This document shows positions 1-64,000 of a DNA stretch of 64,000 nt, piece by piece. The notes under the pieces were generated by a model. The model worked only from the letters and a program-made list of their open reading frames with translations. It did not search any database and was not told the origin of the DNA. Position 1 is the first letter of the stretch, and each line of letters starts with the position of its first letter. A program made the position numbers and the translations under genes. The stretch comes from Ranitomeya imitator. Taxonomy: Eukaryota. Location of the stretch: positions 373,674,001 through 373,738,000 of the forward strand of contig NC_091283.1 in the NCBI RefSeq assembly GCF_032444005.1. The letters run 5' to 3'.

Positions 1-185
1 CACACCACATATATGGCTGTTCTGTGCGCACAGGACCTGTGATGAGGTCACAGGAGGGGAGGAGTCAGGGGTCACATGATCAGGGGCCTCAGTGTATGCA
101 GGACTCTGCTGTGCTGGTTGTCATGGGGCTGGATGAGGGGAAGTTTCTGTGTGGGGTCAGGAGGGGTTTACAGAGTGGATGTAGC
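1..185 (-). promoter_or_regulatory. Partial copy 1 of the ZNF promoter/non-coding exon-1 cassette; its gene lies off the left edge
   Basis: Near-identical to 35100-35280 and 56971-57150 (cacaccacatatatggctgttctgtgcgcacagg...ggtcacatgatc...), and followed by the same minisatellite. Confidence 0.7.
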
Positions 186-1045
186 AGAGCCGTGTGTACG
201 GAGCGGAGCCGTGTGTGTATGATATGTACAGAGCAGAGCCGTGTGTATGAGGTGTACGGAGCGGAGCCCTGTGTGTATGAGGTGTACGGAGCAGAGCCGC
301 GTGTGCATGAGGTGTGCGGAGCAGAGCCACGTGTGTATGAGGTGTACGGAGCAGAGCCGCGTGTGTATGATATGTACAGAGCAGAGCCGTGTGTGTGTGT
401 GTATGATGTGTACAGAGCAGAGCCGCGTGTGTATGAGGTGTACAGAGCAGAGCCGTGTGTGTGTGTATGATGTGTACAGAGCAGAGCCGTGTGTGTAGGA
501 GGTGTACGGAGCAGAGCCGCATGTGTATGAGGTGTGCGGAGCAGAGCCGCGTGTGTATGAGGTGTGCGGAGCAGAGCCGCGTGTGTATGAGGTGTACGGA
601 GCAGAGGCTCATGTGTACGACGTATATGGAACGGAGCTGCGTGTGTGTACAACTTGTACGGAGCGGAGCCATGTGTACGACATGTACAGAGTGGTGCTAT
701 TTGTGTACCAAGTGGAGACGTGTGTACGAGCTGTTTGGAGCGGAGCTGTGTGTGTACGAGCTGTTTGGAGCGGAGCTGTGTGTGCATGAGGTGTACGGAG
801 CGGAGTCGTGTGTGTACGAGGTGTACGGAGCAGAGCCGCATGTGTATGAGGTGTACGGAGCGGAGCCGTGTGTGTACAACCTGTACGGAGCGGAGCCGTG
901 TGTGTACGAGGTGTACGGAGCGGAGCCGTGTGTGTACGGGTCAGAGGAGTGTGTCTGTACAACTTGTACGGAGCGGAGCCGTGTATACGACATGTACAGG
1001 GTGGTGTCATTTGTGTACCAAGTGGAGCTGCGTGTGTATGATGTG
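181..1045. repeat. 30-bp CpG-rich minisatellite (gtgtgtgtacgaggtgtacggagcagagcc)n, degenerate copy 1
   Basis: Visible periodicity; same unit at 35281-36190 and 57150-57328/60018-60200. Confidence 0.95.
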
Positions 1046-1184
1046 CACTGTGAGAAACTGAGTACACTGTTCTACATATTAAGTTATGAAATGAGCCATT
1101 TCTTAATGATTTTGACTTCATGAATTCAAATCTGACAATGACAATTTTTAGTTGCTCTTGTTTCTATGATATCAGAGTTTTCCT

Positions 1185-1600
1185 CTACTTTCACACTTCC
1201 GTCTTTAGAACTCCATCGCAATCCGTCGGTTTGGGAAAAAAAACAGATCCTACAAATGTGCTTGCAGGATGCGTTTTTTTCCCATACACTTTTATTAGCG
1301 ACGGATCGCGACAGATTGCCACACGTCGCATCCATCGTGCGACGGATGCGTCGTGTTTTGGCGGATGCGACGCACAAAAAAAGCTCCATGTAACTTTTTT
1401 TGTGCGTCGCGTTCGACATTTTCGTCCGCGCATGCGCTGGCGAAACTCCGCCCCCTCCTCCCCGGACTGCAGAATGGGCAGCGGATGCGTTGAAAAACTG
1501 CATCCGCTGCCCTTGTCGTGCAGTTATTTCACAACGTCCGTCGGTACGTCGGTCCAACGCATTGCGACGGGCCCGTACCGACGGAAGTGTGAAAGTAGCC
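1185..1600. mobile_element. PIF/Harbinger-type palindromic MITE
   Basis: Termini ctactttcacacttccgtc ... gacggaagtgtgaaagtagcc followed by TTA; left GG terminus eroded; internal inverted repeats. Confidence 0.7.
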
Positions 1601-2119
1601 TTAGAGCTCACACTCATCAGCATAAATAGGTCCGATGTTGCTCCTGAAAAGTAGGACGAGTGTCATTCGAGTACAAAACGATTTTCCTCACCTACCATCC
1701 ATCTGACATCCGGTGACCTTACGTCAGCACTAGACACTGCAGGAAGGGGTGTCCTCACTCTCATGTCTCAATGTGTTCTCGCTGGCTTGCTGAGCGCTCG
1801 CGTTAAGCCATCGTTCTACAAACCACCCAGATGTAGCAGAGCTGGAGCTCTTCATGGGACACCATCAGGCCGGTTTCACACTTCCTGATATTTCCGGTCC
1901 CGAAAAACACGGTACCAGAGATATCATCCATGTCCGTGTGTCACATCCGGTCAGCGTCGGACTGGAGCACCTTGGGCCCACCAGAGAAAATCATTCTTGG
2001 GGTCCACTATGTAGCTACATAGAAATAGATACAAGACCACCAATTGTGCGGTAAAAAGCGCTAATATCAGGGTATAATATAAGGTAGTTCACGTCTTAAT
2101 AATGTAGCAAGGGTTGGGG

Positions 2120-2585
2120 TAGCCCCCTCAAAGAATATAATGTAGCCCCCTCATAAAATATAATGCAGTCCCCTCTCATAGAATATAATGCAGCACCCCA
2201 CAAAATATAATGCAACCCTCTCAGGTATGACGCAGTCCCCACCATAGAATATAATGTAGCACCCCATAGGGTATAATGCAGCCCCCCCATATAGTATAAT
2301 GCCACCCACCACAGAATATAATGTAGTCCCCTGAGAGAATGCAGTTCCACCACAGAATATAATGCAGCCCCCCCATAGAGTATACTGTAGCCCCCTCATA
2401 TAGTATGATGTAGCCCCCATAATATTATGTAGTCCCCTGAGAGAATAATGCAGCCCCACCACAGAATATAATGCAGCCCCCCATAGAGTATACTGTAACC
2501 CCTCATATAGTATGATGTAGCCCCCCATAATATAATGTAGTACCTTGAGTATAATGCAGTCCCCCCACAGAATATAATGTAGCCC
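2120..2585. repeat. Degenerate ~21-bp tandem repeat (agaatataatgcagccccc)
   Basis: Visible periodicity inside the hAT element. Confidence 0.8.
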
Positions 2586-3407
2586 CCCAGGGTCGTATTT
2601 AGAGTTTCTGCTGCCCTAGGCACTTTTAGCGCTGCCTCCCCTTTTGGTGAGTATGACACTATCGACAGTGACTTTGGCAAGAATCGCTGATGTGAAAGTC
2701 GCCTTTTGCAGCAGATCGGGCAGTTTTTCTGCATCTGCCGTGTACCGGATCACTTACGGCAACACTGTGTTCGGCCTCTTTCATTCCCTATGGGATTTGC
2801 GGCACTTGCCGTGATCTGGCAAATGCGGTACCATACCTCCCAACTTTTGAAGAAGGGAAGGAGGTATAAAGTTTGCGGCGCGCGTAGTGCGCCGCGGCAA
2901 ATTTTAGGCCACGCCTCTGACCAGACCCATTTCACAACTAGTCACACCCATATCCACGTCCCAACCGCAGCCATTTAGCCCTGCTGATCACACTGTTTTA
3001 TATACAATAATTATAAACAAAAAAAAATATGGCCACACATGATGCTCAATACTATATAATGGCCACACATGATGCTCAATACTGTATAACGGCCACCACA
3101 CATGATGCTCCATACTGTATAATGGCCACACATGATGCTGCATACTGTATAATGGCCACACATGATGCTCCATAGTGTATAATGGCCACACATGATGCTC
3201 CATACTGTATAATGGCCCCACATGAAGCTCCATAGTGTATAATGGCCACACATGATGCTCCATAGTGTATAATGGCCACAGGGCCGGCTCCAGGTTTTTG
3301 AGGGCCCCGGGCGAAAGAGTCTCAGTGGGCCCCCCCTTTAACACATACCCCGATTCATGATCGCATATAAACACAGCCATGTAGTATATAACACTGCCCA
3401 CGTAGTA

Positions 3408-4989
3408 CAGGTCCTTCTCAAAAAATTAGCATATAGTGTTAAATTTCATTATTTCCCATAATGTAATGATTACAATTAAACTTTCATATATTATAGATTC
3501 ATTATCCACCAACTGAAATTTGTCAGGTCTTTTATTGTTTTAATACTGATGATTTTGGCATACAACTCCTGATAACCCAAAAAACCTGTCTCAATAAATT
3601 AGCATATCAAGAAAAGGTTCTCTAAACGACCTATTACCCTAATCTTCTGAATCAACTAATTAACTCTAAACACATGCAAAAGATACCTGAGGCTTTTATA
3701 AACTCCCTGCCTGGTTCATTACTCAAAACCCCCATCATGGGTAAGACTAGCGACCTGACAGATGTCAAGAAGGCCATCATTGACACCCTCAAGCAAGAGG
3801 GTAAGACCCAGAAAGAAATTTCTCAACAAATAGGCTGTTCCCAGAGTGCTGTATCAAGGCACCTCAATGGTAAGTCTGTTGGAAGGAAACAATGTGGCAG
3901 AAAACGCTGTACAACGAGAAGAGGAGACCGGACCCTGAGGAAGATTGTGGAGAAGGACCGATTCCAGACCTTGGGGAACCTGAGGAAGCAGTGGACTGAG
4001 TCTGGTGTGGAAACATCCAGAGCCACCGTGCACAGGCGTGTGCAGGAAATGGGCTACAGGTGCCGCATTCCCCAGGAAAAAGCCACTTTTGAGCTACAGA
4101 GAAGCAGCACTGGACTGTTGCTAAGTGGTCCCAAGTACTTTTTTCTGATGAAAGCAAATTTTGCATGTCATTCGGAAATCAAGGTGCCAGAGTCTGGAGG
4201 AAGACTGGGGAGAAGGAAATGCCAAAATGCCTGAAGTCCAGTGTCAAGTACCCACAGTCAGTGATGGTGTGGGGTGCCATGTCAGCTGCTGGTGTTGGTC
4301 CACTGTGTTTCATCAAGGGCAGGGTCAATGCAGCTAGCTATCAGGAGATTTTGGAGCACTTCATGCTTCCATCGGCTGAAATGCTTTATGGAGATGAAGA
4401 TTTCATTTTTCAGCACGACCTGGCACCTGCTCACAGTGCCAAAACCACTGGTAAATGGTTTACTGACCATGGTATTACTGTGCTCAATTGGCCTGCCAAC
4501 TCTCCTGACCTGAACCCCATAGAGAATCTGTGGGATATTGTGAAGAGAAAGTTGAGAGACGCAAGACCCAACACTCTGGATGAGCTTAAGGCCGCTATTG
4601 AAGCATCCTGGGCCTCCATAACATCTCAGCAGTGTCACCGGCTGATTGCCTCCATGCCACGCCGCATTGAAGCAGTCATTTCTGCCAAAGGATTCCCCAC
4701 CAAGTATTGAGTGCATAACTGAACATTATTATTTGTTGTTTTTTTTGTTTGTTATTAAAAAACACTTTTATTTGATTGGATGGGTGAAATATGCTAATTT
4801 ATTGAGACAGGTTTTTTTGGGTTATCAGGAGTTGTATGCCAAAATCATCAGTATTAAAACAATAAAAGACCTGACAAATTTCAGTTGGTGGATAATGAAT
4901 CTATAATATATGAAAGTTTAATTGTAATCATTACATTATGGGAAATAATGAAATTTAACACTATATGCTAATTTTTTGAGAAGGACCTG
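3408..4989 (+). mobile_element. Tc1 DNA transposon, full length with ~200-bp TIRs
   Basis: TA TSD (3406-07, 4990-91); TIR caggtccttctcaaaaaattagcatat... at both ends; transposase inside. Confidence 0.97.
3737..4710 (+). pseudogene. Tc1 DD34E transposase, frameshifted by a deletion near 4075-4110
   Basis: MGKTSDLT... HTH N-terminus; FSDESKF, FQHDLAPAH, SPDLNPIENLW; 34 residues between D and E. Confidence 0.93.
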
Positions 4990-5744
4990 TATATAGCAGC
5001 CCATGTAGTATATAGCAGCCCACGTAGCATATAGCAGCCCACGTAGTATATAGCAGCGCAGCCCACATAGTATATAGCAGCGCCACTCACTCATGCACTG
5101 GTAGGACTAGGAGCTCCTCCTGAATCTGCCTCATAACTTCAGCACCATGGCAGCCAGCCAGGGGCGGAGAGCAGAGCAGAGAACTGCTCTCTCCCCCCAC
5201 AAACAATGTCACGCTGGCTGCCTTCTCTTAACCCCTATGTGTGCCTGCCTGGCTGCACTCACTGAGTGATCAGATGCTTGTGTCAGAGCTGGCACATAGG
5301 GGTTAAGAGAACGCAGCCAGCAGTGACTTTGTAGGCGGAGAGAGCATGTTATCTCCTGCTCTGCTCTCCCAGCTGTATCTATGACAGCATGAGTGGGCCC
5401 CCCTCTCTCCCCAGGGCCCCGGCATTTGCCCGCTGTGCCGGGTGCTGACGCCGGCCCTGAATGGCCACACATTGCTCCATACTGTATAATGGCCAGACAG
5501 TGCTCCATACTGTATAATGACCACCCACACATAGTGCTCCATAGTGTATAACGGCCACACAGTTCTCCATACTGTATAATTATCCCACATAATGCTCAAT
5601 ACTGTATAATGACCACAAATGATGCTCCATACTGTATAACGGCCACACATGATGCTCCATACTGTATAATGTCCATTGGCCACACATGATGCTCCATACT
5701 GTATAACGGCCACACATGATGCTCAATACTGTATAATGACCCCC

Positions 5745-6625
5745 CTCCTGTATGCATGGCTCATCTCCCTCCTATCCCATATACATAGCTCATATTACCC
5801 CTCCTGTATGCATGACTCATATCTCCCCATGTATGAATGGCTCATATTCCGCCCCTGTATGCATGGCTTATATTCCCCCCGGTATGCATGGCTCATATTC
5901 CCCCCGGTATGCATGGCTCATATTCCCCCCTGCATGCATGGCTCATATTCCACCCTATATGCATGGCTCATATTCCCCCCTGTATGCATGGCTCATATTC
6001 CCCCCTGTATGCATGGCTTATATTCCCCCCTGTATGCATGGCTCATATTCCCCCCTGTATGCATGGCTCATATTCCCCCCTGTATGCATGGCTTATATTC
6101 CCCCCTGTATGCATGGCTTATATTCCCCCCCTGTATGCATGGCTTATATTCCCCCCTGTATGCATGGCTCATATTCCCCCCTGCATGCATGGCTTATATT
6201 CCCCCCTGCATGGCTCATTTTCCCCCCTGTATGCATGGCTCATATTCCCCCCTGCATGGCTCATATTCCCCCCTGCATGGCTTATATTCCCCCCTGCATG
6301 GCTCATATTCCCCCCTGTATGCATGGCTTATATTCCCCCCTGTATGCATGGCTTATATTCCCCCCTGTATGCATGGCTTATATTCCCCCCTGCATGGCTC
6401 ATATTCCCCCCTGTATGCATGGCTCATTTTCCCCCCTGTATGCATGGCTCATATTCCCCCCTGTATGCATGGCTTATATTCCCCCCTGTATGCATGGCTC
6501 ATATTCCCCCCTGCATGGTTCATATTCCCCCCCTGCATGGCTCATATTCCCCCCTGCATGGCTCATATTCCCCCCTGCATGGCTCATATTCCCCCCTGCA
6601 TGGCTCATATTCCCCCCTGTATGCA
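5745..6625. repeat. ~25-bp minisatellite (tgtatgcatggctcatattcccccc)n with shorter variants
   Basis: Visible periodicity; explains the three spurious 340-366 aa ORFs. Confidence 0.95.
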
Positions 6626-7593
6626 GGCTTATCTCTCCGCTCCTGCTCGGCGCGCCGGCTTATGTCCTCCTTCATCCCCCCCGTCCCCCCGGCCCTCATA
6701 CTCACCTGTCCCACTGCACGGCCGTGCCGACATCCGTCGCGCTCTGTCCCGACTCCAGGCGGTTGCGCCGGCGTAGCACCTTCTTCCTGCTTGAGCGGTC
6801 ATGTGACACCATTCATTAAGATCATGAGTATGCGCATATTCATGATCTTAATGAGCGGTGTCACGTGACCGCTCGTTCAGGACGAGCTGCAGTGCAGACG
6901 CCGAGACCATCGCTGGAGCAGGGTGAGTATTCAAGGCGGGGGGGGCGGGGGCGGCGGCGATTGGGGGGCCCTGGAGCGGGGGGAGGCCCTGCCAGCAGGT
7001 GTCAGTGCCAGGGCCCACCGGAGGATCCTCCGGTTCCCCGGTGGGCCAGTCCGAGCCTGCATCCGGTTGTGATCTTTGTGCAGTCCATGTGAATACGTAT
7101 CACACCCAAAGATTTCTATGCCCAAATAAAGGGTTAATGCATTAATTAAATGGTTTGTGTGTTAAAACTATTGGAAAAATGTTCAGTACCCTGACATATT
7201 AGCTTAGGGTTGTGTGTTCTTAGTCCTTTGGCGTCACAAATATGTCTATTTCCAATGAGGCGTTGTTGTGGTTGGCATAGCTTGTGTCATGTCGCTTTGG
7301 GGTTTGGTAACATAAGCTTGTTGAGGAACCACGGCGGGAAAAAAGGCTATGGGTTCACCCTCTACTATTGCTACATGGGGCACATGGTCAGTTTAAAAAA
7401 TTATACATGGAACTTTGCAAATTCCCGTTGAAGTTTGTTGCTTTTTGTCATCTCTCTACTAGTGGATTTGACACCTTACTTGAGTATTTGCATCCCTACC
7501 TTATCAGACAAATAACAACAACACATTTTAAAGTTAACACCACAATCGTGTGTTAGAAATACCTGGACTATTTTAACCCATCATCACAACTAG

Positions 7594-9311
7594 ATATATA
7601 CTACACAAAAGATGATACCAAGGTCATTTGTTAATTATAGAAAAATACAAAAAACTTTATTGATAAAATATAGTGTATGGGGATACGAGAGATACATGCA
7701 CATAATTGGTCACATCATGGAATGCAATAAAAACGATTTGGCCACGCTGGGACCTGGTACCATATAGAGGGGATAACAGTAATCACATATTTATATAGTA
7801 AGTCACCCTCCCTTAATAAAATTTACGTTGGCTTGACCACAAGACAATTTAAAATACGTATTAGGGAGCACGTTAGGGGTATTGAAGCTGCAGCGACCCA
7901 GGAAGACATATTCATGTTGAAGACTCTTCCGCATCATTTTAAGGAGTATCATAATTGTGATGGGAATCTCCTTAGGATTCGTGCCATTGATATGTTGGAG
8001 GTTGGGATTCGGGGTGGAGATGCGTCGAAAAGATTGGCACAAATGGAGTCCAGATGGATTTGGACCCTTGACACGGTCCATCCATCTGGATTCAATGAAA
8101 ACATAAGCTTCACCCCGTTTTCGTGACCGGTAATCCGCCATGGGCACTATAACATCTGTATGGCCTGGGTGCTCACATTGTTGTGATCAATATGTTAATG
8201 CCATATTTTAACTATGTACTAATTTGGTTTTTATAATCATTTTTAATTATAGTGATATGTGAATATGTTGTTGCGTATGTCACATTATGCAGCCTTGCAC
8301 ATCAAGAGTTAACCGCTCCTCCCAGTATAAAAGATCATCTGGTCTATGCGATGAAGTTGGAGACTAATGAATACAGGACCTGCCGGAGAGACTATACTTC
8401 TCTGGGACATTTATATTTATGCCAATTGTTGTCTCATACGTTTGGTTTTGTTATATATTTTTCATATTTTCCGGTGATTGTGTTATATGTTTGTTTACAC
8501 AATAATGTTTCCTCTATATTGTCGCGACGATATAGTAGTCCGCGGGTTATTAGGCTTCTCTATTAAGTGATCGGACGTGTCCCATACCTAGACGCGCATC
8601 TCCTCCTGCCTCTGCCGCCCTGGGTGGCTCTCGGCGTCTCATCGTGATTAGCAGTGCCCTTCCAGGACCTGCGGTCACGTGACGCTGACGCTGTCCAGCG
8701 TTGCGGTTGCCATGGGGAGGTGCGCATCACGAGAGGCGTGGCACGTCACTTCCGGTCCTCGCTATGGTGATTACAGCCGCGGCGGGAGTATAAAAGAGGC
8801 CCTAACTCAGTGACACACAGGCCCCCCGAAGAAGGAAGATCCGAAAACGCCCATCGGGGCGGACGCGCTGGGTCCCGGTCCTCCACCTGTGAATATTGCT
8901 AACTACCGCCATTGCCAACTACTATGCTAAGGCTGGGTTACACATACTGTTTAGCGCTTAGGTTAATTCACTATTAGTGAGGACTTATACTATCTATATA
9001 CGTAGCACCCAGCATCTTGGTAGTAAAAGATTGTGGTCATACTGGCATCTCCGAGTAGTACTGGCTGGCATTATTAGGAGGTTTTCGGTGTAAGGGAGGG
9101 TGACTTACTATATAAATATGTGATTACTGTTATCTCCTGTACATGGTACCAGGTCCCGGCGTGGCCAAATCGTTTTTATTGCATTCCATGATGTGACCAA
9201 TTATGTGCATGTATCTCTCGTATCCCCATACACTATATTTTATCAATAAAGTTTTTTGTATTTTTCTATAATTAACAAATGACCTTGGTATCATCTTTTG
9301 TGTAGTATATA
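7594..9311 (+). mobile_element. 5'-truncated Penelope-like retroelement with inverted pLTR segment
   Basis: GIY-YIG C-terminus at 7815-8126 (FYVGLTTRQFKIRIREH...ESRWIWTLDTVHPSGFNE); ~220-bp inverted repeat at 7594-7812 vs 9092-9311. Confidence 0.88.
8821..8860 (+). ncRNA. Degenerate minimal hammerhead-ribozyme-like motif in the Penelope pLTR
   Basis: gcccc-CCGAAGA-a-gga(aga)tcc-GAAA-acgcccatc-ggggc; core U4 replaced by C. Confidence 0.5.
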
Positions 9312-11378
9312 TAAGACACCTGTATGCGCCTAAGCATCTCTCCTGAGGAGCGTTTGCTAGTAACCTTGAGGTAAATTTTTGGAACACATTATTTTCGTGG
9401 CTTAAGGCTATTTTGTGTAATGTTTGATTTCACTAGGTTAGCCAATTAACATTATTTTATCTGCCATTCATGTCTTTGATTACCATTGTCCTAGAACTAA
9501 AGACCACCATATACTTTTCATATTAATTATGACAAACAACCTGATAGTACTCCCCTCACCCAAACTCATAAGCTGCACAATTTGGGAGCTGTATATTTTA
9601 TAAGTTACATCTGTGTGCTTCCTTCATGGGTGTTGTTTATATTTGAGGCAACATATACAATATATTATGTTTATATGTGCTGTATGAGCTTCACCATGTT
9701 AAGTATTGGTAGAATTTCCATCATATTATGTCGTTTGTGGTGATGATTATCCACCTAAACTATGGTCTTGTTAACAAATTCTTGGCTACTGGCAATTCAT
9801 ATGCTTCCCTCCATTTTGAGTTCCTCCTTGGCACGTCAACCATATCTGGGATTGTGCGCTCAACCTGTGATCTTATTTGTGACAAGCTAGAGACGCTTCA
9901 TGCTTCAGCCAACCACACAAGACTGGCTGAGGATTGCCCAGGGTTCATGGAAGCCACAGAGCTCTCAAATTGCATTGGTGCTCTGGATGGTAAACACATT
10001 CGTGTGAAGAAGCTGCCAAACTCTGGTTCACCTTACTATAATTTCAAAAAATATTTTTCAGTAATGCTGTTGGCTGTAGCTGACAGCAGCTACTGTTTTG
10101 TAATTGCTGACATTGGGGCATATGGGAGTGCCTCTGATGCTCGCATCTTTCGATATTCAAGATTAGCTAGGCGACTTGCTGAGACTAATTTAAATCTTCC
10201 CCAACCATGCATGCTTCCAGGAGCCTCGTCCCCACCTGCACCATTTATTATAGTTGCTGATGAGGGTTTTGCGCTCTCAAGGCATGTTATTTGATCATTT
10301 CCATGTCGAGGTTTGGACACCCATAGGCGAATATTTAACATTCGACTGTTGAAAGCCTGTCGATTGGTTGAGTGTACTTTTGGGATCTTTACTTGTAAAT
10401 GGTGTATCTTTGAGACACAAATCCAGACAATGTCCAGGCAGTCATAAAGGCTGCCCTAATTTTGCATTATTTTTGCCGAAAAGAAGCATCCTTGGAAGAT
10501 GTTGAGGATGGGAGAGTGTTAAATGTGCCATTACCAGAAGACAATCAGCATGCTCCCCGAGTTGCTCAGTCTGGCCTTCAAGTCAGGAATATTTTTGCAG
10601 ATTAGTTTTTGACACCAGAGGATAGTGTGCCATGGCAAATGGAGGTGACCAACTAATGTTAGCATTACATATATATTCAGTACAAAAGTTTATGGTTTAT
10701 TTTTTGCTAACATTGTCAGGATTTTTAAAAAAAATTTGGTTAGGTACTCGCAAGACAATGATGACCCTTGACGTGGGTTTCGAGCTTACATTTGATGTGG
10801 CTAACTGATACATGGCCTTCTCCAAGGCTTTTTGTTCCCCATACCAAATCACTAATACCTCATTATAATGTTTTTACTTTTAGTATGCTAAATATTAAAT
10901 GTAGTACACTATGTATTTGATTGGCTAATTTTTGTGCTTCACAAAATAAATAAGACCCTGAAGCATTGTCTGTGGTCTTGAAGGAGAGTGTGACACCTGC
11001 AGATCAGCTTGTGCAGACACTGACCTGGAAGCGTCCAATTTCCCTGGCATTTTACCACGGTCAATAGTTCACTGCAGTTGAGGCTGTGAGGGAATCCAGC
11101 TTCAGTGACTTCACCTCTAGCCACTGAACTGCGTTCGCCACCAGCATCTCCTTTCACAGTCGTATACAGCTGGGGCGGTTGCATCTTAGCACCGTCCTGG
11201 TTGTAAACTGTCTTTGGCCCAGATATGGTTTACTGCATGGGATATAACGGTGGACAGGTATGTTATCTTGTTGTTATGTTATTTAAGATAACGAGGGCAT
11301 CGCATGAATTAGCATGATAATAAAGATGTTAAACTGTGTTTTGTTTTATTGTAATAAATGGTCCTGGCTGTGTCTTAA

Positions 11379-11967
11379 AGGGAATCTTTCACCCCTAAAA
11401 TCAACGGTGAGCTAAGCCCACCGGCATCAGGGGCTTATCTACAGCATTCTGTAATGCTGTAGATAAGCTCCCGATGTATCCTAAAAGATGAGAAAAAAAG
11501 GTTAGATTATACTCACCTGGGCGGGCCCTTCGATCCAATGGGCATCGCTGTCCGGGTCCTCCCATCTTCTTACGATGACGTCCTCTTCTGGTCTTCACGC
11601 TGCTGCTCCGGCGCAGGCGTACTTTGTCTGCCCTGTTGAGGGCAGAGCAAAGTACTGCAGTGCACAGGTGCTGGGAAAGGTCAGAGAGACCCGGCGCCTG
11701 CGCACTGCAGTACTTTGCTCTGCCCTCAACAAGGCAGACAAAGTACGCCTGCGCCGGAGCCTGAAGACAAGAGGACGTCATCTGATGAAGATAGGCGCCG
11801 GACCGGACCAGCAGCGGGACCGCCCCTGGGTGAGTATAATCTAACATCTTTTTCTCATCTTTTAGGATACATCGAGGGCTTATCTACAGCATTACAGAAT
11901 GCTGTAGACAAGCCCCTGATGCCGGTGGGCTTAGCTCACCCTCGATTTTGGGGGTGACAGATTCCCT
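11379..11967. mobile_element. T2-family (Kolobok-type) MITE
   Basis: TTAA TSD (11375-78, 11968-71); TIR agggaatct(t/g)tcaccc; long internal inverted repeats. Confidence 0.9.
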
Positions 11968-12029
11968 TTAATTTCTCCACTTAACATCTATATGATTATT
12001 AATGGTTAGTGTCTTAATGACACATCACC

Positions 12030-13133
12030 ATTACTAAGCTGCCCTTTATGTCACCTTACAAAACAAAGGTGAGATTAACCCTCATTAACCCACTTGCCAC
12101 TGCTACAGGGCAAGTGGGAAGAGCGAGGCTAAGTGCTGGAATTGGCACATCTTAGAGATGCTACTTTTCTGGTGTGGACAAGAGCTAATGTTTGTAGCCA
12201 GGGTGGGTGGTAATAACCATGGTCCCTTCGAATAATATAAGTCCACAGCTGTCTGCATACCCTTTGCTGGTTATTTAATAGAGGGGACACAACGTAAATG
12301 TTTTTGGGGTGACCACAATTTTTTATAGCCAGTAAAGTCTGATATTACTAGCCTGGGAAGTTATATACCCCTTCCCAGGCTGTAATCATCTGCCCCCAGA
12401 CGCTGCCTTTCACTCTGCTGGTTTCAAACATTGCGCTGGAGGACACGCCGTTGTTATTCAAAATAAAATGAGCCTAAGTAAATACATGTACAGTAATTGG
12501 CACACACAAACTAATTGTATTTGTCACTGACCTCTATATATCTACACATTCTATATGTATTAACTGTGTGAAAACCATGTGTTCTATCCTGTCTGCTCAT
12601 GCTGGGATTTGACAACATGTTAGAGAAAATGTTGGCTTTTTTATATTTTCTTGATATATCTGTGTATGTATGTATTGTATAAACATATATATGTGTGTGT
12701 GTCACTGAGAAATATACTGTATATGTATTGTATGTGTATATATCTAGTATATTGAAGCCTGACAGTGTGCATAATGTATGCGGCGCATGATTTGCCAGCT
12801 GCTGCTGAGTTAGGAACAAAACTCAGCAGCAACTCTCCCTACACTGCCTGATTCTGGAGCAGACTGTGGCAAGCATGGCGGCCCCAGGTCTGATATAGAC
12901 CTTATGATGCTGTGTGGACAGCCAATCACTGTAATGCCACAACCAGCATGGCTGCGGCATGACAGTGTGTGGCAGACAATCTCTGCATGTTGATTGGTTC
13001 TCTACAGAGCGCCAAACATGCAGTGCAACTCCCGCCGAGCAACCCCGGAAATACTTGCCAAGCTCCGAGCATCTTGAGCAGTGAGATGCTGGGGTGAATA
13101 CGGAGTAGTGGCGAGCATGCTTGATCATCACTA
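12030..13133. mobile_element. Remnant of a hAT-type non-autonomous element (TAGTGATGAGCG-like terminus)
   Basis: Ends in gatcatcacta, like the complete element at 42708-43018; left end not found. Confidence 0.4.
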
Positions 13134-13462
13134 AATTTTACAGATGTAATAATGTTCTGTACTGATGTTCATACCTATTGGATTGAAATACTAAACCTTC
13201 TGTCTAAGCTGATTCTGGCAGCTACCCCGGGGTATGCTTATAAAGAATAAAGAAATATAGCCCAAAGTTTTCAAAACAGATATTTATGTAGAAGTTAATA
13301 TGCCATGCAAATTTCTGAAAACAAACATTTCTTAACAACTGGTAACCACAAGTATTTAGATGTAGTTATATGTAACACATGGCTGATATATAACGGTGTT
13401 ATCAGCTTCCTTTGAATTTTAGAGCATTGGAGACACAGAGCTAGACCCGAGGAGGGCAAGTA

Positions 13463-14858
13463 CTATATTATTTGGATTATAAGAAGCACCTTTTTCCCAA
13501 AAATGTGGGGAGAAAAATGGGGGTGTGTCTTATAATCTGAATCTAGCTTACAAGGTGGGGGTTGACTATGGTGGTGCGGGATCTCAAGAGGCAGGCTGCT
13601 GCTGCAGTAAGGCTGGTTTCACACTTGCGTTTTAAAACGCATACGTTTGAAAAAAAACCGCATGGTGAAAAAACACATGTAAACGCATGCAAACGCTGCG
13701 TTTTTTAGACGCACGCGTTTTTGCATGTGGTGTAAAAAACGCGGCGTTTTGACGCGTTTACATGCGTTTTTCCATGCGTTTGAGTTTTTTAAACGCATGC
13801 TGAGAAATGTGTGACAGCTGCCAATCATCTAAATAAAGTAAAAAAACACTATAAACATAAATAGCTAGTGTTAAGGTTAGGTGTAGGGATCCTAACCCTA
13901 ACCCTAAAGGGATCCTAACCCTACCCCTAAAGGGATCCTAACCCTACCCCTAAAGGGATCCTAACCCTACCCCTAATCCCTTTAGGGTTAGGGTTAGGAT
14001 CCCGTTAGGGTTAGGATCCCTTTAGGGTTAGGATCCCTGTAGGGTTAAGGTTAGGATCCCTTTAGGGTTAGGATCCCTTTAGGGTTAGGGTTAGGATACC
14101 TTTATCACCTTTATGGTGGGGGGTGGCATATCAGTGTGTTTTCTGGTTTTTTAATATAAAAACGCATGCGTTTTTAACGCAAACAAACGCATGCACAAAA
14201 AAACGCATGCGTTTCCATTGACTCCAATGTATTTTTTGGCCCAAAAAAAACGCATGAAAACGCATGCGTTTTTATTTGTCCAAAAAACGCCCCTCAAAAA
14301 TACTACAAGTTGCATTTTTGAAAATGAACGCATGCATTGAAAACGCGACCATACGCGTACAAAAAAACCGCATGCGTTTTCAATGTTAAATATAGGGAAA
14401 AAAAACGCATGCGTTTTTTTGTGCAAAAAATGCTGCAGACAAAAACGCAAGTGTGAAACCACCCTAACCTGGCAGCAGCAGGAGTGGGGTGATGGTACAA
14501 GCATAGATTGAGATCTCATTCTGCGCATGCTAGTGGCCATTTTCCAGAAGTCCACCGCATTGAAAAGGGTGGGAAATGCAGGGACTCCAGACATTTTGTG
14601 AAAGTCTGGGGCCTGCAGTAGCCTCGCACCCCCTCCTCCCAGCAGGGGGCCACAGCATTTCCCCACTCCTCCTGCTTCCAGCTTCCTGCAGTAGTGACCC
14701 TGCCTCCTGGGACCCTGCTCAAGCTCCACCACAGATATCCCCTCGGTAAGTTACCATAAAAGCAGACTACAAGATGTACCAACATTTTATTACCATTTTC
14801 CATAACAAAATTTGGGGTGTGTACTAGGTCCGTGCGTATTATAATCAATAAAATATGG
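13463..14858. mobile_element. Old Tc1/mariner (pogo-like) MITE hosting a Harbinger MITE
   Basis: TA flanks; degenerate TIR ctatattatttggattataag / ttataatcaataaaatatgg. Confidence 0.55.
13611..14464. mobile_element. PIF/Harbinger MITE with internal telomere-like inverted arrays
   Basis: TAA TSD (13608-10, 14465-67); TIR ggctggtttcacacttgcg; CCCTAA-like array facing a TTAGGG-like array at ~13885-14100. Confidence 0.9.
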
Positions 14859-14980
14859 TAAATCAGTTTGTTATTTTACAGTGAACTAAGCCTAAGACTT
14901 TAACTACCCGGATATTAACTGGGAAACAGAAACCTGTGAAACCCATAAAGGCAACAGGTTTCTGCTAATAACCAAGAAAA

Positions 14981-17373
14981 ATTATCTTTCACAATTGGTG
15001 CAGAATCCAACCAGAGGAGCAGCACTTTTAGACCTAATACTATCTAATAGACCTGACAGAATAACAAATCTGCAGGTGGTCGGGCATCTAGGAAATAGCG
15101 ACCACAATATTGTACAGTTTCACCTGTCTTTCACTAGGGGGACTTGTCAGGGAGTCACAAAAACATTGAACTTTAGGAAGGCAAAGTTTGAACAGCTTAG
15201 AGATGCCCTTAATCTGGTAGACTGGGACAATATCCTCAGAAATGAGAATACAGATAATAAATGGGAAATGTTTAAGAACATCCTAAATAGGCAGTGTAAG
15301 CGGTTTATACCTTGTGGGAATAAAAGGACTAGAAATAGGAAAAACCCAATGTGGCTAAACAAAGAAGTAAGACAGGCAATTAACAGTAAAAAGAAAGCAT
15401 TTGCACTACTAAAGCAGGATGGCACCATTGAAGCTCTAAAAAACTATAGGGAGAAAAATACTTTATCTAAAAAACTAATTAAAGCTGCCAAAAAGGAAAC
15501 AGAGAAGCACATTGCTAAGGAGAGTAAAACTAATCCCAAACTGTTCTTCAACTATATCAATAGTAAAAGAATAAAAACTGAAAATGTAGGCCCCTTAAAA
15601 AATAGTGAGGAAAGAATGGTTGTAGATGACGAGGAAAAAGCTAACATATTAAACACCTTCTTCTCCACGGTATTCACGGTGGAAAATGAAATGCTAGGTG
15701 AAATCCCAAGAAACAATGAAAACCCTATATTAAGGGTCACCAATCTAACCCAAGAAGAGGTGTGAAACCGGCTAAATAAGATTAAAATAGATAAATCTCC
15801 GGGTCCGGATGGCATACACCCACGAGTACTAAGAGAACTAAGTAATGTAATAGATAAACCATTATTTCTTATTTTTAGTGACTCTATAGCGACAGGGTCT
15901 GTTCCGCAGGACTGGCGCATAGCAAATGTGGTGCCAATATTCAAAAAGGGCTCTAAAAGTGAACCTGGAAATTATAGGCCAGTAAGTCTAACCTCTATTG
16001 TTGGTAAAATATTTGAAGGGTTTCTGAGGGATGTTATTCTGGATTATCTCAATGAGAATAACTGTTTAACTCCATATCAGCATGGGTTTATGAGAAATCG
16101 CTCCTGTCAAACCAATCTAATCAGTTTTTATGAAGAGGTAAGCTATAGGCTGGACCACGGTGAGTCATTGGACGTGGTATATCTCGATTTTTCCAAAGCG
16201 TTTGATACCGTGCCGCACAAGAGGTTGGTACACAAAATGAGAATGCTTGGTCTGGGGGAAAATGTGTGTAAATGGGTTAGTAACTGGCTTAGTGATAGAA
16301 AGCAGAGGGTGGTTATAAATGGTATAGTCTCTAACTGGGTCGCTGTGACCAGTGGGGTACCGCAGGGGTCAGTATTGGGACCTGTTCTCTTCAACATATT
16401 CATTAATGATCTGGTAGAAGGTTTACACAGTAAAATATCGATATTTGCAGATGATACAAAACTATGTAAAGCAGTTAATACAAGAGAAGATAGTATTCTG
16501 CTACAGATGGATCTGGATAAGTTGGAAACTTGGGCTGAAAGGTGGCAGATGAGGTTTAACAATGATAAATGTAAGGTTATACACATGGGAAGAGGGAATC
16601 AATATCACCATTACACACTGAACGGGAAACCACTGGGTAAATCTGACAGGGAGAAGGACTTGGGGATCCTAGTTAATGATAAACTTACCTGGAGCAGCCA
16701 GTGCCAGGCAGCAGCTGCCAAGGCAAACAGGATCATGGGGTGCATTAAAAGAGGTCTGGATACACATGATGAGAGCATTATACTGCCTCTGTACAAATCC
16801 CTAGTTAGACCGCACATGGAGTACTGTGTCCAGTTTTGGGCACCGGTGCTCAGGAAGGATATAATGGAACTAGAGAGATTACAAAGGAGGGCAACAAAAT
16901 TAATAAAGGGGATGGGAGAACTACAATACCCAGATAGATTAGCGAAATTAGGATTATTTAGTCTAGAAAAAAGACGAATGAGGGGCGATCTAATAACCAT
17001 GTATAAGTATATAAGGGGACAATACAAATATCTCGCTGAGGATGTTTATACCAAGGAAGGTGACGGGCACAAGGGGGCATTCTTTGCGTCTGGAGGAGAG
17101 AAGGTTTTTCCACTAACATAGAAGAGGATTCTTTACTGTTAGGGCAGTGAGAATCTGGAATTGCTTGCCTGAGGAGGTGGTGATGGCGAACTCAGTCGAG
17201 GGGTTCAAGAGAGGCCTGGATGTCTTCCTGGAGCAGAACAATATTGTATCATACAATTATTAGGTTCTGTAGAAGGACGTAGATCTGGGTATTTATTATG
17301 ATGGAATATAGGCTGAACTGGATGGACAAATGTCTTTTTTCGGCCTTACTAACTATGTTACTATGTTACTATG
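14981..17373 (+). mobile_element. CR1 LINE, 5'-truncated and young (ORF2 end of endonuclease plus RT)
   Basis: YLDFSKAFDTV, GVPQGSVLGP, FADD; 3' (CTATGTTA)n tail; candidate 7-bp TSD AAGAAAA at 14974-80 and 17374-80; in-frame TGA at 15763-65 and a frameshift near 17040. Confidence 0.97.
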
Positions 17374-17697
17374 AAGAAAAGTTTTCTGAAATAGGACATC
17401 TTTGCCATTATGTCCCATTTAACAGGTATGGGTCAATATTGTGTTCATTTTATCTCTGTCTGCCATTTATACATCTAAATAATGTTTAATCAAATGTATA
17501 GGAAAGTGCTGTAGGGCATATTCCATCTGGGGTAATAATTCTGATAATAGCATCAAGTGCATTGTACACTTACCCTAACAAGATTTGATTTTTAGTTAAA
17601 CCATATCTCAAATTTTCAACTTGAAAATGGCTTCACTCCCATGTGATTTTTCATTTACATAGTAAGATGTAATTTTCCTGTATTGCATTTCCCACAT

Positions 17698-18878
17698 TCA
17701 GAATATAAATTTTACTATTTCCATGTGTGAATGTTCTGATGTGTTACAAGTTCTCTCATGTCTAACAAGAATGGATCTTTGGTTAAAACATCTTCCACAT
17801 TGTGAACATGAAAATGGTTTCTCCCCTGTGTGAACTCTCTCGTGTTTAATAAAGTGTGATTTTTCTGTAAAACATTTCCCACATTGAGAACATGAATATG
17901 GTTTCTCCCCTGTGTGAATTCTTGTATGCCTAACTAGATGTGATTTCTGGCTAAAACAATTCCCACATTCAGAACAAGAAAATGGCTTCTCCCCTGTGTG
18001 AATTCTCTGATGTGTAACAAGCTCTGATTTATGTGTAAAACATTTCCCACATTCCAAACATGAAAATGGTTTCTCTCCTGTGTGACATCTCTCATGTCTA
18101 ACAAGACTGGATTTTTGGTTAAAACATTTCACACATTGTGAACATGAAAACGGCTTCTCTCCTGTGTGAATTATCTCATGTTTATTTAGATGTGATTTCT
18201 CTGTAAAACATTTGCCACATTCTGAACATGAATATGGCTTTTCCCCTGTGTGAATTCTCTGATGTATAGCAAGTTTTGAACTAACTGTAAAACATTTCCC
18301 ACATTCCAAACAAGCATATGGCTTCTCCATTGTGTGAATTTTCTGATGTATAACAAGTTTTGAACTAGTTGTAAAACATTTCTCACATTCAGGACATGAA
18401 TATGAAGTCTCCTGTGTGTGGGTTTGATGCTTAACAAAATTTGATTTGCGTGTAAAACATTTCCTGCATTCTAAGCATAAAAATCGTTTGTTTTCTGAAT
18501 GCATATTCTGATGTCTAAAAAGATTTGATTTACGGTTAAAACATTTCCCACATTCTGTGCATGAAAATGGCTTCTCTCCTTTGGAACATCTCATATATGT
18601 AACAAGACTTGATTTATCGATAAAACATTTGCCACATTTTCTACATGAAAGTGTCTTTTCCACTGTGTAATACTTTTGATGTTGAGCATCCCTCCCGTGA
18701 CTTTTGTTTTTCTTAACAGCTTGCGATGAATCAAAAGTTAAGACTTGTTTAGTAGGTTCAAGTGATACATCTTCTGGATTGATAGCATGCTCTTCATAAA
18801 TATTATGTGTGTTTACATGGTCTTCTGTTGTAAAATCTGTTGACATTGCACATCCCTCTGAGCTCCAGATACAGTCGC
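17698..18878 (-). CDS. ZNF-A terminal exon: 8 canonical C2H2 fingers plus 3 degenerate ones (one lacking both His, one H-x2-H, terminal C2HC)
   Basis: Repeated CxxCGKCF..HxxxH-TGEKP; acceptor tttggcAG at 18879-80. Confidence 0.95.
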
Positions 18879-21800
18879 CTGCCAAAATTAAAACTGATGC
18901 TTTATTTTGTTAATTTTGGATAAAATAGCCTTAATATCATGTAGATATTTTATAAGAATTCTACATAAAATTCACATATAAAGCAAGTCATGTAGTAAAG
19001 TTCAATTCAAACTAGTGAAGCTTTCAATTGGATGATACTGACCCTGATACCCACACATTCCTAGTTCAATCAAGTGAGCATGTGTTGTCAGTGGAGAAAA
19101 GTGAGTTAACCGCTGTCATACAACTTATGTGGCACTTTAGCTCTCTTGAAAACATAAGGATTTGGCATGTTTAGATTCGTTACCCTGATCCTTCTTTTTC
19201 CTGACAACTTTTGTTTTAGTAAAGTTAGGACACCTCAATTTACATTAGATGGTCGTCAGGTCAAATTTAAATGAGTGGTTCTGCAAATTTTAATCTATTG
19301 TGTGCAAGCAAATTAAGAAGGGCCATTCAACTTTATAGGAGTGATAAAAAAGCGAAATGGACATTAACCCCTTAGTGACGGAGCCAAATTTTTTAAATCT
19401 GACCAGTGTCACTTTATGTGGTAATAACTCTGGAATGCTTCAACAAATCCCAGTGATTTTGAGACTGTTTTTTCAGGACACATTATACTTTATGATAATG
19501 GTAAATTTAGGTCGATATGTTTTGTTTTCATTTATAAAAAATATCAGAAATTTGAGAAAAATGTTAAAAAATAGCAATTTTCTCCAGTCACCTTCCACGA
19601 CAGCGGTACTGGAGGATGTCTCCCCGCCCTAATGGGGGACAGGAAACACAAAGAGGTTAAATACCCTCCCCTTCCTGCCACCTCCAGTGTTTTTCCTGTC
19701 CCCTATGGGGCATGAAGAGGTCCTGCGGTAGTGCTGCCTTGGCCGGCGATCGGAGCACTCGAGATCTTACCTAGCCGGGCAGCCTGGGTCGGGATGTTCC
19801 TCCTCCCTGCGGCGCTGCTCCCGTCTCCCCACTTGGTGTGGACTCGGGACCCTTCCTCCGCTCCTCCCGCGCTCCTTCGGGAGTAAAGCGGAGCGGTATG
19901 GTGCGGCCGGGGTCCCCGCGCGGCTCCCCGGCATTCCTCCTCTCCTGCATGGCCGGAAATGGTGGACGCACAAACCGGAAGTACCCGAACTTCCGGTTCA
20001 CGGCATGTGCGTTCCAGCGGTGGAACGCACGCGCGTCGGAAAGCAATTCTGATGGGGCATGGCGGTTCTCTCCCCTATGCCTGGGACCGGGAGGAGGAGC
20101 ACACGATTGGACGCAGCTTCCACGGTATTTAACCCTGGAAGTCACCTCCAGGTAAGGCCCCCTGTCTGACTGACTGGACTTCAGTACTGACTGACCATGG
20201 AAGGTGACAGACCTATCTCTGCTTCTGCCGAGCCCTGCGTCCTCCCTCCTACCGTGAGTAGCGGGTTAAGGTCCCTTTATCCCTGTATTCCTTAGGGTGC
20301 TATATACTTAGTCCTCCTTCTCTCTCTTTTAGGGAGATAAGGCCTCTGCCCCTAGGAAGGACAGATCTTCCAAGACAAAATCGGAAGATCGGAAATGTGG
20401 TGTTTGTGCATCAAGGCTTCCTTCTTCTTACAAGAAGAAACTGTGCCAGCCCTGCACTGATGAAATTTTACGCTCAGAACAGCCATCCTTGTTTGAGAGC
20501 ATTAAATCCCTCATTAAACAGGAAGTTCAGTCCTCAGTATCGGCCCTTTCCCAGTCTCTGTTACCTCCGCCACCTCCCCCTAAAAAAAGGAAGATGGCTA
20601 CGGTTACGTCTGATTCAGATTCTGGTGAAATTCGTTCCTCCGGTTCGGAGGATTTGTGGGAGAATGAGGGCTCCACTTCCACCCCCAAAGAGGAGAGTAA
20701 GAAATACTATTTTTCCTCGGAAGACATACATGAGTTAATTAGTATGGTCAGGGGGACAATGGGCGTTGAGGAAGAGGAGGAGAAACCATCAGTGCAGGAT
20801 GAGATGTTCGGTGGGTTAAAGCCAAAGAAATTAAAGAGGTACAGAGTCTCATTCTTCATGAATGGGAATCGCCCGAAAAGGGACTTACTGTTCCCTCTGA
20901 GCTAAAGAATCGTTTCTCTCTCGATGGAGACGTTTCCCTGTGGGATACCCCTAAGGTAGATGTGCAGGTCTCTAGAGTCTCAAAAAAGACAACCCTTCCC
21001 TTCGAGGATGCTTCCCAACTCAGAGACCCTATGGATCGCAAGATGGAGAGCTTGCTAAGAAAATCCTGGGAGACTTCCACCAATCTCCTTAAAACAAATA
21101 TTGCGTCCACCAGCGTGGCTAGATCCCTATTTCGTTGGCTCCGCACACTTGAAGACCACCTTACCCAGGGAACATCTAGGGAAGTAATCTTAGATTTCCT
21201 CCCGCTTCTCCAGAAAGCTACAGGCTTCCTAGCGATGCTTCGGCAGAGTCCGTTAGAGTAGCTGCCAAATCTGCAGTTCTCTCTAATTCAGCCAGAAGAG
21301 CTCTATGGCTAAAGTCTTGGAGTGGGGACATAACGTCCAAAACAAAGCTCTGTGCCATTCCCTTTCAGGACCGCTATCTGTTCGGGCAGGCCCTAGACGA
21401 TATTCTGGAAAAAGCAACGGACAAGAAGAAAGCGCATCCGGAACAGAGGAATCCGAAGAAACGTTTTTTTCGTCCCTCAAAAGAACAACCCTTCCAGCGA
21501 GAGTTCAAAGGGAAGGGCAAATCAGGACGCTGGAGCTATCCTAAAGGGGGGAAAGGTAGGAACATCCTGGTTCCCCAGTCCCAGCAGACCGCGGATAAGC
21601 AGTGACTACGCCCAGGGCGTTGGGGGTCGTCTCTCGAGCTTCATCAACCAGTGGAGTTCCATTTCGTCGAACCAATGGGTACTCGACACTATTCAGAATG
21701 GACTAAAATTAGAGTTCGAGAGCCCTCCCCCTCATCACATAAGGATAACCTCATTGCAGAGTCTCAGCCCTCAGGGCGCATTCCTTTGCGGACTTCAAGA

Positions 21801-24800
21801 GTTACTCCAGGAAGGAGTAATTTCCCCAGTACCTCAACAAGAAAGAGGCAGAGGACACTATTCCCATCTGTTTCTGATCAAGAAACCTTCAGGAAAACAC
21901 CGAATAATAATCAACTTGAAACCCCTGAATCGAGTAATAACCTACAGGAGGTTCAAGATGGAGTCGGTCAAAACAGCGATCCCTCTGATAGGACAGGACT
22001 GGGCGATGGCTACAGTGGATCTGAGGGACGCTTATTACCACGTCCCAATCCATCCAGAATTCCGGAAGTACCTAAGATTCGCAATATCTCAGGAGCAAGG
22101 GATAGTACACTACCAGTTCAACTCCCTTCCCTTCGGAATCGCCTCAGCTCCCAGGGTCTTTACAAAGATCATGACAGAAGCCATTATATTCATCCGTCTT
22201 CAGGGGATCTGCATAGTACCCTATCTAGACGATCTACTCATTGTCGCTCCTTCAGTTTCCCGCCTCAGGGCGGACTTATCAAAATCTCTAGAAATACTAA
22301 AGTCGTTGGGGTGGATCCCCAATCTAGAGAAATCGGACCTACTTCCCTCCAGGAGGAAGAAGTTCCTAGGGGTCCTTCTGGACTCGGAGTTGAGGAAATC
22401 CTTTCTGCCCAGAGAACGTCAACTCGATCTGGTACAGAAGATAACAGCATTCAGAACCCTGAAGACTCCAACTCTACGACAATCCATGTCTATTCTGGGA
22501 TCTCTAACATCTTGTATCCAGATGGTATCTTGGGCCCAAGCCCACACGAGAGTCCTCCAAACCCATGTCCTATCATCTTAAGACGGACAGCAGAGTTCTC
22601 TTTCCAAAAGGATTTCCCTCCCCAATCATGTCAGGACATCCCTGACATGGTGGCTACGGCTGCGGAACCTCCAACGGGGGGTCAGTTGGGACCAGATCCC
22701 GCTAAAGACACTCACTTCGGACGCCAGTCAAAGGGGATGGGGTGCTATAGTCGATGGAACCCATTTCCAGGGCACCTGGGCTCCAGACATCAGAGCAAGC
22801 TCTTCGAACGTCAGAGAACTGAAGGCAGTGGAAGAGGCGTTAAAAGCCGCATCCTTTATTGTTCAGGGACACCATGTCAGGATATATTCCGACAATATGA
22901 CCACGGTAGCATACCTTCGTCATCAGGGAGGCACAAGATTCAAGAAATTAAAAACCTTAGCCTCAAACATTTTTTTCTGGGCAGAGAGGCACCTCCTCTC
23001 TATTTCGGCAGTTCACCTGAAAGGGTCAGCCAATACCCAGGCGGATTTCCTGAGCAGAAAGGATGTACATCCAAGGGAATGGTGTCTGGACCAGGAGGTC
23101 TTCCTCTCCCTGATTTCCAGATGGGGGATTCCGGAAGTGGACCTTTTTGCCAACAGTCAGAATGCCAAGCTGCAAACTTATTTCTCCCTGAATATGGCAG
23201 ACAGAGCACTGGGCATGGATGCGTTCTCTCACCCGTGGAGGTTCAACCTCGTCTATGCTTTTCCTCCGATTCCATTGCTGTCGCGCTGCGGAATATGTTG
23301 GCGCTATATAAATAAAATTATTATTTAATTATTATTATTGCTGTCAAAAACTCTACAGAAGATTCGATCGGAGCGAGTTACGGCGATTCTAATCGCGCCA
23401 ACATGGCCGGGGAGAAGTTGGTACAGCGCCATGTTAGACATGGCTCAAGAAGGTCCAGTATATCTACCCCAGAAGGAGAATCTTCTTCATCAAGGACCTT
23501 TGCTGCATCCAAACCTTCACAGGTTAAATCTTTCAGCATGGCTTCTGAGGCCAAAATACTAAAGGCAAGAGGCCTCTCGGATGAAGTAATTCATACTCTC
23601 CAAAGCAGTAGAAAACCCGTGACGAATGCCATTTATGCCAAGATATGGAAGAAGTTTTCCTCATGGTATCTTCCAGATATTCCAGACCCATTTCATCCTA
23701 ATATTGCCAAGATTCTGGACTTCTTGCAAAAAGGTCTAGAGTTGGATCTTAGGCCCAATACCTTGAAAGTACAAATTTCAGCACTTAGCTCCTATTTTGA
23801 CCAAGAACTAGCCAAACATCGGTGGATCAGGCGTTTTATAACTTCATCAAGTAGAATCCGTCCCAGAGTTCTCAACAATACTCCTCCTTGGGACCTTAAT
23901 TTGGTCCTTAATAGTCTAACTCGGGACCCTTTCGAACCTTTATCTCAATCTTCATTAAAGGTTCTTACCCTGAAAACGGTCTTTAAGTGGCTATTACCTC
24001 TGCCAGACGGATAGGAGAACTACATGCCCTATCCATACAAGAACCTTACTTGAGGGTAACATCGGATAGTATAATCCTTAGTCTAGACCCTACCTTCTTA
24101 CCTAAAGTAACATCAGACTTTCATAGAGGTCAGGACATAGTGTTGCCCTCATTCTACCCGGATCCTTCTAATGTGAGAGAAGAGTCCTTCCACACTCTGG
24201 ATGTCCGCAGAGTGGTTCTATATTATCTTTCACAAACAGAGAGTTGGAGGATTGATCAAAATCTCTTCATTCAACTCTCCGGAAAGAACAAAGGAAGAAA
24301 GGCGACAAAAAATACTATCGCCAACTGGATTAAACAAGCCATATCTCTGGCATACTCATCCCAGAATCTAACACCTCCTCCATCGCTAAAGGCCCATTCT
24401 ACACGGTCGGTGTCAACATCATGGGCAGAGAGAGGTGATGTTTCTACGGAGCAGATTTGTAGAGCTGCCACCTGGTCATCAGTACATACGTTCACCAGGC
24501 ACTACAGGCTTGATTTCAACCGGGATTTAACTTTCGGCAGAACAGTTCTGCAGGCGGTTGTCCCCCCCTAGAAATAATTTGTTGGTACTACTCCAGTACT
24601 GCTGTCGTGGAAGGTGACTGGAGAAAATAGAATTATTCTTACCATTAATTCGGTTTCTAGGAACCTTCCACGACAGCACTAATTTCCCTCCCTATCTGAT
24701 AATTTAATTGGATGATTCCTGCACTTAAGTGGTAACTATACATACTACTGTGTCCAGAAAAAACACTGGAGGTGGCAGGAAGGGGAGGGTATTTAACCTC

Positions 24801-27800
24801 TTTGTGTTTCCTGTCCCCCATTAGGGCCAGGAGACATCCTCCAGTACCGCTGTCGTGGAAGGTTCCTAGAAACCGAATTAACGGTAAGAATAATTCTATT
24901 TTTAAACTTTGGATGATTATCCCTTTAATCTAGATAGTCATACCACAGCAAAATATTAATAAATAACATTTCCCACATGTCTGCTTTACATCAGCATCAT
25001 TTGTAAAATGTTATTTTATTTTGTTAGCATTTTAGGAGGTTTAAAAATGTAGCAGTAATTTTTCATTTTTTCAATAAAATTTACAAAATTTATTTTTTTA
25101 GAACTTATCCATATTTGAAGTTCCTTTAGGGGTTCCATATATTGGGAAACCCCCAAAAGTTATACCATTTTAAAAACAGCACCTCCTGACATAATGAAAA
25201 CTGCTGTCAGGTAGTTTATTAACCCTTCAGGTGCTTTTCAGGAATTAATGCAAAGTGGTATGACAGAAATGAAAAAGTGTATTTTTACCACGTAAATGCC
25301 GCTAACTTCTAAACAGATTACTACAGCCGACAGACTCTAAGGTCACTAGTTGGTCATGAATTGCCATGGCAAATATCAGGACCACAAACTCGTGGAAAGA
25401 AGAAGCCCCCACACTCTGTTAACCATTTATAATGATGTAGTCACTATTGACAGCAGCATCTAAGGGGTTAAACAGATTTGGACGGTGCAAACACTGATCG
25501 TGGCTGATGCAGAAAGTTGTCAGCTATAGCGTATAGCCGACAGCTGCTGGATTGTCACCTGTATAGGGAGGCTATTCTCTTATATCTCAGGTCAGTTAAA
25601 AGACGTATTGGCTGTCATTAAGGGGTTAAAACCCTCTGCACAGGGTTGTAATTATAGTAGAAAGCGAAATTCCAGCAAAATGATCCTTTACACCAGGCCT
25701 GCGCAACATATGGCCCCCCAAAGGGTTTATTGTGTCCCACAGGAACTGAGAAACATCGCTCACTTCTTCCTATATTAAAATGCATTTGCATCTTTCAAAT
25801 ACGAATACTTTTGCAACACTTGGGTGTTGAGTCTGAAGCAGTGTCCCGGCTTAATGAGGTCAGCTACTGCAAACATCATCACACTGCTTCTGGCGCCGCA
25901 GAGGCAAAGGACACGGAAGGCACCAGTAAGCACACCATGGAGGAGCTGCAGATGCTACCATTTTATATGAAAGGGCAGAGGAGGGGAGGATTGACGTTAC
26001 TGCGAGGGCACATTTTGTGGAAATTATGGAGGCTTGTGAAAGGGTGCACAGTATAGCGAGGAGCAGTGGGATGGGGCACACTTGATGGCAGTGTTAGAAA
26101 GGGGCAGTTTGGAGCGCTATTTTGGAGATGGACAGTGTAAAAGGACATTATGGGGTAGAGCAATGTTGGAGGAATATTATACTGAGGGGCTGTGTGGGAG
26201 GATATTTTGGAGAGGGGCAATGTGGGTAAGGATAATATACAGTGAGCAGTGTAGGGGGTATATTATAAAGCAGGGCAATGTGGGGAGACATTATAGAGAG
26301 GGGCAGTGTGGGAGGGATATTTTGTGCAGGAAGCACAGTGAAAGATATTTATTCTGGGGCACAGCATGTAAGATACTTTTATTTTTAAGGGCACCTTGTC
26401 TGGAAGTGCTGAAGACAGGCAAATTTTGGGCATGATCTCATCTTGGCGTCAATACTACATGGAGACAAAAGGGATAGGAACGACTTCAAATCAGAGAAGA
26501 TGTCGCCTATAAGATACCTGGATGTAAAAACATTTTGTGATGTTGACTACGCCTCATCAGTACTGGCGTTCCTGTAAGTCAGATGATGGCTTGGTAACAA
26601 CCGAATGATGACTGTGACAACAACTCCCAGTATCTCCTTATCAGCTAAGGACACACTTGGAGTTGTAAGTTCAAGAGATTTCTAATTGTATATGGGGATG
26701 ACCTGACATTGCAATAGATTGCTGTACTAAGCTGGGTGATGTATACATGTACTGACGGTGGTTCTGGAATTGCATTCCTGTATTGATGCTGATTCTGTTG
26801 TTGCATTCATCTACAGTGGTTCTGGCACTGCATTCATGTACTGACAGCGCTCCTGGTGCAGCATTCATGTACTGACGGTGGTTCTGATGCTGCATTCATC
26901 TACTTACAGTGGTTCTTCTACTGCATTAATGTACTGATAGTTGTTCTGGCGCAGCATTCATATAGTGAAGATAGATCTGGCGCTGAAATCCTATACCGAC
27001 GGTGGTTCTGATGCGGCATTCATGTACTGATGGTGGTTCTGGTGCTCCAAAAACTCAGTTTTCACTTGGATTTATTTGGGAGCAGAAACTCTCCAAATCC
27101 TCAAAACTTGATTCTGGTGTTCAGTTAATGTACAGATGATGGTTCTAGTGATGTATTCATGTAAGTACCCCTATAAAAAAATTTGTGGCCTTTGGGATTG
27201 ATTCAGTATGGCAATGTGGCCCTTGAACGAAAAAATGTTGTTCACAGTTCCTTTAGACACATACACTTTGCAGACACAAGGCAATGATTGAAAACTGTAT
27301 GAAACATGTATGTTTTTCTTCTATGGTGGTGGAAAGCTTTTTTTCTACATGGATTTTAATTTATAAAAAACACAACATGAAGAGCAGACTCACCAAAACC
27401 TTGTCAGATGACAAATGCACTCACAGGGTGCAGCAGGCCCCTGATAATAAATGCTACAGCAGCACAGGTGCAAGTTACTGATGACAGCAACCACCCACTC
27501 GCCCAAACATTAGAGGGGTTGGCTGCCTAGTAGCAAAAATGCACACAGGTAAGGCTTGCATAAGACACTATTCACACAGATAAATGTGATGCACAGTGTC
27601 TGAACAACCTATGGATCTCGCCCATAGTATTAGCAGGCGGGCCGTCCAGCACTATATATATACATGCAACACACAAGGAACAACATAAAGGGGCCCTGTT
27701 GCACCCTGCAAAAAGATGATAAAAAGTGCAAAAAAGATGAAAAATTAAATAATGCATATAATACATTAGATGAGGAATTACCGTATATACTCGAGTATAA

Positions 27801-30800
27801 GCCGAGATTTTCAGCCCAAATTTTTGGGCTGAAAGTGCCCCTCTCGGCTTATACTCGAGTCACGGTCGGCGGCAGGGTCGGCGGGTGAGGGGGAGAGGGC
27901 GCTGAGGCATACTTACCTGCTTCCGGGGCTCCTGGCGCTGTCCCTGCAGACCCACGGTCTCCGGGTGCCGCAGCTCTTCCCCTGTTCAGCGGTCACGTGG
28001 GGCCGCTCATTAAAGTAATGAATATGGACTCCACTCCCATAGGGATGGAGCCGCATATTCATTTCTCTAATGAGAGGCAACGGTGACCGGTAAAAGAGGA
28101 AGAGGCTGCGGCACCGAAGACCAGCTGTCCGGGGGAAGGAGCGGGACGCCGGGAGCAGGTAAGTATTACATATTCACCTGTCCACGTTCCACACGCCGGG
28201 CGCCGCTCTGTCTTCGCGTCCTCTTGCAGTGACTGTTCAGGTCAGAGGGCGTGATGACGTATAGTGTGCGCGCCACCCTCTGCCTGATCAGTCAGTGCAG
28301 AGAGACGCCGAGACGGGACGCTGAGGAGCTGCAAGCAAGAGAGGTGAGTATGGCATTTTTTTTTATTGCAGCAGCAGCAGCAATGGCACAGCTTTCTATG
28401 GTACATCTATGGGGCAATAATGAACGGTGCAGAGCACTATATGGCACAGCTATGGGGCAATAATGAACGGTGCAGAACACTATATGGCACAGCTATGGGG
28501 CAATAATGAACGGTGCAGAGCACTATATGGCACAGCTATGGGGCAATAATGAACGGTGCAGAGCACTATATGGCACAGCTATGGGGCAATAATGAACGGT
28601 GCAGAGCACTATATGGCACAGCTATGGGGCAATAATGAACGGTGCAGAACACTGTATGGCACAGCTATGGGGCAATAATGAACGGTGCAGAGCACTATAT
28701 GGCACAGCTATGGGGCAATAATGAACGGTGCAGAGCACTATATGGCACAGCTATGGGGCAATAATGAACGGTGCAGAGCACTATATGGCACAGCTATGGG
28801 GCAATAATGAACGGTGCAGAGCACTATATGGCACAGCTATGGGGCAATAATGAACGGTGCAGAACACTATATGGCACAGCTATGGGGCAATAATGAACGG
28901 TGCAGAGCACGATATGGCACAGCTATGGGGCAATAATGAACGGTGCAGAGCACTATATGGCACAGCTATGGGGCAATAATGAACGGTGCAGAGCACTATA
29001 TGGCACAGCTATGGGGCCATAATGAACGGTATGGAGCATCTATTTTTATTTTTGAAATTCACCGGTAGCTGCTGCATTTTCCACCCTAGGCTTATACTCG
29101 AGTCAATAAGTTTTCCCAGTTTTTTGTGGCAAAATTAGGGGGGTCGGCCTATACTCGGGTCGGCTTATACTCGAGTATATACGGTAGTTACAATTTTGGC
29201 CAAAATGCATAAGATCGCAACCCAATGTCAAGGGTCCTCATAAACTTGCGAGTCCTACTCTAATATCAAAAACAACTAACACAGAAAAATTCAAAAAAAT
29301 ACAACATGAAGAGCAAATTCACCAAAACTTGTCAGATGACAAATGCACTCGCAGGGTGCAGCAGGCCCCTGATAATAAACTACTACTAGGCAGCCAACCC
29401 CTCTAATGTTTGCTCTCATCAGTGGCTTGCACCTGTGCTGCTTTAGCATTTATTATCAGGGGCCTGCTGCACTCTGTGAGTGCATTTGTCATCTGACAAG
29501 GTTTTGGTGAGTTTGCTCTTCATGTTGTGTTTTTTTTAATTTTTCTATGTTAGTTGTTTTCGGATTTTTTTCTGTCCAGCCGCTTCACTGATGCCTCCAT
29601 CTTGTGCCAGTCATTACACTGGCTACCCATTCGCTACAGGGTCCAGTATAAACTCATCTCTCTCACCCACAAAGCTCTCCACAGTTCTGCACCGCCTTAT
29701 ATCTCCTCTCTCATCTCCGTATATCGCCCTACACATGCCCTCCATTCTACAAATGACCTAAGACTAACATCCCCCATAATCCGAACCTCACACCTCCGTC
29801 TCCGACTTCTCTCGTGCTGCGCCAGCTATCTGGAATGCACTTCCCCAGACGATCAGACTAATACTTAGCCCCGACCTATTCAAGCGTGCTTTAAAAACCC
29901 ATCTCTTAAAAACAAGCCTACCACATCAACTACTCAGTAAACTAACTTTGTCCTGTTCCCTCCTTCCAAATATTATCTGCATGTGAAGCTGCACCCTACT
30001 ACTCATCTGTCTCCACACCCTCCATGCACATGATAACTGCACTTGATACTTGACTATTGCACTTAAACACACGGGCTGATGACCGGATCATGCAGCTTTA
30101 TATGAAAATCCATATTTATTATAATTGCCAGACCTGAAATAACAAGCACTTTTCACCTATTGTGTTCCCCCATTTCCTTGTAGATTGTAAGCTTGCGAGC
30201 AGGGACCTCACCCCTAATGTCACTGTTTGAATTGTCTTAACTTGTATTGAATTTATTGTCTTTACATGTCCCCGCTTAATTGTAAAGTGCTGCATAATAT
30301 GTTGCCGCTATATAAATAAAAATTATTATTATTATTATACCAATAAAAGTGTTTTTTAAAGAATCCTTTTGCTGGAATTTCACATTCTTCTGGATTTTGC
30401 AGTACTTCAAGTCTCCATGCAATTGGTATCCTTATCCTGTAGGTGAGATGACTTCCCTTTCTGTTGTAACTATAGTAGGTGCAGGGGATGCAATTGCACC
30501 CAGACCCTGGAGACTAGGGGGACCCTAAAGGTCCCTTTGGCCTATATGGACTATCACTATTAAAGTCCATGATAGTTGGGGACCCTGTTGAAGATTTTGC
30601 ATTGAGGCCCATGAGCTGCAAGTTACACCACTATATTCGTGTCCTATACATTTGTCACTAAATCAAAATCAGACATGTTTATGTAAATATAGCCTCAATG
30701 GTTACTACTCACCAATGTAGTTATCTGTAGGAATCTCCTCTTTACACTGCTCATCACCTCTCACATATGTCTCTGTAGTATTAATATGGGTCAGATCTTT

Positions 30801-31785
30801 ACCCTGAAACAAATATTGTACAAGTTACAAACAGATGAAGTAGTCAAATCTATGATCAGCTCTAATCCTGCCATCTCCACCGTTCTCATTACACAAGTAT
30901 AAAACATATAATACTGGTGGATAAAACAGGACTGAACACAAGACCTTCACAGCCATCTACACAGCCATCTACACAACATAGGGGAGATCTCATGACACCT
31001 TCTCTCCATCTATCTGATGTTCCTGAGAAACAATAGGATTTTCTTCTGAACAGTTCTGTGGAAGAAGAAGATGGGGACATCTCTCTGGTGTTGTCTTCTT
31101 ACTTAATATAACTGTAAGAAACACATACAGGGACTGAATTTATTCTTTCCATACAGATAATTATAGGTCGTGTGTATTTAGTCCTGTCTATTACCTGGTG
31201 ATGTGAGGGGCTGGGGAACCTCCATCATGACGTCCTTGTACAGATCTTTGTGTCCTTCTAAATACTCCCACTCCTCCATGGAGAAATAGATGGCGACATC
31301 CTGACACCTTATAGGAACCTGACACATACAATGATACCATCATCACCCCGATCTCTTCATAGCGTTACTGTATAATTTCCCAGCATTCCAAACAGTGTCA
31401 CCTCTGCAGTCAGCAGCTCAATCATCTTGTAGGTGAGTTCTAGGATGTTCTGGTCATCGATGTCCTCATGTATCGGAAGGTGAGGTGGAGGTCCCATGAT
31501 TGGGCTCAGGGGTCTTCCCCATCCCTCAGACACAGGGGCCTGACAGCGCTCACTAGAGATTTTCTTCACTAATGTGTAATTCTGGTTATGGAGACACATT
31601 AATAAAAATCACTACAGACATTTCCAGAGTCCTCACCTCTACAGTTCTGTCAATCTTCTATTCAAATAGATCAGAATGGCATAAATTGACGTCATGCAAT
31701 CTCTCACCTCTCCAGTAAGCCGGAAGAGGATTTCTAGGGTGAGATGTAACATCTTTTCCACCATCTTGTCCCTGTCCCTATCCAT
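17698..31785 (-). CDS. ZNF-A: KRAB-like/C2H2 zinc-finger gene, ~583-588 aa, amphibian oocyte/gastrula (XlCOF/XlCGF-like) type
   Basis: Exons 31785-31708, 31581-31402, 31318-31195, 31111-31014 (or -30999), 30803-30713, 18878-17698; phases 0,0,1,0,1 give a continuous frame; all junctions GT-AG except the exon-4 donor (AT). Confidence 0.85.
20197..21604 (+). pseudogene. DIRS gag-like ORF1, with a probable intron 20254-20332 and several frameshifts
   Basis: accATGG start; after splicing, CxxC..LCxxC motif, then [19 protein letters not shown]-type gag segments. Confidence 0.8.
21601..23562 (+). pseudogene. DIRS reverse transcriptase / RNase H / methyltransferase-like ORF2
   Basis: [37 protein letters not shown]; TLTSDAS..GWGA and ELKA (RNase H); EVDLFAN..YAFPP; stop at 22579-81 and L2-tail insertion at 23283-23336. 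Confidence 0.93.
23283..23336 (+). mobile_element. 54-bp L2-type 3' tail insertion
   Basis: gcgctgcggaatatgttggcgctatataaataaaattattatt; 9-bp TSD ATTGCTGTC at 23274-82 and 23337-45; matches tails at 30280-30337 and 62610-62666. Confidence 0.85.
23403..24571 (+). pseudogene. DIRS tyrosine recombinase (ORF3 C-terminal part), with one frameshift near 23985
   Basis: [21 protein letters not shown]: R-H-R-Y catalytic residues present. Confidence 0.93.
26730..27140. repeat. Degenerate ~30-bp tandem repeat (tgtactgacggtggttctggcactgcattca)
   Basis: Visible decayed periodicity. Confidence 0.7.
27365..29545. mobile_element. Non-coding repeat with direct plus inverted unit copies (Penelope-like pLTR architecture), split by a pogo-like MITE
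   Basis: 27365-27450 repeated directly at ~29295-29378; 27365-27535 repeated inverted at ~29385-29545. Confidence 0.5.
27781..29184. mobile_element. Tc1/mariner (pogo-like) MITE carrying a 43-bp tandem array of ~15 copies (28385-29035)
   Basis: TA TSD; perfect TIR ccgtatatactcgagtataagccga; unit ggcacagctatggggcaataatgaacggtgcagagcactatat. Confidence 0.92.
29575..30337 (+). mobile_element. L2 LINE 3' fragment
   Basis: [15 protein letters not shown]-terminal motif; tagattgtaagc... 3' UTR and (ATT)n tail. Confidence 0.88.
31195..31318 (-). CDS. ZNF-A KRAB-A-like exon
   Basis: [33 protein letters not shown] resembles the KRAB-A consensus (F.DVAV.FS.EEW..L...Q..LY.DVM.E). Confidence 0.88.
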
Positions 31786-32689
31786 CTTTGACGGGTCAAT
31801 CATGAAAATTCTCTTATATAGAAGATCTCCACTGAGATGATCCGATATTGAAGGTGCCTGAATGGGAGGAATGTGAGCTGTGACAACATCATAAAGATCC
31901 TATTTTACAACAACAACAATAGGGGAAACATATGAGGTGATAGAACATGTAGATGTGGTATATCATGTGACACTACAGATACGGAAGTGAATGGTTGCAG
32001 AATACCATTTTAACTCTTAATATTTAGACCTTGTGTTTTGGCTAATTAAATCTAACTGTTGTTATTTGTTCATTATTTGTTCATAGTTTGTTGTCTTTAA
32101 AATAAAACTTTGCTTTTACTCTTCTAAACACTGAAATTTTAACAACAAGATGGAATACTCTTGAAATTATAGAAATCACTGGATGAATAGACATATTAAT
32201 GATATTCAAATAATGTAAAAATAGGAACAAAATTTTCACAACATCTGAATTTAATTAGTATCGAGTATGAGCACCACAAGTAGAAATCCCCAGACTGTTT
32301 TACCACACTGAATGTACTTGGGAAAATTATGAAGATCCACTGCTGGCAGTTCCCTTTGCAATTGCCGACCAATGATGTCCCAGGCATGGTTGATGGAAAA
32401 CAAGTCCAGAGACACTGTAAGCCATTCTAGCACTTTTAAGCCATGCAGGCTGCTTATAATAGCATGAGCAACATGGTGAAGTTGAGTTGGAAAGTGCCTC
32501 CTGGGACACTTTGTAAAAATGGCTACACCATTCGTTCCACGAACTAATCATTTTATCGCTGAGCTGTTATTGTAGTTTTAATCAAAAGCCATCATAATTG
32601 TTGTGACTTTATTATCATTGGCTTCAATTAAATAGTTAACTGGAACATAAAGTTTTGATAACTTCTTGATGTACACAACTGATAGAGAC

Positions 32690-32962
32690 ATACCCCAAGC
32701 GACTTGCAGCTGTAATCGCAGCAAAAGGTGGTGCAACAAAGTATTAAGTTAAAGGGGCCAAATAATATTGCACGCCCTACTTTTCAGTTTTTGAATTTCC
32801 ACAAAAATTTAAAATAAGCAATACGTTTTGTTCAACTTCACAATTGTGTTCCACTTGTTGATTCTTCACCAAAAATTTACATTGGTATCTTTATGTTTGA
32901 AGCATGATATGTGGGAAAAGGTTGAAAAGTTCAAGGGAGCCAAATACTTTCGCATGGCACTG
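32690..32962 (+). mobile_element. Tc1 3' fragment with right TIR (further Tc1 debris at 32200-32560)
   Basis: YPKRLAAVIAAKGGATKY; ends ...tactttcgcatggcactgTA; same family as 57644-59259. Confidence 0.8.
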
Positions 32963-33069
32963 TATGTGTCTGTACCGACTAAAACTTGTGTAGAAAAGCA
33001 GCAGGACATAAGAAACCATCATCATCATATTATGAGATATTAGACTTTCAATTCAAACAACACAAATAA

Positions 33070-34175
33070 GGATTATCTCAACGTAGTCTATTAGAAGGCA
33101 GTCCTCTTTTATCCGCCCTTTCCCCTGGACTTCCCCGATCTCTTCTCATCTTCTGATTCCAGACCAATGGTGGTGTTGGTGCAAACAGTAAAGGAGCATT
33201 CCAGTCCTCAATCTTCATGACCTGCAATCCCATAGCTTCAAAAAAAGCTGGAAGGCTTTCTAAGGAGCATAGCATTGCTGAAATTCCTTCCCTGCAAGCT
33301 GTTAAAGCAAAGGAGAAACCCCAGAGATCTTTCAAAATGGACAACAAGGTTTGAGGAGCTTTCTTTTCTGTAGGGTAAAAAGGGACAGATCCAGAAACAG
33401 CTGGACCACAGTGCCTGAATATGAAATCTCTTTCTGCAGCCTAGCCTTTGCCATGATCCTTTCCTTAGTGTCATAGTCATGAAGACAGCAGATGATATCT
33501 GGTGGATATGGGGGTCGACCCCTTAGGTTGCAGGGCACGGTGAGCTCTGTCAAATTTAACTGGCGTTGATGGAGGATCTCCCAATACAGCATTAAAGATC
33601 TCCTGGAGAATTGATTTGGGATTATCTTGCTTATTAGATTCCGGAATGCCCTCACCCGGATATTGCATCCCCTCCCCCAATTATCCAGATCTTCCAGTTG
33701 CCCTCGTAGTTCTCTGACAGTCTTTTGTTGTCAAGTGGATAACCGATGCAATTCAGCAACATGGGATCTGGTGGTATCATGTTGCCCCTCCTGAGAGTCT
33801 ATGCGGCCAGCGAGATGCTGTAAGTCCTGTCTCACATAGGCAATCTCAAACCTACAGGTCTCATTGGCCTCTGCAATTAAGAATTTAAAATCACCCTTGG
33901 AAGGAAATTGTGCAAGAAGTCTTTTCCAGGTTGATAAAGGAGGAGCACTCATTTGACCCTCTCCTTCCTCAGAGGACTCCCCTGTGTAATCACTCCAGAC
34001 CAGAAATCTTAGGGGGATCTTTCAGGGAAGCCATGCCTTCTCCATCCCTTTCAGATCTAATTTTTTTCAGAGAGGTCTTTGTAACCTTGAGGGGCAGAGG
34101 AGACCCTTCCTGATACTGCAGAAGGGGGAGAGGCACCCATCCACATCATCTTGTAGTGAGACGCCATCTTGTGAA
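33070..34175 (-). pseudogene. L1 5' region plus ORF1p remnant, frameshifted, with no ORF2
   Basis: Coiled-coil piece; GIPES..KSILQEIFNAVLG..KFDRAHRAL; DIICCLHDYDTKERIMAKAR..QLFLDLS..TLQKRKLLKP. Confidence 0.8.
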
Positions 34176-34757
34176 GCTCTTAGCCCATGAGAGACCTGCT
34201 CCCTCTGCTCATCTTGAGCCTGCTGCTGCTGAGTATATCCGTCATGGATATACTAGCTGGGAGAGCTCCAGAGATCCTCTCCTCCTGTTCCTCTCAGTGC
34301 GGCATCTCCCTCACACTTTGCGGTCTCCTCGTCCTCGCGGCAATATGGCACCCAGACTGCCACACTTGCCAGCTCGCGCATGAGAAAAGCATCGGGAGAC
34401 GTCGCGGGGGGGAATTGGTTGGCATGCAATGCTCGCGCTTGTGCCAGAGTCTTCATCCTCCTGGGACCCATCGGTGCAGCATGAAAAGAGTCGGTACAGA
34501 TACTCTATAGCTGTTATAGCCAGACCTGGCAGGAGATCTTCCAACTCACGTCCAATCAGCCCATCACAGAATAAGTGAAGAAATGAAATCTGCGCTCTGA
34601 TCGGTTACTATGGGAAATGAAAAAGTATTCTTTTAATGTGATGAGGTGACAATTTTATTACATGGAAATTTCCCTCATGGTATAAAACCCACAATCCTCC
34701 TATAATAATGTGATGAGTTCTTATATTCTCCATATTCTGCCCCACAGTCTCCTCCTC

Positions 34758-35280
34758 CAGGATCAGTGTCCTCAGCACAGGACCGACGCCACAGACATTT
34801 CATGGGAAATCCCTTTATTCTAAACTATTACACCCGAAATTAGGGAAATTACAGTTTCTCCATTTCTCCAGATTTCTATGGGGAGAAAAACGCGACATTT
34901 CCATTCCCTGTAATCTCCACCACCTGTCCCCAAACCAGAGCGCCCTCCCCTGTATACATGAGCACAGCCAGCGTTCTATTACTGTACATATACACATGGC
35001 AGAGCTGGGGGCACTATCTCCGGGAATGGAGGGGTTACTGCCCCCTGCCCCCGCCCAGTAATGGGGAATCTCCAGCACCTACCTCCACCTGCAGAGCCGC
35101 ACACCACATATATGGCTGTTCTGTGCGCACAGGACCTGTGATGAGGTCACAGGAGGGGAGGAGTCAGGGGTCACATGATCAGGGGCCTCAGTGTATGCAG
35201 GACTCTGCTGTGCTGGTTGTCATGGTGCTGGATGAGGGGAAGTTTATGTGTGGGGTCAGGAGGGGTTTACAGGGTGGGAG
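34758..35280 (-). promoter_or_regulatory. ZNF-A promoter / non-coding exon 1 cassette
   Basis: Repeated upstream of each ZNF gene; donor GAG|GTAGGT at 35083/35082; GC-rich with TGCGCA and GTCACATGA motifs. Promoter role is inferred. Confidence 0.7.
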
Positions 35281-36190
35281 GAGCAGAGCCGTGTGTGTAC
35301 GAGGTGTGCGGAGCAGAGCCGTGTGTGTACGAGGTGTACGGAGCGGAGCCACGTGTGTACGAGGTGTACGGAGCAGAGCCGTGTGTGTACGAGGTGTACG
35401 GAGCAGAGCTGTGTGTGTACGAGGTGTACGGAGCAGAGCCGTGTGTGTACGAGGTGTACGGAGCAGAGCCGTGTGTGTACGAGGTGTACGGAGTGGAGCC
35501 GTGTGTGTACGAGGTGTGCGGAGCAGAGCCGTGTGTGTACGAGGTGTACGGAGCGGAGCCGTGTGTGTACGAGGTGTACGGAGCGGAGCCGTGTGTGTAC
35601 GAGGTGTACGGAGCAGAGCCGTGTGTGTACGAGGTGTACGGAGAGGAGCCGTGTGTGTACGAGGTGTGCGGAGCAGAGCCGTGTGTGTACGAGGTGTACG
35701 GAGCAGAGCCGTGTGTGTACGAGGTGTACGGAGTGGAGCCGTGTGTGTACGAGGTGTGCGGAGCAGAGCCGTGTGTGTACGAGGTGTACGGAGAGGAGCC
35801 GTGTGTGTACGAGGTGTATGGCGCAGAGCCGCGTGTGTACGAGGTGTACGGAGCAGAGCCGTGTGTACGAGGTGTACGGAGCGGAGCCGCGTGTGTACGA
35901 GGTGTACGGAGCGGAGCCGTGTGTACGAGGTGTACGGAGCGGAGCCGTGTGTGTACGATGTGTAAGAAGTGGAGCCGTGTGTGTACGAGGTGTATGGCGC
36001 AGAGCCGCGTGTGTACGAGGTGTACGGAGCAGAGCCGTGTGTGTACGAGGTGTACGGAGCAGAGCCGTGTGTGTACGAGGTGTACGGAGCAGAGCCGTGT
36101 GTATGAGGTGTACGTAGCGGAGCCGTGTGTGTAGGAGGTGTACGGAGCAGAGCCATGTGTGTGACATGTACGGAGAGGAGCCGTGTGTAT
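35281..36190. repeat. 30-bp CpG-rich minisatellite, copy 2 (~30 units, most homogeneous)
   Basis: Exact 30-bp register over most of the array. Confidence 0.97.
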
Positions 36191-37362
36191 GTGTAATAGT
36201 ACTGTATCTGTAATACGTATGTTGCAGAACATATGTATGTAATCGACTTGTATGAAGACTGGTGTATAATGTGCGACTGGTGTAAGAACATGTTTCTGCA
36301 CCGTCATATATCTTCACAATAATTTTGTTTTGTCAGGAAGTACTTATCAATTTCGTTTTCTGAAGCATACATATAGGGTCGGTGGTGGCCTCCACATTTG
36401 GTTTCACACTCCTCTCTTTGATGTTTTTACTTGGACCTTGATCCTTCCTGTTCTTCACATTTGTAGCCCCAAACCCAGGAGAGGTAAATCTATTCGTGTA
36501 GATTGCCAATTACAGAGGTCGCCTTTCTGTTGGCAGATGGGCTCACACAATTTAGCAAAATGCATGTTAACTACCTAAATATTATAAATATTGCTTATTA
36601 GTAGAATTTCCAGAACAGTAGGTGCTAGAGAGCTGAAACCTTCCGAAGTGACTGATTTACCTTTTTTATGTGTCAAATTTGTGTCACATTGGTCCAGTTG
36701 TTTGCCCATAAATTAATATTTTCCTTTATAATTTTTTTTTTGCAGATATATGTTGAAAACGGTATGTCGTAGAGTGTTGAAATCTGATGTAAAACCTGAA
36801 GCGTCTGAATTATGTGATAAATTTGTAGCATTTTAGCATGGTCATTTGGCTGTAAATTAATATTTGCTTCTTTCATATTTTTGTCCAATATGTGCAGAAT
36901 GGTAGATCCAAGGGAAGTGAAACCCACTGTGAAACAACACACACACATACTGTGACAAAGTCACTGGCAAAGTACTGGTGGGGAGATACAGTAAGTATCA
37001 CTGCAGTTGTTAGCTTCAGTCATATGAACCTAGGAAAAAGCTCTAGCACACTAGGTGCTGAGAGGGGTTAAGTGCCCATTTTTTGGTCTAGGTTAAGTGA
37101 ACATCTGTAGAGTGGGTGGAGTCCATACACAGCCTTCTGGCTCATTCAGTGTTGGATGTGTCTGGAGGTGCAAACTCTAGAGCTGTATTTTCATAAGGAA
37201 AGCTGAACTTTTTTGTTCGTTCCTGAGCGGGCGGATCCCCGCAGCAACACTGACTGAGCCACACATTGTTTTTGATTTCCCATTAGGCCACAAAGGCCTT
37301 GTTTATTTTGTTAACATTGCACTGGTTTATGCAGTACCTCAATAAACCAGTGGAAGATTTAA

Positions 37363-39900
37363 CCCTTTAGTGACCAAGCCAATTTGGACCTTAATGAACA
37401 GGCCAATTTTTTTAAACTTAACCAGTTTCACTTTATGAGGTATTAACTCTAGAACTCTTCAATGGTTCCCAGTTATTCTGAGATCATTTTTTTGTGTGAC
37501 ATAGTGTACTTCATAATTGTGATAAAATTTGTTCCACAAGTCTACTTTACATCAGCACAATTTTTGAAATATTTTTTTTGTTAGGCAGTTAGAAGGGTTA
37601 AAAGTTGATCAGCAATTTCTCTAACAAAGTTTATAAAACCATTATTTAGGGTCCACATCACATTTGAAGCGACTTGGGGGTGGGGGGCCTATAGGAAAGA
37701 AAATAGCAAAAACGCCCCCCAAGTAACACCATTTTGGAGACTAGATCCCCTCAAGGAATGTATCTTGATGTGTGATGAGCACCTTCAACCCCCAGGTGCT
37801 TCACAGACGTTTAAAATGTAGAGCTGTGAAAATTACAACAAAAAAAACAAACATTTTTCCCACAATAATGTATTTTTAGCATCAATATTTTTTATTTTTA
37901 CAAGCTTAACAGGAGAAAATGGGGCCCAACATTTGTTTTGCAACTTCTCCTGAGTACACCAATACCCCATCTGTGGGGGAAAAGTACAGTTTGAGCGCAC
38001 GGCAGGGCTCGGAAGGGAAGGAATGGTGTTTTGGAATGCATACTTTGATGGAATGGTCTACGGGCGTCATGTCGCATTTGGAGAGCCTCTGATGTGCCTA
38101 AACAGAAAAAGAAACACAAGTTACCCCATTTTGGAAACTATACCCCTCAAAGATTTTATCCAGGGCTATAGTGAGCCTTTTGAACCCACAGGTACTACAC
38201 AGAATTAGATAACATTAGTTTGTATTTTCATATTTCAAATGTTATTGTATTTTTTTCAAAAATGTTGTTTTAGTGCCAAATATGTCATTTTCACAATGAA
38301 TAATAGAAGAAAACAAACCCCATAATTTTTTACGCAATTTCATCCAATACTCCATATGGTCAAAAACTTCTGTTTATGTACATGGCAGAGCTGGGAAAGG
38401 AAAGAGTGCCATTTGTCTGGAATAGATTGTGAATGCCATGTCGCATTTGGAGAGCTCGACATGTGAAAACAGAAGTAATCCTCCCCACAAGTTACCTCAT
38501 TTTGGAAACTAGACCCCTTGAGGAATTCAACTAGTCGTGTACTAAGCATTTTTAACCTACAGGTTATTCTCAAAACTTTATAACATTTAGATATGAGAAC
38601 AAAAAATTACATTATTTCCACTAAAATACTGTTTTAGCACCAAATTTATAATTTAGACAAGGGGTAATGGACGAAATTGGACTCCACAATTTGTTGTGCA
38701 ATTTCTCCCAAATGTGGCGGTACCGCATATGTGGTTGTACACTACTGTTTGAGCATACGGCAGGGATTAGATGATAAGGAGCGCTATTTGACTTTTAGAA
38801 TGCACATTCCGTTTAAATAGATTGTGGGTTCCATTAGTTGAGCCCCTGAGGTGCCAAAACAGCAAAACCTACCCAGGCGACCCCATATTGGAAACTTCAT
38901 TGCCTAAGGAATTCATCTAAGGGTGTAGAGAGTATTTTAAACTCATAGGTGCCTCACAGAATTTTATAACATTGAGATGTGGAAATATGATATTTTAGTG
39001 GTAAAAATATATATATTTTTTTAATTTGCTGCAAATTTTTCGGGTACAGAAGTGTTAATAGGTGAAACTGGACCCCATCATTTATTGCACAAATTCTCCC
39101 AAACGTGGTGATGCCCACATTGTCAGAAATAACTGTTAGGCCAGGTTCATACTGCGTTAAAGCAGCCCGTTCAATGCATAGCGCTGACGGACTGCGTTAA
39201 CGCTATAGCATACACGCCATCACATTATGCTATACTGCTAACGCAGATGATTCATCTGTGCTAGCGCTGCAGCCCGCGTCCGAGGCTCCGTCACTGAATG
39301 TCGACACATCGCTAGCGCATGCCGATTATGGCATGCGTTGGGGATGCGCCCGATAATAGGGGTTAATGGCAGCGTTAATGGACTGCATTACACCGCGTTA
39401 TGGCAGTCTAACGGACTGCCATAACGCAGTGTGACCACAACCTTAGGCCACACGTCAGGGCTGAGAAGGAGGGAGCGACATTTGCCAAGCGCCTAAGGTG
39501 CCAGAACATGAGAAAAACCCAAAAGTGACCTCATTGTAGAAATTGCACCTATCAATTAATTAATCTATGGCGGCAGTGACGATTTTGAAACATGCATGCC
39601 AGGTTTTTTTCTGGAGAATTACAAATATGCCTTTTTAGTGCCCCTATGCAGTGTAGAGCCCCCCCAATATATTGTAGCGCCCGCATACATTGTGCCCAGT
39701 TTGTGCATCTGACGACACATACCCCGTAAATTGCTAAGTGCTCTCTCCCCACTACAATAATGCCAAACATGTGGCTGCTTACTGTCCTTTAGGCACAATG
39801 GGGCTCAGAATGAGGGTACGTGTTTGAGAGCGCAGAATTCACTGGATTTTATTGGAAAGGCAGGAGCCATGTCACCTTTCCAGCAATTTCAAGAACAGAG
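37363..39900. mobile_element. Decayed piggyBac-type non-autonomous element with internal repeats; right end not found
   Basis: TTAA+ccctttagtgacc left end like 19368; recurring ttttggaaact/cccctcaagg blocks. Confidence 0.55.
39139..39442. mobile_element. PIF/Harbinger MITE
   Basis: TTA TSD (39136-38, 39443-45); imperfect TIR ggccaggttcatactgcgtt / aacgcagtgtgaccacaacc. Confidence 0.7.
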
Positions 39901-40739
39901 CTCTAATTTCCCCATCAGAATGGAGTGGTGTTCTTGTGAATGGTCTACAAATGTTGTACAAATACTCAAGTTATCATTATGGAGTATCCCTTTAACTTTA
40001 TAGCTCCAGGTGAAATGAAAAGTATTACATTCTTTTCCTTCATCTGCCATAGGGAAAATTCTTCTTTCCAAGTTATTTTGCAGTTTCTGATGAATGTCCA
40101 GATTTAGGGACTGAATTGCTATTAAAACTTTTGTTCAATTACTGCCACACTTGGTGCCAAGTCTTTTTTAACTACTCTTTCTAAATAGGTTCCTAGATAA
40201 CCTGCCACAGGCACTTTGTTGTCATTCCTAAAAAGCTTGAGTCCTATCTATACAGTAGCAGCACAAGTGTTGAAATGCTAAAAAACATACTACTGATTTT
40301 ACGGATCTTTTTGTGGACAAACTTTTCTGGGGCAATATTTTCAAGCACATAACTATAGCAATAAGATGGATAAAAAGTTTTCTAAATTTTCACATAATGC
40401 AGTTACTATGATTATTCCCCAACAAAAGGTTCATTTTCACAAACAAAAAGTGACCTGACAAATTCTACAAAGTCTGAAATCCATGATATAATTCTCCTCT
40501 GGCTAATTGTACAAAAAGCCTTAATTCTATTGTTAAGGAAGCGAAAAAAGATAGTTTAACTCTAATGCATTTCAGTTTTAAAAGTAAACTTTTATTAACA
40601 ATTAGAAACAACAAGTATTGAGATGCAGTTTTATATATAAATTAATGTGATGTATTCTATTCACTTGACTGATATATAGATGTGATACTTCTTTTCTTGA
40701 CCTACTGATCAGTGAAATATATTCAAAGAAAAAGAGTGG

Positions 40740-42055
40740 CTATTTCCCTTTGTGAGTTTTGTGATGCTTAATAAGATATTTTTTGTGTACAAAACATTTC
40801 CCACATTGTGAACATGAATATGGCTTCTCTCCTCTGTGAGTTTTTTGGTGGTCAACAAGACTGGATGTCCGAGTAAAACTTTTCCCGCATTCTGAACATG
40901 AATATGGCTTCTGACCTGTGTGAGTTCCCTGATGTGTAACAAGATAGGATTTATGGGTAAAACACTTTCCACATTCTTGACATAAAAATGACTTCTGCCC
41001 TGTATGAATTTTCTGGTGTGTAACAAAATTTGATTTATATCTAAAACATTTCCCACATTCTAAACATGAAAATGGCTTCTCCCCTGTATGAATTCTCTGA
41101 TGAGTAATAAGATTTGGCTTAAATCTATAGCATTTCCCACAGTCTGAACATGAAAACGGCTTCTGCCCTGTATGAATTCTCTGATGTGTAATAAGATTTG
41201 ATTTTACTGTAAAACCTCTTCCACATTCTGAGCATGAAAATGGTTTCTCCCCTGTATGAATTATCTGATGTGTAACAAGATTTGCTTTACATGTAAAACG
41301 TTTCCCACATTCTGAACATAAAAATGGCTTTTCTGTTTTGTGAATTTGTTTATGTTTAACAAGATTTAATTTAACACTATAACTTTTCTCACAATCTGTA
41401 CATGAATATGGCTTCTCCCCTGTGTGAAGCCTCTGATGTGTAACAAGATCAGATTTCAGTTTAAAACATTTCCCACATTCCGAACATGAAAATGGCTTCA
41501 CGTCTGTATGAATTATTTGATGCCTAATAAGACTTGCTTTTATTGTAAAACATCTTCCACATTCCGAACAAGAAAATGGCTTCTCCCCTGTGTGAATTCT
41601 CTCATGTCTAGCAAGATTTGCCTTAACTGTAAAACTTCTTCCACATTCTGAGCATGAAAATGGCGTTTCTCCCGTGTGAGTTTTCCAATGCTGAGCAAGC
41701 TGTGATTTTCCTACAAAACATTTCCCACATTCTGGGCATAAAAATGGCTTCTCCCCTGTGTGGATTTTTTGATGTGTAACAAGATGACTTTTCTGGTTAA
41801 AATATTTCCCACATTCTGAACATGAATATTGCTTCTTCCCTGGGTGAGCTCTATTTTTATTTTCTAGAATAGTGTGTGATGAATCAGGAGATATGATATT
41901 TTTAATAGATTCATTTGATATATCTTTGCTGTCAAAGGCTGAGGGTATAGCTGAGTTAATGATACGTTCTTCATAAATGTCTTGTATGAAATCATGATCT
42001 TCTGCTTTAAAATCAAAATACATCTCTTGGACTTCTGTGTTCCTGATACAGTCGC
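40740..42055 (-). CDS. ZNF-B terminal exon: 13 canonical C2H2 fingers
   Basis: 13 CxxC-12-HxxxH repeats with TGEKP-like linkers; acceptor ttttaacAG at 42056-57. Confidence 0.97.
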
Positions 42056-45000
42056 CTGTTAAAAATAAAACTGTTAGGGGTAGGGTCACTTGGGAAATAT
42101 TAAGATAAATTAGAATAAGCATCTTTAGGATGTGATTAACCCAATAATTGATGCCAGAGTGGCTCTTAAAAGGGGTTTTAGCATAGCAATAAATACGTTC
42201 TGTGTAAAATTTCAATTTTTCTTTTAAAAGGAATCTGTCACCTCACTTTTTGGATATAAGCTTTGCCACCGCCATCAGGGGCCCCGGATGTAACCTGAAA
42301 GATAAGAAAAACAAGTTAGATTATACTCACCCAGGGGCAGTACCTTTCCCGGCGCCTGCGCACTGCAGTACTTTGCTATGCCCTCAAGAGGGTAGATAAC
42401 ATACGCCCGTGCAGGTGCCGCGACAGGAAGCAAGGAAGAGGACATCATTGCATGAAGATGGGAGGCGCCAGACCGCGACACCTATCGGACCGGACCGCAC
42501 CGGGACCACCCCTGGGTGAGTATAATCTAAATTGTTTTTCTTATCTTTCAGGTTACATCGGGGGGCTTAACTACATCATTACAGAATGCTGTAGATAAGT
42601 CCTTGATGGTGGTGACAGATATTGGTGATATTTTTATATGCGAAAAATGAGGTGACAGATTCCCTTTAAGTAAATTCAGCCTCAATTATGTGAATATATA
42701 TGGTTACTAGTGATGAGCGAGTATACTCATTGCTCGGGTTTTCCCGAGCACGCTCAGGTGATCTCCAAGTATTTGTTAGTGTTCGGAGATTTAGTTTTCA
42801 TCCCAGTAGCTGAATGATTTACAGCTATTAGCCAGGCTGAGTACATGTGGGGGTTGCCTGGTTGCTAGGGAATCCGCACATGTAATCAAGCTGACTAATG
42901 GGTGTTAATCATTCAGCAGCCGAGATGAAAAATAAATCTCCGAGCAGTCATAAATACTCAGAGACCACCCGAGCTTGCTTGGGAAAACCCGAGCAACGAG
43001 TATACTCGCTCATCACTAATGGTTACTACTCACCCGGATGATTATGTGTAGGAATCTCCTCTTTACACCACTCACCACCCCTCACATATGTCTTTGTAGT
43101 ATTATCATGGGTCAGATTTTCACCCTGAAACAAATATTGTACAAGTCACAGACAGATGGAGAAGTCCCATCTATGATCAGCTCTAATCCTGCCATCTCCA
43201 TCGTTCTCATTACACAAGTATAAAACATGGAATACTGGTGGATAAAAAAGACCTTCATAGTAGAGATGAGAGAATCTTTTGAAATTCAAATTTGTCAGCT
43301 TTGCCAAATTTTCCCAGGAAATTCCACTTTCAGGGCAACTTTCAAGTCGAAAGTACTCTAAAGCCTCCAATTACCCTGAAAAATGTTTATAACACTCCGA
43401 AATCTACTAGAACCCCTTTAAAGCTTTTTAATGCAAATATAACCCTAGTAATGTGAAAGTGACCTAATATACGGCTATGAGTAAATGGATATAATCAGGG
43501 GTAAAAAAAAAAAGTTTTTTTCATGACAAACCTAACTGATAGACTTTTTAAAATAACGGTCCAATAATTATCCATTTTTTATGATAAGACAAACCGTTCT
43601 GTCGCTGCCTGAAAGTCCAGAAGAATGACTGAAATTTCCTGCGTAGGCAAAATTCACTTGGCTCGGTCTTTGGTCCAGGCCAAGCCTTACAATGTATTTT
43701 ATAAATAATGAAAGCAAGGCAGGGGCCTTGATGGTGACCATTTATTTGGGTGTCACTGCCACCATGGTGACCAGATCATAGATAAATTAGAATCCAAGTT
43801 TGCTTTCTTGATCGATTACTCTCTTCAATCTGGTGAGGTAGTGACAGAAAATAACAATATAGCCTTTTTTGTTACTTGCCCTGGGCAAAAATCCAGTCCT
43901 GCATAGATGTTCAGATCTGCAAAACTTGGAGATGCCAGTAACACCTTGCCTTGTTGTAGTGGTGCTTCGTCACAGTTCAAAATATTTGATGTAGATCAAG
44001 TATGAAATGCCATACACCAGAGTTCTGTGCCCACAGAAGTGATGGATTTGTGTGGAAAAAATGTAATCATTTTGGGCCCAAACCTGCACAGGGGCCAACC
44101 AGGGGGTACTACATAATTATATGTTTACAAAATCCAAAAATAATAAAGATGATGAAATGCTAATAATGATCATCATATTTAATATTTTCTTTGCAAACAA
44201 GCCCCAAGAAAGTATTAAGAACAAGTATAGAACAATGTGAAACAACGGTTGTAGGCCCATAGATTGTGGTCCATGAAAAAGCCATGAGAAAGCACCATGG
44301 AAACCTAACAGACGCAGGACAACAGTATAAATTTACCGGTTGTTCCTTCATCCCTTGTTGCATTTTTATCAGCATGTTTTCTAATATGATTATGATGGGC
44401 AGCCAGGGCAGTAGGATAAGTTTGAAAGTTTCTATTCTTATTCCAATCCTTGTTGCATCCTTCTCAGTGTTTTTTTCCAATTCAATAAGCTTAGCAGCCT
44501 CTTTGAAGGCTTACTCCAAAGAGTTGCCTTGAGCAACATCTTCTTCCCAAGGGTATATTTGTGTAAAAAATGCTGCACAATCAAATTGAGGATGTATCAT
44601 CTGGGATATGTGTTATTTTGTCCAAACCTAGCCAATGTTTCTGCCATTGTCGCTTACTAAGTTGCCCAGTTGTAGTTGTTGGTGAGCCAATCACTGGGAC
44701 CTTTTCTACTCAGTGCAGAAGAGCAACTCCTCTGTCATATGGGTTTGACACCTATGCTCATGAGAAATAAAACATCTAAGGTGGTGAGTGGATGCAATGT
44801 TCTTCCCTGTTGTTGCTGGGGATGGGGAGATATCCATCTTAAATACTTGAGAGGATGTGAAATAAGTGCCTCCCGATACTGCAACAAGAACTATTTCTCA
44901 ACCCTTGTAGCCTGATCATCTAACCTCCTTGTGGTTGGAGACTGCGAGATGTCTATTGAGGATGATGTGAATAAGGTCCAAAGGCACTGACTGATATGGA

Positions 45001-46638
45001 ATCAGACCCAGTACGCAAAACGTAGAGGTGTCACCACATGGTCTGCTTTAGTGGTGAATTTTTATCATTCAAATCATTGTACTTTACCTGATTGTAATTG
45101 CTGCACAATAACAATTCCATGCATCACTCACAGTTTCCGAAGGAATTTCTTACTTTGAAAAATCGTGGAAGCTAGGTTTCCTCCATTGAAGCGGAGCATT
45201 CACAAAAATGCAGTAGAATTCACATGGTCTCGTGCTGCAGATCCTGCACACTGCAATAGATTGGGTACTTTGGCAACACAGAAAAGAATTCTCATACCTG
45301 ACACGAGAGTACATTGTCAGTCAATGTCAGTGCCCTTATTAACATGGCTACCATTGCCAAAAGTACTATTAACCATACAGCTACACATTTAGTTCAGATC
45401 TTCCACCTACTTTGCTCCATCTCATCCATTGCATCACCAGAAAGAAGTTGTTGTAAAGTATCTTCCTTAGCACTGGGAGTGCATTTGAAAAGATTAACTG
45501 TGATGGTGTTGAAAGAGGAGGAATGTGTAAAACTCTGAATCAAACTGATGGTGGCACTGTCAGAGGTAACATCGTTCTGTTATGATTGACTTGAGTCCTT
45601 TTCATCCTCTGCTCACACATTCTTATTGCCAGCGTCTCTCATCTAACTAGGCACGCTGATTGGATGTGAATGCTGCAAATAAATTATCGGAATGCCTGCC
45701 CACCTCTATCCGAATTCATCTGATCCTTCCCTGGCTGATCAAATCACCTACAATGTATGAAACAGTGGCCAAAATTGTAAGTAGTTTGTGTGAAGCAAAT
45801 TGCATATAATTAAAATTTCGCTCATCTCTACTTCACAGCTGTCTACATATCATAGGGAAGATTTCATGACACCTTCTCTCCATCTACATGATGATCTTGA
45901 GGAACATTGGGATTTTCTTGTTTACAGTCCAGTGGAAGAAGATGGTGACATCTCTCTGGTGTTGTCCTCTTACTGGATAAAACTAGAGGAAACACATACA
46001 GGGACTGAATTCATTCTTAAAATACAGATAATTATAGTACATGTGTATGTAGTCCTGTCTATTACCTGGTGATGTGAGGAGCTGGGTATCCTCCATCATG
46101 ACGTCCTTGTACAGATCTTTATGTCCTTCTAAATACTCCCACTCCTCCATGGAAAAATAGACAGCGACATCCTGACACCTTATAGGAACCTAACACATAC
46201 AATAATAGGGTCATACTCCCGATCCCTTTATAGCGTTCATGTATAATGTCCCAGCAATCTCACCTCTCCAGTCAGCAGTTCAATCATCCTGTAGGTGATT
46301 TCTAGGATCTTCTGTTCATTGACGTCCTCATGTATCAGGAGGTGAGGTGGAGGCTCCGTGATTGGTCTCAGGTGTCTTCCCCATCCCTCAGACTCATCGG
46401 TTTGACAGCACTCACTAGAGGTCTTCTTAATTACTGTGTAATCCTGGTTATGAAGAGACAATAAATTACACTAGAGACATTTCTAGAGTCCTCACCTTCT
46501 GTTCATCTGTTATTCCCATAGATAAAAATGATGTAATGTGATGTCATCACAATCTCTCACCTCTCCAGTAAGCCGAAAGAGGATCTCTAGGGTGAGGTGT
46601 AATAACCTCTCCACCATCTTGTCCCTGTTCCTATCCAT
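40740..46638 (-). CDS. ZNF-B: KRAB-like/C2H2 zinc-finger gene, 627 aa, apparently intact
   Basis: Exons 46638-46561, 46443-46264, 46189-46066, 45982-45888, 43124-43034, 42055-40740; all GT-AG; total 1884 nt in frame. Confidence 0.92.
42228..42665. mobile_element. T2-family MITE, related to 11379-11967
   Basis: TTAA TSD (42224-27, 42666-69); TIR a(a/g)ggaatctgtcacctca. Confidence 0.85.
42708..43018. mobile_element. hAT-type MITE, 311 bp
   Basis: TIR tagtgatgagcgagtatactc; 8-bp TSD ATGGTTAC (42700-07, 43019-26); the paralogous ZNF-A intron shows the empty site at ~30698-30705. Confidence 0.92.
43600..45600 (-). pseudogene. Heavily decayed hAT (ZBED-like) transposase in ZNF-B intron 4
   Basis: Mixed-frame remnants: [47 protein letters not shown]; boundaries approximate. 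Confidence 0.55.
46066..46189 (-). CDS. ZNF-B KRAB-A-like exon
   Basis: [33 protein letters not shown]. Confidence 0.9.
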
Positions 46639-46937
46639 CCTTGACGGGTCAACCAGGATAATTCTCTTATATGGAAAATCTCCACTGAGAAGATCCAATA
46701 TAGTAGGGACCTGAATGGGAAAAAGATGCAACATCATTAAGTTCCCATGTAATAATTCAATTACTGGAGATAAGGGGGAAACATAGGAGGAGATAACATG
46801 TAAATGCTTTAGTCTCTTTCCATGGACTGAAACATGAGCTAAAAATCTTGTCAATGTAAATCCTCCATATTTGAGATCAAAGCATCTTCACATTACCACT
46901 ACAACCAATGGTTATTGCACAGGTGATGCTGCATATA

Positions 46938-48125
46938 CAGGTGCTTCTCACAAAATTAGAATATCAAATTTATTTTATTCTTCAATAAAAAAGTGAATCT
47001 CATATATTATATAGAGTCATTATAAACATAGTGATCTATTTCAAGTGTTTATTTCTGTTAATGTTGATGATCATGGCTTACAGCAAATGAAAACCCAAAA
47101 TTCATTATCTCAGTAAATTAGAATATTTTCTAACACCAGCTTTAAAAATGATTTTAAAATCCGAAATGTTGGCCTACTGAATTGTATGTTCCGTAAATGC
47201 ACTCAATACTTGGTTGAGGCTCCATTTACATCAATTACTGCATCAGTGAGGCTTGGCATGGAGGCCATCAGCCTGTGGCACTGCTGAGGTGTTATGGAAG
47301 CCCAGGTAGCTTTGATAGCAGCCTTCAGCTCGTCTGCATTGTTGGGTCTGGTGTCTCTCATCTTCCTCTTGACAATATCCCATAGATTCTCTATGGGGTT
47401 AAAGTCAGGCGAGTTTGCTGGCCAATCAAGCACAGTGATACTGTTGTTTTTAAACCAGGTAATTGGTACTTTTGGAAGTGTGGACAGGTGACAAATCCTG
47501 CTGGAGAATTAAATTTCCATCTCCAAAAAGCTTTTCGGCAGAGGGAAGCATGAAGTGCTCTAAAATTTCCTGGTAGACGGCTGTGCTGACTTTGGTCTTG
47601 ACAAAACACAGTGGACCTACACCAGCAGATGACATGGCTCCCAAAACCATCATTGAGTGTGGAAACTTCACACTAGACCTCAAGTAGCTTGGATTGTATG
47701 CATCTCCACTCGTCCTCCAGACTCTGGGACCTTGCTTTCCAAATGAAATGCAAAATTTACTTTCATCTGAAAACAACACCTTGGACCACTGTTGGAGCAA
47801 CAGTCCAGTTATTTTTCTCCTTGGCCCAGGTAAGACGCTTCTGGCCTTGTCTATTGGTCATGAGTGGTTTAACACAAGGAATGCGACACTTGTAGCCCGT
47901 GTCCTGGATACATCTGTGTGTGGTGGCTCTTGAAGTAATGACTCCAGAAGCAGTCACGGGTTTTCATTGGCTGCAAGCCATAATCATCAACATTAACATA
48001 AATAAACACTTGAAATAGATCGCTTTTGTTTGCAATGACTCCATATAATATATGAGTTTTACTTTTTGTATTTAAGAACTGAAATAAACATTTTCATGAT
48101 ATTCTAATTTTGTGAGAAGCATGTG
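46938..48125 (-). mobile_element. Tc1 element, internally deleted
   Basis: TA TSD; TIR caggtgcttctcacaaaattagaatatc; VLFSDESKF and SPDFNPIENLW on the minus strand. Confidence 0.92.
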
Positions 48126-48149
48126 TATGTATGTATGTTTAGAATGAAA

Positions 48150-48717
48150 ACATGTTGGAAAAATACTCCTGAGACTAGGCTAAACTAAGTTTGACAGAAA
48201 GAGAGCAGTGTGCAAAGGACCAGAAACCACACAGTAAGCACAGGACCTGAGATTAGACAGTCACGTGACTGCAGAGGTGTGGAGCTACCACATGAGATGA
48301 CGCGGAGACGGCTGAGAGCGTGGAGCACAGGACAGAGAACAACGACGTAGTCAGTGGTGAGCCGAGGGTCAAAAAGCCAGATGAAAGCAAGGTACCAGGG
48401 ACAGGACCAGAGAGTAAACCAAGATGAGCCAAGGGGTCAGATAACCAGGAAGGACAGAACAGTACCGAGCAGAAAACAGGCAGGAGTCAGGGGACAGAAC
48501 CGGGTCATACACAGCAAAGCACACACACACTGAGGCACAGTGATTACAGAGAGTAACCTGGATCAGCAACCACAAGCTGAGTAAACGGAAGTATCACCGA
48601 CACCTGACCCAGGAACCACAGTATTAAATAGCTGCCTCCGAACCAGAGAGAAGCAATCCTAGTTAACCCTGACCTGACAAGGACGGAGGCTGGATAATCC
48701 CGTCCAGAGTCATGACA
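48150..48717. mobile_element. Probable solo-LTR remnant
   Basis: Ends ...gtcatgaCA; purine-rich repetitive body with a TATA-like tattaaatag; left end unclear. Confidence 0.4.
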
Positions 48718-48759
48718 CCACCAAGATAAAAAAAAAAAAAACAAGAAATACTGGAGGTT

Positions 48760-49290
48760 ACAAAAGGTTTCTTCATCAAACCCACGGACAGGCATAATTT
48801 ATTAAGATTAAAGAGTTATCACCCCAGGAAAATGGTAGAATCCTTGCTATACATCCAGTATTTGTAACAAAATAGTGACAAGTGTAGCCGTGAAGAATCG
48901 TTTCAGGCTATGACATAAATTTAAGGATAGAGGGTATCCCTTACCCCTTCTAAAAAAAGAATGGGATTGATTGAAATACTCTCGTTTACACCAAATGAGA
49001 TCAAAAGTCAAAAGACATTGCGATATTGCTAGGATTGTCAGGCGACATTGGCCCATGTTAGGCAGATGTTTGCCTGACATTGAAGAATTTAAAGACCTTC
49101 AGATTTTGTCATATAAAAGAAATAAAAAACATTAATGTCAGGTTGGTACCCTCTGACATTTGGTTTTTCAAGACGAATGTTCAAACAACTCTTACAACAG
49201 GGTTGTTTAACGTGTTTGAATTGCGTCAACTGTAAATATATGATTGAAGGCAATTGATTATCACATCCTTTCATACAGCAGTTTAACAAG
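48760..49290 (+). mobile_element. Penelope-like RT-linker fragment
   Basis: LSYKRNKNI and CLNCVNCKYM Zn-knuckle-like motifs typical of the Penelope RT-EN linker. Confidence 0.6.
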
Positions 49291-49519
49291 GCAGGTTCCA
49301 TTCAGAACAGGACTCACCATAGTTACATAGGTGGAAAAAAGACCTAGGTCCATCAAGTTCAACCTTTCTCCACCAATTGTACGTTTTGTCACTATTGACC
49401 AAAGAAGTTGAGTGCACATGCTTAGCTTCACATCCAGAGGTTTACTTTCAAGATAGACGCGGTGAGGGGTCAGCCTGTCAGTGCTCAGACCATATGCCAC
49501 ACACTGCATTAAATTGTTT

Positions 49520-50100
49520 AAATTGGTCTGCATGGCTGCCGTTGTAGAAGGAAGCCTCTTCTAAAGATGACGCACAAGAAACTCCGCAAACAGCTTGCTG
49601 AAGACAAGAAGACTGAAGACATGGATTACTGGAACTATGTCCTGTGGTCTGATGAGACCAAGATAAACTTATTTGATTCAGATGGTGTCAAGCAATAGGT
49701 GAGGAGTACAAAGACAATTGTGTCTGGCCTACAGTCAAGCATGGTGGTGGGAGTGTCATGGTTTGGGGCTACATGAGTGCTGCACACTGTGGGGAGCTAG
49801 AGTTCATTGAGGTGACCATGAATGCCAACATGTACTGTGGCATACTGAAGCAGAGTATGATCTCCTCCTTTCGGACCCTGGGCCGCAGGCTAGTATTCCA
49901 ACATGAAAACAAGACCAAACACACCCCCAAGATGACCACTGCCTTGCTAAAGAAACTGAGGGTAAAAGCAGACTCCTGAATTTCCCTGACTCACGAGCCC
50001 TGGGTAAAAGTACTATACTGGCCACTTTTGTTGCTAGCGGTTTAGACATTAATGGCTGTGTGTTGAGTTATTTTGAAGGCACAACAAATTTACACTGTGT
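49520..50100 (+). mobile_element. Tc1 transposase fragment
   Basis: VLWSDETKINLF, VKHGGGSVMVWG, VFQH..KHT. Confidence 0.8.
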
Positions 50101-50439
50101 GAGGCAGTGATCGGTGTCATATGCGAGGGTCGCTGTGTGTCCCCCCAGGATACACACAGGCGTATTGAGGCCGCGACAGTGCATTGCAGTCACAAGCAGA
50201 GCTGTGATTGCAATGCAAAATAAATGTATGTGTTGGTCTTGGGCAAGCTACTTATCCAAGGCAGACTTAAGAAAACCTGCTCTGTGCTTTTGGTTTTTTT
50301 AAATGGACTACAGGATGGTAGTGGGATATTCACTTTTTTTCTACTTATTTTTTTTTTTCACATTACCTTAATTATCAGATATAAAGAAGAACACTTCACA
50401 ACCTCTTTTTTCTTCCGTCCTTTTTTCCTTTTTCTCACC

Positions 50440-51400
50440 GTGAGCTTTAATATACACTTTTCTCGGTATATTATTGGTTAATAAGTTAGTCCGCACAGTC
50501 CTCCTGTCACTTCTTTTTTTATTCTTTCTGATTATCTCAGTGCGCGGTCAGCGCATGCGCAGTTTGGGGCGACTCTGTGACTTTCTGTCCCGCCCTCTGC
50601 TGGATGCAGTGCGTTCCACGCCTGCGTTCCAGGCATGCGGCAAGGGAAGTCACTATTTCAATAGAGGAAGCCCGGAAAACCGCGCATGCGCAATGATACG
50701 CCGGAGACGCTGACATATGAATCAGCTGTGTATGTGCGCGCAAGGAGGGTTTAAATAGATGGATATACTATAGTACACATACACGCCCCCATTTGAGGAA
50801 GCCAGTATGGCGAAACGGCGCTGTCGGGGTCACTGATGGTCTCTCCTGTGTAGGTAATAGTATTCACATGCTGGGATACTTTTTTACATTTCTTATTGCA
50901 CTTTAGATCCTAATCTTCTGAAATTGCTGCTAGTCTGGTTGCAATATGCATAGTTGTACAGCACGGAGCACTTTATATAGTGCCGGTCACTAATGCTGCT
51001 AGTCAATATAACTATATGCATTTTTGCACAGCGCTATGCACTTTATATACACCATGTTAGGACATACATAGTTATTATATAACACTGTCCAGGTTCAAGG
51101 GAAATTTTTTGGCAGTCAGCAATTTCCTTCTGTCTTGCCGCCCCAAAAAATTACTTTTTGCATGATGCATTTTTCTTAACGGGCGTTATAGATTTTGTAG
51201 GATTTATGGGATGTATTTATATATTAATTTATAAGAATATTCTTTGAACCTTTTGGATTGTGTATTCCCAGAATAACTTAATTCTTGCACATGTGTTACC
51301 ATCAGTTATTTCAATTTTGAAACTTCCTTGTCTTGTTTTATGTGAGATTTTAAATATTTTTTTGTTAATAAAAATATATATTTTATCTACTTGTGCCTTA
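50440..51400 (+). mobile_element. Penelope-like pLTR remnant
   Basis: gcgcatgcgc-rich core, tttaaatag, hammerhead-like motif, AT-rich 3' part ending near aataaaa; same layout as 8560-9311. Confidence 0.5.
50786..50829 (+). ncRNA. Minimal hammerhead-ribozyme-like motif
   Basis: cccc-at-TTGAGGA-a-gcca(gta)tggc-GAAA-cggcgctGTC-gggg. Confidence 0.5.
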
Positions 51401-52389
51401 CCCTTTGTATTTTGCCAGTTATCTACCTGGTAAATATGAGTTGATTAGGATGGTAGTGGGGCAATCCATTTCCTACCTGGGTGGGGTTTCCTTGTGGCCT
51501 AGGGCCACAGGTTCCTTGTAGAAGCCCCTGAAGCAGAGGGTTGGATGTCAGTTTGGTTTTGCAAGCATGCTATGTGTTCTGTGAGGCAACACAGGCAAGC
51601 GGAGCAAAAAGCCTTGGCACCCACAGCGTACAGGGCGGTGCAGTCGGCCACGGCAACCAGCCTCGGATGTGGACTGTTTTGTTTCCCGGCTGCGATTCAG
51701 AGGATATCGAGTGCTGTGTATTTTCTGTGAGTTGGACATTAAAACACATTTTGCTTTGAACTTTGCTGGGTCATTGCCTCATCACTGCACAGTGTTGATA
51801 CTGCTGCACTACAACTGTTACAAAAGCTGTACACTGACTACCTTACTTTGTATCAAAATGGAGCAATTGTTTTTTTAAGCAACTTTTGGAATTTTTTTTC
51901 ACCACTTAAATAATGAACAAGCTAGACATTTTTGGTGTCTATGAACTCGTAATGATCTGGAGAATCATAATGGCAGGTCAGTTTTAGCATTTAGTGAACC
52001 AAGCAAAAAGCTAAACAAAAAACAAGTGTGGGATTGCACTTTTTTTTGCAATTTCACGGCAGTTGGAATTTTTTTTACCATTTTCTAGTACACGACATGG
52101 TAAAACCAATGGTGTTGTTCAAAAGTACAACTCGTCCAGCAAAAAAATAGCCCTCACATGGCCATATTGACGGAAAAACAAAAAAGTTATGGCTCTTGGA
52201 AGGGGGAGGGGGGGGGGGGGCAAAAAACGAAAACACAAAACTGAAAAAAGCTTCGGGGTTAAACATCTCAATAAGACCAGAGAGGACTTCAAACCGCTCT
52301 ACAGTTTCCGGAGGTGTGCAGCTCCGCAACTGAGCCAAATCCAAATGTGATCCCGCCGGTAGAGGGACGTAGGTCCTCTTGAATTCATT

Positions 52390-52685
52390 AGATGGCCCTA
52401 TATGCCCACTAAAAATAGTCAGACGCTATATGGTAATAAGACATACAATCAGATTCTTTCTCTCACATACGGACGGGTCCCCTTTTACTAAATATCAGTT
52501 TCACGCAATTTTTAAAGTGCTTAGAAGCGGTCGACGTCAATCCACAGGCATACGGGACACATTACTTCCAAATAGGGGCCGCCACCGAAGTAGCTAGAGC
52601 TGATGTATCGGAGGTCGAAGTGCAGAGAATGGGTCGCTGGAAATCTGCATGCTTTGCTAGGTATATAAGACCTGATTTGCTCAAG
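52390..52685 (+). pseudogene. Ngaro-like tyrosine-recombinase C-terminal fragment
   Basis: CPLK..H.DGSPFTKYQF..THYFQIGAAT..VQRMGRWKS..FARYIRP matches the HSFRIGAAT / GRW.S..Y.RYIR pattern. Confidence 0.7.
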
Positions 52686-53187
52686 TAACACACCTCGTCT
52701 CTTTCAGGAGTCCGTAAGCCTGCAGTTTGGGTAATTGGACACTCATACAGTACAGACCAAAAGTTTGGACACACCTTCTCATTTAAAGATTTTTCTGTAT
52801 TTTCATGACTATGAAAATTGTACATTCACACTGAAGGCAACAAAACTATGAATTAACACATGTGGAATTTACTTAACAAAAAAGTGTGAAACAACTGAAA
52901 TTATGTCTTATATTCTAGGTTCTTCAAAGTAGCCACCTTTTGCTTTGATGACTGCTTTGCACACTCTTGGCATTCTCTTGATGAGCTTCAAGAGGTAGTC
53001 ACCGGGAATGGTCTTCCAACAATCTAGAAGGAGTTCCCAGAGATGCTTAGCACTTGTTGGCCTTTTTGCCTTCACTCTGCGGCCCAGCTCACCCCAAACC
53101 ATCTCGATTGGGTTCAGGTCTGGTGATTGTGGAGGCCAGATCATCTGGCATAGCACCCCATCACTCTCCTTCTTGGTCAAATAGCCC

Positions 53188-53304
53188 TTAGGTTCTGTAG
53201 AAGGACGTGGATCTGGGGATTTATCATGATGGAATATAGGCTGAACTGGATGGACAAATGTCTTTTTTCGGCCTTACTAACTATGTTACTATGTTACTAT
53301 GTTA
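53188..53304 (+). mobile_element. CR1 3' tail micro-insertion
   Basis: Nearly identical to 17261-17373, including (CTATGTTA)n. Confidence 0.9.
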
Positions 53305-53448
53305 CACAGCCTGGAGGTGTGTTTGGAGTCATTGTCCTGTTGAAAAATAAAATAATGATCCAACTAAACGCAAACCGGATGGAATAGCATGACGCTGCAA
53401 GATGCTGTGGTAGCCATGGTGGTTCAGTATGCCTTCAATTTTGAATAA

Positions 53449-55361
53449 TTAAGTAAATAAGGCAGCACACTGCAGCGCCAAAACATGCAAACTTGAAAAC
53501 ACGAAATTTGAACTGCATTACTGCACTAGAAATATGAAAAATGAGAGCTTTTAGCGCATAAAAATGGCCAATTTTATGTGTACCTGGTAGCCCCTTTACG
53601 GCATCTCTCTTATACCAGGTCCTACGCTTGCCTTACCTCGCTGAGAATAAACGTCTCCATCTGAATGGGTACATGTGAAACCTCTTCTTAGACTAAAATT
53701 CTCTCTCTCTGTGGAGGGGTATTGGACCTGCTGTAATTAAAACACCTGAAGCTAGGAGGAGGAGTGCACGATCAGAAGGCTAGAGAATACACTTCAGGTG
53801 TTTTAATTACAGCAGGTCCAATACCCCTCCACAGAGAGAGAGAGAATTTTAGTCTAAGAAGAGGTTTCACATGTACCCATTCAGATGGAGACGTTTATTC
53901 TCAGCGAGGTAAGGCAAGCGTAGGACCTGGTATAAGAGAGATGCCGTAAAGGGGCTACCAGGTACACATAAAATTGGCCATTTTTATGCGCTAAAAGCTC
54001 TCATTTTTCATATTTCTAGTGCAGTAATGCAGTTCAAATTTCGTGTTTTCAAGTTTGCATGTTTTGGCGCTGCAGTGTGCTGCCTTATTTACTTAAAGGG
54101 ACACTGTCACCTGAATTTGGAGGGAACAATCTTCAGCCATGGAGGCGGGGTTTTTGGGTGTTTGATTCACCCTTTCCTTACCCGCTGGCTGCATGCTGGC
54201 TGCAATATTGGATTGAAGTTCATTCTCTGTCCTCCATAGTACATGCCTGCACAAGGCAAGATTGCTTTGTGCAGGCGTGTACTATGGAGGACAGAGAATG
54301 AACTTCAATCCAATATTGCAGCCAGCATGCAGCCAGCGGGTAAGGAAAGGGTGAATCAAACACCCAAAAACTCCGCCTCCATGGCTGAAGATTGTTCCCT
54401 CCAAATTCAGGTGACAGTGTCCCTTTAACTATATACGAGTTGGCGACTCTAGGTTCAGCACCTGTTCACACTGAGTCTATGTTTGGATGTGCAGATCAGG
54501 TTTTTGAAATGTATTCTCTAGCCTTCTGATCGTGCACTCCGCCTCCTAGCTTCAGGTGTTTTAATTACAGCAGGTCCAATACCCCTCCACAGAGAGAGAG
54601 AATTTTAGTCTAAGAAGAGGTTTCACATGTACCCATTCAGATGGAGACGTTTATTCTCAGCGAGGTAAGGCAAGCGTAGGACCTGGTATAAGAGAGATGC
54701 CGTAAAGGGGCTACCAGGTACACATAAAATTGGCCATTTTTATGCGCTAAATGCTCTCATTTTTCACATTTCTAGTGCAGTAATGCAGTTCAAATTTCGT
54801 GTTTTCAAGTTTGCATGTTTTGGCGCTGCAGTGTGCTGCCTTATTTACTTAACTATATACGAGTTGGCGACTCTAGGTTCAGCACCTGTTCACACTGAGT
54901 CTATGTTTGGATGTGCAGATCAGGTTTTTGAAATGTATTCTCTAGCCTTCTGATCGTGCACTCCGCCTCCTAGCTTCAGGTGTTTTAATTACAGCAGGTC
55001 CAATACCCCTCCACAGAGAGAGAGAATTTTAGTCTAAGAAGAGGTTTCACATGTACCCATTCAGATGGAGACGTTTATTCTCAGCGAGGTAAGGCAAGCG
55101 TAGGACCTGGTATAAGAGAGATGCCGTAAAGGGGATACCAGGTACACATAAAATTGGCCATTTTTATGCGCTAAAAGCTCTCATTTTTCATATTTCTAGT
55201 GCAGTAATGCAGTTCAAATTTCGTGTTTTCAAGTTTGCATGTTTTGGCGCTGCAGTGTGCTGCCTTATTTACTTAACTATATACGAGTTGACGACTCTAG
55301 GTTCAGCACCTGTTCACGCTGAGTCTATGTTTGGATGTGCAGATCAGGTTTTTGAAATGAA
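53449..55361. mobile_element. Non-coding insertion of 424-bp units (inverted partial copy plus ~2.9 direct copies)
   Basis: 15-bp TSD TTCAATTTTGAATAA at 53434-48 and 55362-76; period 424 (54837 vs 55261). Confidence 0.88.
54097..54424. mobile_element. T2-family MITE, 328 bp, near-perfect palindrome
   Basis: TTAA TSD; TIR agggacactgtcacctgaatttgg; the sister tandem units show the empty TTAA site. Confidence 0.95.
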
Positions 55362-56628
55362 TTCAATTTTGAATAAATCCCCAACAGTGTCACCAGCAAA
55401 GCACCCCCACACCATCACACCTCCTCCTCCATGCTTCACGGTGGGATCCAGGCATGTAGAGTCCATCCGTTCACCTTTTCTGCGTCGCACAAAGACACGG
55501 TGGTTGGAACCAAAGATCTCAAATTTGGACTCATCAGACCAAAGTACAGATTTCCACTGGTCTAATGTCCATTCCTTGTGTTCTTTAGCCCAAACAAGTC
55601 TCTTCTGCTTGATGCCTGTGCTTAGCAGTGGTTTCCTAGCAGCTATTTTACCATGAAGGCCTGCTGCACAAAGTCTCCTCTTAACAGTTGTTGTAGAGAT
55701 GAGTCTGCTGCTAGAACTCTGTGTGGCATTGACCTGGTCTCTAATCTGAGCTGCTGTTCACCTGCGATTTCTGAGGCTGGTGAACTTATCCTCAGAAGCA
55801 GAGGTGACTCTTGGTCTTCCTTTCCTGCGGCAGTCCTCATGTGCGCCAGTTTCTTTGTAGCGCTTGATGGTTTTTGCCACTGCACTTGGGGACACTTTCA
55901 AAGTTTGCCCAATTTTTCGGACTGACTGACCTTAATTTCTTAAAGTAATGATGGCCACTCATTTTGCTTTACTTAGCTGCTTTTTTCTTGCCATAATACA
56001 AATTCTAACAGTCTATTCAGTAGGACTATCAGCTGTGTATCCACCAGACTTCTGAATAACACAACTGATGGTCCAAACCCCATTTATTAGGCAGGAAATC
56101 CTACTTATTAAACCTGACAGGGCACACCTGTGAATTGAAAACCATTTCCGGTGACTACCTCTTGAAGCTCATCAAGAGAATGCCAAGAGTGTGCAAAGCA
56201 GTCATCAAAGCAAAAGGTGGCTACTTTGAAGAACCTAGAATATAAGACATAATTTCAGTTCACACTTTTTTTGTTAAATATATAATTCCGCATGTGTTAA
56301 TTCATAGTTTTGATGCCTTCAGTGTGAATGTACAATTTTCATAGTCATGAAAATACAGAAAAATCTTTAAATGAGAAGGTGTGCCCAAACTTTTGGTATG
56401 TACTGTATGTCTACTAGGAGAGAAAAAGGGCCGAAATTCGGCCGGGCGGTTTAAATTTAGGTATTCCGAACCTAAGGACACCGGGAACAGCTGATCTGCA
56501 GAGGGGCCGGTGATGGTGGGGGGGGGGAGTCGCCACCGAACTGATCAGACATTGGTGTCCAATATTAAGTAGAGGCCATCAAAGTCTGGAGATCCACTGC
56601 AATATAAACTGGGCTCTTCTCCCACCAC

Positions 56629-57150
56629 CAGGATCAGTGTCCTCAGTACAGGACCGACGCCACAGACATTTCATGGGAAATCCCTTTATTCTAAACTATT
56701 ACACCCGAAATTAGGGAAATTACAGTTTCTCCATTTCTCCAGATTTCTATGGAGACAAAAACTAGACATTTCCATTCCCTGTAATCTCCACCATCTGTCC
56801 CCAAACCAGAGCGCCCTCCCCTGTATACATGAGCACAGCCAGCGTTCTATTACTGTACATATACACATGGCAGAGCTGGGGGCACTATCTCCGGGAATGG
56901 AGGGGTTACTGCCCCCTGCCCCCGCCCAGTAATAGGGAATCTCCAGTACCTACCTCCACCCGCAGAGCCGCACACCACATATATGGCTGTTCTGTGCGCA
57001 CAGGACCTGGGATGAGGTCACAGGAGGGGAGGAGTCAGGGGTCACATGATCAGGGGCCTCAGTGTATGCAGGACTCTGCTGTGCTGGTTGTCATGGTGCT
57101 GGATGAGAGGAAGTTTGTGTGGGGTCAGGAGGGGTCTACAGTGTGGATGT
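56629..57150 (-). promoter_or_regulatory. ZNF-B promoter / non-coding exon 1 cassette
   Basis: ~97% identical to 34758-35280; donor GAG|GTAGGT at 56954/56953. Confidence 0.7.
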
Positions 57151-57643
57151 AGCAGAGCCGTCTGTGTACGAGGTGTACGGAGCAGAGCCGTGTGTGTACG
57201 AGGTGTACGGAGTAGAGCCGTGTGTGTACGAGGTGTAAGGAGCGGAGCCGTGTGTGTACGAGGTGTACGGAGTAGAGCCGTGTGTGTACGAGGTGTAAGG
57301 AGCGGATCCATGTGTGTACGAGGTGTACGTTTAGTGGCCAGTGTCAGGCAGCTGCTGCAAAGGCAAATAAAATAATGGGATGCATTAAAAGAGGCATAGA
57401 TGCTCATGAGGAGAACATAATTTTACCTCTATACAAGTCACTAGTTCGACCACACTTAGAATACTGTGCACAGTTCTGGTCTCCGGTGTATAAGAAAGAC
57501 ATAGCTGAACTGGAGCGGGTGCAGAGAAGAGCGACCAAGGTTATTAGAGGACTGGGGGATCTGCAATACCAAGATAGGTTATTACACTTGGGGTTATTTA
57601 GTTTGGAAAAACGAAGACTAAGGAGTGATCTTATTACAATGTA

Positions 57644-59259
57644 CAGTAATACAGTATTCGGCCCCCTGGAACTTTTCAACCTTTTCCCACATATCATGCT
57701 TCAAACATAAAGATACCAAATGTAATTTTTTAGTGAAGAATCAACAAGTGGAACACAATTGTGAAGTTGAATGAAATTTATTGGTTATTTTAAATTTTTG
57801 TGAAAATTCAAAATCTGAAAAGTGGGGCGTGCAATATTGTTTGGCCGCTTTAACTTAATACTTTGTTGAGCCACCTTTTGCTGTGATTACAGCTGCAAGT
57901 CACTTGGGGTATGTCTCTATCAGTTTTGTACATCGAGAGACTGAAATTCTTGCCCATTCTTCCTTGGCAAACAGCTCGAGCTCAGTGAGGTTTGATGGAG
58001 ATCGTTTGTGAACAGCAGTTTTCAGCTCTTTCCACAGATTCTCGGTTGGATTGAGGTCTGGACTTTGACTTGGCCATTCTAACACCTGGATACGTTTATT
58101 TGTGAACCATTCCATTGTAGACTTTATGTTTGGGATCATTGTCTTATTGGAAGACAAATCTCCGTCCCAGTCTCAGGTCTTTTGCAGACTCCAACAGGTT
58201 TTCTTCAAGAAAGGTCCTGTATATGGCTCCATCCATCTTCCCATCAATTTTAACCATCTTCCCTGTCCCTGCTGAAGAAAAGCAGGCCCAAACCATGATG
58301 CTGCTCCACCATGTTTGACAGTGGGAATGGTGTGTTCAGGGTGATGAGCTATGTTGCCTTTATGCCAAACATATCGTTTGGCATTGTTGGCAAAAAGTTT
58401 GATTTTGGTTTCATCTGACCAGAGCACCTTCTTCCACATGTTTGCTGTGTCTCCCAGGTGGCTTGTTGCAAACTCTAAACAACACATTTTATGGATATCT
58501 TTGAGAAATGGCTTTCTTCTTGCCACTCTCCCATAAAGACCAGATTTGTGCAGTGTACGACTGATTGTTGTCCTATGAACAGACTGTCCCACCTCAGCTG
58601 TAGATCTCTGCAGTTCATCCAGAGTGATCATGGGCCTCTTGGCTGCATCTCTGATCAGTCTTCTCCTTGTTTGAGATGAAAGTTTAGAGGGATGGCCGGG
58701 TCTTGGTAGATTTGCAGTGTTATGATACTCCTTCCATTTCAATATGATCACTTGCACAGTGCTCCTTGGGATATTTAAAGTTTTGGAAATCATTTTGTAT
58801 CAAAATCCAGCTTTAAACTTCTCCACAACAGTATCACGGACCTGCCTGCTGTGTTCCTTGGTCTTCATGATGCTCTCTGTGCTTCAAACAGAAACCTGAG
58901 ACTATCACAGAGCAGGTGCATTTATACGGAGACTTGATTACACACAGGTGGATTATATTTATCATCATTAGGCATTTAGAACAACATTGGATCATTCAGA
59001 GATCCACAATGAACTTCTGGAGGGAGTTTGCTGCACTGAAAGTAAAGGGGCCAAATAATATTGCACGCCCCACGTTTCAGTTTTTGAATTTCCACAAAAA
59101 TTTAAAATAACCAATAAATTTTGGTCAACTTCACAATTGTGTTCCACTTGTTGTTGATTCTTCACCAAAAATTTACATTTGGTATCTTTATGTTTGAAGC
59201 ATGATATGTGGGAAAAGGTTAAAAAGTTCAAGGGGGCCGAATACTTTCGCAACGCACTG
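57644..59259 (-). mobile_element. Tc1 element, full length and decayed
   Basis: TA TSD splits the CR1 aatgTAtaaat; VLWSDETKI and SPDLNPTENLW on the minus strand. Confidence 0.92.
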
Positions 59260-59457
59260 TATAAATATATGAGGGGACATTACAAAGACCTTTCTAATGA
59301 TCTTTTTATTCTTAGACCCTAGGCAGGGGCATCCACTATGTCTGGAGGAAAGAAAGTTTAAGCATAATAACAGACGTGGATTCTTTACTGTAAGAACAGT
59401 GAGACTATGGAACTCTCTGCCGTGTGATGTAATGAGTGATTCATTACTAAAATTTAA

Positions 59458-59780
59458 AGGGACTCTGTCACCTGAATTTGGCGGGACTGGTTTTGGGTCA
59501 TATGGGCGGAGTTTTCGGGTGTTTGATTCACCCTTTCCTTACCCGCTGGCTGCATGCTGGCTGCAATATTGGATTGAAGTTCATTCTCTGTCCTCCATAG
59601 TACACGCCTGCGCAAAGCAATCTTGCCTTGCGCAGGCGTGTACTATGGAGGACAGAGAATGAACTTCAATCCAATATTGCAGCCAACATGCAGCCAGCGG
59701 GTAAGGGTGAATCAAACACCCGAAAACTCCGCCCATATGACCCAAAACCAGTCCCGCCAAATTCAGGTGACAGAGTCCCT
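59458..59780. mobile_element. T2-family MITE, relative of 54097-54424
   Basis: TTAA TSD (59454-57, 59781-84); TIR agggactctgtcacctgaatttgg. Confidence 0.93.
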
Positions 59781-62411
59781 TTAAGAAGGGACTGGATGCC
59801 TTTCTTGAAAAGTATAATGTTACAGGTTATATATAATAGATTCCTTGATAGGGAACTAGTCTGATTACTGTATGTGGAGTTGGGAAGAAATTTTTTTCCC
59901 TAATGTGGAGCTTACTGTTTGCCACGTTTTTTTTTTTTGCCTTCCTCTAGATCAACATGTTAGGGCATGTTAGGTTATGATATGAGTTGAACTATACGGA
60001 CTTAAAAACTATGTCACTATGAGGTGTTCGGAGCGGAGCCGTGTGTATAAGGTGTACGGAGTGGAGCCGTGTGTTCAAGGTATATGGAGCGGAGCTGTGT
60101 GTGTATGGAGGGGAGCCGTGCCAAGCGTGTACGAAGCAATGCTGTGTGTGTGTACCCGGAGCGGAGCCGTGTGTTTGAGGTGTACAGAGCGGAGCGTGTA
60201 ATGCCATGTATTCCAGTCATTATACACACAGCAGAGTAGCATGTAGAAGCCCTGTTAGAGGAGCAGACCAGACCATGTAGCCATAGATGACAGGTGAGGA
60301 TATGATCTTTCCTGGCTTATACATTGTACAATGTGAATACAAATAGTATGAATTGAATGCAATGATTGACGTCAGATTGAGCGATCAACATGAACCCCTT
60401 CTTACAGGATGACCGCACATTGTGAAGGATTCTCTGCCATCAAATATATAAAACTTTTTACTTACCTGATTATCTTTTTGTCAAAATGAACCTTAACCTC
60501 TTACCGCTGGGGTCAATTTGCATTTTTTTCCCCTCTTCTTCCAAGAGTCATATCTTTTTCATTTTTCCACTAATTCAGATGCATTGGTATGTGGGGTGTC
60601 CAAAAGCTCATTGCTCCATTCTGCCCCCTCAATTAAAATTCTGCCATGTTAACCAATTGGCAACATACAATTGTGTCACAGAGGAGCCAATGGGTGCAAA
60701 AAAAATTGTGATCCTAGATCATGCACCATTGCTCCAATCTCTGCTATTTGTATCAAATGCCAGCTGTATAACACAGCCAGCATCTGCAAGGCGTAGTACA
60801 GGCTCAGCACCTGAGCCAGCATCCAACATGCGCGTCACATGTTGGGAGGTCATCAAAAGGTTTGTCAACTACTAAGAAATTGATAACTTAACCTCAGGAT
60901 AGATCATCAGTATCAAAACGATGTATATCTGACACCCAGCACTTCCACAGACAACTATTACCAGCTCTTGTAACAGCCTGATATAAACGTTGCACAGAGC
61001 AGACAACATGCTCAGCTACTATTCATTTACACATCTGTTTTCTCAAATGCAAAAATGAACCAATTTTCACCTGTTTTTCTTGAATGTAAGAAAAAAAAAA
61101 CTTATCCCACGCTTCTAGCTAGTCAGTGAAAATCAGAGAGCACATGGCTGTAAGTCAGATGATATCAGTGTGGTGTCTGTTTTTTTGCTTTTATACAAAG
61201 CCATGACCAAGGTTAGTAAGGGAATGGGTGGACTGTACGAACAAAAGAGCCAAGAAAGGGTGGGAAGGCCATCCCTGATATCTCCACCCGCCTGCAGACC
61301 TCCTTTGTCTGTGAGTCAAGAGAGGTGCTGCGGGCAGGTCCATCTCTTACTTCTTCCTTGAAAGAGGCTCAACTGAGACAAGAGGGACAACTCCTACTCC
61401 TACAACTGGACGACTCCCTGGTTTTACGGAAACGTCGGATTCCTAGGGAAACACTAACTGATTTGTTGAAGCCAAAGATTATCCACGAATTTATCAGAGC
61501 CAAGGACAAAGAGGAAAACATTGCAGCACTTCATGCCAGCATCCTTTTTGTGGTTACTGGGAATAAACTGCAATCAATTTCTATTCATCTGAATCCTTAC
61601 CAGCAGCGCAGCACACCAACATTACTCCCTTTGGTCTAAATCGACGTTGGTCTATGCAACCGGCAAAGCAGCAGCAGCTGAGATATTGCTATCTAAGGCT
61701 ATTCAATTCCTGTGGTTTCACAGCATCACACGGTAAGCACACAAAAAAAGCAAAATGGTTGGTGCCCGATGGGCCCTATTTGCCGATCCTTAGTCAGAAA
61801 GACTTTCCTCAAACTGATCGCAGCCAAGGAAGAAGAGGAGAACATTCCAGTACTCCTCTGCATGCATAAAACCATGTGGACTAATGTGTTGTCGAATAGG
61901 TTGACTAATGGGCACAAAGCAAATAAAATAGTAGGACTCTTTAAAAGAGGCACAGATGTTTATGACAAGAAACTAACTTTGCCCCTATACAAGTCACTAG
62001 TCAGACCATTTTTCATTGCACAGTAACAAGATTCGGGAGTTTGCAGTTATATACTGTACAGTGACTGTAGACCTTTTAGTTAAGCCCTAAAATCCCCTTT
62101 AATCCTTAGGCTATTAAAGAGCAGTGTGTATTTTGGTGACTCATCATCCCATTTGTTTGATGTGTGGTTGCTCCATGTTTTGTATTTTTGGTTTGTAGAC
62201 TGTTTAGGTTATGATTTATGCTCAATTTGCAATCGGAGTTCAAAATGAGTGCATGATTGAGTAAGTGGAAATAGATTACCCCCGTCTCACCTGCGATATG
62301 TGTGATATCTTTCTGGCACTAGAGGTCCTGTTCTCTTCCTCTTTGAGTAGGCTACTTGCATGCTATTCTAGCACATGCAGTATGGGAGACTCTCTAAGTC
62401 TGATGTACATA

Positions 62412-63246
62412 CAGGTACATCTCAAAAAATTAGTGTGAAGTATCCACAACCAATGATGGTTTTTGGAGCCATGTCATCTGCTGGTGTAGGTCCGCTGTGC
62501 TTTATCAAGACCAAAGTCAGAGCAGCTGTCTACCAGGAAATTTTAGAGCACTTCAGGGAATTTAGATTGTGAGCCCCATCGGGGACAGCGATGATAATGT
62601 GTGCAACCTGTAAAGCGCTGCGGAATATGTTAGCGCTATATAAAAATAATAATTATTATTATTATTACTTCATGCTTTCCTCTGCCGACTAGCTTATTGG
62701 AGATGAAAATTTCATACTCCAGCAGGACTTGGCACCTGTCTACACTGCCAAAAGTACCAATTCCTGCTTTAAAAACAACAGTATCACTGTGCTTGATTGG
62801 CCAACAAATTCGTCTGACCAGTATTGTCAAAAGGAAGATGAGACACCAGACCCAACAACGTAGATAAGCTGAGGGCTGCTATCAAAGCAACCTAGGCTTC
62901 CATAACACCTCAGCAGTGCCTTAGACTATCACTTCCATGACACGTTGCATTGATTCAGTAATTGATGCAAAAGGAGCCCCGACCAAGTAGTGCCTTTACT
63001 GAACATACATTTCAGTAGGCCAACATTTCGGATTTTAAAATCATTTTTAAAGCTGATGTTTAACGAGATAATAACTTTTGGGTTTTCATTGGCTGTAAAT
63101 CAATCATCAACATTAACAGAACTAAACACTTAAAATAGATCATTCTGTGTGTAATGACTCTATAATATACGAGTTTCACTTTTTGTATTGAAGAACTGAA
63201 ATAAATTAACTTTTTGATGATATTCTAATTTTGGGAGATGCATCTG
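62412..63246 (+). mobile_element. Internally deleted Tc1, same family as 46938-48125
   Basis: TA TSD; left TIR reduced to ~22 bp and fused to the mid-transposase. Confidence 0.85.
62556..62666 (+). mobile_element. L2-type 3' tail insertion
   Basis: tagattgtgagcccc..gcgctgcggaatatgttagcgctatataaaaataat..; 6-bp TSD ACTTCA. Confidence 0.85.
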
Positions 63247-63354
63247 TAGATTATTCCAATTATCTCTTAAGAAGGGATAATGTTCAGAAACAGAAAGTGA
63301 CCTATCAAATTCCAAAAAGTCTGCAATCCATGGTGTAATTTGTCCTTTATTGTT

Positions 63355-64000
63355 TACCCTTTTAATCCCATATGACGTACTATCCCGTCGAGGTGGGGTG
63401 GGCCTTAATTCCCACTGACGGGATAGTACGTCATAGCGATCGGCCGCGCTCACGGGGGGAGCGCGGCCGATCGCGGCCGGGTGTCAGCTGACTATCGCAG
63501 CTGACATCCGGCACCATGTGCCAGGATCGGTCACGGACCGCTCCTGGCACATTAACCCCCGGCACACCGCGATCAAACATGATCGCGGTGTGCCGGCGGT
63601 ACAGGGAAGCATCGCGCAGGGAGGGGGCTCCCTGCGGGCTTCCCTGAGACGATCGGTACAAGGTGATGTGCTCACCTTGTACCGAGCGTCTTCTCCCTGC
63701 AGGCCCCGGATCCAAAATGGCCACGGGGCTGCATCCGGGTCCTGCAGGGAGTACTTCTGGGTCGACTGCAGGTGCTGGTAAGTCTGCAGCGATGTGAGTG
63801 AGATCGCCGATCTTACAGAGTGCTATGCAAACTGTAAGATCGGCGATCTGTGATGTCCCCCCCTGGGACAAAGTTAAAAAGTAAAAAAAAAAATTTCCAC
63901 ATGTGTAAAAAAAAAAATTAAAAAAAAATTACTAAATAAATTAAAAAAAATATTATTCCCATAAATACATTTCTTTAAAAAAATAAAAAAATAAAAGTAC
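63355..64000. mobile_element. Left part of a piggyBac-type non-autonomous element, running off the window
   Basis: ccctt..tgacgtactatcccgtc left end; internal short palindromes; poly-A/T spacer. Confidence 0.5.

Follow-up and report, generated by a model that had tools for sequence, protein, structure and literature searches.

KRAB zinc-finger (KRAB-ZNF) gene families are a standard example of fast-diverging repressors, and the locus described here raises the question of why the 5' ends of such genes should be nearly identical when the bodies of the same genes are not. The window, which is the whole 64,000-nucleotide stretch of poison frog (Ranitomeya imitator) DNA that was analysed and is free of N, carries three neighbouring genes (A, B, and C) of a tandem array, all on the minus strand. 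A sequence-only reading of this stretch had ascribed the likeness of the 5' cassettes to homogenisation by exchange next to a minisatellite, to a portable promoter unit, or to unusually strong selection. Homogenisation fits the data best; selection probably adds to it, over the exon-1 block only, and the portable unit is unsupported. We regard it as probable that local conversion of a homology island, together with a family-wide constraint on exon 1, keeps the 5' module alike.

Assignment to the KRAB C2H2 class is based on the presence of a KRAB-A box and of tandem C2H2 fingers within a single 3' exon. In gene A (minus strand throughout), exon 2 is fully open (31708–31857; placed by alignment, the acceptor ttcag/G, and translation) and includes an internal start, MDRDRDKM, which is used in many annotated models. 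It is followed by exon 3 (31402–31581; 180 nt, with splice joints on its flanks in contigs of likely RNA runs), exon 4, which encodes the KRAB-A box (31195–31318; Pfam KRAB, 3.6e-11; 94.4% identity to gene B), exon 5 (30999–31111; an open reading frame, with a joint from 31111 to 31195 in likely RNA and CT..AC ends), and exon 6 (30713–30803; cag/ acceptor, /gtgagt donor, and, in likely RNA runs, depth and a joint near 30807). The zinc-finger exon is an open reading frame encoding 11 C2H2 fingers (17698–18885; ORF list; Pfam zf-C2H2, 1.5e-49). In gene B, exons 2–5 and their small introns (45873–46710, minus strand) were placed by alignment with the gene A block, giving exon 2 at 46561–46710, exon 3 at 46264–46443, exon 4 (KRAB) at 46066–46189, and exon 5 at 45873–45982, all on the minus strand; the finger exon encodes 13 C2H2 fingers (40740–42215, minus strand; ORF list; zf-C2H2, 2.8e-69). 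Exons 2 and 3 gave no Pfam match.

The cassette of gene A comprises an exon-1 block (35083–35266, minus strand), identified by translation, annotated proteins, and depth, and a 325-bp intron-1 part (34758–35082, minus strand), identified by alignment to gene B and by contig depth. In gene B, the corresponding parts lie at 56954–57136 and, by alignment to cassette A, at 56629–56953 (both minus strand). Each cassette adjoins a 30-bp minisatellite detected by Tandem Repeats Finder, consisting of ~30.6 units in gene A (35267–36188) and six units in gene B (57151–57329), and the unit consensus is identical in these two genes. A third copy of the cassette, which had been reported to start at position 1, does so: positions 1–181 (minus strand) align with 35100–35280 (nhmmer E-value, 2.9e-47). 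This copy C is cut by the start of the window, contains the exon-1 block from its tenth coding base in the upstream direction, and has its gene body to the left of the window; its minisatellite contains ~28 units (194–1045). An Rfam scan of 34500–36400 returned a single match at chance level (E = 0.032), below the gathering score.

The cassette had been described as non-coding, which is not wholly the case, as the exon 1 that it contains supplies an ATG in frame with exon 2 in both gene A and gene B. In cassette A, the coding part (35109–35083; ATG at 35109–35107) reads MWCAALQVE and is followed after 35083 by the donor GGAG/GTAGGT; in cassette B, the coding part (56980–56954; donor after 56954) reads MWCAALRVE. 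The stretch upstream of this ATG is a candidate 5' UTR and/or proximal promoter. Among 233 annotated proteins retrieved for Ranitomeya, Dendrobates, and Phyllobates, 97 have the exon-1 peptide joined to exon 2, and the translated exon-1 block (CDLITGPVRTEQPY followed by MW.AALQVE) is identical in at least eight annotated Ranitomeya proteins. For R. imitator itself, the exon 1-to-2 splice is predicted from the reading frame, the splice-site consensus, and the annotated models of related species; this joint is absent among the 15 joints listed for the likely RNA runs. The matches in R. imitator are all on one 854-Mb record, and those of R. variabilis that have the exon-1 N-terminus are, with one exception, on a single 776-Mb record.

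The claim of near-identity between the cassettes is borne out by alignment. Over ~509 bp, cassettes A (34758–35266) and B (56629–57136) are separated by 11 substitutions and a single 2-bp indel (97.8% identity), fewer than the ~15–16 differences counted by hand, since that count included variable bases at the minisatellite junction (35267–35281). The comparison took in two full copies (A and B) and one partial copy (C), the latter having 98.8% identity to A and 98.2% to B over the 165–167 bp shared. Differences between A and B are evenly spread, with five substitutions and one indel in the 277 bp of the exon-1 part (98.2%) and six substitutions in 232 compared bases of the intron part (97.4%), so that high identity is not confined to functional bases. 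The homologous exons of the same two genes (exons 2–5, pooled) differ at 71 of 564 sites (87.4% identity), their small introns at 86 of 408 (78.9%), and their finger exons have ~75% identity. The cassette is thus more alike than the exons (p = 2e-11, Fisher's exact test) and than the introns (p = 1e-21), and the proposal that cassette and coding exons are unequally diverged (97.8% vs. 87.4%) stands. The figure of 27 differences in 180 nt that accompanied it is exact (31581–31402 vs. 46443–46264), and refers to the third exon of the gene, or to its second coding exon should exon 1 be treated as non-coding. Two hallmarks of gene conversion are therefore present: the identity of the tract is significantly above that of homologous flanks in the same gene pair, and neutral sites are as highly alike as functional ones. 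The homology between A and B breaks off sharply at 34757/56628; no common intron sequence was found in the two genes outside the cassette, the exon 2–5 blocks, and the finger exons, and no homology was found distal to the minisatellites.

Contig depth separates the cassette into two tiers. In DNA run X1, in which single-copy sequence has a summed contig depth of 11.4, depth is 226–614 over 34680–34989, 141,000–183,000 over 34990–35290, and 57,000–117,000 over exons 2–5; each value adds up contigs with 90% identity or more and is not a copy number, and minisatellite-like words may inflate the exon-1 bins. On this scale, the exon-1 block (~200 bp) and the body exons both reach thousands of copy-equivalents, against only ~20–54 for the intron part. 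The contigs have corresponding edges: a unique DNA contig stops at 34755, and the contigs of paralogs part at 35064–35070, 13–19 nt beyond the donor. The presence of the intron part at tens of copies means that it lacks conservation across the family, which counts against selection having caused its likeness. In likely RNA runs, the intron part has zero depth and the exon-1 block has some; relative to DNA depth, however, the exon-1 block is 50–250 times less represented than exons 3–5 in the two runs, so that many expressed members may skip the exon-1 block, or the block may be largely untranscribed.

The timing of the event can be gauged against a sister organism. Within a unique intron of gene A, 109 of 2509 sites (4.3%) differ from the orthologous contigs of that organism, and the divergence between cassettes A and B (2.2%) is half of this value, assuming equal substitution rates. 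By this indirect measure, the common ancestor of the cassettes would be younger, and gene A older, than the split from that organism, and for this reason recent non-allelic gene conversion of a minisatellite-bounded homology island is the likeliest cause of the likeness of the cassettes. Homogenisation beside the minisatellite, as the sequence-only reading had suggested, is thus supported by the near-equal identity of the intron and exon-1 parts, by the restriction of the longer block to tens of copies, and by a divergence below that of orthologous sequence. Each gene opens with the same module, namely a CpG-rich 30-bp minisatellite, the ~200-bp exon-1 block with its strong donor and in-frame ATG (MWCAALQ/RVE), and intron 1. 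Across the family, the exon-1 block is constrained; locally, genes A, B, and C, with a few tens of other copies, have in common a longer block that reaches into intron 1 by 325 bp. Under the proposed mechanism, the cassette of a paralog would be copied during repair of a break within or next to the minisatellite, a recombination-prone repeat, and the converted tract would stop where homology ends, at 34757. The identity step, both copy-number tiers, the coding potential of exon 1 and its use in other species, and the absence of transposon hallmarks are shown by the data; we infer from them the conversion mechanism, the minisatellite as its initiator, and any shared regulation.

A broader proposal is that the minisatellite and exon-1 block together form a common array-type promoter that co-activates KRAB-ZNF genes, hundreds to thousands of them, along a single poison-frog chromosome, and that is itself kept uniform by conversion started in the minisatellite. 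This has been likened here to the transcription body of miR-430 and the chromosome-4 znf genes of zebrafish, and were it true, regulation would stay fixed while DNA-binding specificity diversifies; we consider it doubtful. The zebrafish znf genes likewise include many zinc-finger genes on one chromosome with common 5' features, but they are not KRAB genes, and what they have in common is an architecture (a TATA box and a sharp start site) established by CAGE, rather than near-identical sequence as in the frog.

Chimeric genes could also have been made by unequal crossing-over within intron 1, in single events that joined recent 5' duplicates to older bodies and were followed by loss of the upstream flanks. 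The genes stand in tandem and share an orientation, and the copy number of the minisatellite varies, both of which are typical of unequal exchange; however, a single event would have duplicated the upstream flank as well, and at 1–2% divergence this flank would still be recognisable, yet none was found, making this origin unlikely.

Also improbable is the portable unit, by which the minisatellite and cassette would be mobile (a non-autonomous transposon, or a Helitron-like element with a captured promoter and first exon) and would have landed before unrelated ZNF bodies. The abrupt edges at both ends of the common unit, the very high depth of the exon-1 block, and a gene-strand end of CTGG preceded by a small hairpin are all in keeping with mobility, but the hairpin is not significant (z = -1.8), a T follows CTGG in only one of the two copies, and there is no common terminus distal to the minisatellites. 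Searches of the window copies for transposon termini (TIR, LTR, and Helitron ends), target-site duplications, and a repeat flanking the unit found none. Moreover, all three copies in the window are at the 5' ends of genes and in gene orientation, the reading frame runs on from exon 1 into exon 2 in genes A and B alike, and exon 1 and the body exons have depths of similar magnitude.

Purifying selection alone would require the whole 509-bp block, intron part included, to be a regulatory element (promoter plus intronic enhancer) that evolves slowly everywhere, which is quite improbable. In its favour is the identity of the exon-1 translation among annotated Ranitomeya proteins, and the exon-1 block is also found with hardly any change in further dendrobatid genera; because conversion cannot cross species, exon 1 and its 5' flank must be under some constraint. 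Against it, identity is equally high in the intron part and the exon part, although the former is present at tens rather than thousands of copy-equivalents, and most paralogs diverge within 13–19 nt of the donor; furthermore, for the 232 intron bases to differ by 2.6% when the remaining introns of the pair differ by 21%, every base would have to be almost completely constrained. Selection thus probably contributes over the ~200-bp exon-1 block, with its thousands of copy-equivalents and its conserved cross-genus translation, and over that block only. Variants of the exon-1 peptide are in addition skewed by species (LWSAALQVE in 12 of 12 R. variabilis cases), as expected from concerted evolution or from lineage-specific bursts. 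An artefact of assembly or polishing, for which a repetitive region adjoining a minisatellite might be suspected, is scarcely credible, given that the copies retain 11 fixed differences and unequal array lengths, that cassette A is covered by contigs of independent runs, and that the unique contig stops exactly at the homology edge.

Local conversion with a constrained exon 1 would place the frog locus among known cases of concerted evolution by ectopic conversion, which likewise have a sharply bounded tract of high identity, diverged tandem paralogs, and an adjoining recombination-prone repeat. Short conversion tracts among poly-ZF paralogs have been detected with GENECONV (PMC2604467). The frog tract differs in taking in exon 1 with its 5' flank and a portion of intron 1 rather than finger or KRAB coding sequence, and in lying within an exon-1 block that is conserved family-wide. 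Promoters of ~1 kb that are well conserved inside subfamilies are known from mouse V1R genes, where they were proposed as a basis of co-regulation (PMC1955453). The V1R genes resemble the frog genes in forming a large, fast-diverging tandem family with 5' regulatory and first-exon regions that are alike within subfamilies, but they are a different gene family, with no minisatellite described, and their start sites were mapped by 5' RACE (PMC1955453). In cluster 10 of the mouse, gene units are highly homologous and promoter regions are described as markedly divergent (PMC5363842). Mouse KRAB-ZFP clusters are likewise tandem and recently expanded, but the pattern of their promoters is opposite to that in the frog, where old, diverged bodies follow a first-exon module that neighbouring genes carry almost unchanged and that can still be recognised in other genera. 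Both processes, concerted evolution and the conservation of family promoters, are well known; what is new is their setting in a very large gene family. If the module does drive expression in common, all members of the repertoire would act as a single regulatory unit, and co-regulation of the ZNF repertoire, which the sequence-only reading had expected, would hold in this conditional sense.

The locus also provides a natural series, in minisatellite size (6, ~28, and ~31 units in genes B, C, and A) and in nested homology blocks, for studying the bounds of conversion tracts and the seeding of conversion by minisatellites. The minisatellites are CpG-rich, with CpG o/e of 1.45 (A), 1.48 (B), and 1.15 (C) and GC of 0.56–0.61, and agree in composition with a CpG-island promoter, which is defined by o/e > 0.6 and GC > 50% over at least 200 bp at the start site; the exon-1 block does not, being strongly depleted in CpG (o/e 0.14–0.20; 0.14 in cassette A). 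In view of this depletion, too, the cassette is no more than a candidate promoter. The possibility that the minisatellite had grown out of exon 1 was rejected, as the 9-mer that they have in common, GCAGAGCCG, was equalled in 41 of 500 shuffles. A LINE-like fragment comes after the minisatellite of gene B, at 57337.

In the window, KRAB zinc-finger genes lie in tandem on the minus strand amid frog-type transposons (Tc1, CR1-like, DIRS, and Harbinger ORFs), in sequence that contains no N. Gene A runs from ~35.3 kb down to a finger exon at 17698-18885, and gene B from ~57.2 kb down to a finger exon at 40740-42215, both on the minus strand; only the 5' end of gene C lies in the window (1-181, plus a minisatellite at 194-1045). 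Pfam identifies a KRAB-A box in exon 4 (3.6e-11) and C2H2 arrays in the final exons. The closest protein relatives, found with exons searched singly rather than as a joined spliced model, are dendrobatid KRAB-ZNFs (Anomaloglossus, Ranitomeya, Dendrobates, Phyllobates; 50-62% identity over the fingers). In gene A, ~12 kb (18.9-30.7 kb) separate exon 6 (30713-30803) from the finger exon, and are filled by a DIRS-like element (ORFs 21651-24571) and satellites; the gene B counterpart spans about 1 kb (43128 to about 42050).

Each gene begins with a cassette, an exon-1 block followed by the first 325 bp of intron 1. Cassettes A (34758-35266) and B (56629-57136) align with 11 substitutions and one 2-bp indel (97.8% identity), so that the ~97% identity claimed from the sequence alone stands, while its 15-16 differences included extras at the minisatellite junction. 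The third copy reported at position 1 is borne out: copy C, aligned to 35100-35280, matches A at 98.8% identity and B at 98.2%. A/B homology breaks off abruptly at 34757/56628, and sequence comparison within the window found nothing common to the three loci distal to the minisatellites. Elsewhere, A and B are 86.7% identical in exon 2, 85.0% in exon 3 (for which the 27/180 differences of the sequence-only reading are exact), 94.4% in exon 4 (KRAB), 84.5% in exon 5, 81-87% in the small introns, 66% at the 3' end of intron 1, and about 75% in the finger exons. Full alignment thus upholds the greater conservation of the cassette than of coding exons (p = 2e-11); it is also more alike than introns (p = 1e-21), as is its intron part alone compared with the small introns (p = 2e-12).

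Summed depths in a DNA run from this organism, which are sums over contigs at least 90% alike and not copy numbers, show two nested blocks: 141,000-183,000 on the exon-1 block (34990-35290) and 226-614 on the cassette intron part (34680-34989), with 57,000-117,000 on the exon 2-5 block and 11.4 on unique intron sequence. The first block, exon 1 with its surroundings (~200 bp, minisatellite-flanked), is found throughout the very large family. The second reaches 325 bp into intron 1 and is common to only some tens of copies; A and B are among them and so, presumably, is C, of which the window does not reach the intron part. The homology edge coincides with the end, at 34755, of a unique 1835-nt contig; contigs from paralogs cease matching at 35064-35070, 13-19 nt past the donor, and one passes at 35249 straight into minisatellite-like sequence. 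Some contigs of DNA run X1 lack the family intron 3 (31316-31402; joints 31316->31400 and 31317->31402, depth 73-118), which probably reflects processed retrocopies of family members in the genome.

Gene conversion is the best reading of the likeness between cassettes, and rests on four observations. First, the cassette intron bases (97.4% identical between A and B) are as alike as the exon-1 part (98.2%), yet are unconserved across the family, so selection on function does not explain them. Second, contigs of a sister organism diverge from the unique intron of gene A at 109/2509 sites (4.3%) vs. 2.2% between cassettes A and B; gene A was therefore already present before the split from that organism, and its body long predates its resemblance to B. 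Third, all three neighboring cassettes lie within 1-2% of each other, and A and B share one minisatellite consensus unit while the arrays differ in length (6 units in B, about 28 in C, about 31 in A), as is typical of ongoing unequal exchange. Fourth, transposon hallmarks were looked for and not found in the window, as detailed below for the portable unit. The cassette would then be a homology island, which its abrupt edges fit; beyond it, these old paralogs no longer have intron or intergenic sequence that can be aligned. Repeated conversion can therefore maintain only sequence that is still homologous, and we infer that conversion starts in the minisatellite.

Selection, also proposed earlier, probably acts on part of the cassette. 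Conversion cannot explain likeness between species, and in Ranitomeya models the translation of exon 1 recurs unchanged, which indicates constraint on this exon and on the sequence just 5' of it; the intron part, equally alike but not family-wide, falls outside this explanation. Single unequal crossovers could have produced the shared 5' ends, but are less likely than conversion because no upstream flank is common to the loci. The proposed portable unit finds no backing, since the three window loci have no common terminus beyond the minisatellite arrays, no significant terminal hairpin and no RNA family match in the cassette region, and the only three copies in the window are all gene-oriented.

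Gene conversion has been reported among poly-ZF paralogs (PMC2604467). Promoter regions are conserved within subfamilies of the fast-diverging, tandem mouse V1R genes (PMC1955453), and many znf genes on one zebrafish chromosome have a common promoter architecture (bioRxiv 10.1101/2021.08.09.455629). In contrast, the promoters of a mouse KZFP cluster are reported to be markedly divergent although its gene units are homologous (PMC5363842), which is the reverse of the frog array. Our literature search found no paper on this dendrobatid KRAB-ZNF family or its 5' module; we rate the kind of process as already known and the module as a new instance.

Contrary to what had been supposed, the cassette is not wholly non-coding. 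On the gene strand, the minisatellite is followed by ~180 bp, an ATG (35109-35107), 27 coding bases (MWCAALQVE in A, MWCAALRVE in B), a donor (GGAG|GTAGGT, after 35083), and 325 bp of intron 1. Translation puts the ATG in the reading frame of exon 2, all 150 nt of which are open in genes A and B; 17 codons before the ATG there is an in-frame stop. The motif [M/L]W.AAL[Q/R]VE occurs in 97 of 233 fetched annotated proteins (Ranitomeya imitator, R. variabilis, Dendrobates tinctorius), 75 of which start with it, and runs on into VSTISDPLSE, with which exon 2 begins; the proposed exon 1-to-2 junction is therefore used in many models from related genera. Several models extend further 5' with CDLITGPVRTEQPY, the exact translation of 35151-35110, and two Phyllobates terribilis models (P0118, P0119) start with a frame-shifted reading of the exon-1 bases. 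Judged from these models, exon-1 sequence is conserved across Ranitomeya, Dendrobates, and Phyllobates. LWSAALQVE is found only in R. variabilis, most R variants come from D. tinctorius, and Ranitomeya accounts for most cases of the Q variant; in a sample seeded with one R. imitator query, this skew is only suggestive of concerted evolution or lineage-specific bursts.

Contigs of two likely RNA runs confirm that exons 2-3, 3-4, and 4-5 are joined on the minus strand; 35083->31857 is absent among the 15 joints listed from run contigs. Both runs cover 34990-35290 and show zero depth over 34060-34989, the pattern that transcription of exon 1 with removal of the intron would give, with the run type guessed and the contigs possibly paralogous. 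In Ranitomeya models P0062 and P0039, unrelated upstream exons precede the exon-1 block, which is entered via an internal acceptor (..tcatcacag|GTCCTGTGCGC, 35135-35140) and is thus sometimes an internal exon. Exon-1-like units recur after exon 1 (LYVECGSAGGG, CGVRLCGWR) in models from R. variabilis and D. tinctorius (P0036, P0221, VGAGGSIILY read-throughs), which suggests that some genes carry exon 1 and the donor region in tandem copies. Many dendrobatid and aromobatid models (P0009, P0001, P0011, P0050, P0104) carry the exon 2-5 N-terminal module twice, which could mean either real tandem modules or read-through of two genes; exon 5 of the first module is joined in frame to the second exon 2 (..QDHQ|VPTISDPLSGDL..), which accounts for the open 5' part of exon 2 in the window genes.

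Candidates for the promoter are the exon-1 block, the 30-bp minisatellite at the 5' end of every gene, or both. The block is CpG-depleted (o/e 0.14-0.20; window average 0.50) and the minisatellites (35267-36188, 57151-57329, 194-1045) are CpG-rich (o/e 1.15-1.48, 3 CpG per unit). Every gene-strand unit contains GTACACCT, which includes ACACCT, resembling the core of a T-box half-site. When scaled to DNA depth, representation in the two likely RNA runs is 50-250 times lower for the exon-1 block than for exons 3-5, so much of the block may be untranscribed, or many expressed members may have other 5' ends; MDMDRDKM in exon 2 is where many annotated models begin. Co-regulation of the family via the shared 5' module is a hypothesis. 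Two other clean minisatellites lie at 28397-29030, in the long intron of gene A (43-bp units, 14.7 copies, 97% matches), and at 5743-6629 (25-bp units, 36.8 copies). An intron-1 repeat at 32665-32974 (summed depth 556,000-867,000 vs. ~11-14 for single-copy sequence) is a very high-copy element, with an inverted, 92% identical copy at 57653-57938.
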